Source: Halorussus marinus (GTDB lineage Archaea > Halobacteriota > Halobacteria > Halobacteriales > Haladaptataceae). Taken from it: DNA of 38,796 nt. The notes beneath the pieces were generated by a model, which was not told where the DNA came from, did no database searches, and saw only the letters and a program-made list of their open reading frames with translations. Positions 1 through 38,796 of this stretch are shown piece by piece. The stretch is from NCBI RefSeq assembly GCF_004765795.1, contig NZ_SBIV01000014.1, forward strand, positions 1 through 38,796. The letters run 5' to 3'. The stretch's first letter is position 1. Each line of letters begins with the position of its first letter. A program made the position numbers and the translations under genes.

Positions 1-126
1 TTTGAGCAACCGGTACAACCTCCCCGATGAAGCGGGAGATTTGCGTCATGGTCAACGGAACTCTCCCGCTTCAACTCCTTTGATTTAGCGGCCTACCTCT
101 CTGCCGTATGGCGATTCAACACAGCC
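1..126 (-). mobile_element. Left end of IS5-family (ISH9/ISH28-like) insertion sequence, partial; transposase starts at 49 on the minus strand and runs off the window
   Basis: 1-126 is the exact reverse complement of 38670-38795. Terminus GGCTGTGTTGAA. The ORF begins MTQISRFIGEVVPVAQ, which I recognise as the N-terminus of haloarchaeal ISH9-like IS5 transposases. Confidence 0.85.
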
Positions 127-137
127 CACTCAGGAGG

Positions 138-3100
138 ATGACTGAACAGACCCCGTCAGAAATCCCGTCAGTGGCTAACGGCGACGAGTACATCCGGATC
201 ACTCCCTCCCGGAGCGATCTCGCGCCGGAGACCGTAGTCCGTCAACTGGCCGGCCTCCACGGCCTTGACGCTGGCAACGACGGACTTCTCGCAAGTATCG
301 GTCCCTTCGGCGATCCGCCACCGGTGTTCGAGTTCCTCGCAGTGAGTGAGGGGGCAGACGAGCCGGTCGAGTTCTATTACGGGGCCGACCGCCGGTTAGA
401 TGCCTTCGAAGAACGCCTCCGGACGCTGTATCCTCCGACCGTCACGTTCGAGCGGGTCACCCTTGACTTGGAAACGAAGCTACTCCCATCGACAGCAGAC
501 CCGTCTCAGGACCACAGTGCCGGAGGTGACGATAGCCACGGAATGAACCCCAGGACAGCTGAGGAATTCTCCGGAGACCCGAATTCGGATTCAGAGCCCG
601 TGACTCTCTTCGATTCGACGGGGCAGGAACCGGTCGGTGATGGCGGAAGTGTGCTGTCGGAGAGCACTATGTCGCAGGACGAGGACGAAGTCTTGTTCGA
701 GGCCGATTCGAGTGACGAGTCCACAGCGGCTGGTCCGTCCGACTCCGAACTCGATGCCGATCACCAGCCGGCTCATACGCAACCGACCGTCGATGAGACG
801 ACCCCACTCGGAATCAGTTGGCACGGGCAGGCTACCCGGCGGGAAGACTGGATGACGACACTACCCCAATTCACGAATACGGAAGACGACGATGACGATC
901 ACGCTCGGGCCCCGCTCGCGTCACTCATCGATCAGCTGACCCGGGCCGAACACCCGATCGCGTTCCAGGTACTCTTTCAGCGGAAATCGGACTGGACGCA
1001 CGAGGCACGAGAGCGCCAGCGGAAGCTCCGTGAAGGCGAAGACCGGGTCGTCGACTGGTTCTTCGGAGAACTCCTCGGAAACACAGAGAACGAACCACAG
1101 AGTCCGTCGAACACCGGGCGACAGCGTCGGTATCTCGACATCGGTGGGCGAGAGCGGGTCGAGGCTATCGACGAGAAGGAGCCACAGCACACGTTCACGG
1201 TGAATATGCGGGCACTTTCGCTCGTGACCTCCGACCGACAACGAGAGCGGGTTGACCATCGTCTCGATGATATCGGGTCGGTATTCGATCACCTGAACGG
1301 ACCGCACTATCGGCTCCGACCGAAGCGCATCCGCCGTGGGCTTCGAAAGGGGCGGCGAGCCAAGAAGCACGCCGACCGGGTACTCAACGCTACGTTGGCT
1401 ACCAAGAGCGACTGGCGGAAGACCCGCCCCGATCTCGTCCTCGGGCCGGCTGAGTTGGCGAACTTCGTGGTCGTTCCGCCGGCAACTGACCTCACGACCG
1501 AGGGCGGGCGGGGGTCCGACGCCGAACCCGAGAGCCGGACGCCCCTGCCACTCCCGGCGCAGGACCACATGGATGCGTTCACGGACGCCGGGATGGCGAT
1601 CGGCCGCGGTCTTGGGGAAGACGGTACGCCCACGTCGGAGCCGATGCGGATTCCCCCGCATCTACTTCCGTTCCACGTCGGCCGGTTCGCGAAGAGCGGC
1701 GCCGGCAAATCGGTCGCGCTTGAAAACGACGCCCTCTCGCTGTACGACCAGACGAACGGGCCAGTGTTCATCATCGACTCCAAGGGCGGGAATTTCCCCG
1801 AGAACTATATGCGGGCTCACGCGAAGCGCTTCGGCACCGACGACCTCGAGGAGAACGTCCTCCACTTCTCGGTGCCCGACATCCTGCCTGGCTTCGCGTT
1901 CTTCGACATCACGCCGGCATTGGAGGACGGCGTCCGACGCGTCGACGCGATTCAGGACAAGGCCGACCACTACGAGGAGCTCATCAAGCTCGTGATGGGG
2001 CCGGAGCGGTACGAGGACGCCATCGCCTCGCCGACGCTCATCAAGTACCTCATCAAGGCGATGTACGACGAGGAGTACGGCCTCGAAAACGGACACTTCC
2101 GGCAGGATACAAACTACTTCACCCACGACCAGTTTGAGCAGGCGGTGACCCAGTTCCACGCCGCCGGGCCACCAGATTCGACACCCGAAGATGCACCGCG
2201 AGCCAGCGACCCGCAGGTCGCCGAGAAACTGGAGCGACACCTGCGCTCGAACCCGGCGACGTTCTCGAACGTCGTGAGCGGCATCAGCAACCGGATGGAC
2301 TACATCACGCAGGACGCCCATCTCCGGCGGATCTTCAACAATACCGAGTCACAGTTCGACTTCCGCGACCTCCTCGACGAGGACAAAGTAGTCATCTTCG
2401 ACCTCGGCGATCTCCGCGACGAGGCCGCCCGTGTGATGACCGGCGTCATTCTGACGCAGCTCTACGATGCTGTCAAGCGTCGCGACGGCGACGAGCTGGC
2501 CCGCAAGCCAGACGACTACGTGGCGAACCTGCTCATCGACGAAGCGTCGTCGGTCGTCGTCTCTGATACGCTGACGACGCTGCTCGAAAAGGGGCGGGAG
2601 TTCCGGCTATCCATCGAACTCGTGACGCAGTTCCCTGAGCAGATGAAGGAGGCCGGCAACCGCGAGGTCTACCTGAACGTCCTGAACAACATCGGCAGTC
2701 CGCTCGTCGGGAAGATCGCCGTCGACGCCGACATCGCCGAGGCACTCTCACACGAGGCAATGGATCCCGTCGAGTTCAAGAATCGGATCAGTTCCCTCCC
2801 GCGTGGCGAGTGGATCGCACAGCTCCCGAGCCCAGAGTTCGGCGAAACCGGCCCCGACCCGTTCAGTATCGAACCCCTTCCGATTCCACCCGGTCATCCC
2901 GATAGCGAGCAGCCACTGACCGGGACGCAAGAAGAGCGATTCCAAGACGCCTTGGACGCCGTCCACGAGCATACCCGCGAGGAGTACGGGGTCGCCGGCG
3001 GGACGACCGTGGAGAGCCGTGACGCTGCGACTGACGTCGCTCTGGAGAACGCGGATGACCTACCGTTGGAAGTCGCGATGGCCCGTGCGATTCGCGCCGT

Positions 3101-4508
3101 CCAGCTGTCGAACGACGTACGTGAGACGAACGGCTGGGTCTCCGTCGAGGACGTCGATGAGGAACTGCTCTCGCGCATCGAGGAAGACACCATCGAGGCG
3201 CAGGGCTACGAGACACTACCAGAAGTGAGGGAGGCGTCCTCGCTCATCGAGGTCGATCTCCCGGACGGTGGTTCGTCGGTGCAGTGTCGGCTCACAGACG
3301 AGGGTGAGCAAGCAGCCGCGCCCGACACGTCGACATCACCGACCGGCGGGGGCGAGCACCACGATGCAGTCCTTGAAACGGTCGAGCAATCCCTCGCAAC
3401 TGCGGGGTTCTCCGTGGAGGTCCTCGATCAGAACGGGGAGTCCCGCCCCGATGCCATCGCGACGCATCCGGATCTCGACCGGGAGCTCCAGGTGGAGGTC
3501 GAAACCACCACCCACGTCCGGCCGGCGAAGGTCCTCACGAACCTCCGGAAGGCCCAGGAACAGGAGCGAATCCCGCTGTTCGTCGTCGCAGACCACGACG
3601 ATCAGCCGGCTGACGAGATTGCCGACCGGCTTGCGAAAATCCTCAGCGAGCCGCGAAATCAGCTCTCCTCCGGGGAAACACGGCTGTATACGATGAACCA
3701 CAACGTCACATTCAACGGTGGTGCGCGAGCCGCGGATGGAGTGACGGCCGTCCGACCGGCCACTGGTGGTAGTCGCCACACCCGCTGGTTCGAGCGGGAC
3801 GGTGCGTTCGTCCTCGAGGATAGTGCCGGAGACCAGCACGCCCGGATCGACTCCTTCGACGCTGTGTCGAAAGATCAGTTCCCGGCGACGTACAGCTACG
3901 ACGCCGAGAGCGAGTCATACACCGTCTTTAGGCCGGGAGAACTTCCCGAGTCCTACGAGTCACGTGAGGCGTTCGAAGCGGATTGGGTACCTGTCAAGCG
4001 CCCGTTCGTGCCCAGTACCGACCTACCCGTTCCGGAGTACACGGATGATTCGTATGCGATAGGTGTCATCGAGGATGAGCAGAATCTCGAGCTCTACACT
4101 CGAGACTCTGACGCGACCAAAGACCTTGCTGGGCTCATTGAGGCGATCGAAAACAATGAACTCCATCTGGCAGGTGTGGAGCCAGACGAACCTGCCGATA
4201 AGCAATCTATGAAGCAGGAAGACCACGAGAACGATCCGTTCGGCATCCAAGCATTCGTCCGCGATAGCATCGTTAAATCCGGCGACGGGGTCGTCGCGGT
4301 CGCTGAGGTCTACGATGCGTACGAGCAATATGCGACGGCCGAGGAGTACGAGGTGAAGCCAAAAAACCGGTTCACACGTACGCTTCGCGACCACGTTGCG
4401 TTCGAGCGTGACAAGAAGTGGTTGGACGGTCAGACGCGACGCTGTTACGTCGGAATCGAGCTGGACGACGCCGGCGACCAGGAGGAACCGAATGATGCCA
4501 GTGCGTAG
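138..4508 (+). CDS. Large P-loop ATPase, type IV coupling protein (TraD/VirD4)/HerA-like, with C-terminal PD-(D/E)XK-like and winged-helix domains
   Basis: Walker A-like FAKSGAGKS (~1689-1712), IIDSKG, VIFDLG, Walker B LLIDEAS (~2529-2543), GREFRLSIELVTQ. ATG at 138 follows GGAGG; the track start at 108 lies inside the IS. Confidence 0.75.
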   Translation: MTEQTPSEIPSVANGDEYIRITPSRSDLAPETVVRQLAGLHGLDAGNDGLLASIGPFGDPPPVFEFLAVSEGADEPVEFYYGADRRLDAFEERLRTLYPPTVTFERVTLDLETKLLPSTADPSQDHSAGGDDSHGMNPRTAEEFSGDPNSDSEPVTLFDSTGQEPVGDGGSVLSESTMSQDEDEVLFEADSSDESTAAGPSDSELDADHQPAHTQPTVDETTPLGISWHGQATRREDWMTTLPQFTNTEDDDDDHARAPLASLIDQLTRAEHPIAFQVLFQRKSDWTHEARERQRKLREGEDRVVDWFFGELLGNTENEPQSPSNTGRQRRYLDIGGRERVEAIDEKEPQHTFTVNMRALSLVTSDRQRERVDHRLDDIGSVFDHLNGPHYRLRPKRIRRGLRKGRRAKKHADRVLNATLATKSDWRKTRPDLVLGPAELANFVVVPPATDLTTEGGRGSDAEPESRTPLPLPAQDHMDAFTDAGMAIGRGLGEDGTPTSEPMRIPPHLLPFHVGRFAKSGAGKSVALENDALSLYDQTNGPVFIIDSKGGNFPENYMRAHAKRFGTDDLEENVLHFSVPDILPGFAFFDITPALEDGVRRVDAIQDKADHYEELIKLVMGPERYEDAIASPTLIKYLIKAMYDEEYGLENGHFRQDTNYFTHDQFEQAVTQFHAAGPPDSTPEDAPRASDPQVAEKLERHLRSNPATFSNVVSGISNRMDYITQDAHLRRIFNNTESQFDFRDLLDEDKVVIFDLGDLRDEAARVMTGVILTQLYDAVKRRDGDELARKPDDYVANLLIDEASSVVVSDTLTTLLEKGREFRLSIELVTQFPEQMKEAGNREVYLNVLNNIGSPLVGKIAVDADIAEALSHEAMDPVEFKNRISSLPRGEWIAQLPSPEFGETGPDPFSIEPLPIPPGHPDSEQPLTGTQEERFQDALDAVHEHTREEYGVAGGTTVESRDAATDVALENADDLPLEVAMARAIRAVQLSNDVRETNGWVSVEDVDEELLSRIEEDTIEAQGYETLPEVREASSLIEVDLPDGGSSVQCRLTDEGEQAAAPDTSTSPTGGGEHHDAVLETVEQSLATAGFSVEVLDQNGESRPDAIATHPDLDRELQVEVETTTHVRPAKVLTNLRKAQEQERIPLFVVADHDDQPADEIADRLAKILSEPRNQLSSGETRLYTMNHNVTFNGGARAADGVTAVRPATGGSRHTRWFERDGAFVLEDSAGDQHARIDSFDAVSKDQFPATYSYDAESESYTVFRPGELPESYESREAFEADWVPVKRPFVPSTDLPVPEYTDDSYAIGVIEDEQNLELYTRDSDATKDLAGLIEAIENNELHLAGVEPDEPADKQSMKQEDHENDPFGIQAFVRDSIVKSGDGVVAVAEVYDAYEQYATAEEYEVKPKNRFTRTLRDHVAFERDKKWLDGQTRRCYVGIELDDAGDQEEPNDASA

Positions 4509-4547
4509 TCGTTTCGCTCCCGCTCAGGAGGTGCAGGAGCACACGAA

Positions 4548-6563
4548 ATGACGCTCTCCGAGGCAGCCATCCGCGAGCACTACCGTCGTGCCAAACCCAT
4601 CTACGAGGCGCTGGCGACTGTCAAGAACTATCCAACCATCGGGTTGAACGACTTCGTCGGATGGTACATCAAACGCGACCACGACGACGTCGAGGCGATT
4701 AAGGCCGGGTATCCGCAGCGCGGACGGGTTGCCCGCCTCGATCGTGACTACGACGAGATTCACGACCGCCTCAACCGGACCCTCTATGCCGTCACCACCT
4801 ACAAGACACCGACCGCCTTCCAACAGTGGGAACCCTGTCGCTACGACGAGTCTGAGGGGACGACCGTTTGGCAGGATGAGCCCCCAACCCCCGGGTATGC
4901 CGACCTCCGGGCAGTTCCCACCTGGGGCGATATTGACCTCGCCGACGACATCAAGCCGCAGCGAGGCGACCTGGATGGCGAGACGCGTGCCCTCGTCGAG
5001 CGTACCCTCGACGCCTACATCGACGAGTATGCAACGCTCTACGGCACGCGGAAGGCGGTGTATGCGCTGGACTCCGTCGGGGGCGCGTACGTCTTTGGGG
5101 CCCCGGAGGCCACACTACCAATTGCGGACCACTTCAATGACGATCCGGATGCGCTCGAACGGGTGTTCAACGAGTTCCTCGACCGCTCGAACGCATGGCT
5201 CCAGAAGGCAGAGGCCCGCGTGAACGAGCGCGTCGACGGCGCCGGCGACGTCATTCAGCCCGATTGGGTGAACAACAAGAACCGCCAGTACAAGCCGCCA
5301 CTCTCGATCCACGCCGACCACGATGCCGTCGTCACGCCCATCGCGACCGACAACGTCCGCTACGAACTCCGTCCGTTCGAGGGTGTCGACGACGCACTCC
5401 TCGAGCAGGCGGTCAGTTGGGCCGATGACCTCACGCGAGTCGAGCACACGGACTGCGTCGACTCGCTTGTCGCGACGCTCTGGCCGGACCTGTACGAGGA
5501 CCACGGGGGGTGGCAGGCCACGCTGGAGGAATGGGTGGAAGCGGAGCGTGAGCGGGAACGGGAGCGCCAGCGACAGCGTGAGGCAGCGCTCCAGCGACGC
5601 GAAGAGCGAATGGCAGAACTCGACGGTACCCTCGAAGGCCGTCCCGTTACGCCGTTCAAAGAGGACGTCTACGAGGCTGTCGAGGATATCGACATCACCG
5701 AGATTGCCCGTCACTACGCGAGCGATGCCTACGATACGGATCCGAACCAGCCGCGGCCGCAGTTCGACCCGTGCTGGCGCCACAGTGAGAGCGGGCAATC
5801 CTGTTTCGTCGACGAGCAGGCCAATACCTTCGGCGATTCGAAGGTTAACGCCGGGGGCGGGCCGGCGAAGCTGATGGCGCTCGCGACGGGGATTATCTCC
5901 GCCGCCGATGCGGACCTCGACGGGGAGGACTACTGGGCTGCCGTCGACGAACTGCGGAGCGCCGGCTACGACATTCCGGTGTGGGTTCCAGAGGCCGGAT
6001 CGGACCGCGTCGACGGCGGGACCTACGACCAGATGCCGTTCTGGGCCGTTCGGAAAGCGGCTGTCGCGCTCGAGATTTGTCCGGAGAATGCGTTCGTCGA
6101 TCGTGAGGGCGAGGAAGGAACCTACGAGGGATTCCCCGGGTACGAAACCTACAACGAGACGCTAGAAGCCATCGAAGACACGGACCTGAACCACGGGCGC
6201 GAGCGGGTCACGCCCGAGGAGAACGCAGCTGACGATGAATCGAAGTCACCCCCCGAATCTCCTACGAGTGACGATCGACCTGGTGACTTGGACCGGGCTC
6301 ACCTTCGCGAAAAGAACCGTCTGTTGACAGCGAAAATCAAGCGTCTCGAATCTGAACTGGAGGAGAAATCGGAGCAAATCGAGGGGCTGGAAACAAAGGT
6401 CAACCATCTCCAATCGGAGCTCGCTACCGTCCGCTCTGAACGTGATCGGCTAGAGGCTGCTCTCGAAGAACGTGAGTTCGAGCAAGAGCCAAATCAGGGA
6501 AACCAGGACGAGAATCGATCCCCACTTGACAGGGCGAGAAGGTTCATTTCATCCAATCGGTAG
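4548..6563 (+). CDS. Hypothetical protein, probable divergent archaeo-eukaryotic primase/prim-pol with C-terminal coiled coil
   Basis: SD-like GGAGGTG/CAGGAG upstream. WGDIDL (DxD), DSVGGAYV and DWVNNKNRQYKPPLSIH resemble AEP motifs. Heptad-rich C-terminus. Confidence 0.5.
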   Translation: MTLSEAAIREHYRRAKPIYEALATVKNYPTIGLNDFVGWYIKRDHDDVEAIKAGYPQRGRVARLDRDYDEIHDRLNRTLYAVTTYKTPTAFQQWEPCRYDESEGTTVWQDEPPTPGYADLRAVPTWGDIDLADDIKPQRGDLDGETRALVERTLDAYIDEYATLYGTRKAVYALDSVGGAYVFGAPEATLPIADHFNDDPDALERVFNEFLDRSNAWLQKAEARVNERVDGAGDVIQPDWVNNKNRQYKPPLSIHADHDAVVTPIATDNVRYELRPFEGVDDALLEQAVSWADDLTRVEHTDCVDSLVATLWPDLYEDHGGWQATLEEWVEAERERERERQRQREAALQRREERMAELDGTLEGRPVTPFKEDVYEAVEDIDITEIARHYASDAYDTDPNQPRPQFDPCWRHSESGQSCFVDEQANTFGDSKVNAGGGPAKLMALATGIISAADADLDGEDYWAAVDELRSAGYDIPVWVPEAGSDRVDGGTYDQMPFWAVRKAAVALEICPENAFVDREGEEGTYEGFPGYETYNETLEAIEDTDLNHGRERVTPEENAADDESKSPPESPTSDDRPGDLDRAHLREKNRLLTAKIKRLESELEEKSEQIEGLETKVNHLQSELATVRSERDRLEAALEEREFEQEPNQGNQDENRSPLDRARRFISSNR

Positions 6564-6606
6564 ACATCTCACTCACTCAGCATCAAATCTTAAACTACCT
6601 CAACAG

Positions 6607-8586
6607 TCACGTCTCCGGCGAATCCTCTCTATCAAACGCCCCCTCAGACACTGGGAAGATATCGATAACGTGCTTATCAAAGGTTCCCCACATAGTCTCG
6701 TGCCCGAAACGAATCCGATGACTAAACTCCGATTCAGCCTCCTCCCTATCAACCTCCGAACGCTGGAGCTCACCGACCGTCTCCCCATACCCTTCTCGCA
6801 GCTTATCAAGTAACTCATCAGGTGTATACTTCGTCGACTCAGGGTGTGTCCAGCGTACTTCCCCAGGAAAACGTTCCATATCATCCGCATCCTGAGATTC
6901 GCTCAAACCCATTATAGCACGGAGCTCGCCTAAATCCTCAGCGTGTGCCGGCTCATCCTCATCAACATCTACATCCGAGAAATCACCCTCCCAGACAGCA
7001 ACACCCACTAATGACCGCCGAACCTTTTCACCTCGCTCCTGAAGCTCAGAAAGAATCTCCTCTGCTGTATCAGAGTCCAAATCGGAATCCTTGTAGTCAT
7101 CGTACACCTCCCGATGCTTCTCCGTGATAAACTCCGGAAGAGGAATCCGAGTATCCGTCGCCAACCCCACACGTTTCACAAACTCGAGGATATCACGATC
7201 CTCGGGCTCAGGTAAATCGATACCTTCGAAAGGCTCCTCAAGCCGCTGCTGATACGTCTTATCCGAATCTGGGAATTCAAATTCTACCCTCCGGATATCA
7301 TCCTTATCCTGGATTTTGAGCATCTCAAAGTATTGCTCAACACTCAGATCATCAGGATCAACATTAAAATTGAACTGGCCTTCTCCGAATTCGTGGATAT
7401 CATCGGCAGTCTTCTCCCAATTAATCTCAACGTGGATTGGATGCTCAGGTGTAGGCTCCGAACCAAACTCTACCTCAAACTCCAGCGTGTCGCCGGCAAG
7501 AGACCAATTACCGATCCACTCTACTGTTGACTTTTCTGGAACCTGCAAATCCTCAATTACATCCGGCATTACATTTCTCGGCAATAGAATCCGAGAATCA
7601 GGATTAGCGATATGTATCAAATCATTCTCATCCTGGCCACCACCACCGGTGGACTTCCAGAAGCTGAGATTAATCTCTTCACCCTCATCTAAAGTCGCCA
7701 CATCATATGCCTGGGTATAGAGAGTATACACATCTTCGACGACATTCAGAGTCTTCTCTTCCAGAATCGATCGAGGAATAGTCAGCAGATACGGCTCACC
7801 ATCCTGTGAATCAGCAGAGTACTTACACAGGAACTGAATGACTTCATCATCGAGAACAATTCGATCATCGAGTAACTCGTCATTCCCGAGCTCAAACCCA
7901 GTACTGTCACCAACCGTAACCCGATTGCCGTGTTTAACGGCGTTGTACGCCTCTCGGAAATTCAAATAGAAGACAGCAATATTCTTGAGTTTATTTCTCA
8001 GATTCTCAATCGAATCCTCGACTAACAACTCCATCTCCATCGACTCAGGGATATCCTCACCCTCACCTTCGTGAATCTCTATATCAGCCAACCCAACATC
8101 AACTGGAACATCTTCCAGTTCTTCCTCTGAGAAACTAATCGCTCCCTCTCGCACCGCCTGATACCCAAAGATCAAACTCAGAACCTCATTCGAGTCAGCC
8201 TCAACATCTCGTTTATCAAGATACCCATCAAGTTCCTCCTCCAGAATAGCCTCAAAGAGTGGCCGTATATCTCCGCTTGAAGTCCGGATAATCTCATTAA
8301 TATAGGATTCCTTATTCAAAATGAGATATCTGAAATAGGATCCAAACTCCTCGATATACTGCATCGTTGCTCGGAAAAGATCCACGACCGAGTACACCTT
8401 TACAGTATCCCGCTGGTCCTCAGGTACCGCATCCAACCCTGCGTTGATTGTCCCTGCGATTTTACATATGTGAGCGTACGCTATCTCCGGGTCTTGACGA
8501 TCCTGAATAACCTCTTCGGGATCCTGAGTCTCTGAGTCAGAATAAAACTCGGTATACTCGAAGAAGCTTTTCTCATTTTCAGACAT
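6607..8586 (-). CDS. Acidic hypothetical protein, lower GC, possible HEPN-like defence protein
   Basis: 659-aa ORF, visibly more AT-rich than its flanks, TTTTATATA promoter-like tract upstream on the minus strand; FREAYNAVKHG motif. Confidence 0.7.
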   Translation of the reverse strand: MSENEKSFFEYTEFYSDSETQDPEEVIQDRQDPEIAYAHICKIAGTINAGLDAVPEDQRDTVKVYSVVDLFRATMQYIEEFGSYFRYLILNKESYINEIIRTSSGDIRPLFEAILEEELDGYLDKRDVEADSNEVLSLIFGYQAVREGAISFSEEELEDVPVDVGLADIEIHEGEGEDIPESMEMELLVEDSIENLRNKLKNIAVFYLNFREAYNAVKHGNRVTVGDSTGFELGNDELLDDRIVLDDEVIQFLCKYSADSQDGEPYLLTIPRSILEEKTLNVVEDVYTLYTQAYDVATLDEGEEINLSFWKSTGGGGQDENDLIHIANPDSRILLPRNVMPDVIEDLQVPEKSTVEWIGNWSLAGDTLEFEVEFGSEPTPEHPIHVEINWEKTADDIHEFGEGQFNFNVDPDDLSVEQYFEMLKIQDKDDIRRVEFEFPDSDKTYQQRLEEPFEGIDLPEPEDRDILEFVKRVGLATDTRIPLPEFITEKHREVYDDYKDSDLDSDTAEEILSELQERGEKVRRSLVGVAVWEGDFSDVDVDEDEPAHAEDLGELRAIMGLSESQDADDMERFPGEVRWTHPESTKYTPDELLDKLREGYGETVGELQRSEVDREEAESEFSHRIRFGHETMWGTFDKHVIDIFPVSEGAFDREDSPET

Positions 8587-8691
8587 ACTATACAGTATAT
8601 AAAAGAGGGTGAAAAGCGTTTGTCACCAGAATTTCTTTCACTTTCTTCAGAGTTCGACAGGGCCATTTCGGTTAAATCGTCCGAACAGTTA

Positions 8692-8879
8692 ACCTGACAC
8701 CAGCGACGACCTCCCCTAGACACCAGGTATGCTGAGAGTCGTGCTGAGTCAACAAATCGTAGGACGGCAGCACTAGACACCAGACTCACCGACGAGGGAG
8801 TTCCCGGACAGCCCCCGAAATCTGGTGTCAGGTATTGCTGTCTTGCGATTTGGAGGCGAATTGTGCCACTAGACAGCAG
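8692..8879. repeat. Cluster of five GACACCAG-type boxes (iteron/protein-binding-site like)
   Basis: ACCTGACACCAG 8692-8703, CTAGACACCAG 8716-8726, CACTAGACACCAG 8771-8783, inverted CTGGTGTCAGGT 8822-8833, CACTAGACAGCAG 8867-8879. Confidence 0.7.
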
Positions 8880-9055
8880 GAAAATCAACCGATATGTGGT
8901 GGGGGTGGCGGCCCAAAGTTATGTTCGCGGCCACCAGGGCCGAGATGCCAGGCCGCTGGCCAAGCGAGAGTAGGCTGCCACCCGGACGATGGCGTGGGGC
9001 GTGGAGGGTGAAGGAGCAGATCGACATCGTGACTGAGAATGGTGACTGTGGCGAC

Positions 9056-9103
9056 TGTTTATTGTGCCCCCGAGTGGGTGCGGGGCGGTTCCTGTGCTGC
9101 CCC
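9056..9103 (+). promoter_or_regulatory. Conserved-loop hairpin leader H1
   Basis: TGTTTATTG, GCCCC(CG), loop AGTGGGTG, CGGGGC; the 3' arm can instead pair with downstream CTGCCCC. ATG at 9112. Confidence 0.7.
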
Positions 9104-9111
9104 TGATTTGT

Positions 9112-9402
9112 ATGTCTGGTCCGGATAGATACGACGATACGGCAGACGATCACGAACGGTTCGAAGCGGAATTGCTCGCTCAGGATCGGGATGCGCGGTC
9201 ACCATCGACGGCGGATCTTGACGACGAGACGGCCCGCCAGCTGGTTCGAGAGCTACTCGATGCCGGGACAGTCACACCGGTCGTCGACCAGCGGCTCCTC
9301 GTTCACGAGCCCAGCAACACAGCGTTCGAATCGATGCAGCAGCTCGCCGTCTTCCACACAGGCTGGACGGCCGCCCGGGACGCCGGCGAGGGTGATGGGT
9401 GA
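9112..9402 (+). CDS. Hypothetical protein
   Basis: Acidic ORF from ATG 9112 (MSGPDRYDD...); TGATG-coupled to the next gene. Confidence 0.7.
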   Translation: MSGPDRYDDTADDHERFEAELLAQDRDARSPSTADLDDETARQLVRELLDAGTVTPVVDQRLLVHEPSNTAFESMQQLAVFHTGWTAARDAGEGDG

Positions 9403-9728
9403 TGCAGCAGACGCTGGCCGGCTGTGCCTTCTGCGAGGCTCCATCCGGGATAGAGACTGGGATCGCCTACACGTGGGGGAAGGAAGAGCGGGTCAACCAC
9501 CCGATTTGCGTCGACTGTGCGATCCAAGAGACGCCGGATCCCGATGATCGTGATCACTACGCCTGTGACAGCTGTGGCCTCGTCGTCAACGCGCTCGCAG
9601 CGCTCACACGGTTTCGAATCGAACTCGGCCATCTCGAAGGCCCGATACAGGTCTGTGCGCGGTGTAGTCCAGGCGGGCCAGCAACGTACTGGACACGCGA
9701 CCTCGAGGCACACATCGTCTCTGACTGA
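9402..9728 (+). CDS. Small Zn-finger protein (four CxxC)
   Basis: CAFC, CVDC, CDSC, CARC; start overlaps the upstream stop. Confidence 0.8.
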   Translation: MQQTLAGCAFCEAPSGIETGIAYTWGKEERVNHPICVDCAIQETPDPDDRDHYACDSCGLVVNALAALTRFRIELGHLEGPIQVCARCSPGGPATYWTRDLEAHIVSD

Positions 9729-9884
9729 CCCGCCGAGCGGTCGTCGACGCGAGTGGTACGGCGACCACTGCGGGAGGGTCACAGTTGTCCGTAGCTGTCC
9801 CACCCCGCGAACTCAGCAGCGCTGGTTGTGTCGCTGTCTCGTTGCTCCGCTATCTTCAACAGACGGGCGCTCCTCGGGATGACT

Positions 9885-10235
9885 ATGGACTGCCCCGCGT
9901 GCGGGTCCCCCGTCACCCTCGAGGTCGGACCAGACCGGCCCCTGTCGACGTCGCTGTCCGACGCCGTCCTCGCAGCGGAAGAGGACGAGCAGATCGAGGT
10001 GACCCGCGATTGTTGGGACTGTGGCTGGCACGAAACGCGGGCGCTTCGCGTCGCATCGATCGACAGGACCGCCGGCGACGAGACTGCCGTCGAGCGAGCC
10101 GCACTCATCGACGAGATTGCCGATGAGCTCGCAGCGATCGGCTGTGTGGGTACGCTTGAGGAGACGCTGGCTGCAATCCGTGAGCAACGAGAAACCGACT
10201 CGGCGACGACCGATACGGACGACGCGGCGGAGTGA
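9885..10235 (+). CDS. Zn-ribbon hypothetical protein
   Basis: MDCPACG and CWDCGW, acidic helical tail; alternative start at 9879. Confidence 0.75.
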   Translation: MDCPACGSPVTLEVGPDRPLSTSLSDAVLAAEEDEQIEVTRDCWDCGWHETRALRVASIDRTAGDETAVERAALIDEIADELAAIGCVGTLEETLAAIREQRETDSATTDTDDAAE

Positions 10236-10241
10236 CTCGCA

Positions 10242-10571
10242 ATGCCTGATACAGAGGCCAACTATAATGTTCGTGAGCAAACCGGGAATCCCGAGCACGC
10301 ATCGGTCGACGATGTGGTTGACCTCGTGATCTACCGGGCGCAGAACCCGCGAACCGAGCACGAGGATGCACATTTCGATACGGCGGTCGCGGCTCTCGTC
10401 GACAGATACGGAACGGAGTCGGTCCGGACAGTCATCAACCGCATCCTCGTCGACGACGAGCCGTTCCGGACCGCCACGAACGGCCTTGAGATGCGCAACG
10501 TCGACGGCGTTCGGATCGGAACCGCAGCCAGCTGGTTTCTCGAGGAGCTAAACGCACAGGACGACCACTGA
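10242..10571 (+). CDS. Hypothetical protein
   Basis: 109-aa acidic ORF starting 6 nt after the previous stop. Confidence 0.7.
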   Translation: MPDTEANYNVREQTGNPEHASVDDVVDLVIYRAQNPRTEHEDAHFDTAVAALVDRYGTESVRTVINRILVDDEPFRTATNGLEMRNVDGVRIGTAASWFLEELNAQDDH

Positions 10572-10655
10572 GGGACCGGTTGAAAGGCCGCAGCGACAGG
10601 CCGTCGAGCCCCCATTTTTAACTCCTGTTCGTCCTATCTACCCGTCGAGGCCATA

Positions 10656-10913
10656 ATGGCACCCTCCACCCCGAGAGACTCAGATCCATCCCCCGATCTA
10701 CTCGTTGAAATCGTCGAGACACTGGAAGCCCACGGGCTCCCCACCGACTCGTATCAGCTCCACGACGCTGTTGACGTCGAGGCACTCGAGCAGCTTCTCG
10801 CATCCTCAGCCGGGGACGTGGAAGTCCGGTTCACCGTGGAGGGGATCCAACTCGCCGTCACCCACGACGGCGTCGATGTCCTTCTCGACGAGCCAGCCGG
10901 GGCACCGGATTAG
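10656..10913 (+). CDS. HalOD1 output-domain protein
   Basis: LHDAVDVEALEQLL...VEVRFTVEG...VTHDG is typical of HalOD1; TTTTAA upstream at ~10616-10621. Confidence 0.75.
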   Translation: MAPSTPRDSDPSPDLLVEIVETLEAHGLPTDSYQLHDAVDVEALEQLLASSAGDVEVRFTVEGIQLAVTHDGVDVLLDEPAGAPD

Positions 10914-10948
10914 TAGCGCGATCGAATTCGTCGACAGCGACACTCCCT

Positions 10949-11048
10949 GAAAGCCCTCGGCCGCTCGGCATCCCGCGACCACCGCTGCGCTCCTCGTCCC
11001 TGCGGTGCTTGCGGGGTCGGGGGACGACCGAGGCGGCCTCGCCCTTTC
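10949..11048. repeat. GC-rich long imperfect palindrome (haloarchaeal REP/MITE-like element)
   Basis: GAAAG...CTTTC termini; inner CCCGCGACCACCGC pairs with GCGGTGCTTGCGGG (12/14). Confidence 0.55.
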
Positions 11049-11227
11049 TGAGTCCGCCAGGACGGTGAATGACCATCCGAGCGGCGCAGCCGGGTGGACA
11101 GGTGTGTCCGTACCGGCCCGCCCCGCTCGCCGCTGCCGCCCTCCGCGTCGCTCGCGACCGACCATTCCGGGCTGCCTGCCTGCGGTAGCGGGCGGGCTGC
11201 CGGGCTAAAGTGAATGTGCCCTCGGCG

Positions 11228-11500
11228 CCAGCGGGAAAGCGCGGGGGGTTGCGCGGCGTGGCTGCTCACCCCCCACGCTTTCTCCGCTGGCCGCTCGCTC
11301 CGGGCGGGTCGGCGCGCGGTGCTGGTTGGGGTCGCCGCACTCGGGCGCGCTCTCGCTCGCGCCCGGTAGGGCGCTCGCGAAGGCGCGAGCGAGAGCGCGC
11401 AGTCGGTGCTATCGGTCGTCGACGTCGTCGGAAAACCGCGATGTTAGGGGCATCGCGGTGGCGGCGCACGAGCGCCTTCAGTGGTATCTGGAGGATACCA
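11228..11500 (+). other. Stack of long hairpins upstream of the RPA-like gene, including leader H2
   Basis: Stem 11228-11290; perfect 19-bp IR 11345-11363/11382-11400; ACCGCGATG-TTAGGGG-CATCGCGGT 11435-11459; TGGTATC/GATACCA stem overlapping GGAGG just before the ATG. Confidence 0.75.
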
Positions 11501-12361
11501 ATGTCAAGTAACAACTCGAGTCGCAAGGTCGTTACGGTGGATGAACAGGCATTCGAACGAACCGAAGACGCCGGCGTCGACGAGGACGGCTTCAAGGTCG
11601 TCGACGACAAACCGGAGTTCCGAGCGACGGTTCAGCAGGAAAAGCAGGCGAAGGTGGATTCCAACCACCCAGACGGCATCGTCCAGGACTTCTCGCACCT
11701 GCCCCTCGCGCAGGAAGAGAAGATTCGCGCCCGGGAGGCCGAACTGGACCACATCAGCGCCCAGGCGGAACTCGGCACCCAAGACGGGCGGGCGAAGCGA
11801 ACTCGCAAGGTCGTCACCGAACGGCGACAGCGTAAGCGGGCGGAACGCACCCCGGACCGGACGGATCCGCGAGAGCGTCTCTCCCGGATGGAGCTGGCGA
11901 AGGTGAACCAGGAAGCAGACCGGATGGCACAGCGGCTTCGCACCGGTCACAGTCGGGCGGCCGTCTCGCGGGCGCTCGCAAAGCGGGTCGCCAAGGGGCA
12001 AGACATCACCAAAGCAGTGTTCGACACGATGGATGCACTCAAGGCGGCCCCCGGCGCCATCTGCCCGATCGAGGACGTCCCGGACGTGCAGACGGATGAG
12101 GTGAGCATCGAAGGAGAAGTCGTTCAGCTCTGGGATGCTTCCAGCCGGAAGATCGCTCAAGTGGGCTTGGTCGCGGACGACACCGGGAAAATCAAGTTCA
12201 CCTCGTGGCGAAAATCGGAGCCTGCCTTCGTCCAAGAAGGGGACACCGTCCGAATGCGGGCGGTTAAGAAGAACTGGTACGAGGGACGATGTTCACTCGC
12301 CGTGACCTACGACAGTATGATCGTCTTCCCAGAACGCGACCGCCGCTGGTGGGAGGAGTAG
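11501..12361 (+). CDS. Replication protein A-like ssDNA-binding protein (C-terminal OB fold)
   Basis: VSIEGEVVQLWD...QVGLVADDTGKIKFTSW...VQEGDTVRM OB-fold pattern; ATG 11501 with GGAGG. Confidence 0.85.
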   Translation: MSSNNSSRKVVTVDEQAFERTEDAGVDEDGFKVVDDKPEFRATVQQEKQAKVDSNHPDGIVQDFSHLPLAQEEKIRAREAELDHISAQAELGTQDGRAKRTRKVVTERRQRKRAERTPDRTDPRERLSRMELAKVNQEADRMAQRLRTGHSRAAVSRALAKRVAKGQDITKAVFDTMDALKAAPGAICPIEDVPDVQTDEVSIEGEVVQLWDASSRKIAQVGLVADDTGKIKFTSWRKSEPAFVQEGDTVRMRAVKKNWYEGRCSLAVTYDSMIVFPERDRRWWEE

Positions 12362-12382
12362 GGGCAACGCCCTTTCTTTTTT
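12362..12382 (+). terminator. Probable terminator (short hairpin plus T-tract)
   Basis: GGGC-AAC-GCCC followed by TTTCTTTTTT directly after the stop codon. Confidence 0.6.
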
Positions 12383-12592
12383 CGTGAGTGCCGGACCGGC
12401 CCAGGCCCCACCGCCCCACCCACCGCTCCGTGCTCGCTCCCGCTGGTCGCTGCGCGCGCAGCCACAACCTCAAGAACCGAGCTGAGATGTATGTCAGAAT
12501 TCGGGAATTCGCTAACCGCGTGTATCCGTCCGAAATAAAAAGCAACTACCGCCTAGAGAGGTTTTTAGGCTGACTAGAAACATAGAGGGAAT

Positions 12593-13930
12593 ATGGTTAA
12601 ATCGGGAGACGTGGATCAGCGGTGGCAGGATCTATTGCGTAATCCACGAGAAGAGGTCCATCGTGAAATCAAAAGCTGGCTTGATCTGTCTGATAATGTG
12701 GACAAGGCAAACGTAGCAAAAGCGATGCTCGCATTAGCGAATTCTGGTGGGGGTCAGATTTTGATTGGATATGAGGAGGTCGGTGAATCATGGGAACCGG
12801 ATCCATCTCGACCACATCCGATTGACCACTACGATCAAGATACGATTAATGGGATCGTTGAGAAGTTTGCTGAGCCCCAGTTTCACTGTGAAGTATACCA
12901 TATTGAACATCCAGAATCTGGTGAAGTCTTTCCAATTATCGATGTACCGGGAGACCATCGGGTGCCGATTCGATCAGACAGTGCTGGCCCTGAAGACCAA
13001 CACGTTACCTACAACACATATTATATTAGGCGGCCAGGGCCAGAAAGTGCAGCACCGAAGACAGGACGTGAGTGGGACGAATTGATTCGGCGGTGTGTCA
13101 CTGCCTCACGTGATGATCTGTTAGATCGAATGCGAACCGTACTGACGGGGTTCGAAAAAGGAGCAAGTGAAGAAGAGATTGATCCGCTGGATCAGCTTGC
13201 TTCGTGGACTGAGGCTATGCGGGAAGACTGGGAAGCCAACGTGATGGACGAGTACGGAAATATGGATAATTCACCCTATCGTCACGGGTACTGGTCATTT
13301 GCTTACAGTCTGGATTCTGAGTTTGATCAGCCATCTCTCTCTGAGTTCTTAGATCTACTACGGGAGGTGAAAGGTCATGAAACGGGGTGGCCGGCGTGGC
13401 TGATCAGCGAGGATCAGGTACATCCCCGCGATGAGACAATCGAAGGGTGGTATACCGGCGGAACATTCGATGACCCAGCGCACGCAGACTACTGGCGTGC
13501 ATCCCCAGACGGGATGCTGTTCTTGCTTCGTGGCTATCAGGAAGACAGCAAAGATGAACTTGAGCCAGGTACAGTTTTGGATTATATTCTCCCAATCTGG
13601 CGAGTCGGTGAATGCTTGCTACATGCGAAGCGGTTGGGGCGAGAACTCGGTGAGGAAAACACGTCGGTCACCGTGCAAGCCCGATGGACGGGACTAGAGG
13701 GACGAACACTGGGCTCAATTGAAAATCGCCGTGGACTTTTCCCTCCGATTGAAAGAGAATCACATCAAGCGACAGTTACGGCCAGTCAACGCTTCACTGT
13801 TCAAGATTTTGAAGACGCTCTACCGGAAGTGGTTGAGACCTTGACCCAACCGCTATACCAGATCTTTGATTTCTACGAGCCGCCATCCGATCTAATCCAG
13901 AATGAGCTGGACCGGATGCAAAGCCAGTAA
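12593..13930 (+). CDS. Schlafen/AlbA_2-domain protein
   Basis: N-terminal E..HREIKS...AKAMLALANSGGGQILIG AlbA_2 motif; lower GC; TTTTTA about 28 nt upstream (leaderless). Confidence 0.85.
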   Translation: MVKSGDVDQRWQDLLRNPREEVHREIKSWLDLSDNVDKANVAKAMLALANSGGGQILIGYEEVGESWEPDPSRPHPIDHYDQDTINGIVEKFAEPQFHCEVYHIEHPESGEVFPIIDVPGDHRVPIRSDSAGPEDQHVTYNTYYIRRPGPESAAPKTGREWDELIRRCVTASRDDLLDRMRTVLTGFEKGASEEEIDPLDQLASWTEAMREDWEANVMDEYGNMDNSPYRHGYWSFAYSLDSEFDQPSLSEFLDLLREVKGHETGWPAWLISEDQVHPRDETIEGWYTGGTFDDPAHADYWRASPDGMLFLLRGYQEDSKDELEPGTVLDYILPIWRVGECLLHAKRLGRELGEENTSVTVQARWTGLEGRTLGSIENRRGLFPPIERESHQATVTASQRFTVQDFEDALPEVVETLTQPLYQIFDFYEPPSDLIQNELDRMQSQ

Positions 13931-13935
13931 CAACG

Positions 13936-14685
13936 CTACTCTAGATGTTCATCCAATTCCCACGCACCTTCATCATCGTAATAGAAACCGGGATGATATC
14001 CGAACTGAGAGTTTGATAATGGTCGGAAAAGCGGTGTGAGTTGGTCACGGATACCGTCTTCATCGGACAGACTGAGAGGTGTGAGGCGCGAGGTGCGGTT
14101 AGGTTCAGGAAATGCTTCAACCCGGTCAACCTGCCGATGTTGGTCTATTGTCGCGTTCGTGAGATTTGTCCCACTGAGGATTGCATACACCTTCTCGCTG
14201 TGTTCATCAGGAAGGACGTCACGATAGAACTGGAGGACGGTGACGAGACTTAATTCAAGATCCTGTGAACTGACTGCATAGTCACAGTCGTATGAATGAC
14301 CGGTTGGATAGCAGAGCCCGCTCCCCCGGGCCTCATATATGCCAGTATCATACAGAGTTGCCACTGAACTCAGGTCTTTTCGATTCTCGTAGCGAGCGAC
14401 AATATGGTTCCATGTCGGATCCGCGTGTTCAAACAGTCTATCGGGCCGAAACGATGGTCGACACGTCGCGGGAACAGGCAGTTCCTCAAGTTCTGTGATA
14501 TCGACAAGACGCGATCCATCAAGAGCACTTTCAGGAACAATATGGAACAAGAGCTGTGGAATTGCATCCTCTGAATTAAGCATATCGAAGCGCTGAAGGT
14601 GGTATTCGCGATATAATGTCGACCGATCAACCGCCGGATATTCACGGTTGAGTTCATGGAGACGCCGAAGATGTGAATCACTCAT
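13936..14685 (-). CDS. Hypothetical protein resembling C-terminal domains of AlbA_2 proteins
   Basis: 249-aa lower-GC ORF with GGTGAGAGGGGG SD and ATATTTAT upstream; LLFHIVPESAL...GIYE...LFRPL pattern. Confidence 0.6.
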   Translation of the reverse strand: MSDSHLRRLHELNREYPAVDRSTLYREYHLQRFDMLNSEDAIPQLLFHIVPESALDGSRLVDITELEELPVPATCRPSFRPDRLFEHADPTWNHIVARYENRKDLSSVATLYDTGIYEARGSGLCYPTGHSYDCDYAVSSQDLELSLVTVLQFYRDVLPDEHSEKVYAILSGTNLTNATIDQHRQVDRVEAFPEPNRTSRLTPLSLSDEDGIRDQLTPLFRPLSNSQFGYHPGFYYDDEGAWELDEHLE

Positions 14686-14839
14686 ATGCTCCCCCTCTCA
14701 CCTTAGATAAATATGTATTCGGTCCCCTGTTGTGGCCTTGAGTGCCGCCCCAGTTCCTGCATAGCCAGTTCATTGGTATAAGAATCAGACTCGGTCGCTG
14801 TACGCCATCGGTTCCGAGATATCTGAACCGTCTTGTAGA

Positions 14840-14890
14840 GGTTTATTCCACCCATAATGGGTGAAGGATTCGCTGTACTGGCGAGTTCCT
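14840..14890 (+). promoter_or_regulatory. Leader H3 (divergent family member) upstream of tfb
   Basis: GGTTTATT, CACCCA-TAA-TGGGTG, then a second hairpin AGGATTCGCT/GGCGAGTTCCT. Confidence 0.45.
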
Positions 14891-14906
14891 GAACATGGTG
14901 AGAACG

Positions 14907-15827
14907 ATGACTACCAGAGACATCTACGAAACTGGCTTCGACGAAGACGTCCAAACAGAGTCGAGCGCTACCCAGTGTCCAGAGTGTGACGGCCGGGTCA
15001 CTACGAATGCGGTCGAAACGATCTGCGAGGACTGTGGACTTGTTATCGAGGAACAACGTATCGATCACGGGCCGGAGTGGCGGGCGTACGATGCAGACGA
15101 GCGCGAGCGAACAGGCGCACCACTCACTACAGCCCGTCACGATCGAGGCATCTCGACCGAGATCGGCCACGGAACCGACGCACACGGGAACGAACTCTCT
15201 GGTCAGAAACGCCGGCAGCTGGCCCGGATGCGACGTGAGCAGACCCGTGGTCGCTGGCGGTCCAAAGCGGAACGGAATCTCGCACACGGGTTGGGCGAGG
15301 TACGCCGGCTGGCGAGTGCGCTCGAGCTCTCTGAGTCGATTCGTGACCAGGCGTGCCAGCTCTTCCGGAGCGCTCAGAGCGAGGATCTGCTTCGAGGCAG
15401 ATCCATCGAAGCCATCGGTGCAGCGAGTATCTACGGTACCTGTCGATGTAACCAACACCCGCTTCTCCTCGAGGATGTCGTCGACGCCGCCCGAGTCGAG
15501 TCCGCTCGTGTCACCAACGCCTACCGAACACTGAATCGCGAATTAGAGCTCCCAGCACCACCAATGCGCCCGACGTCGTTCATTCCACGCCTGATCTCGG
15601 CGCTGGAGTTAGACCACGACATTCGTCGGCGCGCGAACGAACTCGCAGAACGCGCCGAGGGGACAACCCTCACGAACGGCTGTCAGCCATCGGGCGTCGC
15701 GGCCGCCTGTGTCTATCTGGCTGCCCAAGAGCAGGGCGCGTTGATTACCCAATCCACCGTCGCGTCGGCAGCAGAGGTGTCAGTCGTGACGCTCCGAAGC
15801 CGGCGAGACGAACTCCAAGCGATCTGA
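14907..15827 (+). CDS. tfb: Transcription initiation factor IIB paralogue
   Basis: Zn ribbon CPEC...CEDCGLV, IDHGPEWRAY, two cyclin repeats (LLRGRSIE; PSGVAAACVY); GGTGA SD before ATG 14907. Confidence 0.95.
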   Translation: MTTRDIYETGFDEDVQTESSATQCPECDGRVTTNAVETICEDCGLVIEEQRIDHGPEWRAYDADERERTGAPLTTARHDRGISTEIGHGTDAHGNELSGQKRRQLARMRREQTRGRWRSKAERNLAHGLGEVRRLASALELSESIRDQACQLFRSAQSEDLLRGRSIEAIGAASIYGTCRCNQHPLLLEDVVDAARVESARVTNAYRTLNRELELPAPPMRPTSFIPRLISALELDHDIRRRANELAERAEGTTLTNGCQPSGVAAACVYLAAQEQGALITQSTVASAAEVSVVTLRSRRDELQAI

Positions 15828-15880
15828 GACGCCTCCGGTAGAGGAATACCTACATACAGGCAGAGAGTCTACAAGGGGGT

Positions 15881-15985
15881 ATGGATCTGGACGAGACTGT
15901 CGAGTATCTGTCGACAGAACTCGATATCGAGCGGAGTGAGCACGTTCGCGAGGTCGGTCGAGCGGTCGCCGAGCTCCGTGACTGA
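15881..15985 (+). CDS. Candidate 34-aa small protein (not in the ORF track)
   Basis: MDLDETVEYLSTELDIERSEHVREVGRAVAELRD; acidic; TACATA about 28 nt upstream. Confidence 0.4.
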   Translation: MDLDETVEYLSTELDIERSEHVREVGRAVAELRD

Positions 15986-16090
15986 ATCGGTCTCAGGCGG
16001 TCAGATTTATCCCGTCGTCGCCGAATCCGTCCCCGCATTTTCTCACCCCTGAGTTTAAATACCAAACCGGGGGAAACGCGGAGCGAATCG

Positions 16091-16960
16091 ATGACTGACC
16101 ACAACTCAGACCGAGAGGCGTTCCAACCTGTCGGGGAGGGCGCTCTGGTGCCGGACCCAGCGCTGGATCAGCCAGCAGACGGCCAGCCAAGCCGCCAGCG
16201 TGAAGCCTCGCATTCGGGTGGGTATCCGGACGGAACAACCGACACAGACCGATCCTGTGTCTCCTGTGGCGCATCGATCCCGGCGTCGCAACGAAAATGC
16301 CGGTTCTGTCTCGAACACGAACTTGACGGCGCGTCGGAGTCGGGTGCTGCGAGTTCCGAGCAGACACTGCGTGGTGTGATCCACTTCCTCGTCGAATCGG
16401 GGACGTTCTACGGCGCCGTGGCAAGGGGAGCAGCAGCAGCGACACTTCTCTCGTCAGGTCACGACCAGCCCATCGACGACTGTACGCTCATCTACGATCT
16501 CGACGACGAGCCCGCACCCCAGCTAACCGAGCGCTGGCCTACGCTCCCCGCTGCTACTGAGGTGACCGCAGCGGCTGGCGACGCGTTACTAACAGCGGCC
16601 CGTGAGCGGACAGCGTGGAACGAGAGGAGCGATCGTTCTCAGACGGAGATTCCACGCGTCTATGACGAGCGTGGCCAGGGAATTCGCGATGAGTCGTCCC
16701 TCGAGCACACGCTCGACGACAGCGATCAGCTGTGGATCGTCCCAGCAATCGCTGTGGAAACAGTACCCCGCGAAACGAAATCCTCCAGTACCAGAGCTGA
16801 AATCCCGACCGTAACAGCCCTCGAGTGCCAGCACTGTACGAAAGAAACAGAACATCGCTTCAGTACACGCGAGTCGCTCCCTGACGAGACCTGGACGGGC
16901 CAACCAATCTGGGAGTGCCAAGTGTGTGGCACAGGTCGCTACGGGCCTGCTCCCGAATAG
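16091..16960 (+). CDS. Hypothetical protein with N- and C-terminal Zn fingers
   Basis: CVSC...CRFC and CQHC...CQVC; TTTAAATA at ~16054-16061. Confidence 0.8.
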   Translation: MTDHNSDREAFQPVGEGALVPDPALDQPADGQPSRQREASHSGGYPDGTTDTDRSCVSCGASIPASQRKCRFCLEHELDGASESGAASSEQTLRGVIHFLVESGTFYGAVARGAAAATLLSSGHDQPIDDCTLIYDLDDEPAPQLTERWPTLPAATEVTAAAGDALLTAARERTAWNERSDRSQTEIPRVYDERGQGIRDESSLEHTLDDSDQLWIVPAIAVETVPRETKSSSTRAEIPTVTALECQHCTKETEHRFSTRESLPDETWTGQPIWECQVCGTGRYGPAPE

Positions 16961-16972
16961 GGCAGTAGGAAT

Positions 16973-17030
16973 CTCACCGTTTAACCAACAGTCTCCGATG
17001 GAGATGGCTTCTGTTGGTTAACACGGTGAG
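16973..17030. repeat. Inverted repeat TTAACCAACA-N21-TGTTGGTTAA, copy 1 (extended to 19 bp)
   Basis: CTCACCGT-TTAACCAACAG ... CTGTTGGTTAA-C-ACGGTGAG. Confidence 0.8.
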
Positions 17031-17050
17031 TACCCGCAAGTCCGACGTCA

Positions 17051-17214
17051 GTCATAGCGGGCGTTCATTCGGCAGGTTCGCAGCGGCCTGTCTCTACAAA
17101 GCGGGGCGGGAACAGGGGGTGTGGGTAACGCACCGTGACATCGCCAAGTCCGGAAACGTCACGCCGACCACGGCCTGGACGCATCACCAGAGGTTCGATG
17201 AACTCGCTGTCTAG
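17051..17214 (+). pseudogene. tfb: Frameshifted C-terminal fragment of a second TFB
   Basis: VIAGVHSAG / FAAACLYKAGREQGVWVTHRDIAK...VTPTT aligns with PSGVAAACVYLAAQEQGALITQSTVA...VSVVT of the intact TFB; frame change near 17076; no 5' part. Confidence 0.75.
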
Positions 17215-17699
17215 ACGGGCCAGGTAGGGAGCGAGGGCGCTCCATTCTTCCAGTGGATCGCATCTAGCGCGGGCGGGAACTGCTGTAGTCGGTCATCGAG
17301 GACGGCGAGTGGGTGCGCATCGAGAAACGTCGCCTTGTGCCGATCAACCGGCGTGTCTTCGTGATTGAGTTGGATATGACAGGGCCCAAGGTCCGGATGG
17401 TCGGCATCTTGGTGGAATCCGAGCATCAGATTTCGGTCCGGTTCGACCCAGTTTATGCGGTAGTATTCGTGGTCGACGCCGGCGGGGTACCAGAAGCGAA
17501 TCTCCAGTCGTGCTGTCGCCGCGTCGTACGAGTCACTCAGGAACGTCGTCGGATCGACACCCGCGATGACGTACCGGGGTCGGCGTCGAGACGGGCGATA
17601 GCGGACCTCTTCACACCCTGGCTGGTTCGTCAATCGGTCGTGAACGTCGCGGAGGAGGGTCCGCTGTGTATAGCGGTCGCGACCGGCAAGAAAGATCAT
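17211..17699 (-). CDS. Putative toxin/partner of a haloarchaeal wHTH two-gene module
   Basis: 162 aa, co-oriented downstream of the wHTH gene; YRINW...GFHQD..HP..GPCH motif, reminiscent of TumE-like proteins. Confidence 0.6.
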   Translation of the reverse strand: MIFLAGRDRYTQRTLLRDVHDRLTNQPGCEEVRYRPSRRRPRYVIAGVDPTTFLSDSYDAATARLEIRFWYPAGVDHEYYRINWVEPDRNLMLGFHQDADHPDLGPCHIQLNHEDTPVDRHKATFLDAHPLAVLDDRLQQFPPALDAIHWKNGAPSLPTWPV

Positions 17700-17716
17700 T
17701 CTGTGAGAGAGGAGGG

Positions 17717-18268
17717 TTAGCTCGTGGCGCGGTCAGCCACGTCGGTCATCTGCTCGCGGGCAGCTTCGACGTCGGAGTAGAGTTCCAGTGCGTGCTTGAT
17801 GAGGCGGCGATCCTCCTCGTTCTCACGCCAGAACGCGATGACGTCGCGGCGGTCCCGGAGCTCCGCACTTGTGAGGTCGCCGTCGGCGAGCGACTGTTCA
17901 AGCTCTTCCCACGTCTCGACGTCGTAGGTCGCCTGCCACTCCTCGATCTCCTCGGTAATCGCGGCCAATTCACTCCGCAGCTCCTCGCGGGTATTTTCCT
18001 CGATGAGCGTGCGGATCTCCTCGAAGAGCAGTCGCGTGTAGTCCGGTTGGTAGCGCGTCGTCTCGCCGGCCTCGACGCGACGCAACTGGCCCTGGTCGAC
18101 GAGGTCCTGAAGTTCCTCGTTGGTCGTGCTCCAGGCGGCGTCGGCCTGCTCGCTGATCCAGTTAACTGAGCGGGGTTCGCGAAGTGACTCGGCGACCGCC
18201 CGAATGCGGTCGCGGGCGCTCATCGACTCAGTCCACGATTGGACCCCATCTCGCGAGGATTCGGTCAT
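17717..18268 (-). CDS. Winged-helix regulator / putative antitoxin
   Basis: RIRAVAESLREPRSVNWISEQADAAWSTTNEELQDL wHTH plus coiled coil; GAGGTG SD before ATG 18268. Confidence 0.75.
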   Translation of the reverse strand: MTESSRDGVQSWTESMSARDRIRAVAESLREPRSVNWISEQADAAWSTTNEELQDLVDQGQLRRVEAGETTRYQPDYTRLLFEEIRTLIEENTREELRSELAAITEEIEEWQATYDVETWEELEQSLADGDLTSAELRDRRDVIAFWRENEEDRRLIKHALELYSDVEAAREQMTDVADRATS

Positions 18269-18403
18269 GGTTGGCACCTCTTGGGACAGTGTTCGCGCCC
18301 TACTCCCATATATGTTTGTACTGTCTCGCATAATCAAGAATGCCTTGCGGGCGAAGGCGTCCGGACGTTGAAATGCGATACCGACAGAAGGTATGGCCAA
18401 CCG

Positions 18404-18575
18404 ATGTACGACCGATATTCTGACGTTGAGGAACTACGGCCGACCGGCGAGGCATCCCACAGCCCGGACACAATGTTGGACGACGGGTGTGAGAGTGACC
18501 TCCTGGCGGCAACGCGTCGCGACGAGCACTGGTGGCGACCTGATGCGACGACGACAGTCACGTGGAGTGTCTATC
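18404..18575 (+). pseudogene. Degenerate N-terminal paralogue of the 16091-16960 Zn-finger gene
   Basis: EELRPTGEA vs EAFQPVGEG; after a frameshift RQRVATSTGG vs RQREASHSGG; ECLS vs SCVS. Confidence 0.55.
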
Positions 18576-18603
18576 CGCGCCGGCGAGTGGTGAGGCGCTA
18601 CCG

Positions 18604-18792
18604 ATGAATCAGCAAGTCGAACAGGGCTACTGGATGCATCGTGTACTCAGCAATCTCAGCCGCCTCGACGTCGAGCGGTTGGACGACGCGGATCGAGAGC
18701 GAGTCGAGACTGCAAGAGACCTCCTGGAAGAAGTGAGCCTACTCACGGGACCAGAGGACGGGAGCGGACCAGACGCCCCAACAGACGACTGA
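18604..18792 (+). CDS. Small hypothetical protein
   Basis: 62 aa from ATG 18604 with GGTGAGG SD. Confidence 0.6.
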   Translation: MNQQVEQGYWMHRVLSNLSRLDVERLDDADRERVETARDLLEEVSLLTGPEDGSGPDAPTDD

Positions 18793-18830
18793 TCGTCATC
18801 GCCGTCGACGCCAGGGGCACTTCCAGTGTC

Positions 18831-18868
18831 GGTTTATCGCCCCCCAAGAGGGGTGCGGGGCTTCCCGC
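18831..18868 (+). promoter_or_regulatory. Conserved-loop hairpin leader H4
   Basis: GGTTTATC, GCCCC, AGAGGGGTG (18847-18855), GGGGC; alternative stem GCGGG/CCCGC. Confidence 0.75.
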
Positions 18869-18878
18869 GAGTCCAGAC

Positions 18879-19259
18879 ATGGCGACACTACAAGCTGCGA
18901 CGACGTCAACCGGCGCGATCGTATCGGATCCACAGGCTGTCCGCGAACTCTGTGAGAGCTACTGCTTCGGGACGCTCGACTGGGAGGTCACCGACAAGGG
19001 CGAACTCACCATCTGGGGGTACGATGACTTCGAAGTGTACGAGGCGCGGGAGAACGGCCTCCCGGACTACGAGGGCGGCATCGTGACCCACGAATTCTTG
19101 CGAGAACTTGCCGACCACCTCGAAGCTGACGAGGAACTCGACATCCAGACAGCGGGGTTCACGAAGTGTCGCTTCCCAGTGCTGGCGAAGCGGTACGTCG
19201 TTCGCGACGGCGAAGTCCTCTACGCGGATCTCAGTTCCCCCGAACCAATCGAGGAGTAG
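18879..19259 (+). CDS. Hypothetical protein
   Basis: 126-aa acidic ORF with typical haloarchaeal codon usage. Confidence 0.8.
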   Translation: MATLQAATTSTGAIVSDPQAVRELCESYCFGTLDWEVTDKGELTIWGYDDFEVYEARENGLPDYEGGIVTHEFLRELADHLEADEELDIQTAGFTKCRFPVLAKRYVVRDGEVLYADLSSPEPIEE

Positions 19260-19260
19260 C

Positions 19261-19311
19261 GTTGTTCGTCCCCCGAGAGGGGTGCGGGGCGATCCAGTAG
19301 CGGTCGCCCCG
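19261..19311 (+). promoter_or_regulatory. Conserved-loop hairpin leader H5
   Basis: GTTGTT, CGTCCCCCG, AGAGGGGTG (19276-19284), CGGGGCG; alternative stem CGGGGCGATC/GGTCGCCCCG abutting the GAGGTGA SD. Confidence 0.8.
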
Positions 19312-19326
19312 TGAGGTGATTGCTCG

Positions 19327-19989
19327 ATGGGCCACCGCGCACTCGTTGCGTACGAACGCACAGACGGACAGTACACGCTCCACTACAGCCATTGGGGCGC
19401 AGCGAACCTCAAGCTCAAGCACCGAATTTCGGCTGAGTCGCCGTTCGGTGGCGACGACACCAACTCCAAGTGGGCGAAACAGCTGCTGGCTGAACTGGCC
19501 GATGGCCTCGAGGCAGATGCGGTCGACGGCTACCTCGCTGACGAGGATCGACCGTCGACGGTCGTCGAGCCGAAGCCCCGCGCCACCGGGCTCACCCTCG
19601 ACGAGATCATCGCTGACCATCTCGACTACCTCCACCACGAGGCGTTCTACGTGGTGTCACCGACCTTCGAGGTGACCGCCTACCGGACGCTGTGGTTCGG
19701 CCTGCAGTACGATTCAGAGACAATCGACAACGGTGAGACGGTCGGGAACGGGGCGCTCGCGACCGTTCGGTGGCACGACGGCGAGCCGGTCGGCGACGGC
19801 CATCTGAAGGGGCAGTTCCGGGCGCTGAAGGACGTCGTCGGCGATATGGTCGACAAGGGGGTGTTCACGCCGTCGACGGCGAGGCAGTACCTCAAGCAGA
19901 AACTCGGCGAGTGGGTCGGCGAGCGCCAGGAACTGCGCATCCCTGGTGGTGAATCACCGTCGAAAACTGCGTCAGTCGACCGATTATAA
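19327..19989 (+). CDS. DUF6735-like protein
   Basis: MGHRALVAYER...HYSHWGA N-terminus (family name recalled); GAGGTGA SD. Confidence 0.75.
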   Translation: MGHRALVAYERTDGQYTLHYSHWGAANLKLKHRISAESPFGGDDTNSKWAKQLLAELADGLEADAVDGYLADEDRPSTVVEPKPRATGLTLDEIIADHLDYLHHEAFYVVSPTFEVTAYRTLWFGLQYDSETIDNGETVGNGALATVRWHDGEPVGDGHLKGQFRALKDVVGDMVDKGVFTPSTARQYLKQKLGEWVGERQELRIPGGESPSKTASVDRL

Positions 19990-20026
19990 CGCCAATCCCT
20001 TTCTGAGTCCCCACGAACGTCTGGAT

Positions 20027-20311
20027 ATGTCAGATCGGGCTGATGACGAGGTGCGAGTATGGCTCGTCGAACGTACCTACTCCGATGATGAACAGAACCT
20101 AATCATCCTCACCTACGCGACACCCGACGGCAAACAGTATTATCGGAAAGAGCGGGCACTCACGTCCTTCACCGATATTCGAGATACGACAGCGGCAGTC
20201 GATGCGGGGCCCGGCAATCTCGGCACGGTTGATGACCCCGATCTCCAGGACCAATACGCGGCCGAAGCGCAGCGAATGCAGGAGGTCCACGACCCGAACG
20301 ACGTGATCTGA
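20027..20311 (+). CDS. Hypothetical protein
   Basis: 94 aa from ATG 20027 (VRVWLVERTY...LTYATPDG). Confidence 0.7.
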   Translation: MSDRADDEVRVWLVERTYSDDEQNLIILTYATPDGKQYYRKERALTSFTDIRDTTAAVDAGPGNLGTVDDPDLQDQYAAEAQRMQEVHDPNDVI

Positions 20312-20372
20312 TGCTCACCAGTAGACGTAGTCCCGTGCCATTGGTTATGTCGGAGGAGGCCGTAGACGGGGT

Positions 20373-21122
20373 ATGCGCGAACTCGTCTTCGCCCTCGAAT
20401 ACGAGCCGGGGTGCAATAGGGTGGCGGATGCCCTTGCCGACTACCCCGACGCCCGTGTCCGCTCGCTTTCGTTGCACGCGACTGCCGACCAACTTTGGCG
20501 AGTCGACCATGCCACCGGCACTCCGGACGCACTCGACGCCATCGAGGACGCGTTTCGAAACAGCGACTACTACGCCGACTGTCTCGCCACCGAGGACTGC
20601 GGCGCCACCCAGACCACCCGCGTCCTTGACCGCACGGACGACACGCTCGTCCTCTACTCCGACTGGGAGCGAACCCCCACCTGCGCCTCGGTTCCCCACA
20701 TCGCCCGCGACCATCTCGGGGACGGCGTGCTGTTCGAGACCCGTCATGAGGGCCGCCACTACACGTGGCGACTCATCCACTCGGGCGACGGCGACGTGGC
20801 GGCATTCTTCGACTCCCTCGAGGTTGCCGTCGAAGAATGCGCTCAGATGGAGATGCTCCGCACCGCGGACACGACGACAGCAGCTGGAGGAAGCGACGAA
20901 ACACCGAGCGGATTACCCCCGGCGCAGGAAGCCGCCCTCCAAGCCGCCGTCGAACACGGCTACTACGAGTCGCCCCGCGAGGTCGATGTCGGCGAGTTGG
21001 CCGAGCATCTCGACGTGCCTCGGTCAACACTTACCTACCGGCTCCGTCGGGCGGAAGAACATTTGGCGAAGCAACACGTCGCCGGCGAGCGGGTAGCGGA
21101 AGAACGGCTGGCATCGCACTGA
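20373..21122 (+). CDS. Bat/HTH_10-type transcriptional regulator
   Basis: C-terminal QEAALQAAVEHGYYESPR...LAEHLDVPRSTLTYRLRRAE; Cys/His-rich N-terminal domain. Confidence 0.9.
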   Translation: MRELVFALEYEPGCNRVADALADYPDARVRSLSLHATADQLWRVDHATGTPDALDAIEDAFRNSDYYADCLATEDCGATQTTRVLDRTDDTLVLYSDWERTPTCASVPHIARDHLGDGVLFETRHEGRHYTWRLIHSGDGDVAAFFDSLEVAVEECAQMEMLRTADTTTAAGGSDETPSGLPPAQEAALQAAVEHGYYESPREVDVGELAEHLDVPRSTLTYRLRRAEEHLAKQHVAGERVAEERLASH

Positions 21123-21129
21123 CACCGCG

Positions 21130-21145
21130 GTTGGAATATTCCAAC
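21130..21145. promoter_or_regulatory. Perfect 16-bp palindrome, likely operator for the metal ATPase
   Basis: GTTGGAATATTCCAAC directly before AAAGACATAT, 37-52 nt upstream of ATG 21182. Confidence 0.7.
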
Positions 21146-21181
21146 AAAGACATATCGAACTCCCGCTCCTACCGTGAGGTG

Positions 21182-23545
21182 ATGACAGAGAATTCCGATG
21201 TGGATACAGCGGGACCACCGAACGGCGGCGGGCAGCGGGAGTTGACTGCCCGTCTCACGGTCCCCGAGATGGACTGTCCGTCGTGTGCGCAAAAAGTCGA
21301 CAAGAGCCTCCAGCGCGTCGACGGCGTCGTTGAGGCCACGCTCCAGCCGACCACCGGGACAGCTACCATCAAGTACGATCCGGACCGGACTACCAAAGCC
21401 GACGTCGTCGCGGCGATCGAAGCCGCCGGCTATGACGTGATCGGCGGAGCAGACGACGAAACCGACGAGTCTGCCGACGGCGTCGATATCGCGCCACCTT
21501 CGGAGGTCTGGACGAGTTCTCGCGCGAAGAAGACGTGGCTCGGCGCAGCGTTCGTCATCCTTGGTCTAGTCTTCGAGTTCCTTCTCACCGGCCAGAACGT
21601 CGCGATAGCGAGCATCCTCGACTACCCGCTACACATCGCAGATGTCCTGTTCCTCGGTGCCGTCGCGGCCAGTGGCATCCCGGTCGTCCGCAGCGGGTAC
21701 TACTCCGCGAAGAACCGAAGCCTCGACATCGACCTCCTGATGGGGACAGCGATCATCGCCGCAACCGGCATCGGCTACTTCGTCGAGGCCGCGACGCTGG
21801 CCGTCCTGTTCAGCATCGCCGAACTGCTCGAGGACTATGCGATGGACAGGGCACGGGATTCTCTGCGCGAGCTGATGGAACTCTCGCCCGACGAGGCGAC
21901 CGTCCGTCGCGATGGTGAGGAAGTGACCGTTTCCGTCGAGGAGGTCGACGTTGGCGAGACCGTCGTCGTCCGCCCTGGCGACAAGATTCCGCTCGACGGG
22001 ACGGTCATCGAAGGCGAGAGTGCAGTCGACCAGTCGCCGATCACGGGCGAGAGCGTCCCCGTCGACAAGACCACCGGCGACGAGGTGTACGCCGGCGCGA
22101 TCAACGAAGAGGGGTACCTCGAGGTAGAGGTCACCTCGACCGCTGGCGATTCGACGCTCTCGCGTATTATCGAAATGGTACAGGGCGCACAGGCGAAGAA
22201 GACCGAGTCTGAGCAGTTCGTCGACCGCTTCTCCGGCTACTACACACCCCTCGTCGTCGTGCTGGCAATCCTGACCGCCGCTATCCCGCCGCTGGTTATC
22301 GCTGATCCGGTGGCGGTGGACCTAGCCGGTTACGGGTTCACCTTCGCGGGCGACTGGCAGACGTGGTTCATCCGTGGGCTCACGCTGCTGGTGATCGCCT
22401 GCCCGTGTGCGTTCGTCATCTCCACACCCGTCTCGGTGGTGTCGGGCATCACGAGCGCCGCGAAGAACGGCGTCCTGATCAAGGGCGGAAATTACCTGGA
22501 AGCGATGGGCGAGGTCGACGCCGTCGCCGTCGACAAGACCGGGACGCTCACCAAGGGCGAACTCGCCGTCACCGACGTCGTTCCGGTGGGTGACACTACG
22601 GAGGACGATCTGCTCCGTCGCGCCGCTGGGCTGGAGCAGCGCAGTGAGCATCCCATTGCTACGGCGATTCTCGCCCGTGCTGAGGAGGCGGGCGTGGGCA
22701 ACCTGCCCGACCCGACGGGTTTCGAGAGCCTCACTGGGAAGGGCATCCGCGGCGAGATCGGCGGCGAGACGTACTATGCGGGCAAGCCCGCGCTCTTCGA
22801 GGAACTGGGCTTCGACCTCGCTCGGGCACGCCGCGAGACGGACGGCGGCGTTATGACGGAAGAGGCGACCGAGGGCGAGAACGGGGCGTTCGCCGAGGAT
22901 GCCCTCTCCGCGCTGGAGCGGGAGGGCAAGACTGTCGTTATCGTCGGGACGGAGTCGAAACTGCTGGGTGCGATCGCCATCGCCGACGAGGTTCGCCCGG
23001 CCTCGAAGCGGGCCGTCGAACGCCTGCACGAGCTGGGCGTCGAGCGCGTGGTGATGCTCACCGGCGACAACGAGGGCACCGCCCGCGCAATCGCCGAGCA
23101 GGTCGGGGTCGACGAGTATCGCGCAGAACTCCTGCCCGACGAGAAGGTCGACGCTGTCGAGGAGTTACAGGCAGAGTACGGTGATGTCGCGATGGTCGGT
23201 GACGGCATCAACGACGCGCCCGCGCTCGCCACCGCGGAGGTCGGCATCGCGATGGGCGCGGCCGGCACCGACACCGCTCTCGAGACGGCCGATATTGCGT
23301 TGATGGGCGACGACGTCGGGAAACTCCCGTACCTGTACGACCTGTCGCATACGGCCAACGGGGTGATCCGGCAGAACATCTGGGCGAGTCTCGGCGTGAA
23401 GTTCCTGCTCGCGCTGGGCGTGCCACTGGGGCTGGTCAGCGTTGCGTTGGCGGTCGTTGTCGGTGATATGGGGATGAGCCTCGGTGTCACCGGGAACGCG
23501 ATGCGGTTGTCGCGAATCGAGCCCGATCGGTTCTCCGACACCTGA
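21182..23545 (+). CDS. cadA: Heavy-metal P1B-2 ATPase (Zn/Cd/Pb)
   Basis: HMA MDCPSC, TGES, CPC, DKTGT, SEHP, GDGINDAP, TM Lys and GDMG; start MTENSD at 21182. Confidence 0.9.
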   Translation: MTENSDVDTAGPPNGGGQRELTARLTVPEMDCPSCAQKVDKSLQRVDGVVEATLQPTTGTATIKYDPDRTTKADVVAAIEAAGYDVIGGADDETDESADGVDIAPPSEVWTSSRAKKTWLGAAFVILGLVFEFLLTGQNVAIASILDYPLHIADVLFLGAVAASGIPVVRSGYYSAKNRSLDIDLLMGTAIIAATGIGYFVEAATLAVLFSIAELLEDYAMDRARDSLRELMELSPDEATVRRDGEEVTVSVEEVDVGETVVVRPGDKIPLDGTVIEGESAVDQSPITGESVPVDKTTGDEVYAGAINEEGYLEVEVTSTAGDSTLSRIIEMVQGAQAKKTESEQFVDRFSGYYTPLVVVLAILTAAIPPLVIADPVAVDLAGYGFTFAGDWQTWFIRGLTLLVIACPCAFVISTPVSVVSGITSAAKNGVLIKGGNYLEAMGEVDAVAVDKTGTLTKGELAVTDVVPVGDTTEDDLLRRAAGLEQRSEHPIATAILARAEEAGVGNLPDPTGFESLTGKGIRGEIGGETYYAGKPALFEELGFDLARARRETDGGVMTEEATEGENGAFAEDALSALEREGKTVVIVGTESKLLGAIAIADEVRPASKRAVERLHELGVERVVMLTGDNEGTARAIAEQVGVDEYRAELLPDEKVDAVEELQAEYGDVAMVGDGINDAPALATAEVGIAMGAAGTDTALETADIALMGDDVGKLPYLYDLSHTANGVIRQNIWASLGVKFLLALGVPLGLVSVALAVVVGDMGMSLGVTGNAMRLSRIEPDRFSDT

Positions 23546-23617
23546 CTCTGCGGCGGGAAGTGCGGGCAGGACGCTCCTCTTTCGCGACTTTCCTGCGCTC
23601 TATCGAGACAATTTGCA

Positions 23618-23658
23618 GTTTGTCTGGGGCAGTAGAGACTGAGCCCCACCGCAGGCTC
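23618..23658 (+). promoter_or_regulatory. Leader H6 (divergent loop)
   Basis: GTTTGTCT, GGGGC, AGAGACTG, GCCCC; alternative stem GAGCC/GGCTC; ends CTGATTTG-ATG like H1. Confidence 0.5.
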
Positions 23659-23665
23659 TGATTTG

Positions 23666-24088
23666 ATGCCCGAGAATCCAGACGACGATCCACTCCACGA
23701 TTGCGAGTTAAGTCCCGACGCAGTCCTCGGGACGCGCACCTTCCACGATGTCCTGTTCACTGACGATACCGAGACGCCGGTAAACGTGCTCACCGGCGAG
23801 ACACCCGCACATTCGCAGGCGACCGTCGAGGAAGCGAAGGCGTTCGCTACGAGTATCGATACGGACACACCACAAATCGCGCTCCCGGCCTCTGTCGAGA
23901 CGCAGATCGAAACCCAGAGCCAACCCTACACGGCGGCCGCGTTCTTCCACTTCAAGGCGACCGGGTCGCTCGAACTGCACCGTGCCTACCACGCCGCCTA
24001 CGACTCCGACGCGTTCAGCACCGACTTCGAGGCCGACTACGAGTCGGGCGACCTGACGATCACCGTCGAGCAGACTGCCGATTCCTGA
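23666..24088 (+). CDS. Hypothetical protein
   Basis: 140-aa acidic ORF. Confidence 0.75.
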   Translation: MPENPDDDPLHDCELSPDAVLGTRTFHDVLFTDDTETPVNVLTGETPAHSQATVEEAKAFATSIDTDTPQIALPASVETQIETQSQPYTAAAFFHFKATGSLELHRAYHAAYDSDAFSTDFEADYESGDLTITVEQTADS

Positions 24089-24107
24089 ACGCGGTCTCCC
24101 GAAGCGA

Positions 24108-24181
24108 GGTTTTTCGAGCGCCGGCGATGGGTGCCGGCGCACCGAGCAGACAGCGCCGAGCGGCGCCCGGTGAGTCGGCAC
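24108..24181 (+). promoter_or_regulatory. Conserved-loop hairpin leader H7
   Basis: GGTTTTTC, GCGCCGGC-GATGGGT-GCCGGCGC; alternative stem 24131-24144 with 24168-24181, followed by the GAGGTGA SD. Confidence 0.8.
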
Positions 24182-24196
24182 TCCGAGGTGAACCAG

Positions 24197-24697
24197 ATGC
24201 ATATGGTCATCTACGCGCTGGTGGAAGCACCGACACAGCACGACGCCCTGGTCGAGGGGAAAGCAGTCTTCGACCGTCTCGTCGGCGCGAATCCCCACGG
24301 CTGCGCCGTGTTTGATTACTACGTCACGTTCGATGAAGACGACACGACGGTCGCCGGGAAGGCCCGCTGGGGTGACCTGCCGACGGCGGCCCCCATCAAC
24401 TCAGAGGAGGGCGGTGAACTGCTCGACCGGGCTTGGAAGGCCACGAAAGAGGAGTTTCAGCGGAATCTCGACCGCGTGAAGGAGGCGCTCGACGAGCTCA
24501 GCGACGAGGCGATCATGCGCGACGAGGACCTCGCCCGCCACGCGTTCCACCAGGTCGGCGCGTACGAAGGGCCCTCAATCCCGATGTACGACCAGCACGC
24601 CCAGGGGATTCGGCATCGAGGCCAGCTCGACCGAGTCCTCGAGGAAGACGAGGACAGCCAGACGCTCTGGATCGTCCCCGCAGACGTTCATTTCTGA
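24197..24697 (+). CDS. Hypothetical protein
   Basis: MHMVIYALVE...FDYY...WIVPADVHF; GAGGTGA SD. Confidence 0.8.
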   Translation: MHMVIYALVEAPTQHDALVEGKAVFDRLVGANPHGCAVFDYYVTFDEDDTTVAGKARWGDLPTAAPINSEEGGELLDRAWKATKEEFQRNLDRVKEALDELSDEAIMRDEDLARHAFHQVGAYEGPSIPMYDQHAQGIRHRGQLDRVLEEDEDSQTLWIVPADVHF

Positions 24698-24703
24698 CCA
24701 ACG

Positions 24704-25069
24704 ATGCCACGAATCACCAACTGGTCACGAGAGAGTCGCTCACCAACACTCGCGTATCGAAACACCGAGACTGGAGCGCGAGCTGTTCTACACCGGGCGC
24801 CGGATTCATACCGGTACAAGTGGCGCGGAGCGATCCTCGTCGACGGCTACCCGATCTGGTCGCGAGGCTTCGAGACGAAGGAGGCGACAACGTTCCGGGA
24901 TGCGCTTCGGGAGCGGCCAGCGCCCGAACTGAACTGTCCGGAGTGTCCAAACGACGACGTCCTCGTCGGTGAGAAGACAGCTGATGGAGCGACGGTACAG
25001 CGCTGGTACGACTGTCCGGACTGTGGGTACGAAGCCCCCTCGCGCATCGTCTACGGCCCTGAACGCTGA
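24704..25069 (+). CDS. Hypothetical protein with C-terminal Zn ribbon
   Basis: CPEC...CPDCG. Confidence 0.8.
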   Translation: MPRITNWSRESRSPTLAYRNTETGARAVLHRAPDSYRYKWRGAILVDGYPIWSRGFETKEATTFRDALRERPAPELNCPECPNDDVLVGEKTADGATVQRWYDCPDCGYEAPSRIVYGPER

Positions 25070-25085
25070 GGACGTACACACGCAG

Positions 25086-25132
25086 GGTGTTTTTCGGCCG
25101 GGGCGGAGAGAGTGACCCGGTCGAACCGGGTC
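25086..25132 (+). promoter_or_regulatory. Conserved-loop hairpin leader H8
   Basis: GGTGTTTT, TTCGGCCGGG, loop containing AGAGAGTG, CCCGGTCGAA; alternative stem GACCCGGT/ACCGGGTC. Confidence 0.7.
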
Positions 25133-25141
25133 GGTCCAACA

Positions 25142-25537
25142 ATGAGTCTCGAAGTACTCGACCGACACAGCGAGGCACTGTTCGAGTTCCTCTGGTGTCC
25201 CGTCTGCGGGCAGGAAGTGTTCACCCACATTCCCTTCGAGGGAGTGTTCTGCAAGAACTGTAACACGCAGGTCGTCCTCCAAGAGTCTCGAGAAGACCGT
25301 GGCTACGAGGAGGCTGTGCTCGCGTGCTTCGACACCGACTCAACGTGGAACCTTCACGTCGACGAGAAGCTCCGCCGCGACCTGCCTGACGGCTCGGCAC
25401 GGGCAAAAATCCTCGGTGCACCGGGTGCCTATGAGATCGACTGGTGGAGTCCAGCACCTGGGGAGGATTGGGAGCCGGTCGAGCGTGGTGAATTCGACGA
25501 CGTGGAGGAACCAGACGAGGTGTCACATCTCGCGTAG
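25142..25537 (+). CDS. Zn-ribbon hypothetical protein
   Basis: WCPVCG...FCKNC; ATG 25142. Confidence 0.8.
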   Translation: MSLEVLDRHSEALFEFLWCPVCGQEVFTHIPFEGVFCKNCNTQVVLQESREDRGYEEAVLACFDTDSTWNLHVDEKLRRDLPDGSARAKILGAPGAYEIDWWSPAPGEDWEPVERGEFDDVEEPDEVSHLA

Positions 25538-25564
25538 CGGATTGCAATCCCGCTACGACTGTGT

Positions 25565-25611
25565 GGTGTTGTTTCAGCGCCGGCGATGGGTGCCGGCGCA
25601 CACGCGCCGGC
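25565..25611 (+). promoter_or_regulatory. Conserved-loop hairpin leader H9
   Basis: GGTGTTGTTTC, GCGCCGGC-GATGGGT-GCCGGCGC-ACAC-GCGCCGGC; 26 bp identical to H7. Confidence 0.8.
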
Positions 25612-25619
25612 GAGTACCG

Positions 25620-26204
25620 ATGTCGACACGGAGCCAACTCCGATTCGTCCAACGAGTCGAACAGACCGGTGAGACAGATGGCAGCGCCGACCGCGTCGCG
25701 CAGGTGTACCGGCATTCGGACGGGTATCCCGGGAGCGTCCTCCGGGATCTCGCACAACTGAAAGAGCTGCTCGATGCGACCCGCGCAGAGCGTGGCCCGG
25801 GCTACACGGCGGCGACCTTCGTGTTCCTCGACAAGCTCTCGACGGTCGACCTCTACCTGGATGGCGACCCAGAGCGAACGATCGACGCGGCTCAGCCAGC
25901 GGATCTCCTCGAGCCGTCCAATATGGAGCACCTGGACCAGCCGCTGTTCCTGCTGGGCCACGGCGTCGAGAATCCGGCCGACGGCATCCACGGCGACGAG
26001 GAGTACCTCTACGTCGTCGAACTCCCGACGGAGAACCCGTTCGACGAGCCGACCGAGTGGACAGTCAAAGTGAGCGGTCACTCCGCGTTCCCCCGCTGGG
26101 ACGGCCCGACCGACGAGGCCTTCGAGCAGGCGAGCTGGCAGTTCCACGGGTCGCTCGAGGACGCGCTCGCAGAACTGGTCCGGGACGAAGCAGTCGTCAA
26201 GTAA
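25620..26204 (+). CDS. Hypothetical protein with YxHxDGYP motif
   Basis: MSTRSQLRF...VYRHSDGYP...HGDEEYLYVV, a pattern I associate with phage/plasmid proteins. Confidence 0.75.
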   Translation: MSTRSQLRFVQRVEQTGETDGSADRVAQVYRHSDGYPGSVLRDLAQLKELLDATRAERGPGYTAATFVFLDKLSTVDLYLDGDPERTIDAAQPADLLEPSNMEHLDQPLFLLGHGVENPADGIHGDEEYLYVVELPTENPFDEPTEWTVKVSGHSAFPRWDGPTDEAFEQASWQFHGSLEDALAELVRDEAVVK

Positions 26205-26248
26205 AATCCCAAATCGTATTTATACAGTTAGGGTTTAGAAAGACCCAG

Positions 26249-27199
26249 ATGATTTCGAAGGCCGGACTCGCCGTGCTTGACGCGCTGAGTACCGGCCGTG
26301 AAGCAACACCGGCGGAACTCGCGGCCGAAACCGGATATTCACGAGACCATCTGTACGACGTACTCAACGAATTGCTCGCAGCGGGATTGCTCACAGAAAC
26401 CCGTGGGTCCAGCAATCAGCGTCGTGTCCGCATCGCGGAACATCCAGTTACCGAAGCGTATCGAACGCTGCAGTCGGAGTTCAGCCACGTAGACTGGACG
26501 GAACTGCTCTCCCCAGCCACACTCCGCGTGTGTTGGTATCTCGATAGACCACGACACATCGCTGATATCGCAGACCGGCTCGGAATCACTCGACAAGGTG
26601 TCCACAGCGCGTTATCACCGCTCAAGCACCGAGCACTACTCTCCAGATCTGATTCGAAGTACGCCCTTCATGACGAAGTCTCGCCGCTGTTGGCGTTCGC
26701 CCGGGCTACTGTAGAGCACGAACATCGAGCCCGAGTCCGGGAAATCGCTCCCAGTGCCACGATCGCGTGGTGCGATCCGAAGCGAGCACTCGTTCGCCTG
26801 CAGACCGACGAGGATACGGACGCACTCCAAGCAGCTCCGGACTGGGAGATGACCGGACTGGGTCGGTTTACAGCGTATGGTCTACAGTTTTTCCTCGCCG
26901 GCGAGCCTCCGTTCTGGTATGCTCCGGACGAAGACCTAACGCCTGCTGAAGTCGTATGCCATACGCTCCTTCTGGATAGCGGATCTAGGCGGGTCAGCTA
27001 TTCGATGCTGCTGATCGAGGCGGAGGATATCGATCAGGAGACACTCGTCGAGACCGCACAGTGGTACGACCTGGAACCCACTGTGAAAGCGTTGTATCGG
27101 CCACTTCAGGGCGACTTCGACAGAACAGATGATCTGCCAGTCATCCTCCCAAAAAAGAACGAATATATGGCACTCAAAGACCAGTACGGAGTCGCGTAA
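26249..27199 (+). CDS. Double-HTH (MarR/ArsR-like) regulator
   Basis: Two wHTH repeats (TPAELAAETGYSRDHLY; IADIADRLGITRQGVH); TTTATA at 26219-26224, leaderless. Confidence 0.8.
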   Translation: MISKAGLAVLDALSTGREATPAELAAETGYSRDHLYDVLNELLAAGLLTETRGSSNQRRVRIAEHPVTEAYRTLQSEFSHVDWTELLSPATLRVCWYLDRPRHIADIADRLGITRQGVHSALSPLKHRALLSRSDSKYALHDEVSPLLAFARATVEHEHRARVREIAPSATIAWCDPKRALVRLQTDEDTDALQAAPDWEMTGLGRFTAYGLQFFLAGEPPFWYAPDEDLTPAEVVCHTLLLDSGSRRVSYSMLLIEAEDIDQETLVETAQWYDLEPTVKALYRPLQGDFDRTDDLPVILPKKNEYMALKDQYGVA

Positions 27200-27235
27200 C
27201 ACCAACCACGCAGTCTGGCGGAAAATTGCGATGGG

Positions 27236-28600
27236 TTAGATGATGCCGCCGATCACGAGTAGTCCGACGACGAGCAGCAGCGTCGCAACCACGCTCCCTC
27301 CAGCAAGCAGCTTGTTCTCCATCGCCTTCTCGTGGAGGGGCATCTCGGCGTACTCCTTGCGGAACGCGTCGAGGTTCTCCTCGTCGTAGAAGTACTTCCT
27401 CTTCAGCGCGAACCGTTCGGTCACCGCACAGCCGGTACAGACCGGCTCCCCTTCGAGCCGTTCGGTCTTGATGTGGGTGTCGCAGGCGATCGCCCCGCAG
27501 TTCGGACAGTAGGTGTACGTCTCGTCAACGCCGCTCGTCTCGCAGTGGACGCACCGATGGATGCCGTCCTCCAGAGTGACCCGTGAGGGGCCAGCAGAAT
27601 AGTATTCGTACGGATACGAGTACTCCAGTATCTCTGTCGTCTGCCGAACCTCAGGTAGATACACCGGCTCAATCGATTGCACTGAGATGTCCGAGAGATT
27701 CGGCTCACACGTCTTGTTGTACGTGACGTTATTGTCGCCGGTGTAGGTCACCGTCGTCGTGTGGTAATCCTGGAGGCGGTCAACAGCCCACTCCTTGTAC
27801 TCCGTTTGGGTCTGGCCGAACCGTCGTTCGTCGACGTCGTCGAATACCTCGGTAAACTGCCCGGTATCGAGGGGAACCGTCGCGTGGAAATTCTCGGTGA
27901 CCAGCGTCGCGACTTCGTCGTCGGCCACCTTCGGATGGCCGCGCTCAGCGTGGACAACGAACTGTGTGCGGTCGTTGATCCGGTGGATGACACCGACGGA
28001 GGTCTCAAAGACAGCGTTCGTGTCGGCGGTGATCGCAACCACCGGTCGGAACGTCACTTGCGAGTGCGGCACCGGCAGATCCGCAGCCTCGATGTTCTCG
28101 ATGTCGCGGAACGCCTCCTGGACAGGTGCGTCGACATCCGCCGCCGGGTCGTACGGCCGGAGCGTCTCGTCACAGAGGATCTCGATGCGGCCGTTGTAGA
28201 GATCGAGACCGATCTCGTCGGCGATCTCCCGGAGGTCCTCGCCGTCGATCAGCTCGATGGGAAAGGGATCATCGTTCCGCTGGAGCCGATCTGCGTACTC
28301 CTCGGCAGGGTTCGTAAATCGACCAGTGGTGGCGACCATCCCGCGCTTTGGACCGTCGAAGTCGAAGGTCGCGATGGCGGAATGGAGCTTCTGGACGACC
28401 GGCCGGCCGACCGTCCCGGTGTGCTTACACTCGACGATGATCGCACGCCGGGTGCCGTCGACGACCTCCTCCATGATGACGTCCCGTCCCTCGTCGGCCG
28501 TCCGCTCGGCCTGGCGGACGTTCTCGTAGCCGAGGTTGCGGAAGACGTCCTCCATCAAGTCCTCGAACTCGAATCCCGAGAGGTCGTCCAGTACAGCCAT
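27236..28600 (-). CDS. Mrr-family restriction endonuclease with Zn ribbons and C-terminal membrane helix
   Basis: LSGFEFEDLM..F..LGY...TADEGRD...VECKH...GMVATTGRFT; CVHC/CPNC/CDTH/CTGC; hydrophobic tail; start ATG 28600. Confidence 0.85.
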   Translation of the reverse strand: MAVLDDLSGFEFEDLMEDVFRNLGYENVRQAERTADEGRDVIMEEVVDGTRRAIIVECKHTGTVGRPVVQKLHSAIATFDFDGPKRGMVATTGRFTNPAEEYADRLQRNDDPFPIELIDGEDLREIADEIGLDLYNGRIEILCDETLRPYDPAADVDAPVQEAFRDIENIEAADLPVPHSQVTFRPVVAITADTNAVFETSVGVIHRINDRTQFVVHAERGHPKVADDEVATLVTENFHATVPLDTGQFTEVFDDVDERRFGQTQTEYKEWAVDRLQDYHTTTVTYTGDNNVTYNKTCEPNLSDISVQSIEPVYLPEVRQTTEILEYSYPYEYYSAGPSRVTLEDGIHRCVHCETSGVDETYTYCPNCGAIACDTHIKTERLEGEPVCTGCAVTERFALKRKYFYDEENLDAFRKEYAEMPLHEKAMENKLLAGGSVVATLLLVVGLLVIGGII

Positions 28601-28680
28601 CCGAATGTAATTGGATAGTATCTTGCTATAACTAAATACGTTGCCGACGGTGGCGACGAAGTCCCGACGACGTGAGCGCT

Positions 28681-28729
28681 GGTGTTGTTGTTCGTCCCGC
28701 AAGGGGCGCGGGACGACACATTCGTCCCG
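28681..28729 (+). promoter_or_regulatory. Conserved-loop hairpin leader H10
   Basis: GGTGTTGTTG, TCGTCCCGC-AAGGGGC-GCGGGACGA, then a second TCGTCCCG at 28722-28729. Confidence 0.8.
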
Positions 28730-28737
28730 GGTTACCG

Positions 28738-29184
28738 ATGAGTTCTGAGAGCAACAGCGAGATCGCTCCCGACAACTGGTGGTTGCAACGCCGAACAGAA
28801 GACGACCATTTCGTGTTCGCCTACGAGTTCTCGAAATCCGTCCTCTGCCACGTCCAGCAATCCTCGGACTGGCTGGTCCGGGTCGATCGAGCCGATGGGA
28901 CGATCCTCTTCAGCCAGCACGACCTCCGGTCCCGAGAGGCAGCATTCGCGCTCGCCGAGAGCGTCATGGAGCTCTGTACACTGCTCCATCGGGAGGTCGT
29001 CACGGAGCGGAGCCAAGCGCGAAAGCCGATGTACGTCGGGTCCCGACCAACCGGGACCGCGAGTGCGAGCAATCAGGAAGCCGGACGCGGTCCAGACACC
29101 GCCCGTCGACCGTTGGACTCCCGTCCCCGTCAGCCCCTAGAACGACCACGAGGTATGGGTCACTGGGAGGGTGGGTTTCGATGA
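28738..29184 (+). CDS. Hypothetical protein
   Basis: ATG 28738; ATGA-coupled to the next gene. Confidence 0.65.
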   Translation: MSSESNSEIAPDNWWLQRRTEDDHFVFAYEFSKSVLCHVQQSSDWLVRVDRADGTILFSQHDLRSREAAFALAESVMELCTLLHREVVTERSQARKPMYVGSRPTGTASASNQEAGRGPDTARRPLDSRPRQPLERPRGMGHWEGGFR

Positions 29185-29735
29185 CCGGCGGCCGAGCGTA
29201 CCGCGGTGAACGCTGTATGGGTGGACAGCTGGTGTACACGCCCGATGGCGACGTGCTGGACAAGCACCTCCACGTCCTACGCCGCGCCCCTGGCGGGTTC
29301 GACTGGGGACCACAGGCTGACGAGGCCCGCATCGATCAACTCGCGATCGCGCTGCTGGCCGATTCAGCGACGAAGAACATCGCGCTCGACCACTACAAGG
29401 AATTCGCGCGGTACCTGCGTGAACAGCTCGAGGGCGACGAGTGGCGACTCCCGACCAGCGACATTTCGGCCGATACCTGGTCGCGAGACATCGACGTGGC
29501 TGATGAGACGCCCTCACCGGAGGACGTCGACATCACGGCAGTCGATTTCGACGAGATGACCTTCGCGGTCGAGCGAGCGCTCTGCGAGAAACACGACATT
29601 AGCATCCACCAGAGCGTCGACGACCGCCGCGAGGAACTGGAAGACGCCCGCCAGGCAGTCCAATCAGAAACTACCGACTCGGAGGAGTCACAGACCGACA
29701 CCGGCGGGTTCGAGTTCCCCGCAGCTAGCCAGTAG
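29181..29735 (+). CDS. Divergent DUF6166-like protein
   Basis: RRAPGGFDWG...DQLAIALLAD aligns with NHSPTGFEWG...AQLACGLLLD of the next gene. Confidence 0.7.
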   Translation: MTGGRAYRGERCMGGQLVYTPDGDVLDKHLHVLRRAPGGFDWGPQADEARIDQLAIALLADSATKNIALDHYKEFARYLREQLEGDEWRLPTSDISADTWSRDIDVADETPSPEDVDITAVDFDEMTFAVERALCEKHDISIHQSVDDRREELEDARQAVQSETTDSEESQTDTGGFEFPAASQ

Positions 29736-29759
29736 GGACGGTGAGGGCGTTTCCGGCTC

Positions 29760-29805
29760 TGTTTGTAGAACCCCCGAGAGGGGTGCGGGGGTCACCACTC
29801 CCGCA
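29760..29805 (+). promoter_or_regulatory. Conserved-loop hairpin leader H11
   Basis: TGTTTGT, ACCCCCG-AGAGGGGTG-CGGGGGT; alternative stem TGCGGGGG/CTCCCGCA; 20 bp identical to H5. Confidence 0.85.
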
Positions 29806-29813
29806 ACGTACCG

Positions 29814-30500
29814 ATGAACGGGAACGCCCGACGCACCACGTCGAACGTAGTCCAGACAGAAGCGCTCGCTAACCGTCGCGACGACTCCGTCGAATACGTC
29901 GGCTTTCGCATCGACGGCCAGGCCGTCGTTCTGAATCTCTCCGAACACCAGCGTCTCACCCCGGATCGAAGTCTCGATCTGGTCAACCACAGCCCGACAG
30001 GCTTCGAGTGGGGATACGCTGGAAGCGGGCCCGCACAGCTCGCCTGTGGGCTCCTCCTCGACTACTACAACGACGCCCAGATCGCGAGAGAACACTACAT
30101 TGGGTTCCGGAATTGCGTGATCAGCCAGCTCGAGTGTGACGGCCCGGCGGCGTGCTGGCACCTCACCGGCGAAGAAATCGACGCGGCGATGGCGACGATC
30201 GCCGACGACGTCGTCGCCCTTCCCGACGGCGGGGGGCCGTCACCGACACTCCCCGAGAACTGGCGAACGGTCACTCGCCCTGACCGGCGAGTCTTCCAGC
30301 GGGCTGATCGCGACCACTACATCGTGCTTGGGGAGGGAACCGACGGCTGGCTGGCCGTCCTCTGTAATCAGGGCGATCGCGCCTATCCGGCACCCCTGGC
30401 GAGCCGGACGGTTTCGGACGATGCCGATGTCGAGCAGGCCATCCGGGCCCTGGTCGACGAGAGCAACAACCTCATCGAGCCACCGGAGGGGGAGTGCTGA
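29814..30500 (+). CDS. DUF6166-like protein
   Basis: NHSPTGFEWGYAGSGPAQLA motif (family name recalled). Confidence 0.8.
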   Translation: MNGNARRTTSNVVQTEALANRRDDSVEYVGFRIDGQAVVLNLSEHQRLTPDRSLDLVNHSPTGFEWGYAGSGPAQLACGLLLDYYNDAQIAREHYIGFRNCVISQLECDGPAACWHLTGEEIDAAMATIADDVVALPDGGGPSPTLPENWRTVTRPDRRVFQRADRDHYIVLGEGTDGWLAVLCNQGDRAYPAPLASRTVSDDADVEQAIRALVDESNNLIEPPEGEC

Positions 30501-30631
30501 TGGAGACAATTCGGCTGTTACGAGCCACCCACCAGCTGCTCGAACGCGGGGTCGAGGCGCTCGAGAAAATCGGTCGCGAACTGGAGCGGTACAACGACTG
30601 GCAAGAGCAGACTGACGGCACCGACTCGTGA
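30500..30631 (+). CDS. 43-aa helical small protein (not in the ORF track)
   Basis: METIRLLRATHQLLERGVEALEKIGRELERYNDWQEQTDGTDS; TGATG overlap upstream, GTGA overlap downstream, GGAGG SD. Confidence 0.7.
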   Translation: METIRLLRATHQLLERGVEALEKIGRELERYNDWQEQTDGTDS

Positions 30632-31293
30632 CTCAGACACGTTCTCCCGGCCAGCGGCGGAGTACCGGGTTCCAGTACACGCGCACTCCCGAGGGGTGCT
30701 CGTGTCCCATTCATCGCGACGGCCAGCCGGTCACGGCGCCGCTCGGCCTGCGGTTCGCAGAGCGCGTCCATATCGAATCGATCCCACGGCACGTCGCCGG
30801 CGCGATCTACGAAGCCCATCATTCCTATATGGACAGTGTCCCGCGGACGAACCTCGTTCATCACGGGCTCTGTTACCAGGACCAGCTACTGGGTGCGATT
30901 ACGTGGCGCTATCCACTGATTCGCTCGCTGGACTACGACGGCACGCGATACGAGGGTGACGAGATCGTCGAGGCAGCACGGATCTGCATCGGCGTCGACT
31001 TCCCGAATCTCGCCTCCGCCGCCCTCGCCCGGTCGATGGAACGATTCGTGCGTCGGCACGGTCGGCGGCGAGGCGTTCGCCTTCTGCTGACGTTCGTGCG
31101 AGCTGACTTCGACGGCTCGATGATTAAAGCGCTCAGAGACAAGGGCTGGCACTGCGCCGGGAAAACGGAACCCGGACAGGCAGGTAACCGGCCCGACAAG
31201 CAAATCCGAGAGCGGCCGAAGTGGCGGTTCCTCTGTGAAGTTCCTGATGAGTCTGAGCGGGAACAGTCCTCACTCGGACGGTGGGCTCCGTGA
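30628..31293 (+). CDS. Mom-like GNAT-fold DNA modification protein
   Basis: HHSYM...HGL...LLGAI...EAARICI...PNLASAALARS...LLLTF...GSMIKA...GW follows the Mu Mom/XF1762-like layout (HY, ELxR, PxNxES, SFAD, GxxYxAxxW/F). Confidence 0.6.
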   Translation: MTQTRSPGQRRSTGFQYTRTPEGCSCPIHRDGQPVTAPLGLRFAERVHIESIPRHVAGAIYEAHHSYMDSVPRTNLVHHGLCYQDQLLGAITWRYPLIRSLDYDGTRYEGDEIVEAARICIGVDFPNLASAALARSMERFVRRHGRRRGVRLLLTFVRADFDGSMIKALRDKGWHCAGKTEPGQAGNRPDKQIRERPKWRFLCEVPDESEREQSSLGRWAP

Positions 31294-31832
31294 CTACGAA
31301 TGCTCGTCTCGATGAGTTTGCAGCAGAGGAAGACTCGGACAACCAGCCGGAGCGCGATCCATCTGTAGTCGAGCGACTGTTGGACCCGATATCACCGGCC
31401 CAGGGGCTGCGACTCATCCCCGGCCAAGGTGACCCGGTGTACCTCCAAAACAGGGGAACTGAACGCTACCTGTTCCGGGATGCCCACGAGCGGTGGTTCA
31501 TCCTCCAGCCCTCGGCCAAGGAGTCGGTCGACGACTTCGTTCGCTGGGTGTATCTCCCCGACGGCAAACCCGCCGAGATTGCCCGGACAGCGATCCGTCA
31601 ACGGACGGTTCGCGGCTACCGGTACGTTCAGCGAAGCGGAGCTCCCGAGCCGGTTGGGACGACGGTGACAGCGATGTACGTCAGTGAGCCCTGGCCCGAC
31701 GATGTCTACGAGTGTGGATCCTGCGGAGCCGAGTTCGAGTCGCCCCATGCTCACGCCCTTCACTGCTGGGAGGACCATCCCTGGGTTCCGAACCCGGAGC
31801 AGGTTCGGCTACGCCGCTCCAGCACCGAGTAA
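31290..31832 (+). CDS. Hypothetical protein with C-terminal C2H2-like Zn finger
   Basis: YECGSCGAEFES....LHCWEDH; GTGA overlap with the upstream stop. Confidence 0.75.
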   Translation: MTTNARLDEFAAEEDSDNQPERDPSVVERLLDPISPAQGLRLIPGQGDPVYLQNRGTERYLFRDAHERWFILQPSAKESVDDFVRWVYLPDGKPAEIARTAIRQRTVRGYRYVQRSGAPEPVGTTVTAMYVSEPWPDDVYECGSCGAEFESPHAHALHCWEDHPWVPNPEQVRLRRSSTE

Positions 31833-31865
31833 CGACAGTGCGACAGTTTCCCGACGGTGGTTCGA

Positions 31866-31906
31866 TTAACCAACAGACAGCCGCTTCCTAGGTTAGTGTT
31901 GGTTAA
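31866..31906. repeat. Inverted repeat TTAACCAACA-N21-TGTTGGTTAA, copy 2
   Basis: Arms 31866-31875 and 31897-31906; same 21-nt spacing as copy 1 but a different spacer sequence. Confidence 0.8.
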
Positions 31907-31909
31907 CGT

Positions 31910-31986
31910 GGTGTTGTTGTTGCGCCCGGCAGAGGGGCGCAGGGCGCGAGACGATGCAGGCAGCCGTCGATGAGCGTTCCTGCGTC
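31910..31986 (+). promoter_or_regulatory. Conserved-loop hairpin leader H12
   Basis: GGTGTTGTTGTT, GCGCCC, AGAGGGGCG, GGGCGC; alternative stem 31936-31947 with 31974-31986, directly followed by the GAGGTGA SD. Confidence 0.8.
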
Positions 31987-31998
31987 GAGGTGACTACG

Positions 31999-33159
31999 AT
32001 GAAAGACCCAGAGTCGAGAACCATCTTCGCAGGCGTCGATGGACGTACCGACACCGAACTACCCGAGTGGTATCGTCAGCGTCACGGCGGCAAAGACACC
32101 GTGAGCTTCGCTGAGGCGATCCGCGACCTCCCGCAGGCCGTCGAGACGACCGTGGCGTACCAGAATCCGTACACCGACGAGTGGGTCGAGACGGAGCGGT
32201 TCAACGCGCTCGTCGAGCCGAGTCGCGCTCGAGAGCAGGCCCGTGAGGAGGACGCCGAAACGGATTCTTTGTTCCATATTCCGACCGACTCGTACTCGAT
32301 CATCAACCCGGTCGACGTCTACGGCCCTCTGGAGGAGGTCCTTCGGGAGGAGACTATCGACCGAACGCCGCTGGGTGACGTGATGTTCGGCGAGATTCGT
32401 CGCTACCGGGGCGGCGGCGAGGTCCATATGGACATCATGTTCGACGGCCTCGAAGTGCGCCTTCCCGGCCGGTCGGACCCGATCACGATGGGCGTCACGT
32501 CGGGCTACGACTTCTTCGGTGAGCACGCCGTCTACGTCGAGGGGTTCGCCCAGGACGGGTACTGTTCAAATACGATGCGTTCGCTCACCGACAAGGAGGT
32601 CATCAAACACGTCGGCGACGTGCGGAACTTCCGCACCTGGTGGGAGGAGCTTCTCGCACAGGTCGAACTCGTCGCCGACGACCTATTCGAGTTCATCCGG
32701 GACGCCCAGGACATCGACCTCGACTTCTCGGAGCTCCCGTTCACCGTCACGGAGTTTTACAGTCTTCTGGGCTTCCCGGACTACCTGGCCGAGCGCGCTG
32801 CGAGTGATGCGGAGGCCAACGCGACCTCCCCCGTCGAGATCGATATGTGGACGCTGCATTCCGGCGCCACGTACGCGCTCACCCACTTCTTCCAAGGCAA
32901 GGAGGGTGCGTCGCTGGACGGCTACGTTCGCACGGCCAACGACATCCTGTTCAACCCGGAGGGCACCATCGAGCGCGTCGAACGCGCTTACGAGGAGGAG
33001 CTGGAGACAGACGGCGATGACGGGTCGCAGGCGTCGCTCGCCGGCGAGCGCGCGCTCGCGAGCATCGAGCGCATCAGCGACGATCTGCAAGAGAAGGTCA
33101 ACCAGTTCGAGGAGCGCGAGGACGCGCTTCGTGAGCGGTTCCAAGATGCCATGAGCTGA
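31999..33159 (+). CDS. DUF932/DUF945-like plasmid/phage protein
   Basis: IPTDSYSIINP, SGYDFFG...YCSNTM...IKHVGD resembles DUF932 (SDRY..VQN; NSHDG; CxN; RH.G); SD at 31987-31993. Confidence 0.6.
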   Translation: MKDPESRTIFAGVDGRTDTELPEWYRQRHGGKDTVSFAEAIRDLPQAVETTVAYQNPYTDEWVETERFNALVEPSRAREQAREEDAETDSLFHIPTDSYSIINPVDVYGPLEEVLREETIDRTPLGDVMFGEIRRYRGGGEVHMDIMFDGLEVRLPGRSDPITMGVTSGYDFFGEHAVYVEGFAQDGYCSNTMRSLTDKEVIKHVGDVRNFRTWWEELLAQVELVADDLFEFIRDAQDIDLDFSELPFTVTEFYSLLGFPDYLAERAASDAEANATSPVEIDMWTLHSGATYALTHFFQGKEGASLDGYVRTANDILFNPEGTIERVERAYEEELETDGDDGSQASLAGERALASIERISDDLQEKVNQFEEREDALRERFQDAMS

Positions 33160-33201
33160 TTGTCGGAGCGGCGTTCACTGATACAATCCTAAAATAGCAG
33201 T

Positions 33202-33756
33202 CTACGTTAGAGATTCCGGTTCCTCGTTATATTCGACTACTAATTCGACATCCTCAGGACCGAATTCATCACGTTCCGCTTCAAGCGTATCAAGAGCGTC
33301 TTTAACCGGGAAGAAATCCGGCTTCTCGAGTGCATCTTCTGTCGCCCAGGCGTATCGAATCGTTTGCTCGGAATCAATGAGAAACACGGCACGCTGCGGG
33401 ACGCGCTCGTGGTTCTCCCATTCATCATAACAGATGTCATATGACTCGGCAACCCGCCCGGAACTATCACTAAGTAACGGGAAATTGAGGCCGTATTCCT
33501 CGGCGAATGCTCGATGGGCGTAGACGCTGTCACCAGAAATTGCCCAGACATCGAGAGCGGGCGTTAGCTGAAACCACTCTGCATCGCGAATCGCACACAG
33601 TTCGTTTGTACAAATAGGACTGAAATCAAACGGGTAAAATACCAGCAACGCAGCCCGATCATTGGCTGTTGACTCATCCAAGCAGTACCCGGTTTGTTCT
33701 CCGTCACGGAGACCCGGAAGAGTAAATGACGGTGCAGACGCTCCCTCGTTTATCAT
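33202..33756 (-). CDS. Peroxiredoxin (AhpC/TSA, AhpE-like)
   Basis: APSFTL, FYPFDFSPICTNELC, FPLLSD, RAVFLID. Confidence 0.9.
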   Translation of the reverse strand: MINEGASAPSFTLPGLRDGEQTGYCLDESTANDRAALLVFYPFDFSPICTNELCAIRDAEWFQLTPALDVWAISGDSVYAHRAFAEEYGLNFPLLSDSSGRVAESYDICYDEWENHERVPQRAVFLIDSEQTIRYAWATEDALEKPDFFPVKDALDTLEAERDEFGPEDVELVVEYNEEPESLT

Positions 33757-33857
33757 ACGACATAGTAGCACACGAAGACAGGATAGTCATTGGGTCAGCA
33801 CTCCGATCTGAATTGCTCACCACTTGATGTGGGATGAAATTCACTAAAGTCCGTACG

Positions 33858-34202
33858 TCAGGAGTTCGCCGTCGCCCACTCAAGAAGCGGTTCTAATCTC
33901 GAACGAATCTCATCACCCTCGTCAGTTAGCGCGTATTCGACGCGTGGTGGAATTTCGTTGTACTGCGTCCGTGAGACGAGTCCTGCCTCCTCGAACTCGT
34001 CGAGTCGTTTCGAGATTGTCGAGGTACTCGCCGTCGGGAGGTGCTCCTCAATCTCCGCGAACCGCAGCGAATCGTGTGCGCCGATGATGCTGACGAGTTG
34101 CATCGCGTATTTCCGGCTCAACGTGTCGATGACACCCGTGAGCGGACAGTAGCACGTCCCCTCGACATCGCACGCGGGCGCCGATGACGTAGTGTCTGCC
34201 AT
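33858..34202 (-). CDS. HxlR-family regulator with N-terminal Cys cluster
   Basis: CDVEGTCYCP...LRFAEI...STISKRL...IPPRVEYALT; divergent from merA. Confidence 0.9.
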   Translation of the reverse strand: MADTTSSAPACDVEGTCYCPLTGVIDTLSRKYAMQLVSIIGAHDSLRFAEIEEHLPTASTSTISKRLDEFEEAGLVSRTQYNEIPPRVEYALTDEGDEIRSRLEPLLEWATANS

Positions 34203-34280
34203 AGCTTCGTGGCCTCCAACCTACTCCATAGCTTCGGACTCTGGAGTACAAGAACTTCCCGTCGTAAAGTATAGGCACAG

Positions 34281-35735
34281 ATGACTCAGACAGCCGACTA
34301 CGATCTCGTGATTCTCGGTGGCGGCGCCGCAGCCTTCGCCGCAATCACCGAAGCGAGTCGACGCGATCTCTCGACAGCGATGGTGAATACCGGCTTGCCC
34401 ATCGGCGGGACGTGCGTGAACGTCGGCTGTGTTCCGAGTAAGCATCTCCTTGCCGTCGCCGAGAGCGGAGCTGCAGCGTCGGAGAACCCCTTCGACGCCG
34501 TTCGATACCCCGAGGAGCCGACCGTCGATTGGGCCGCCGCCCTCAACGACACCGACGAACTCGTCGAGCGGTTCCGGCAGGAGAACTACGTCGACGTCGC
34601 CGAGCACTTCGAGATCGACATCTACGAGGGGTACGGCCAGCTGGTCGACGATACTACCATCGAGGTCGTCGACGGCGCCGACGAGGGCGCACACATTACT
34701 GGGAAGAAGGCCCTCGTCGCGACCGGCAGTTCACCGTGGGCGCCGCCCATCGACGGCCTCTACGACGTCGACTACTACACGAGTGAGACCATCCTCGAGG
34801 AGCGCGACCTTCCCGAGAGTATCCTAATGCTCGGTGGGGGATACATCGCGCTGGAGTGGGGACAGATCCTGCACCGTGTCGGCATCGACGTGACGGTTCT
34901 CCAGCGCTCCGACCGCGTCCTCTCGGACATGGAAGGCCAACTTGGTCGCGAGATGCAGCGTGCATTCGAGGAGGAGGGCATCGAGGTGATCACCGGCAAC
35001 GACTTCCAGCGCGTCCGCACGCTAGCAGCCGACGGCGGCGCCGAAGCGATTCAGTCAGGCGTCGCCGTCGAAACGACCATCGACGGAGACGAGCGAACGG
35101 TCACCGGCGACGCGCTGTTCGTCGCGACCGGCGTCCAGCCGAATAGCGAGGGCATCGGCCTCGAAACGGTTGGGATCGAAACGAACCCCGACGGGACGAT
35201 TCGTGTCGACGAGTACTTCCAGACGACGAATCCCGACATCTACGCGGCGGGCGACGTGATCGGCGAGCCCGAACTGGAGACCGTCGCCGCCAAGGAGGGC
35301 AATCACGCCGTCAAGAACGCGTTCGGCAACGAGGGCGTCAGCATCGACTACGACGCGGTGCCAGCAGTCGTGTTCACCAGCCCGGAAGTCGCCGCAGTCG
35401 GGACGACAGAACGCGAGTATATGGACGAGCACGGCACCTGCTCGTGCCGAACCGTCCAGATGGCGGATGTCCCGCGAGCGAAGGCCGTCGAGAACACGGA
35501 TGGCCTCGTCCAAGTCGTCAAACACCACGAGACTGACGAGATCGTCGGCGTCCACATGGTCGGCCCCCGTGCCGCCGACATAATTATGGAAGCCACGCTT
35601 GCGGTGACGTTCGGCCTCACGGTCGACGACATCATCGACACCGTCCACCCGTTCCCGACGTTCTCCGAGGCGTTCAAACAGGCCTGTCAGGCGTTCCGAC
35701 GGGACATATCGACGATGAGCTGCTGTATCGAGTGA
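34281..35735 (+). CDS. merA: Mercuric reductase (no N-terminal HMA domain)
   Basis: GGTCVNVGCVPSK, GGGYIALE, HPFPT and the diagnostic C-terminal vicinal cysteines MSCCIE. Confidence 0.92.
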   Translation: MTQTADYDLVILGGGAAAFAAITEASRRDLSTAMVNTGLPIGGTCVNVGCVPSKHLLAVAESGAAASENPFDAVRYPEEPTVDWAAALNDTDELVERFRQENYVDVAEHFEIDIYEGYGQLVDDTTIEVVDGADEGAHITGKKALVATGSSPWAPPIDGLYDVDYYTSETILEERDLPESILMLGGGYIALEWGQILHRVGIDVTVLQRSDRVLSDMEGQLGREMQRAFEEEGIEVITGNDFQRVRTLAADGGAEAIQSGVAVETTIDGDERTVTGDALFVATGVQPNSEGIGLETVGIETNPDGTIRVDEYFQTTNPDIYAAGDVIGEPELETVAAKEGNHAVKNAFGNEGVSIDYDAVPAVVFTSPEVAAVGTTEREYMDEHGTCSCRTVQMADVPRAKAVENTDGLVQVVKHHETDEIVGVHMVGPRAADIIMEATLAVTFGLTVDDIIDTVHPFPTFSEAFKQACQAFRRDISTMSCCIE

Positions 35736-35738
35736 ATC

Positions 35739-36146
35739 TCACTCCGGGTCGGCCGGCGCAGTACTGCGGAGGAGCATCGTCTTCACACGACCAACCCCAT
35801 CGAAATCACGGAGCCGATACACGAGTTCCCGCACCCGCGCCGCATCGCCATGACAGAAGACGGTCTCTAAACACCACTCGCCCTGGTGGGTATGGCTCAT
35901 CGTTTCGATGACGTCCTGAAACTGGTGCTGGGCCGAATGGAGATCGTGAATCACCTCGTGGTGCTGGTAATCGAATGCCAGTACAGCGACGACCTCGCCT
36001 GAAACCTCCTCGAGTTGTGAATGTCCCTCGATGTATTCCTGCATCGCTTCACGAATCGCCCGCGAGCGGGAGTCCAACCCCTCAGCCTGCCATGTCTCGT
36101 CGAACTCCTCGAGAATGTCCTCAGACACGTTCAAGCTCGTGCGCAT
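35739..36146 (-). CDS. nikR: NikR-like ribbon-helix-helix metal regulator
   Basis: MRTSLNV...SRSRAIREAM RHH; QH...HTH...CLE nickel ligands. Confidence 0.85.
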   Translation of the reverse strand: MRTSLNVSEDILEEFDETWQAEGLDSRSRAIREAMQEYIEGHSQLEEVSGEVVAVLAFDYQHHEVIHDLHSAQHQFQDVIETMSHTHQGEWCLETVFCHGDAARVRELVYRLRDFDGVGRVKTMLLRSTAPADPE

Positions 36147-36249
36147 ACTCCCCAATTGATCCCCTACTGTCTTGACCCCTCGATTATTACGGAATTCACG
36201 TTTCAGTCTTAACAACCGCTATACAGCGCAGGGATAGAGGAATATATGA

Positions 36250-37071
36250 ATGCTCCACGGCGAGGCGTTTCCACTGTTGGTCGGCGCGATTGCGCTCGGA
36301 TTCGTGCACGGCATCGAGCCCGGACACGGATGGCCGGTCGCCGCGAGTTATGCACTCGATCAATCCAATAAGTGGCTCTACGGACTCGCCGCCAGCTCGC
36401 TGATCGGCATCGGCCACCTCATTAGCAGTCTGGCGATGGTCGGCGTGTTCTTCTACGCGAAATCCTACTTTCAGCTGACCCAAGTGAACGAGCCGATCTC
36501 GATTCTTGGCGGCGTTTCCATCGGCGGTCCAGTCAGCATCGTCGCAGGCGTCTTACTCATCGGACTCGGGATTCGAGAGTACACGCACGGCCATTCTCAC
36601 CAGCACGAGGACAGCCACGGACACGACCACGATGAGCATACGGAGGAGCAGTCGAGCCACCACAGTCACGGCACGCCACCCACGCACGAACACTCCCCGG
36701 ATGGGCTCCTTACACGGGTGAAAATTCGGCTTGGAAAAATCGGAGGGCACTCCCACGAGCACGGGACCGATCCGGCTCCTGACGCCGACCGCGGACTCCT
36801 CGGAATCGCCTGGTTCGCATTCGTCCTCGGGTTCGCTCACGAAGAAGAATTCGAGATTATCGGCCTCTGTGCCGGTTCGACGTACTGTCTGGAGCTGATG
36901 ACTGCGTATGCGCTGACGGTCATCGTCGGCATTGTCGGGTTAACGATGCTCCTCATCGCCGGCTATCAGGAGTACGAAGAAACAGTCGAGCGGTATACAC
37001 CGTACCTGCCGCTGTTCTCAGCGACCGTCCTCATCGTCATGGGACTCGGCTTCATCGCCGGCGTCTTCTGA
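36250..37071 (+). CDS. RcnA/NicO-like Ni/Co transporter with His-rich loop
   Basis: LGFVHGIEPGHGW, multiple TM helices, HGHSHQHEDSHGHDHDEH loop; divergent from the NikR-like gene. Confidence 0.8.
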   Translation: MLHGEAFPLLVGAIALGFVHGIEPGHGWPVAASYALDQSNKWLYGLAASSLIGIGHLISSLAMVGVFFYAKSYFQLTQVNEPISILGGVSIGGPVSIVAGVLLIGLGIREYTHGHSHQHEDSHGHDHDEHTEEQSSHHSHGTPPTHEHSPDGLLTRVKIRLGKIGGHSHEHGTDPAPDADRGLLGIAWFAFVLGFAHEEEFEIIGLCAGSTYCLELMTAYALTVIVGIVGLTMLLIAGYQEYEETVERYTPYLPLFSATVLIVMGLGFIAGVF

Positions 37072-37617
37072 ATCACGCCGAACACTCTCCAGCGTCCCAT
37101 TCTCAGTAAGGTCAATAAGCGCGCGATTTAGCAGTTCACGGAGGACGAACTCCTCGTAATGCTGTGTTGCACAGTACTCGCACGGCTTCATTTCTCGTGC
37201 CACCGCTTCGATGTCGTCGCCGTGCTCCCCATAGAGCGTCTCAACGAGCCCTGCTAATTCGGCTGCCGCGGTTTCCTGCGCCCCAGCGAGCGTCTGCTCA
37301 GCGTCCTCTGGTAGGTCATACGAAAAAATCCGCGTGTTCGACTTGTAGTACTTCCGCGTCCCCCCACCAGCTTCTTCGAGCCGGGCAATCTCGACCATCC
37401 CCGCATCCTTCAGGACGTTCACGTGGTGGCGCACCGTCGTCTCCGCCTTTTCTTCGCCACGACGATGCAGTTCGTCGTGGATCTCCTCGATCGTCATTTC
37501 CTCGGTTGCGAGCATGTCGAGGATCTTCACCCGGACATCGTTCTCCAGTGCCTTCGCTTTCTCCGGGTCCGTCGTCACGACTTCGCGGATCGGCACGTCA
37601 GATTCGAGGAGCGCCAT
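37018..37617 (-). CDS. ArsR-family regulator with CxxC
   Basis: KALENDVRVKILDML...TTVRHHVNVLKDAGMV...RKYY; KPCEYC; start ATG 37617. Confidence 0.85.
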   Translation of the reverse strand: MALLESDVPIREVVTTDPEKAKALENDVRVKILDMLATEEMTIEEIHDELHRRGEEKAETTVRHHVNVLKDAGMVEIARLEEAGGGTRKYYKSNTRIFSYDLPEDAEQTLAGAQETAAAELAGLVETLYGEHGDDIEAVAREMKPCEYCATQHYEEFVLRELLNRALIDLTENGTLESVRRDSEDAGDEAESHDDEDGR

Positions 37618-37748
37618 TCTTGTGACGACATAGACGGACAACGACAGTAAGAGTAACGCCATTCCAACGACAGTGGTAGTATGATATCGAGACCGCTATA
37701 ACTCTCGTCATAATGGTTATCCGCGTCGCACGATAACCAACAGGTACG

Positions 37749-38669
37749 ATGGGAACGACACACGACCAATTCAACGTCGGGGGGATGTCCTGCTCGTTCT
37801 GTGCCGAGAGCATCAAGAAGGCCTACAGTCGAACCGACGGCGTTGAGGACGTCGACGTGAGTCTCGCCCACGAGGAAGTTCTCGTCGAATACGACGACGA
37901 CCTGCTGAGCGAGGTCGAGGTAAAGGACACGCTCCGAGACCTCGGGTACACCATCCGCGACCCTGACAAAGCGAAGCGGTACGAGCAACAGCAGGCCGAA
38001 CTCTCCGACGGCAAGCGTCGCCTCCTCATCACCGGTGGCGCATCCATCGTTATCGCTGCCCTGATGGGATGGATGATTTTCGTGATGGGGCGCTTCGAGT
38101 CAACATCTCTCGGGATGGATCTGGTGACTCTGGGGCTGGCACTCGGGACGATGTTCGGGCCCGGCCGCTATATCAAAGAGAAAGCCTTCCAGAGCGTGCG
38201 CCGGGGTATCTTCAACCAGCACGTCCTCCTGGAAGCGGGCGCGTTCGCCGGACTCGTGGGTGGACTGCTTGGCCTGTTCGTCTTCCCGAGCTTCCCGACC
38301 GTTCACTTCTTCGCCGTCTCCGTGTTCATCACCACCTATCACATCCTTTCGGAGTACACCAGCCTCATCGTCCGCACGCGAGCTTCCCGAGCCGTCCAAG
38401 GCCTTCTCGACCTCCAGCCCGACACGGCACGCCGCGTCAGTGATGACGGTGATGTCGAGGAGGTCCCTGTCGACGACCTCGACGTTGGCAATCGCGTCCG
38501 CGTCAAGCCCGGCGAAAACATCCCCGTCGACGGCACGGTCGTCGAGGGCGAATCGATGGTCGACGAGTCGGTCGCTACCGGCGAGTCCATTCCCGAAGAG
38601 AAGGCCGCCGGCGACGCGGTGATCGGTGGCAGCGTCAACGAGACCGGGACGCTGCTCATCGAAGTAACT
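37749..38669 (+). pseudogene. Heavy-metal P1B ATPase (CopA-like) truncated by IS
   Basis: HMA GMSCSFC, TM helices, PGENIPVDG, TGES; the frame enters the IS after LLIEVT; no CPC/DKTGT in the window. Confidence 0.9.
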
Positions 38670-38796
38670 GGCTGTGTTGAATCGCCATACGGCAGAGAGG
38701 TAGGCCGCTAAATCAAAGGAGTTGAAGCGGGAGAGTTCCGTTGACCATGACGCAAATCTCCCGCTTCATCGGGGAGGTTGTACCGGTTGCTCAAAG
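38670..38796 (+). mobile_element. Left end of IS5-family (ISH9/ISH28-like) element, partial; transposase starts at 38747
   Basis: GGCTGTGTTGAA terminus; ATG 38747 MTQISRFIGEVVPVAQ; identical to the reverse complement of 1-126. Confidence 0.85.

Follow-up and report, generated by a model that had tools for sequence, protein, structure and literature searches.

Switch-like hairpin leaders of conjugation-type haloarchaeal megaplasmids form a new family that most likely acts within the mRNA

The analysis of a 38,796-nt stretch of Halorussus marinus DNA (contig NZ_SBIV01000014.1, hereafter the window) reveals that the hairpin-bearing leaders of about a dozen of its genes are a new family, probably of RNA elements, and the Rfam search returned zero matches to the leader motif, in keeping with a preliminary description that knew of no earlier account of it. 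We favor, with a probability of about 0.55, the reading of the element as an RNA switch, transcribed in leaders or between cistrons and recognised by a putative factor, and it most likely acts within the mRNA, controlling its genes together.

The preliminary description had listed twelve hairpins for one family of 10-12 leaders. All twelve are present in the sequence at the positions given, and eleven belong together, including a divergent copy ahead of the plasmid TFB gene (14840), but the hairpin at 11435 is not a member, as it is without a T tract, has the loop TTAGGGG and has orthologues whose loops are not conserved. An additional member that had been overlooked lies at 18566-18602, ahead of a 62-aa gene at 18604. 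The covariance model was trained on 10 of the 12 sites, which it recovers by construction, while a position matrix was trained on other plasmids only (38 instances, zero window sequence). This matrix scored at least 14.4 at ten + strand sites of the window (9056, 14839, 18568, 18831, 19260, 24109, 25568, 28684, 29761, and 31915), and the - strand of the window held a single site of at least 8, with a score of 8.3. The units at 23615 and 25086 have longer loops and were missed by the ungapped matrix; other plasmids hold orthologues of both that the covariance model does detect, and it gives orthologues of the divergent TFB unit 12.8-23 bits.

Table 1. Leader units and related features of the window; bits refer to the covariance model and matrix scores to the position matrix.
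Feature	Position (strand)	Hairpin 1	Hairpin 2	Score	Further details
Leader unit of gene 9112	9054..9111 (+)	9065-9070/9082-9087	9082-9089/9096-9103	31.7 bits; matrix 26.1	T tract TGTTTATTG; 8 nt to ATG
Divergent leader unit of plasmid TFB gene	14838..14906 (+)			matrix 14.4	T tract GGTTTATTC; CACCCAT/ATGGGTG palindrome; GGTGA Shine-Dalgarno 5 nt 5' of ATG 14907
Weak leader unit	18566..18603 (+)	18577-18581/18594-18598, loop ..GAGTGGTGA		12.0 bits; matrix 17.3	T tract GTGTCTATCC; stem, then 5 nt, then ATG 18604
Leader unit of 18879	18829..18878 (+)	18839-18843/18857-18861, loop ccAAGAGGGGTGc	GCGGG-gctt-CCCGC, ~18855-18868	35.2 bits	
Leader unit of DUF6735 gene	19258..19326 (+)	19266-19272/19286-19292	19283-19293/19303-19313, adjoining AGGTGAT Shine-Dalgarno	39.1 bits	T tract 3 nt past upstream stop codon; ATG 19327
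Leader unit of 23666	23615..23665 (+)	23625-23630/23643-23648, variant loop AGTAGAGACTGA		20.7 bits	
Leader unit of 24197	24107..24196 (+)	24118-24126/24132-24140	24129-24138/24174-24183 (long-range), adjoining GAGGTGA Shine-Dalgarno	34.2 bits	
Leader unit of 25142	25086..25141 (+)	25093-25102/25116-25125, loop GCGGAGAGAGTGA	25113-25121/25125-25133	25.4 bits	8 nt to ATG
Leader unit of 25620	25566..25619 (+)	25577-25585/25591-25599	25591-25599/25604-25612	36.0 bits	7 nt to ATG
Leader unit of 28738	28684..28737 (+)	28692-28699/28709-28716	28709-28716/28722-28729	32.8 bits	Downstream of divergent restriction-endonuclease gene; 8 nt to ATG
Leader unit of DUF6166 gene	29759..29813 (+)	29770-29776/29786-29792, loop AGAGGGGTG	29784-29792/29797-29805	33.0 bits	8 nt to ATG
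Leader unit of 31954	31913..31953 (+)	31920-31927/31942-31949		27.4 bits	
Palindrome TTAACCAACA-N21-TGTTGGTTAA	31866..31906 (.)				6 nt 5' of unit 31913
Second TTAACCAACA palindrome	16981..17021 (.)				
Plasmid-encoded TFB	14907..15827 (+)				Zn ribbon and two cyclin repeats
T4 coupling protein gene	108-4508				

Each unit consists of a K-TTKTT tract, 2-3 nt, and hairpin 1, in which a variable GC stem carries the loop RAGGGGYG. The distance from the T tract to the loop is fixed across the aligned copies, and three adjacent loop positions are nearly or fully invariant (G 58/58, Y 58/58, and G 56/58). In ~70% of copies the 5' arm recurs downstream, and the 3' arm of hairpin 1 can pair with this repeat instead to form hairpin 2; the two hairpins are mutually exclusive because they share that arm; the preliminary description overlooked this third arm and, with it, the switch-like architecture. 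The 3' end of hairpin 2 lies 7-9 nt ahead of the AUG in 27/42 copies and 13-20 nt ahead, with AGGTGA/GAGGTGA directly next, in 12/42, and six copies keep a long-range form (7-10 bp, 24-35 nt loop). Of the 14 copies lacking hairpin 2, 5 have the AUG 4-7 nt past hairpin 1.

Selection on structure, which had been proposed from variable stems around a conserved loop, is borne out by a covariation score of 0.486 vs 0.149 in shuffles and 0.055-0.126 with slid partners, obtained on an alignment that was fitted to the model and in which orthologues entered more than once; paired cells in the same alignment reach 79.8% vs 56.3% when shuffled (0/500 shuffles as high). A permutation test on 50 distinct cores gave mean helix scores of 6.27 vs a null of 4.38 (null maximum 4.93) for hairpin 1 and 6.7 vs 4.6 (null maximum 5.06) for hairpin 2, whose score is at least 7 in 46% of copies vs 4% in the null. 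Both helices are selected. The interior of hairpin 2 holds 24 G·T vs 3 A·C pairs over 42 helices, and by inspection at least 13 independent hairpin 2 helices carry an internal G·T while most A·C pairs are register artefacts. In the DUF6735 leader, stem changes of hairpin 2 among 25 distinct orthologues, read by eye, are mostly C-to-U or A-to-G with the wobble kept, and about four disrupt pairing. The G-T excess previously claimed for imperfect pairs does not reach significance in hairpin 1 (9 vs 7 and 18 vs 8), and this lack of G·U bias in hairpin 1 alone speaks against an RNA reading. The hairpin-2 state was stabler than the hairpin-1 state in 48/57 folds, for which a longer downstream window, favoring hairpin 2, was folded; such a preference is as expected if hairpin 1 requires a ligand. 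Because orthologous copies are not independent, the support is smaller than these counts suggest.

GC hairpins as such abound in the window, where 187 have a stem of at least 6, but the composite motif is rare. A matrix-plus-stem scan of the organism's own genome found 10 matches on the window contig, 24 on a plasmid-like contig of 217 kb (C7), and 3 in the remaining 3.51 Mb; the 34 on the first two contigs compare with 0-1 in each of twenty Markov resamples of both, so chance frequency does not account for the motif. The covariance model placed 22/24 own-genome matches on the same two contigs (150 of 4804 first-look candidates scored). Placement on the sense strand, as originally described, extends to three other plasmids, in which the gene-sense strand holds 51/52 model matches; 14/15 lie on the + strand of pNG600, at 93-128 kb, and 16/16 on a single strand of pBOL4-2. 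Copies cluster strand-specifically in one 35-45 kb block per pNG600-like T4SS/ArdC/TFB plasmid, and 78/151 Halobacteria genomes have covariance-model matches, some of them on megabase contigs.

The position of the motif relative to mapped transcription starts was taken from two model species, Hbt. salinarum (pNRC200; unfiltered TSSAR table of NRC-1 dRNA-seq, PMC6161675) and H. volcanii (pHV4; Table S1, PMC4983044), and in both tables the TFB orthologue carries the motif within its 5' UTR. The start site of tfbE on pNRC200 is 308505(-) (p 7.6e-14), with the motif (308392-308354) inside a 183-nt UTR and zero (-) start sites tabulated between 308181 and 308505. A second pNRC200 copy is preceded at 12 nt by a start site at 317263 (p 1.7e-7) and at 136 nt by another at 317387 (p 1.6e-12), with zero between 315066 and 317263. 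For a third, the table gives a weak start site 17 nt upstream (306557, p 0.08) and nothing further downstream as far as 306156. On pHV4, HVO_A0448 (TFB) starts at 455003 and HVO_A0139 at 136196(-), the motif lying inside UTRs of 155 and 137 nt, respectively. All five mappable copies in these tables therefore have their start sites upstream of the motif, and none starts where a T-tract TATA would predict; TFB itself accounts for two of the five, and the weak start site for one. For the 25 model matches at 13-143 kb of pHV4, Table S1 places no sense start site within the motif itself or the 40 nt downstream, and a start site assigned to a gene lies in the 200 nt upstream of only one match; the weak match at 25757 has start sites internal to the upstream gene, 158-180 nt upstream. 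Standard growth leaves most of the pHV4 block silent in H. volcanii (PMC4983044), so the RNA reading leans on five copies in two species.

The tfbE start site falls within the spacer of a TTAACCAACA palindrome, the left arm of which gives a TTTTAA box near -27. A scan for this palindrome gave 6 matches vs 0.6 expected, and in other plasmids it precedes the leader of the block-heading 62-aa gene by ~48 nt; the copy at 31866..31906 is probably the promoter-operator of the transcript bearing the 31913 leader. Promoter inspection agrees with the preliminary description that leader genes are without a TATA of their own and that cargo genes (12593, 26249, and 16091) have one, and the missing TATA fits promoters lying elsewhere, for example at the TTAACCAACA palindromes.

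These start sites bear directly on a quite unlikely alternative, a plasmid-specific core promoter in which the T tract is the TATA box, the invariant loop GG sits at -10/-11, the GC palindrome spans -23 to +1, and initiation occurs just past the 3' arm, all read by the plasmid TFB much as an alternative sigma factor would. The TTKTT sequence agrees with the TTWT core centred at -27/-28 described for haloarchaea (PMC2151090), and the T tract matches this core in most copies at a fixed spacing from the loop, which counts against the RNA reading since a promoter would do so too; the GG falls at the WW position of canonical promoters and is a plausible specificity determinant, and a complete TFB, the candidate reader, is a core gene of the plasmid family (see also PMC13532300). 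Moreover, the units behind divergent genes (9054 and 28684) have no other obvious TATA within 60 nt, the motif-to-AUG gap is 0-3 nt in 9/51 copies, where the TATA-to-AUG distance would be 32-35 nt and resemble the cargo promoters 12593 and 16091, and the silence of the pHV4 block is expected of a promoter needing its own factor. However, tfbE is transcribed in NRC-1, yet 3/3 pNRC200 copies have no tabulated start site at or past the motif, and the two pHV4 genes with assigned start sites likewise start upstream of it. The commonest replacement at the central T-tract position is G (14/58 vs 6 A), and the flank is G/T-rich, not the BRE CGAAA. An RNA starting past the 3' arm would be unable to form hairpin 2, the helix with the strongest selection and the G·U signature, and pHS1 of strain R1 keeps 10 copies with no intact plasmid-type TFB on that record.

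Folded single-stranded DNA, the second of two readings offered by the preliminary description, appears very unlikely: here the hairpins would form while the DNA of a conjugative leading region is single-stranded during transfer or replication, acting as ssi-like priming sites or as Frpo-like entry points for early expression. A hairpin with a single-stranded flank is indeed what plasmid primases such as RepB' of RSF1010 recognise, DNA hairpins also accept G·T pairs, and the G·T tolerance, equally compatible with folding of the + strand as DNA, is a point against the RNA reading. The motif is strand-specific and restricted to a block whose conjugation-like genes (T4 coupling protein, SSB-like OB-fold protein, ArdC-like, and Mom-like) all lie on one strand, and MOB-suite assigned MPF_T to some relatives. 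A priming signal, however, gives no reason for the fixed 7-9 nt from hairpin 2 to the AUG or for its contact with the Shine-Dalgarno; the T tract is unpaired in the units, so no double-stranded TATA is rebuilt; and a 7-10 bp helix over a 24-35 nt loop is unlikely to persist on SSB-coated DNA. Copies are also kept in plasmid fragments, with no transfer genes seen around them in the ~36 kb of pHS1 examined, and some lie on megabase contigs, while the motif region is demonstrably transcribed as 5' UTR in the start-site tables. Of the two original readings, the RNA leader is thus favored by hairpin 2 accepting G·U but not A·C, by the AUG/Shine-Dalgarno coupling, and by the upstream start sites, and folded DNA by the conjugation-like context only.

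A transcribed element might also be passive punctuation without a dedicated factor, which we regard as doubtful, the U tract being an ordinary archaeal terminator of the upstream gene and the hairpins stabilising or insulating the downstream message or marking an RNase site at which polycistronic RNA is cut back to mRNAs with short leaders. The haloarchaeal termination motif is described as a penta-U (PMC2151090), the T tract frequently begins 3-40 nt past an upstream stop codon, a stable hairpin 2 stands at the 5' side of each cistron, and cleavage at the 3' base of hairpin 2 would yield leaders of 7-9 nt, near the leaderless class reported to dominate in haloarchaea (PMC4983044). Yet the U tract is kept behind divergent genes, where no upstream transcript needs terminating, and the unfiltered tables of PMC8303175 have no processing site at 3083xx on pNRC200, a statement for that locus only. 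The loop sequence and the exact U-tract spacing are kept in at least 33 genera while the stems vary, which argues for specific recognition over bulk stability.

Under the favored reading of a transcribed RNA switch, the leader would act in cis, within the 5' UTR where it precedes a first gene and otherwise as an intercistronic element of long same-strand operons, in a family of conjugation-type haloarchaeal megaplasmids. It would open with a single-stranded G/U-rich tract (K-UUKUU), followed by hairpin 1, presenting the loop RAGGGGYG, and only one hairpin could exist at once, the longer hairpin 2 taking the 3' arm of hairpin 1. Hairpin 2, 7-9 nt from the AUG or against a GGUGA Shine-Dalgarno, would lie inside the ribosome landing zone and represent the ground state. 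What we infer is a trans factor, a switch between the two states, and the level at which control acts, and it is the sequence conservation of the U tract and loop that suggests a single such factor. This sequence-specific factor, plasmid- or host-encoded (e.g., a U-binding Lsm protein), would clamp the U tract and the hairpin-1 loop, and the clamped hairpin 1 would keep its 3' arm from hairpin 2, altering translation initiation and possibly mRNA stability. In this way, 10-19 genes per plasmid would be affected simultaneously.

The analysis of the window reveals a recurrent leader unit, named here by its first base, in which a K-TTKTT T tract (U tract in the RNA) is followed by hairpin 1, with a variable stem and the loop RAGGGGYG, and often by a second hairpin (hairpin 2). 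The preliminary description had grouped twelve hairpins between 9056 and 31910 as one family, read either as RNA leaders or as folded single-stranded DNA (ssDNA). All twelve were found in the sequence at their sites, and eleven of them are members according to a covariance model built from 10 window sites and a position matrix trained on 38 instances of other plasmids only, the exception being the hairpin at 11435. Ten of these hairpins align nearly gap-free from the T tract to the 3' arm, which indicates a fixed register, and leader unit 18566 is a member that had been overlooked. The sites found by the structure-free matrix and the members added by the model are compiled in the table together with the other features of the block. 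The 11435 hairpin (ACCGCGATG/CATCGCGGT, before the SSB-like gene) was rejected as a leader and is a different element, of which two other plasmids conserve the stem and not the loop; conserved GC palindromes in a row (11342-11391) lie 5' of it, and a small hairpin with GGAGG in its loop (11482-11500) lies 3' of it, right before the ATG.

Features of the gene block and members of the leader family in the window
Feature	Position	Description	Basis
Type-IV coupling protein	108-4508	Domains T4SS-DNA_transf, HerA, TraG-D_C	Pfam
TFB gene	14907-15827	Complete	
Other block contents		SSB-like OB-fold protein, DUF6735, DUF6166, Mom-like protein, many small uncharacterised proteins	
Palindrome TTAACCAACA-N21-TGTTGGTTAA	16981-17021; 31866-31906	Same palindrome as at tfbE	
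Palindrome, variant	near 37714-37742		
Leader units (positions of matrix sites)	9056, 14839, 18568, 18831, 19260, 24109, 25568, 28684, 29761, 31915		Matrix
Leader units, added members	23615, 25086		Model

The specificity of the family was examined with the covariance model and the matrix, which replaced a loose regular-expression scan dropped as too permissive (~25 matches per 10 kb on the chromosome). Within the genome itself, 22 of 24 model matches fall on the window contig and on C7, a second plasmid-like contig (150 of 4804 candidates scored), and the model search identified 12 further copies on C7 with a clean gap in scores (16.5 vs 12.4 bits). The matrix trained on other plasmids returned 10 matches on the window contig, 24 on C7 and 3 in the remaining 3.51 Mb, and the motif frequency withstood comparison with resampled sequence, which gave 0-1 matches vs the 10 + 24 of the real contigs. 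Across the sampled Halobacteria, model matches (E up to 0.01, with E-values rough owing to a quick calibration) occur in 78 of 151 species genomes and 33 of 57 genera, often with 4-16 matches on a single replicon; these counts, like all others here, are inflated by orthologous copies counted repeatedly. The model matches include 37 on Haloferax (Hfx.) volcanii pHV4 and 6 on Halobacterium (Hbt.) salinarum NRC-1 pNRC200, and copies are also carried by Hbt. salinarum pHS1 and pHS2 and by Hfx. mediterranei pHM100. In three other plasmids, 51 of 52 matches lie on the sense strand just 5' of annotated starts, and in five whole plasmids the matches are confined to a single strand of one 35-45 kb block. 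On pHS1 of Hbt. salinarum R1 (locus L008, 17960-26258), ten leader copies sit in a 9-kb module remnant that is also present on pHS2; on the pHS1 record, the plasmid-type TFB is not intact and is represented only by a fragment of 40% identity that contains a stop codon.

Over bases 18000-32500, the window shares 98.1% identity with Haloarcula marismortui plasmid pNG600, and this stretch matches 177 haloarchaeal plasmid records from many genera. The leaders belong to a same-strand gene block behind the type-IV coupling protein (annotation of pNG600 and three relatives; Pfam scan), with ArdC-like and DUF6610 genes farther along the same block. The replicon belongs to the family of pHdsl9-3-related plasmids, for which a Microbiol Spectr 2026 study, in the excerpts used here, reports 133 plasmids across Halobacteriales with a core of Orc1/Cdc6, SSB, TFIIB, ArdC-like, VirB4/VirD4 and XerA (PMC13532300). 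The coupling-protein homologue measures 1466 aa and carries a C-terminal poxvirus D5-like match (residues 1374-1448, 20.8 bits, just below the Pfam cut-off) that hints at a fused primase/helicase-type module. A diverged second copy of the whole module lies on C7 (e.g. 88-108 kb on the - strand and 156-164 kb on the + strand; loci L002 and L003); the DUF6735 leaders of this copy and of the window share 89% identity. Relative to pNG600 (locus L001, 25827-26386), the window offset shifts by 472 bp at about 31826-31913, where ~470 bp of pNG600, including an annotated 390-nt gene, are absent. In public-run contigs, 28602 is fused directly to 29759 (two runs) and 26180 to 27238 (one run), so whole gene units are missing or replaced in relatives. 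On its right, the first join coincides precisely with the initial base of leader unit 29759, and on its left it lies ~80 nt ahead of unit 28684; such unit-sized differences may stem from recombination between repeated leaders.

The anatomy of the leader was resolved with a matrix of 58 copies anchored on the invariant G of G-Y-G (position 0). This matrix places K T T K T T at -21 to -16, a C-rich 5' arm at -12 to -8, the loop R A G G G G Y G at -5 to +2 (G in 58/58, Y in 58/58 and G in 56/58 copies at 0, +1 and +2) and a G-rich 3' arm at +5 to +7. From -75 to -22, upstream of the T tract, no conserved sequence was found in these copies, and a promoter at a fixed distance 5' of the tract was rejected on this ground. 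The proposal that the stems covary was borne out, with 79.8% of cells paired vs 56.3% in shuffles and a score of 0.486 vs 0.149 that 0 of 500 shuffles reached, in an alignment fitted to the model in which related copies are counted more than once; with slid partners the score fell to 0.055-0.126. A feature that had escaped the first reading of the sequence is a third arm, a second copy of the 5' arm that follows the 3' arm, so that the 3' arm can pair upstream (hairpin 1) or downstream (hairpin 2), never both. Both helices are supported by a permutation test in which partners were swapped between unrelated copies: helix scores were 6.27 vs 4.38 in the null for hairpin 1 and 6.7 vs 4.6 for hairpin 2, and 46% of copies had a hairpin 2 score of at least 7, vs 4% in the null.

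As a rule, the Y-G of the loop forms the beginning of hairpin 2, and the end of this helix is closely placed with respect to the start codon: of 42 copies, 27 leave 7-9 nt between hairpin 2 and the AUG, and 12 leave 13-20 nt, with AGGTGA/GAGGTGA immediately after the helix. The spacer after hairpin 2 is either 7-9 A/C-rich nucleotides and then the AUG, or GGUGA. In RNA folding, the hairpin-2 state lay below the hairpin-1 state in 48 of 57 copies, a longer downstream stretch having been folded, which favours hairpin 2, and six copies retain a hairpin 2 of 7-10 bp spanning a 24-35 nt loop. The spacer repeatedly ends in TACCG-ATG or CTACC-ATG (window 25620, 28738 and 29814; pHV4 HVO_A0448 and HVO_A0139), which looks like a conserved start context. 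Although GGGGUG could base-pair with the anti-SD, the idea that the loop mimics a Shine-Dalgarno was rejected, given that 20 of 58 copies have GGGGCG and that the AUG is ~30 nt away. Of 50 cores, 46 could also form a small "hairpin 0", in which a C run and a G run enclose a GNRA-like tetraloop, and in 14 this loop is GNRA. Several minimum-energy folds include this hairpin, which, at 3-4 bp in GC-rich sequence, is not counted as shown. A pseudoknot joining the U tract to the loop's purine half was rejected, as no covariation was seen on reading the copies.

The mismatches of the stems bear on the nature of the folded molecule. Wobble-type mismatches within hairpin 2 comprise 24 G·T vs 3 A·C, with internal G·T in at least 13 independent helices and the A·C cases being mostly register artefacts on inspection; hairpin 1 alone is uninformative (9 vs 7). 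Among 25 distinct orthologues of the DUF6735 leader, the stem changes, as judged by eye, are mostly C-to-T or A-to-G with wobble pairing kept, and about four break a pair. Together with the long-loop copies, the wobble bias of hairpin 2 is, at the level of sequence, the signature of a folded sense strand. The preliminary description had also raised an ssDNA signal of a conjugative leading region, a reading which fits the conjugation-like context and the strand bias, leaves the coupling to start codons unexplained and is, in our judgement, very improbable. With the Frpo/ssi elements of bacterial leading regions, the leaders share repeated one-strand hairpins in a same-orientation block with ssb- and ardC-like genes; unlike them, they are coupled to start codons and transcribed as 5' UTR, and with stems of 5-10 bp and an unpaired T tract no TATA duplex would be rebuilt. 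Integron attC sites or cassettes were rejected on the matrix, K-TTKTT-S occurring 5' only, with no inverse core (RYYYAAC ... GTTRRRY) on the 3' side.

Transcription start sites were compared with the leaders using excerpts of published dRNA-seq tables for NRC-1 (unfiltered TSSAR table, PMC6161675) and H. volcanii (Table S1, PMC4983044), the latter covered fully for pHV4 13,075-142,710 and by queries at further positions. In all three pNRC200 copies examined, the nearest sense start site in the excerpted NRC-1 table is upstream: 308505 for tfbE, giving a 183-nt UTR that contains the motif, 317263 and 317387 for the second copy, and a weak one at 306557 for the third (PMC6161675). By consecutive table IDs, no start site was listed inside or downstream of these three copies. 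Within pHV4 13,075-142,710, 0 of 25 copies have a sense start site inside the motif or within 40 nt downstream (PMC4983044); in the portion of that table covered, the leader block is almost silent, and the two pHV4 genes with assigned start sites carry the motif in the UTR (HVO_A0139, 137 nt; the TFB gene HVO_A0448, 155 nt). In all five copies with a mapped start site, that site precedes the motif by 12-113 nt, and none lies at the TATA-predicted place in these table excerpts; the five come from two species (Hbt. salinarum and H. volcanii), neither of them the strain of the window, and two are the TFB gene. Four public runs, consisting of low-depth mixed contigs, yielded no starts or ends. A search for loop words in the 70-nt upstream column of the H. 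volcanii start-site table found no motif copy, and no processing site was found in the excerpted data at the leader of the single pNRC200 locus checked. The same H. volcanii excerpts list a strong antisense start site (coverage 312) at pHV4 30319 on the - strand, close (~60 nt) to the T tract of the silent leader at 30380, and divergent start sites reading out of the reverse complement of leaders 110390 and 139080.

These start sites weigh on a promoter reading, in which the T tract is the TATA box of each unit and the plasmid TFB its specific reader. Haloarchaeal core promoters, in the sections of PMC2151090 and PMC4983044 used here, combine a CGAAA BRE, a TATA core TTWT centred at -27/-28 (PMC2151090) and WW at -10/-11. 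TTKTT resembles TTWT, a second conserved block follows at fixed spacing, and this spacing would set the start just after the 3' arm, with the invariant GG at -10/-11 in place of WW; the plasmid TFB is an obvious reader, and the silence in H. volcanii would still be explained. The T tract as TATA was first the leading idea and was demoted because of two results, the G·U signature of hairpin 2 and the positions of the mapped starts. It is contradicted by the five copies with mapped start sites, which lie upstream of the tract and not 27 nt downstream, and a transcript begun at that downstream place could not contain the RNA-type hairpin 2. The leaders further differ from the core promoter in a G/T-rich flank (-27 to -22) instead of CGAAA and in G at the would-be -10/-11 positions in 46/58 and 58/58 copies, and we regard this promoter reading as improbable. 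A start at the invariant Y-G from a canonical promoter, which would make hairpin 2 exactly 5'-terminal, was rejected since the T tract would then be near -20 and not -27/-28; the excerpted NRC-1 and H. volcanii tables list no start site there.

A separate palindromic element is the probable promoter. On pNRC200, the tfbE start site falls within the spacer of the palindrome GTTTTAACCAACA...TGTTGGTTAAG, the left arm of which gives a TTTTAA box near -27. The same palindrome (6 matches vs 0.6 expected) is present twice in the window, where its second listed copy ends 6 nt before leader unit 31913, and it also precedes several leader units in other plasmids. To judge from these positions, it is probably a promoter-operator for a DNA-binding regulator of the block, and its occurrence at tfbE, in the window and in other plasmids implies that ordinary promoters with operators serve the block. 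With a co-directional gene 60-110 nt upstream, most leader units are best interpreted as intercistronic. Two - strand genes (17211-17699 and 17717-18268) lie between the first listed palindrome and leader 18566, an arrangement shared by pNG600, and a TFB-like 200-nt fragment is annotated at 17014-17214; in other plasmids (e.g. locus L007, 9580-9705), the palindrome is ~48 nt from the leader equivalent to 18566. Window 17030-18540 looks like an insertion that splits the promoter from its operon.

The leader combines a G/U-rich single strand at a fixed distance from a small hairpin of conserved loop and variable stem with a stronger competing hairpin 2 that abuts the ribosome landing zone. This fixed-spacing U tract, conserved loop and competing hairpin amount to the architecture of protein-operated leader switches. 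We therefore favour a transcribed RNA leader with a factor-driven hairpin switch, at a probability of roughly 0.55; that the element acts as RNA is likely, and the switch itself is held with less confidence. A factor would bind the U tract and the hairpin-1 loop and, by holding the 3' arm, would prevent hairpin 2, which would alter translation initiation, and perhaps mRNA stability, across the gene set; hairpin 2 may either repress by occluding the start region or help by positioning the ribosome. One candidate factor is Lsm, a protein that binds U tracts adjoining hairpins. Passive punctuation, with a terminator tract followed by stabilising or processing hairpins, accommodates the penta-U rule and the stability of hairpin 2 and misfits the near-invariant loop and spacing as well as a T tract that is present behind divergent genes too; we consider it unlikely.

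The closest parallels to the factor-driven switch are the RAT/terminator leaders (BglG-SacY-LicT type; trp-like attenuators), which likewise have two overlapping, mutually exclusive hairpins, a weaker 5' hairpin that shows conserved unpaired bases to a protein, a 3' hairpin as the stabler ground state, and one recognition element shared by many genes. Unlike in those systems, hairpin 2 is no terminator, being followed by 7-9 nt and an AUG or by a Shine-Dalgarno and not by a U run, the U tract lies 5' of the hairpins, and the host is an archaeon; no PRD/CAT antiterminator domain was detected among the 28 window proteins scanned (Pfam). The lambda nut site pairs a linear boxA with the boxB hairpin, and the Sm site is a U tract beside stem-loops bound by Sm/Lsm rings. 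As in nut, the linear conserved element of the leader stands at a fixed distance from a small hairpin of which the loop and not the stem is conserved; its presumably single-stranded U-rich tract adjoins a stem-loop, matching the sequence pattern of Sm sites. The leader differs from both in having no known N-like or Nus context and in recurring before 10-19 genes per replicon.

That the motif had no earlier description was upheld by an absence of Rfam matches and by full-text literature searching, which found nothing relevant. Rfam 15 gave 0 matches at gathering score for the whole window, and at E up to 1 for 18700-32100 only an unrelated Cis90 sRNA on the other strand (19.7 bits vs a cut-off of 50). 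The main text of PMC13532300 contains neither "promoter" nor "hairpin" and does not describe the leader motif, and 2026 preprint surveys of prokaryotic noncoding elements mention neither Halobacteria nor Haloferax. The leaders constitute a new RNA family. Its general kind, a cis-regulatory leader that has alternative hairpins, is known, and its regulon-like repetition is unusual for archaea.

A wider possibility, which we put forward tentatively and hold as doubtful, is a plasmid-wide post-transcriptional regulon in which one RNA-binding factor reads the U tract and the GGGGYG loop and flips the 10-19 leaders of a plasmid from hairpin 2 to hairpin 1. Such a flip would jointly turn on translation of establishment-type genes (SSB, ArdC, Mom-like, DUF6166/DUF6735 and others), for example on entry into a new host, and would be for archaea, at the RNA level, what early expression of the leading region is for bacterial conjugation. 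In a bolder variant, hairpin 2, at 7-9 nt from AUGs lacking a Shine-Dalgarno, would be a structural stand-in for the SD:anti-SD helix and would account for initiation by haloarchaeal ribosomes at internal cistrons that lack this sequence. The strict placement of the hairpin bears on an old question, PMC2151090 having called, in the part consulted here, for a novel mechanism of haloarchaeal initiation on leadered or internal cistrons without Shine-Dalgarno.

Protein-dependent leader switches are, to our knowledge, essentially undescribed in archaea, and the leader would, if the switch is real, be one of very few candidates. The occurrence of copies in genetically tractable model strains makes these hypotheses open to bench work at once, and the switch would offer a shared means of controlling the conjugation-type megaplasmids of haloarchaea, which are little understood.

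Follow-up and report, generated by a model that had tools for sequence, protein, structure and literature searches.

A hairpin-bearing gene array of a haloarchaeal T4SS plasmid family as a possible analogue of a conjugative leading region

Results

Genes and layout of the array

The window analysed here is a whole 38,796-nt contig of Halorussus marinus. Its GC content is 60.5%, against 66-69% in chromosome-like contigs, and a 126-nt IS end cuts it at both termini. On contig C15, where xseAB and a tra operon are also found, the IS of the window end likewise abuts the 3' end of a VirB4-like gene; C15 therefore probably precedes the window, an order taken from relatives. Positions 9112-33159 hold 32 ORFs, 28 on the + strand and four on the - strand (Table 1). 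The preliminary description had noted about 25 co-oriented small genes, and 24 of these ORFs are indeed backbone-type genes, every one on the + strand, though the row is interrupted by eight inserted or opposite-strand genes (AlbA, a low-GC ORF, a toxin-antitoxin-like pair, an HTH regulator, a heavy-metal P-ATPase, a MarR-like gene and an Mrr nuclease). Because gene order and strand recur across related loci, the array is more than a chance arrangement. The opposite-strand Mrr-family endonuclease is itself recurrent, being found in 11 related loci. The metal-resistance cargo that ends the window comprises peroxiredoxin, MerA-like reductase, NikR-like, NicO-like and ArsR genes and a P-ATPase truncated by the IS; relatives show the array restarting past this cargo with DUF6610, ArdC and three further genes. 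A palindrome, TTAACCAAC-N(23-24)-GTTGGTTAA, has a fixed spacing and is restricted to plasmid contigs.

Table 1. Features of the window and their positions
Position	Strand	Feature	Basis or remark
1..126		End of 940-bp IS (this IS is also contig C32)	Sequence match
108..4508	+	VirD4/HerA-like coupling ATPase, 1466 aa	Over T4SS-DNA_transf Pfam cut-off
3045-4097	+	Predicted C-terminal wHTH + PD-(D/E)XK module of coupling ATPase	About aa 980-1330
4508..4541	-	Degenerate hairpin element	Before primase gene
4548..6563	+	AEP-fold primase-polymerase, 671 aa
6607..8586	-	Low-GC inserted ORF, 659 aa	No family match; in two near-identical loci only
8694..9055		Non-coding spacer, short direct/inverted repeats; candidate site 1	80-85% identical in two relatives
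9056..9103	-	Strict hairpin element	Loop pyrimidine at 9079
9112..10913	+	Five small genes: 96 aa, DUF7558, Zn-ribbon, 109 aa, HalOD1
11100..11500		Multi-hairpin non-coding leader of rpa; candidate site 2	Conserved in both plasmid types
11501..12361	+	RPA, OB-fold ssDNA-binding protein	Profile search, orthologue
12593..14685		Low-GC cargo: Schlafen/AlbA-domain gene (+), 249-aa ORF (-)
14841..14893	-	Degenerate hairpin element	Before tfb
14907..15827	+	Plasmid TFB	Core gene in both plasmid types
16091..16960	+	Zn-finger protein, no assigned function	TATA-like box upstream in place of hairpin element
16981..17021		TTAACCAAC-N(23-24)-GTTGGTTAA palindrome, first copy
17211..18268	-	Inserted two-gene module: 162 aa, DUF7342	Toxin-antitoxin-like arrangement
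18566..20311	+	Four backbone genes: 62 aa (at 18604), 126 aa, DUF6735, 94 aa
about 18566-18600		Degenerate element	Ahead of 62-aa gene at 18604
18832-18870 and 19259-19312		Elements	Within four-gene backbone block
20373..23545	+	Cargo: HTH regulator, heavy-metal P-type ATPase
23618..26204	+	Five backbone genes: 140 aa, 166 aa, DUF7568, DUF7567, 194 aa
before genes at 23666 and 25142		Degenerate elements	Five-gene backbone block
about 24111-24185 and 25570-25610		Strict elements	Five-gene backbone block
26249..28600		MarR-like/HVO_2833 gene (+), Mrr-family endonuclease (-)
28684..31832	+	148-aa gene, two DUF6166 genes, 43-aa gene, Mom-like acetyltransferase, 180-aa gene
about 28684-28730 and 29760-29806		Strict elements	Block holding DUF6166 and Mom-like genes
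31866..31906		TTAACCAAC palindrome, second copy, then strict hairpin element	Region 31866..31985
31913-31985		Strict hairpin element	Ahead of DUF932-like gene
31999..33159	+	DUF932-like protein, 386 aa	Core gene in both plasmid types
33202..38796		Metal-resistance cargo	Profile search, comparison with relatives

The RPA, TFB, Mom-like, DUF6166-like and DUF932-like labels given earlier held in Pfam, PHROG, ESM-Atlas and arCOG comparisons. The OB-fold match of RPA (E 8e-4) is under the Pfam cut-off and its H. volcanii orthologue is arCOG RPA1, while TFB (E 3e-34) and both DUF6166 genes pass their cut-offs. The Mom-like gene matches Pfam at 5e-5, under the cut-off, and a PHROG Mom-like family at 1e-8. 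The profile search returned no Pfam match for the DUF932-like gene, PF06067 (DUF932) included; the ESM-Atlas score of its protein is 0.96, with 211 of 256 features in common, and 30 of 30 matches are DUF932 clusters. The neighbouring coupling-protein-like ATPase and primase were likewise confirmed, the former by the T4SS-DNA_transf cut-off and the latter by an AEP fold in structure comparison (Z 15.8 to LigD-Pol/Prim-PolC). The proposal that many of the unknown genes are anti-defence factors is not supported: among the array genes of the window and the downstream ArdC, anti-defence links were found for the Mom-like gene and ArdC only, and an Mrr restriction nuclease lies inside the array.

A hairpin element precedes most array genes

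Upstream of most array genes lies a previously undescribed element of about 35 nt, one per gene and 24-65 nt ahead of the start codon, which consists of a T-tract, a covarying stem and a 7-nt RANGGGY loop. It has no Rfam match. The window contains eight strict copies on the + strand, each before an array gene (shuffled window: mean 1.1, maximum 4 in 100 shuffles), and strict copies occur at 2.4 per 100 kb in chromosome-like contigs. Across 2.3 Mb of related loci, matches numbered 224 on the + strand and 42 on the - strand, and a rule drawn from sequence alone recovered it at 159 of the 251 starts of array genes. A strict pattern was present in 27 of 47 genomes of the same order, in which a reversed control gave 0 matches.

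In 75 non-redundant copies, which are kin and hence not independent of each other, the stem arms pair at 5.69 of 8 positions, compared with 4.37 +/- 0.12 (maximum 4.78) when arms were swapped between gene families. The arms differ in sequence yet covary, and the loop is conserved. Stem mismatches read on the + strand are 21 A·C versus 5 G·T (16 versus 3 distinct). This excess is robust to removal of any single family, its ratio is topped in 0.15% of swaps, and A·C makes up 0.81 of mismatches as against 0.66 from column composition alone; with the loop fixed at 7 nt the bias shrinks to 17 A·C versus 10 G·T. Hairpin energies favour the - strand in 37 copies and the + strand in 26. Three variants of the primase-gene element, compared by eye, carry 1, 2 and 3 mismatches, all A·C on + (G·T on -). 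Stem mismatches thus favour the template strand to a moderate degree, and this bias and the covariation point to a template-strand hairpin upstream of establishment-type genes, as in Frpo and ssi elements; the consensus is a short GC stem without promoter boxes, which does not indicate homology to either.

A second, overlapping downstream hairpin occurs in 37 of the 75 copies (null 17.7, maximum 28), its 5' edge falling sharply at the last base of the loop. Its mismatches, 40 G·T versus 7 A·C (null 7.6 versus 8.0), favour the RNA strand and form the strongest strand signal of all; in the large rpa leader, 13 versus 15 distinct mismatches give no such bias. The opposite biases of stem and downstream hairpin fit a TATA-less single-stranded-DNA promoter.

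Repressor-controlled dsDNA promoters drive CUP-regulated IncN leading regions, and the array could similarly be a CUP/ArdK- or Reg576-like establishment regulon, kept off by repression in resident cells and switched on zygotically after transfer. The element would then serve as a palindromic operator-promoter that the plasmid TFB may recognise, and the sense-strand hairpin would be just an RNA leader. TFB is a core gene and the element precedes tfb, and the fixed-spacing palindrome near several array genes has the look of a dsDNA-protein site; transfer-gene linkage and array silence, described below, would fit equally, and Reg576/EGeRS2 and EGeRS1 are bacterial precedents in the available text of PMC8708921. 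Variable covarying arms around a conserved loop are, however, the opposite of a dimeric-repressor operator, the T-tract is centred near -20 from the junction G and not at -28 as in H. volcanii TATA boxes, and no candidate repressor was found in common between the two plasmid types. We regard dsDNA control as somewhat unlikely.

It is quite improbable that the hairpins are instead ssi-like priming signals on incoming or displaced ssDNA, from which the plasmid AEP or a host primase would convert the strand in blocks, their position before genes being secondary. An AEP primase does adjoin the array, RSF1010 RepB' primes at GTG beside a hairpin (PMC8567376, in part) and Frpo is reported, in a title cited in PMC9849209, to act in transcription and priming alike; against this, the divergent plasmid type keeps the elements with no primase gene near T4CP in 7 of 7 maps, and the element is bound to start codons and to an overlapping RNA-type hairpin. 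RSF1010 ssiA/ssiB (PMC8567376, in part) share with the archaeal element a short ssDNA hairpin, a pyrimidine-rich 5' flank, GTG and a nearby AEP primase, but they number two and lie at oriV, whereas the archaeal elements stand before genes and are kept even without an adjacent primase.

Linkage, expression and candidate origins

The array is that of an already known family of haloarchaeal T4SS plasmids (PMC13532300): RPA, TFB and T4CP are in the window, VirB4 is on C15, and ArdC and orc1 are present in near-identical relatives. As described in part of that paper, pHdsl9-3-related plasmids (Ni et al. 2026) comprise 132 plasmids in seven families and have the same core of Orc1/Cdc6, SSB, TFIIB, ArdC-like protein and a VirB4 + VirD4/HerA T4SS cluster, with ZntA cargo. 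The terms 'relaxase', 'oriT', 'leading' and 'promoter' each occur 0 times in its main text, and in the portion available the array is not treated as a regulon, nor are the hairpin element or the nuclease module described. Of 25 related loci fetched, 21 have transfer genes (VirB4/VirB6/T4CP) no further than 80 kb away, and a tra operon is on C15 here, which upholds the proposed linkage to transfer that marks a conjugative leading region in the sense of Samuel 2024; the other four lack T4SS genes within 80 kb. ArdC, which passes the ArdcN cut-off, follows DUF932 at a distance of a few kb in 12 of 14 close relatives; a search of the Halorussus marinus draft assembly did not recover it. RPA, TFB and the DUF932-like gene form a core of both plasmid types, while ArdC, Mom-like and AEP-primase genes occur in one.

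The orthologous array on H. volcanii pHV4 appears silent in normal growth, and the constitutive expression that would contradict early induction after transfer was not observed. Gene-start TSSs were found for 0 of 21 array genes in vegetative cells, while 10 interspersed or flanking non-array genes have them. In RNA-seq, array genes have counts of 0-16, a range that overlaps with orc (5-20) and a cargo protease (2-30). The tfb9 gene has 0-5 counts directly downstream of a cargo gene with 128-842, in which two internal TSSs lie 229-251 nt ahead of tfb9. Since tra genes are absent from the pHV4 stretch (1-90 kb) and two array genes are broken, this silence may reflect decay.

The array might be unrelated to transfer, namely a stress- or replication-induced plasmid regulon (e.g. 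by DNA damage) or a decaying block, with RNA terminator or processing leaders as elements and tra proximity as backbone order. Such a reading is helped by the four loci and the pHV4 stretch without T4SS genes, by the RNA strand carrying the strongest signal, by the Mrr defence nuclease inside the array, and by the literature, which in the portion available shows no conjugation for any haloarchaeal plasmid. We nevertheless judge it improbable: RPA, TFB, DUF932 and T4CP stay linked through a rearrangement that inverts T4CP and relocates the tra operon, ArdC, SSB and DUF932 are typical of transfer establishment, and an RNA-only model leaves a covarying stem of opposite wobble bias unexplained.

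The expectation of an oriT just beyond DUF932 is not supported. Close relatives have up to five more array genes there, in the divergent type tra genes follow almost at once, and neither far end yielded conserved non-coding sequence. Conserved non-coding blocks and the nuclease-bearing coupling protein are located at the opposite end, where the best oriT candidates lie: the spacer at site 1 (putative oriT/origin) and the rpa leader at site 2 (putative oriT/sso/promoter). In the pJ7-1 subtype a different repeat-bearing spacer follows the primase genes.

A candidate relaxase in the coupling ATPase

MOBC relaxases (Replic_Relax, PF13814; pAD1 TraX) have a PD-(D/E)XK fold, in which a wHTH precedes the nuclease, and associate with coupling proteins. 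Structure prediction gives the C-terminus of the coupling ATPase the same wHTH + PD-(D/E)XK order (pLDDT 92; Z 7-9), with the H, D, E, E residues, including the acidic catalytic ones, at least 90% conserved across 45 coupling-protein sequences. The likeness is at fold level: the Replic_Relax atlas score is 0.79, a Pfam search gave no sequence-level match to PF13814, and, unlike MOBC, the archaeal module is fused to the coupling ATPase and has an extra beta domain. On this structural model the module is a candidate for the archaeal relaxase that has so far been missing. Part of PMC11541004 reports that leading-region anti-defence enrichment is not seen for MOBC elements.

Discussion

The leading-region analogy is partly supported. 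Bacterial leading regions (F, ColIb-P9) likewise have co-oriented ssb, anti-restriction and DNA-modification genes beside transfer genes, repeated upstream hairpins and silence in resident cells (parts of PMC11541004 and PMC9849209); here RPA, the Mom-like gene and downstream ArdC are the counterparts. The archaeal array differs in pointing away from the candidate relaxase gene, and its element, about 35 nt, per gene and without a TATA box in the stem, differs from the long Frpo stem that rebuilds -35/-10 boxes, as given in those texts. In Bacillus pLS20/p576, too, conserved elements, EGeRS1 and EGeRS2, recur ahead of establishment genes, ardC among them, with no constitutive promoter and with read-through blocked (PMC8708921, in part). 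The same portion describes EGeRS1 as 400-750 bp near-identical repeats, whereas the archaeal element conserves structure over arm sequence, and EGeRS2 as repressor-controlled dsDNA promoters, unlike the predicted archaeal element; EGeRS1 stops read-through even though it is the non-template strand that is transferred. CUP-regulated IncN leading regions likewise pair repeated upstream elements with the lack of a constitutive promoter and with blocked read-through.

We hypothesize, with a probability of a little under one half, that the array is the establishment regulon of this plasmid family, switched by DNA topology and not by ordinary TATA promoters. In dsDNA the T-tract would terminate upstream transcripts without initiation, leaving the array silent. 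The wHTH/PD-(D/E)XK module would nick the plasmid and the template (-) strand would be exported; in the recipient this strand would fold each element into a stem with an open 7-nt loop. RNA polymerase, perhaps aided by the plasmid TFB, would initiate at the loop-stem junction, and the transcript would open with its own 5' hairpin, whose G·U pairs would stabilise it and release it from the ssDNA template. RPA, primase, Mom-like and ArdC products would protect and convert the incoming DNA, and conversion to dsDNA would switch the array off.

A further set of proposals is more doubtful and is offered tentatively: that haloarchaea conjugate by ssDNA with a fused relaxase, that the elements are the first archaeal ssDNA promoters, TATA-less, loop-initiated and one per gene, and that the template strand could be taken up from its 3' end, given an oriT beside the coupling protein and no pilot bound covalently at the 5' end. 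Each promoter would then arrive just before its gene, reversing the bacterial geometry; were the - strand to enter 5'-first, oriT would have to lie at the far end, where no conserved non-coding sequence was found. We know of no archaeal hairpin promoter without a TATA box.

A 2025 review lists archaeal relaxases, or whatever delivers ssDNA to archaeal T4SS, as unknown (PMC12282955), and the main text of the bacterial leading-region survey has 0 occurrences of 'archae' (PMC11541004). From this locus come one candidate relaxase, two candidate oriT sites and a predicted ssDNA promoter whose start site is predicted as well. The DUF932-like marker is present in about a quarter of sampled Halobacteria genomes (104 of 401), and the model H. 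volcanii carries an array copy. If the proposed regulon is real, ssDNA-gated gene expression, so far shown only in bacteria, would extend to the archaeal transcription machinery, about 15 uncharacterised families would become candidates for screens of archaeal counter-defence or establishment, and a conjugation tool for haloarchaea may become possible.

Plasmid context and synteny

Both ends of the window (contig C14; 38,796 nt, GC 60.5%) are copies of one end of a single 940-bp IS, the other end of which adjoins the 3' end of a VirB4-like gene on contig C15 of the same draft genome, where DUF1931, xseAB and tra genes are also found. On this evidence the window most probably continues a T4SS plasmid. 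Since the IS copy lies between virB4 and the gene for the VirD4/HerA-like coupling ATPase (T4CP), transfer may be impaired in this Halorussus marinus strain. A P-ATPase gene at the right window end is cut by the second IS copy. Proteins 99.8-100% identical to those of the window occur in named records including NC_006394.1 (Haloarcula marismortui) and NZ_CP031314.1 (Halobellus limi). The family has already been described, in PMC13532300, as pHdsl9-3-related plasmids with Orc1, SSB, TFIIB, ArdC-like and VirB4/VirD4 cores.

The DUF932-like gene of the array was found in 104 of 401 Halobacteria genomes and in 54 PLSDB plasmids. Synteny was compared at 25 of the listed places, picked so as to give long contigs and a range of identities, with 66-80 kb fetched around each; two annotated plasmids and a second array copy on contig C7 of the source genome were added. 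Fourteen loci (79-100% identity) constitute type A, with the order DUF1931, xseAB, tra, T4CP, primase, array, DUF932, DUF6610, a small gene, ArdC, two more genes and orc1, so that the array runs on past DUF932; T4CP lies upstream in 12/14 and ArdC downstream in 12/14. The nine type B loci (61-67% identity) have T4CP upstream on the opposite strand (8/9), then RPA, TFB and DUF932, followed by the tra operon (8/9), and all nine lack ArdC. T4CP, RPA, TFB and DUF932 are the core kept through the rearrangement. Linkage of the array to transfer genes, set beforehand as a test of the preliminary description, held up, with T4SS genes within 80 kb in 21 of the 25 loci. The remaining two loci (34-35% identity) contained no further gene of the set. 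These distant DUF932-like genes (L079 and L082, from genomes G172 and G159) lie on large contigs that lack plasmid-backbone genes and match PHROG 13083, which suggests proviral copies.

In most type A plasmids, genes for a histone-like DUF1931 protein and exonuclease VII (xseA, xseB) lie directly 5' of the tra operon. Exonuclease VII is an ssDNA-acting enzyme and might contribute to processing during transfer.

Content of the array

Between 9112 and 33159 we counted 32 ORFs, 28 of them on the + strand. Backbone-type genes account for 24 of the 32, all rightward, and the other eight are inserted or on the opposite strand. The labels RPA, TFB, DUF6166 (two genes), Mom-like, coupling ATPase and primase were borne out; the DUF932 label drew support from the ESM Atlas and had no Pfam match. 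PDB profile searches with the primase alignment, the DUF932 alignment and ArdC returned no matches. Integron-like cassette shuffling was ruled out because gene order is conserved across loci.

Many of the array's genes of unknown function had been proposed to be anti-defence factors. Only two genes show evidence of such a role: the Mom-like gene and ArdC, which lies outside the window (ArdcN above the cut-off; PHROG anti-restriction, 7e-11). The unknown array genes represent about 15 families. In PHROG, none of these genes other than Mom had an anti-defence annotation. The low-GC inserted genes may be defence cargo. The slot after T4CP in type A plasmids holds either of two unrelated AEP primase systems, each followed by its own repeat-bearing spacer.

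Features of the window and related loci
Feature	Location	Remarks
IS copy	C15:27477-27602; C32; window 1-126	C15 copy at last codons of VirB4-like gene, between virB4 and T4CP
Single prim-pol	window 4548-6563	slot after T4CP
PriS-like gene and partner (Natrinema plasmid pJ7-1)	L003:3867-6274	same slot after T4CP
Low-GC inserted gene, 659 aa	window 6607-8586	no family match; variable slot
Low-GC inserted genes, Schlafen/AlbA-domain protein and 249 aa	window 12593-14685	variable slots
Mrr-family endonuclease	window 27236-28600	opposite strand to array; Zn-finger and hydrophobic C-terminal tail; conserved within array in 11 loci
rpa leader	window 11100-11500	about 400 nt
rpa trailer	window 12390-12470	
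Palindrome TTAACCAAC-N-GTTGGTTA	window 16981-17021, 31866-31906	source genome also: C7 12 copies, C13 2, C15 1
DUF1931, xseA, xseB	L001:35984-37463	example from a type A plasmid
Second array, pJ7-1-like	G000:C7:83853-116223	source genome; with T4CP
Further partial array	G000:C7:155396-164002	source genome; same elements

A hairpin element before array genes

Most array genes are preceded by one element, made up of a T-tract, a GC stem, a 7-nt RANGGGY loop and a G. Eight strict copies occur on the + strand of the window, each before an array gene, and two chance-like matches on the - strand; shuffles gave a mean of 1.1 (maximum 4 in 100) and chromosome-like contigs 2.4 per 100 kb. Degenerate copies occur before five genes, tfb and the primase gene among them. 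The strict pattern was found in 27 of 47 genomes of the same order, where a reversed-control pattern gave 0 matches, and, elsewhere in the phylum, in 2 of 254 genomes. Under a rule that required no pairing, 159 of 251 array gene starts carried the element. Among 75 non-redundant copies the arms paired at 5.69 of 8 positions, against 4.37 +/- 0.12 when arms were swapped between gene families (a permutation that replaced an earlier, partly circular one); the structure is therefore conserved while the arm sequence varies. A first model of two tandem sense-strand hairpins (CCCC-GAGA-GGGG) was dropped after the 7-nt-loop register revealed the arm covariation. An Rfam search of the window gave 0 matches.

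Stem mismatches in these 75 copies, read on the + strand, were A·C 21 versus G·T 5, which corresponds to wobble pairs on the template strand. This excess survived removal of any single family and was exceeded in 0.15% of swaps. The template-strand bias is nevertheless weaker than these counts imply, because the swap null alone yields an A·C share of 0.66, mismatches with the loop fixed at 7 nt were A·C 17 versus G·T 10, and hairpin energies favoured the - strand in 37 versus 26 copies. A naive G·T/A·C count of 68 versus 27 was set aside as largely composition (shuffles, 1388 versus 814), and a within-family mismatch test was uninformative (11 versus 9).

In 37 of the 75 copies (null 17.7, maximum 28) the right arm forms pairs with sequence farther downstream as well. 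Here the bias is opposite, with G·T 40 versus A·C 7 (null 7.6 versus 8.0), and pairing ends sharply 5' of the last base of the loop. One and the same G-rich arm thus takes part in two hairpins, one in template-strand DNA and one RNA-like, on the sense strand, with its start at the loop-stem junction. Such opposite strand results would not be expected readily from a compositional bias common to both, and the simplest reading is a transcription start site at the loop-stem junction. The T-tract is centred at about -20 from that junction; H. volcanii TATA boxes centre at -28. Literature searches, which covered PMC13532300 and PMC11541004 apart from their supplements, returned no account of this hairpin element, nor of any leading region in haloarchaea. 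That the per-gene hairpin, new relative to the literature searched, acts as an ssDNA promoter is a proposal to which we give slightly less than even odds.

Two further conserved features flank rpa. Its leader, a multi-hairpin region conserved in both plasmid types, is separate from the per-gene element; z-scores pointed toward the - strand in 7/8 (RNA) and 8/8 (DNA) cases, on 12 shuffles and a composition-biased measure, and its mismatch count was neutral between strands. The trailer, 3' of a T-rich terminator, is GC-rich, conserved, non-coding and structured. In the palindrome TTAACCAAC-N-GTTGGTTA the spacer varies in sequence but is fixed in length, measuring 23-24 nt in 87 of 102 distinct copies. 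Chromosome-like contigs (3.2 Mb) contained no half-site, and the palindrome is nearly absent from type B loci. It resembles a plasmid-specific protein site on dsDNA, for partition or a regulator.

Expression of the orthologous pHV4 array

An orthologous array lies at 18-55 kb on H. volcanii pHV4. According to the dRNA-seq table of PMC4983044, its 21 annotated + strand genes (18 with orthologues in our gene set) all lack a gene-start TSS; one internal sense and nine reverse-strand TSSs lie in or beside them, and a TSS of their own is listed for ten non-array genes that are interspersed with the array or flank it. The genome as a whole has 1851 TSSs for 4040 genes. The element core was absent upstream of the TSSs in this table, save for one chance chromosomal match. 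The nine reverse-strand TSSs (NC_013966.1, 20602-48546) include a strong one at 30319 (coverage 312), and antisense silencing may add to repression of the array.

Seven array genes had 0-16 counts in 12 samples in the table of PMC7749143 (Makkay 2020), from which four array genes are missing. The 0-5 counts of tfb9, directly behind a cargo gene at 128-842, suggest that the element blocks read-through. Against array-specific silence, orc (5-20), a cargo protease (2-30) and chromosomal rpa2 (12-59) were also low in PMC7749143. The pHV4 stretch lacks tra genes, which counts against reading its silence as transfer-linked. Cell-fusion mating, moreover, differs from T4SS transfer. None of six locus tags was present in the Laass 2019 supplement, and public RNA runs were uninformative, since their contigs came from mixed organisms, possibly with DNA.

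Candidate relaxase and oriT

In the coupling ATPase, residues 980-1330 are predicted (pLDDT 92) to fold as a winged helix and then a PD-(D/E)XK nuclease that carries an additional beta domain, an arrangement reminiscent of MOBC relaxases. Fold comparison gave best Z scores of 9.3 and 8.9, with matches including AF1548, PaqCI and Hjc, and fragment residues H106, D136, E151 and E153 show at least 90% conservation across 45 sequences. Relatives (352 matches) are mostly parts of long proteins. Foldseek on the nuclease module returned nothing at E<0.001 (weak TraI rows, with rmsd >25, were disregarded), and an ESM Atlas lead to a relaxase reached only 0.79. Archaeal relaxases are stated as unknown in PMC12282955 and PMC3548315.

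The expectation that oriT lies beyond DUF932 was not upheld, as neither the stretch that separates DUF932 from the tra genes in type B nor the sequence past the final array gene in type A showed any conserved non-coding DNA. Subtype-specific repeat-bearing spacers follow the primase genes, and at one type B locus the gap of only about 0.6 kb between T4CP and rpa is the rpa leader. On this positional evidence oriT would more likely lie at the T4CP end of the array. Together with template-strand hairpins, such a location would call either for entry 3' end first or for the array to enter late.

Conclusion

The array is genuine, is of the establishment type and belongs to a plasmid family already known. 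We place the probability that it forms an establishment regulon linked to transfer, whichever control route applies, at about 0.7. To this family our analysis adds two testable features, neither of them described in the literature searched: a per-gene candidate ssDNA-promoter hairpin and a nuclease-fused coupling protein.

Follow-up and report, generated by a model that had tools for sequence, protein, structure and literature searches.

PeSL cassettes of T4-type phages and the promoter/hairpin/RBS cassettes of bacterial conjugative plasmids combine a promoter-like box with small covarying hairpins and are repeated before many small genes of unknown function. Their boundaries double as recombination points, as do those of the cassette described here. 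Two other systems, the Frpo/ssi single-stranded DNA promoters found in the leading regions of conjugative plasmids and the DNA-hairpin early promoters of phage N4, share further features with it, namely strand-specific hairpins before early or establishment-type genes, with the structure kept and the stem sequence variable; in Frpo, the hairpins are long and the promoter boxes are rebuilt within their stems. For haloarchaeal elements, the report on halovirus HF2 describes intergenic repeats (class I, 58 bp; class II, 29 bp) that were shown to be promoters, with mapped start sites and a TATA box at -26 (PMC8707807).

We analyzed a stretch of 38,796 nt from Halorussus marinus (GCF_004765795.1, NZ_SBIV01000014.1:1-38796; hereafter the window), in which an earlier note, covering positions 18831..31986, had described gene leaders built from three complementary segments, A, B and A′. 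The leaders counted here are all copies of one cassette, and no description of it was found in the literature searched. Their three-way complementarity looks more like the mark of a shared start-of-gene cassette than like a proven RNA switch. The reading that we prefer, with a probability of roughly 40%, is that they are copies of one portable, normally silent start-of-gene cassette that belongs to a widespread haloarchaeal plasmid family and acts as tandem RNA hairpins. Its main rival is a promoter-embedded DNA palindrome.

Nine copies of one cassette

The nine leaders of the window (g9112, H1, H5 and H7 to H12; H2-H4 and H6 of the earlier note were not placed) can be aligned almost without gaps. 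One of them, at 9058, lies outside the range of that note. Every copy opens with a G-TTT(T/A)T-C box and closes with a start codon; in between are GC hairpins surrounding a G-rich motif that is conserved (GAGGGGTG-like). More precisely, the T-rich box is followed by arm A (C-rich), by a purine-rich stretch whose end is the conserved G-run (X, the GAGGGGTG-like motif), by arm B (G-rich), by a short spacer and by arm A′ (C-rich), which ends either 8-12 nt 5′ of the ATG or just before the SD of a further stretch leading to the start codon. Two hairpins are predicted, hairpin I from A with X (or from A with B where X and B are merged) and hairpin II from B with A′. Among 88 representatives, the box consensus has a G before it (-6), T at 66-93% over five positions and a C after it. 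The box is located 0-3 nt upstream of the stems, which are 5-8 bp long, and is unpaired in the supported folds. The G-rich "loop" motif is kept across copies with differing stems. Copies stand at the heads of gene groups and are absent before overlapping or tightly coupled genes (Table 1).

Table 1 Cassette copies of the window and an adjoining inverted pair. R1 is a covariance model of the leader; A, B and A′ are the arms.
Feature	Position	Strand	Details
g9112 cassette copy, before ORF 9112-9402	9058..9114	+	T-box 9058-9063; hairpin I 9064-9081; hairpin II 9082-9103; ATG 9112; R1 match 9049-9089, E 1.9e-4; folded
H1 leader	18833..18881	+	T-box 18833-18838; hairpin I 18839-18843/18850-18854; hairpin II (B:A′) 18855-18859/18864-18868; ATG 18879; R1 E 5.9e-6
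H5 leader, DUF6735 gene	19261..19329	+	T-box 19261-19267; hairpin I 19271-19274/19279-19282; hairpin II (B:A′) 19284-19312; SD GAGGTGA; ATG 19327
H7 leader	24109..24199	+	T-box 24109-24115; A 24118-24125; B 24131-24144; A′ 24168-24181; SD GAGGTGA; ATG 24197
H8 leader, DUF7567 gene	25089..25144	+	T-box 25089-25095; A 25096-25102; B 25113-25122; A′ 25125-25134; ATG 25142
H9 leader	25568..25622	+	T-box 25568-25575; A 25577-25584; B 25592-25599; A′ 25604-25611; ATG 25620; exact triple
H10 leader, in gap after divergent Mrr-type endonuclease gene	28684..28740	+	T-box 28684-28693; A 28692-28699; B 28709-28716; A′ 28722-28729; ATG 28738; exact triple; orthologues found
H11 leader, DUF6166 gene	29762..29816	+	T-box 29762-29767; hairpin I 29772-29775/29780-29783; hairpin II 29784-29792/29797-29805; ATG 29814; R1 E 3.3e-5
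H12 leader	31913..32001	+	T-box 31913-31922; hairpin I 31922-31927/31935-31940; B 31936-31947; A′ 31974-31986; SD GAGGTGA; start most likely ATG 31999
Inverted pair TTAACCAA ... TTGGTTAAC, directly 5′ of the H12 T-box (putative operator)	31865..31907		Operator-like look

Occurrence on haloarchaeal plasmids

The R1 model was run on the contigs of this genome and on 82 related plasmid loci (1.54 Mb). In the genome, 16 copies were found on two plasmid contigs, nine on the contig of the window (C14) and seven on the plasmid-like C7; the only chromosomal matches were three weak ones (E>0.7). The related loci hold 394 copies at E<=0.05, about five per 20 kb, and among the matches listed the orientation is that of the gene strand in 300 of 300. 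For H1, 31 distinct orthologous leaders were collected besides that of the window (32 rows). Of 301 sampled Halobacteria genomes, 107 carry the DUF7567 gene, a marker that adjoins the cassette; the gene also occurs in 104 plasmid records.

The H12 protein read from 31999 aligns with phrog_13083 starting at residue 1. Judged from its sequence, the inverted pair upstream of the H12 box looks like an operator; in 10 checked loci, the same 9-mer ends 2 nt before the R1 match (e.g., 16758-16766 and 16768-16807 in locus L034). Neighboring genes include a T4SS coupling-protein-like ORF in the window, an ArdC-like gene in pHV4 and a Mom-like gene, from which we would guess that the downstream genes are co-regulated establishment genes.

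Complementarity and predicted folds

The A-B-A′ complementarity pointed out in the earlier note is real. The only exact 8-nt A/B/A′ triples in the whole window are those of H9 (GCGCCGGC / GCCGGCGC / GCGCCGGC) and H10 (TCGTCCCG / CGGGACGA / TCGTCCCG), and the pairs quoted for H5 (CGGGGCGATC/GGTCGCCCCG), H7 and H12 are present in constrained folds. When the partner segment was subjected to 1000 mononucleotide shuffles, B:A′ had p<0.02 in six of the nine leaders (H5, H7, H8, H9, H10 and H12) and A:B had p<0.05 in six (H7-H12), with both pairings beating the shuffles in five (for H7, p was 0.006 for B:A′ and 0.012 for A:B). It should be noted that A:B is a C-run against a G-run in g9112, H1, H5 and H11, and is no better than the shuffles in three of these four (g9112, H1 and H5), and that the arms of H7 and H9 carry the palindrome CGCCGGCG, so that any two copies pair trivially. 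Across 88 non-redundant orthologous leaders, with partners from other gene families as the control, cognate partners ranked better than non-cognate ones (median rank 0.07 for A:B and 0.088 for B:A′, 0.5 being expected). Families with unrelated arm sequences keep the triple, as had been stated for the differing arms of the window, and the complementarity of A′ is kept in orthologous leaders of other haloarchaea, the loss of which would, according to the earlier note, have refuted the design.

The two hairpins had also been described as mutually exclusive. This is the case in H7, H8 and H9, where arm B is shared, but not in the other six leaders, whose minimum-energy folds contain two tandem hairpins; both can coexist there because arm A has its own G-rich partner, the G-run inside the supposed loop, while B pairs with A′. 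The B:A′ conformer is more stable than A:B in all nine leaders, by 3.0 to 13.2 kcal/mol, and the gap is smallest for H9 (-19.1 kcal/mol for A:B vs -22.1 for B:A′). In the nine window leaders, neither fold hides the SD or the start codon and no terminator is formed, a U-run following neither hairpin in either conformer. A search of positions 8900-32100 against Rfam 15 returned only two matches at E<=1, neither of them at a leader. The identification of the element itself as an intrinsic terminator was rejected: on the gene strand, the hairpins follow the T-run instead of preceding it, and the opposite strand would read a hairpin and then an A-run.

Covariation of the two helices

The helix under the clearest constraint is B:A′ (hairpin II). 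In the H5 family (32 sequences), pairing is kept in 97.3% of cells for the two helices together and in 96.3% for the 11 B:A′ pairs; all six variable B:A′ pairs change between GC and GU or between GU and AU only, always on the A′ side. In H8, the most diverse family, B:A′ is paired in 87.2% of cells, which 6 of 500 shuffles equal, and three of its pairs are altered on both sides, whereas the covariation of A:B does not exceed that of shuffles (211 of 500 attain the observed level). In two relatives of H1 (L078 and L111), B has become GAGGGC and A′ GCCCTC or GCCCTT, with A remaining CCCC, and in two relatives of H12 (L046 and L105), A, B and A′ are all altered together. One double change in the H5 family (L067, pair 17-39) is in favor of A:B.

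Mismatches in the helices are more often G.T than A.C (55 vs 20 in B:A′, 23 vs 11 in A:B), a bias expected for plus-strand RNA. The excess could also arise if arm B were frozen for another reason while the C-rich A′ drifted from C to T, and template-switch correction in DNA can be another source of double changes in palindromes. Natural variants of H9 lack 27 nt between A and A′, and six distinct variants have 17-19 nt from the box to the ATG.

Published start sites and reads

Published dRNA-seq tables contain no sense start site at seven pHV4 copies, none is present at a second pHV4 cluster in the published 5′-end map, and two pNRC100 leaders have none even in the unfiltered list. The cassette-headed genes appear to be silent in laboratory cultures of two model haloarchaea. 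One mapped Halobacterium start (pNRC100 145999), at a leader outside the canonical copies, lies directly after a GTTGTTC heptamer and not 25 nt downstream. A contig from a run labeled RNA-Seq spans an entire H9-type leader and both flanks (loose ends 25563 and 25612), which weakly favors transcription of A, X and B, DNA carry-over being possible.

The T-rich box resembles the boxes GAGATTTTTCACC and GAGATTTATCACC, centered at -28 in a Haloferax start-site table. As a second mechanism, the earlier note had suggested that A-B might fold only in the DNA, with B-A′ left as a hairpin at the 5′ end of the mRNA. If the box is a TATA box with the usual 27-28-nt spacing, the start would fall about 25 nt after it, just past B and not in the loop; hairpin I and arm B would then be untranscribed, and B-A′ would not be intact in that RNA.

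Discussion

We propose that the cassette most likely functions in RNA, as two tandem GC-rich hairpins that would together label the beginning of every small transcription or translation unit. A:B would be a weaker alternative, competing only in the three copies whose hairpins share arm B. A likely job is that of a common handle for 5′-end protection or processing and for co-regulating a set of plasmid genes that are normally silent; it is probably not an on/off switch flipped by a ligand or a protein. The cassette is widespread rather than a local oddity. If it is a common control handle, many uncharacterized haloarchaeal plasmid genes could be turned on through it and thereby investigated, and it would provide a concrete system for how archaeal mobile elements time gene expression.

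It is possible, if rather unlikely, that the cassette is a DNA promoter instead. The T-rich box would then be the TATA box, the A-loop-B inverted repeat would fill the spacer between it and a start just after B, and A′ would occupy positions near +5 to +12 in a 5′ UTR of 15-25 nt (or 50-60 nt). The palindromes around the start site would make a GC-rich promoter conditional; it might depend on supercoiling or cruciform extrusion, for instance, or on a plasmid-encoded factor that recognizes the G-rich motif (about -12 to -7). Besides its likeness to the Haloferax boxes, the T-rich box is the sole AT-rich element within the 75 nt upstream of the hairpins, and both conservation and the homology breakpoints of relatives begin there. 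In all nine copies, B ends 23-27 nt after the box despite stems of 5-8 bp and loops of 7-14 nt, and the A+T content steps from 8-17% (+18 to +24) to 51-57% (+25/+26), features that plain homology of the copies could also explain. H10 needs its own promoter because the preceding gene is divergent, H12-type copies have an operator-like inverted repeat adjoining their box, and proven repeated promoter modules exist in halovirus HF2 (PMC8707807). The published starts may argue the other way, both by their lack at the pHV4 and pNRC100 leaders and by the position of the one at 145999, and in the six short H9 variants the usual spacing would place the start inside the gene. The G.U-type variation and the B:A′ covariation are more easily explained in RNA, and no single sequence-specific repressor fits because the arms differ between copies. 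A bolder form of the promoter explanation, which we regard as distinctly improbable, is a new archaeal promoter type whose TATA-to-start spacer is taken up exactly by a covarying DNA palindrome, with a second palindrome centered on the start site; it would fire only on hairpin extrusion or with the help of a plasmid factor that recognizes the G-rich loop once exposed, as might happen right after plasmid entry into a new cell. If this is true, archaea would have their own counterpart of the hairpin-dependent early promoters, one that sets the timing of a whole set of plasmid establishment genes.

The earlier note had suggested that the leaders form a bistable RNA switch, with a factor bound to the loop flipping it, and this idea fared poorly. 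In a bistable or kinetic switch, A:B would form first during transcription and later be displaced by A′ or held by a factor on the G-rich loop, changing the fate of the mRNA. The helices do exclude each other in H7, H8 and H9, with H9 showing the smallest energy gap, A:B is the minimum-energy structure in some H8 relatives, the loop motif is kept among copies with differing stems, and compensatory double changes for A:B occur, the one in H5 and one in H10 (outer pair T-A to A-T). Such a switch nevertheless seems improbable, given pairings that are not exclusive in six of nine copies, B:A′ favored in nine of nine, folds that neither sequester the SD or AUG nor make a terminator, A:B covariation in H8 at the level of shuffles, the missing Rfam match, and natural variants without the A-to-B part or without A′. 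A further explanation is that the A / reverse-A / A pattern is a mutational by-product, a template-switching scar at a quasi-palindrome kept complementary by DNA-level correction; no more than the T-box, the G-rich motif and perhaps a single hairpin would then matter. Variants within the same flanks differ precisely by the presence or absence of 27 nt delimited by the direct repeats A and A′ (L067 vs L018/L021), L063 has A-loop-B without A′, and a relative that joins 28602 directly to 29759 indicates the gain or loss of entire cassettes at the box. We find a by-product very improbable all the same: the triple is kept across families with unrelated arms, cognate partners outrank non-cognate ones, and the plus-strand G.T bias is unexpected from a purely double-stranded process.

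Compared with known systems, the cassette resembles the HF2 repeats, as far as the accessible part of that report describes them, in being a short conserved module with an AT-rich box upstream of many genes of a haloarchaeal mobile element, with conservation up to and around the start site; in contrast, the HF2 starts are mapped, whereas the published maps show none at the cassette, and the HF2 modules are described there as conserved in sequence rather than as covarying GC stems, with no A-B-A′ complementarity reported in that part (PMC8707807). In attenuators and riboswitch expression platforms, too, the middle arm has two possible partners, one upstream and one downstream, but the leaders have no U-run, SD/AUG occlusion, aptamer-like conserved core or Rfam match, and the alternatives are exclusive in only three of nine copies. 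A single-stranded DNA promoter of the Frpo/ssi type was considered and rejected, as the T-rich box is outside the stems (0-3 nt upstream, unpaired), the stems are 5-8 bp and there is no long box-rebuilding hairpin; these haloarchaeal plasmids are not known to be transferred in single-stranded form. Finally, the PeSL and conjugative-plasmid cassettes are bacterial sigma-70 elements, whereas the cassette described here has an archaeal host, G+C-rich hairpins, a conserved G-run motif and a promoter role that is only putative.

The leader cassette and its setting

Nine leaders in the window (H1, H5, H7 to H12 and the leader of gene g9112) follow one plan when their intergenic DNA is read: a T-rich box (GTTTATC, GTTGTTC or GTTTTTC), an arm A that forms a GC stem, a segment rich in purines whose end reads GGGGTG, GGGTG or GGGGCG, an arm B, a short spacer, a third arm A' and the ATG. 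In three of the nine, a longer segment with a GAGGTGA Shine-Dalgarno sequence precedes the ATG. The leaders align nearly without gaps and hence are copies of one cassette.

The window is a complete contig (C14, 38.8 kb) from a 3.76-Mb haloarchaeal assembly. Its array consists of mostly unknown genes, all in one direction, broken up by a P-type ATPase gene and the HTH_10 gene beside it, by a conserved wHTH regulator at 26249-27199 and by a divergent gene for an Mrr-type endonuclease. The ATPase and its neighbouring regulator, which have no cassette leaders, are probably inserted cargo. ORF1 matches the T4SS coupling-protein domain PF02534 at 23 bits, which exceeds the curated cut-off, and has HerA-like and Pox_D5-like matches, both sub-threshold; such an ORF suggests a transfer-type plasmid or an integrative element. 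Comparison with PHROGs added one Mom-like match, one unknown family and nothing further, and the H12 gene, when compared with phages, gave only distant tailed-halovirus homologues, themselves without transcription maps.

Coordinates of features in the window and at related plasmid loci (L numbers)
Feature	Location	Remarks
T4SS coupling-protein ORF (ORF1)	108-4508	1466 aa
Start codons of the nine cassette genes	9112, 18879, 19327, 24197, 25142, 25620, 28738, 29814, 31999	
Inverted pair TTAACCAA ... TTGGTTAAC	16980-17022; 31865-31907; L112 17123-17165	fixed 34-nt offset
Gene array	18.8-33.2 kb	DUF6735, DUF7568, DUF7567, DUF6166 (x2), Mom-like
HVO_2928_N/HTH_10 regulator and heavy-metal P-type ATPase	20373-23545	within array
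Leader of ORF 23666	23625-23665	
Homology breaks of relatives	24109; 25563	at box
Junction in one relative	28602 joined to 29759	
Hairpin across DUF7567 stop codon	25535-25556	TAGCGGATTGCAATCCCGCTA
Second HMA/E1-E2 ATPase	37749-38711	truncated, running off contig end
H9-type leaders lacking 27 nt	L031 9420-9452; L017, L027, L067, L073, L097, L098, L078	
Cassette-headed cluster on pHV4 (L112)	45.3-53.8 kb	ArdC-like ssDNA-binding protein, DUF6610, two DUF6166 genes

Three further elements were observed near the cassettes. Ahead of ORF 23666, the leader combines a T-rich box (GTTTGTC) with a TGGGGC/GCCCCA hairpin whose loop measures 12 nt; this leader lacks the G-run motif and A', was left unscored by the covariance model described below and may be a degenerate copy. 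The hairpin across the DUF7567 stop codon is near-perfect, and the H9 box comes next with its T-rich run, the two forming a terminator-like arrangement. The inverted pair looks like an operator for a plasmid regulator; at the 10 loci checked, the right half stops 2 nt short of an H12-type cassette match, and no cassette adjoins the pair at 16980.

Relatives and plasticity of the cassette

Of the 301 Halobacteria genomes sampled, 107, in 48 of 80 genera, carry DUF7567, which also occurs in 104 plasmid records, including Haloarcula marismortui pNG500, Halobacterium salinarum R1 pHS3 and Haloferax volcanii pHV4. The relatives sampled comprised 30 loci with 1.5-kb flanks, 80 named loci with flanks of at most 10 kb and three annotated plasmid stretches. 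Using the genes behind eight leaders in tblastn, we obtained 308 upstream sequences, in every family of which the T-box was kept; 253 of them differed from one another and continued for 32 nt or more past the box, and these were reduced to 88 representatives. Four public RNA runs gave Logan contigs that were fragmentary and came from mixed relatives; having no starts, ends or strands, they cannot locate a start site.

A covariance model built from the box and A-loop-B recovered nine copies on C14, seven on C7, a second plasmid-like contig of the same genome, and only three chromosomal matches, all weak (E 0.75-0.98). Across 82 loci (1.54 Mb) it found 394 copies at E<=0.05, and the cassette lay on the strand of its gene in all 300 of the matches listed.

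The cassette and its gene behave as one unit; the homology of relatives breaks at the box. In six distinct H9-type leaders, precisely the 27 nt that separate direct repeat A from direct repeat A' are missing, an absence that suggests slippage or recombination between these 8-9-nt repeats. The box-to-ATG distance in the shortened leaders is 17-19 nt, and one of them has the same flanking context as the full-length versions. Variant L063 has A-loop-B and no A'.

Base pairing within the leaders

The earlier note had described an A-B-A' design in which B pairs with either A or A', giving mutually exclusive hairpins. The complementarity stood in part, with exact 8-nt triples only at H9 and H10. When the partner segment was shuffled 1000 times, B:A' pairing proved above chance in H5, H7, H8, H9, H10 and H12 (p<0.02) and A:B pairing in H7 to H12 (p<0.05), both being so in five of the nine leaders; A:B in g9112, H1 and H5 sets a C-run against a G-run and did not exceed the shuffles. 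The arms of H7 and H9 contain the palindrome CGCCGGCG, and therefore any two copies are complementary. Under constrained folding, the B:A' conformer was the stabler in all nine leaders, by 3.0 (H9) to 13.2 kcal/mol (H5). Exclusivity held for H7, H8 and H9, since only there is arm B common to both helices, and failed in g9112, H1, H5, H10, H11 and H12, whose minimum-energy fold contains two coexisting hairpins, A pairing with the G-run of the supposed loop and B with A'.

The loss of A' complementarity from orthologues envisaged in the earlier note was not seen, the pairing being kept in the leaders of relatives. Among the 88 representatives, cognate arms pair better than arms borrowed from other gene families, by 4.6 kcal/mol for A:B (median rank 0.07, 34/88 below 0.05) and 5.2 kcal/mol for B:A' (0.088, 38/88). 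In the H8 family (20 sequences), 87.2% of cells were paired for B:A', a level reached by 6 of 500 shuffles, with both-sided changes in three pairs; the figure for A:B was 72.2% (211 of 500), and flanking pairs were often broken. In the H5 family (32 sequences), A:B was paired in 97.9% of cells (17 of 500), with one double change (L067), and hairpins I (A with the G-run) and II (B:A') in 97.3% (454 of 500), with one-sided changes only, GC/GU or GU/AU on the A' side of B:A'. We point out that the H5 counts use these named structures; the RNAalifold consensus had paired the T-box by G.U pairs. B and A' change together, with A unchanged, in H1 relatives L078 and L111, and all three arms change jointly in H12 relatives L046 and L105. 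Helix mismatches favour G.T over A.C, by 55 vs 20 in B:A' and 23 vs 11 in A:B. From these sequence comparisons, B:A' is the better-supported helix.

Several other signatures were considered and rejected. GNRA tetraloops made up 9 of the 31 four-nt loops, which in so purine-rich a region is not clearly above expectation. As to a TATA upstream of a start placed at the T-box, the slight rise in A+T between -34 and -31 coincides with the stop codons of upstream genes; positions -37 to -22 are GC-rich in 7/9 window leaders and weakly to moderately AT-rich in H7 (GATTCCTGAA) and H12 (TAGGTTAGTGTT). The GTT box has no RYYYAAC partner as in integron attC sites, the G-rich loop lies 30-40 nt from the ATG, too far for a functional Shine-Dalgarno sequence, and the G-runs number only two, too few for a G-quadruplex.

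Discussion

Of four readings, we tentatively place first, at a probability of about 40%, an RNA-level leader cassette with tandem hairpins. Next, and rather unlikely, is a promoter cassette that works at the DNA level and has palindromes around the start. The box is the sole AT-rich element in the 75 nt upstream and resembles TATA boxes among the consulted entries of the Haloferax start-site table, centred at -27/-28; B ends 23-27 nt past the box in all nine copies, and base composition flips at +25/+26. This geometry would put the start directly past B, so that A, the G-run motif and B would be promoter DNA and only A' RNA. However, the copies' homology to one another may be enough to explain both the constant spacing and the AT step, and the leader variants of 17-19 nt do not match TATA spacing. 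Published start maps are either against a promoter or neutral. Among the consulted entries of Table S1 of Babski et al. (2016, PMC4983044), pHV4 45069-53765, a stretch of about 8.7 kb that holds seven cassette copies, has no forward start except one inside an IS element, and a second pHV4 cluster has no reverse start. Two cassette-like pNRC100 leaders have no start among the entries listed, unfiltered output included, by Ten-Caten et al. (2018, PMC6161675). At L113 (pNRC100 145992-145999), whose leader is not a canonical copy, the strongly supported start TSS_13966_3 (145999) is the base directly past the GTTGTTC heptamer, with no obvious TATA box 27 nt upstream. None of six cassette motifs matched the Haloferax table's '70 bp upstream' column, within the entries consulted, and pHV4 gene names are absent among the entries listed in the permissive Haloferax sheet (PMC6161675). 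Because these tables, within the entries consulted, lack starts at cassette copies, the cassette genes look silent in culture.

The earlier note had offered a bistable RNA switch or an A-B hairpin formed only in DNA. A true bistable or kinetic switch, ranked third, is improbable and, of the four readings, the hardest hit by the evidence: exclusive pairing is confined to three of the nine copies, the leaders have no terminator, neither fold occludes the SD or the AUG, and A:B shows no covariation in H8, the most diverse family. Ranked last, and very doubtful, is that the arrangement is a by-product of template switching.

Rfam gave no match at the leaders, and the literature searched held no description of the cassette, DUF7567, DUF7568 or DUF6735. 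Bacterial and phage analogues include PeSL cassettes, repeated promoter-hairpin leaders on conjugative plasmids, Frpo/ssi and the N4 hairpin promoters. Among haloarchaea, the closest precedent in the part of the literature consulted is provided by the intergenic repeats of HF2, which are mapped promoters (PMC8707807).
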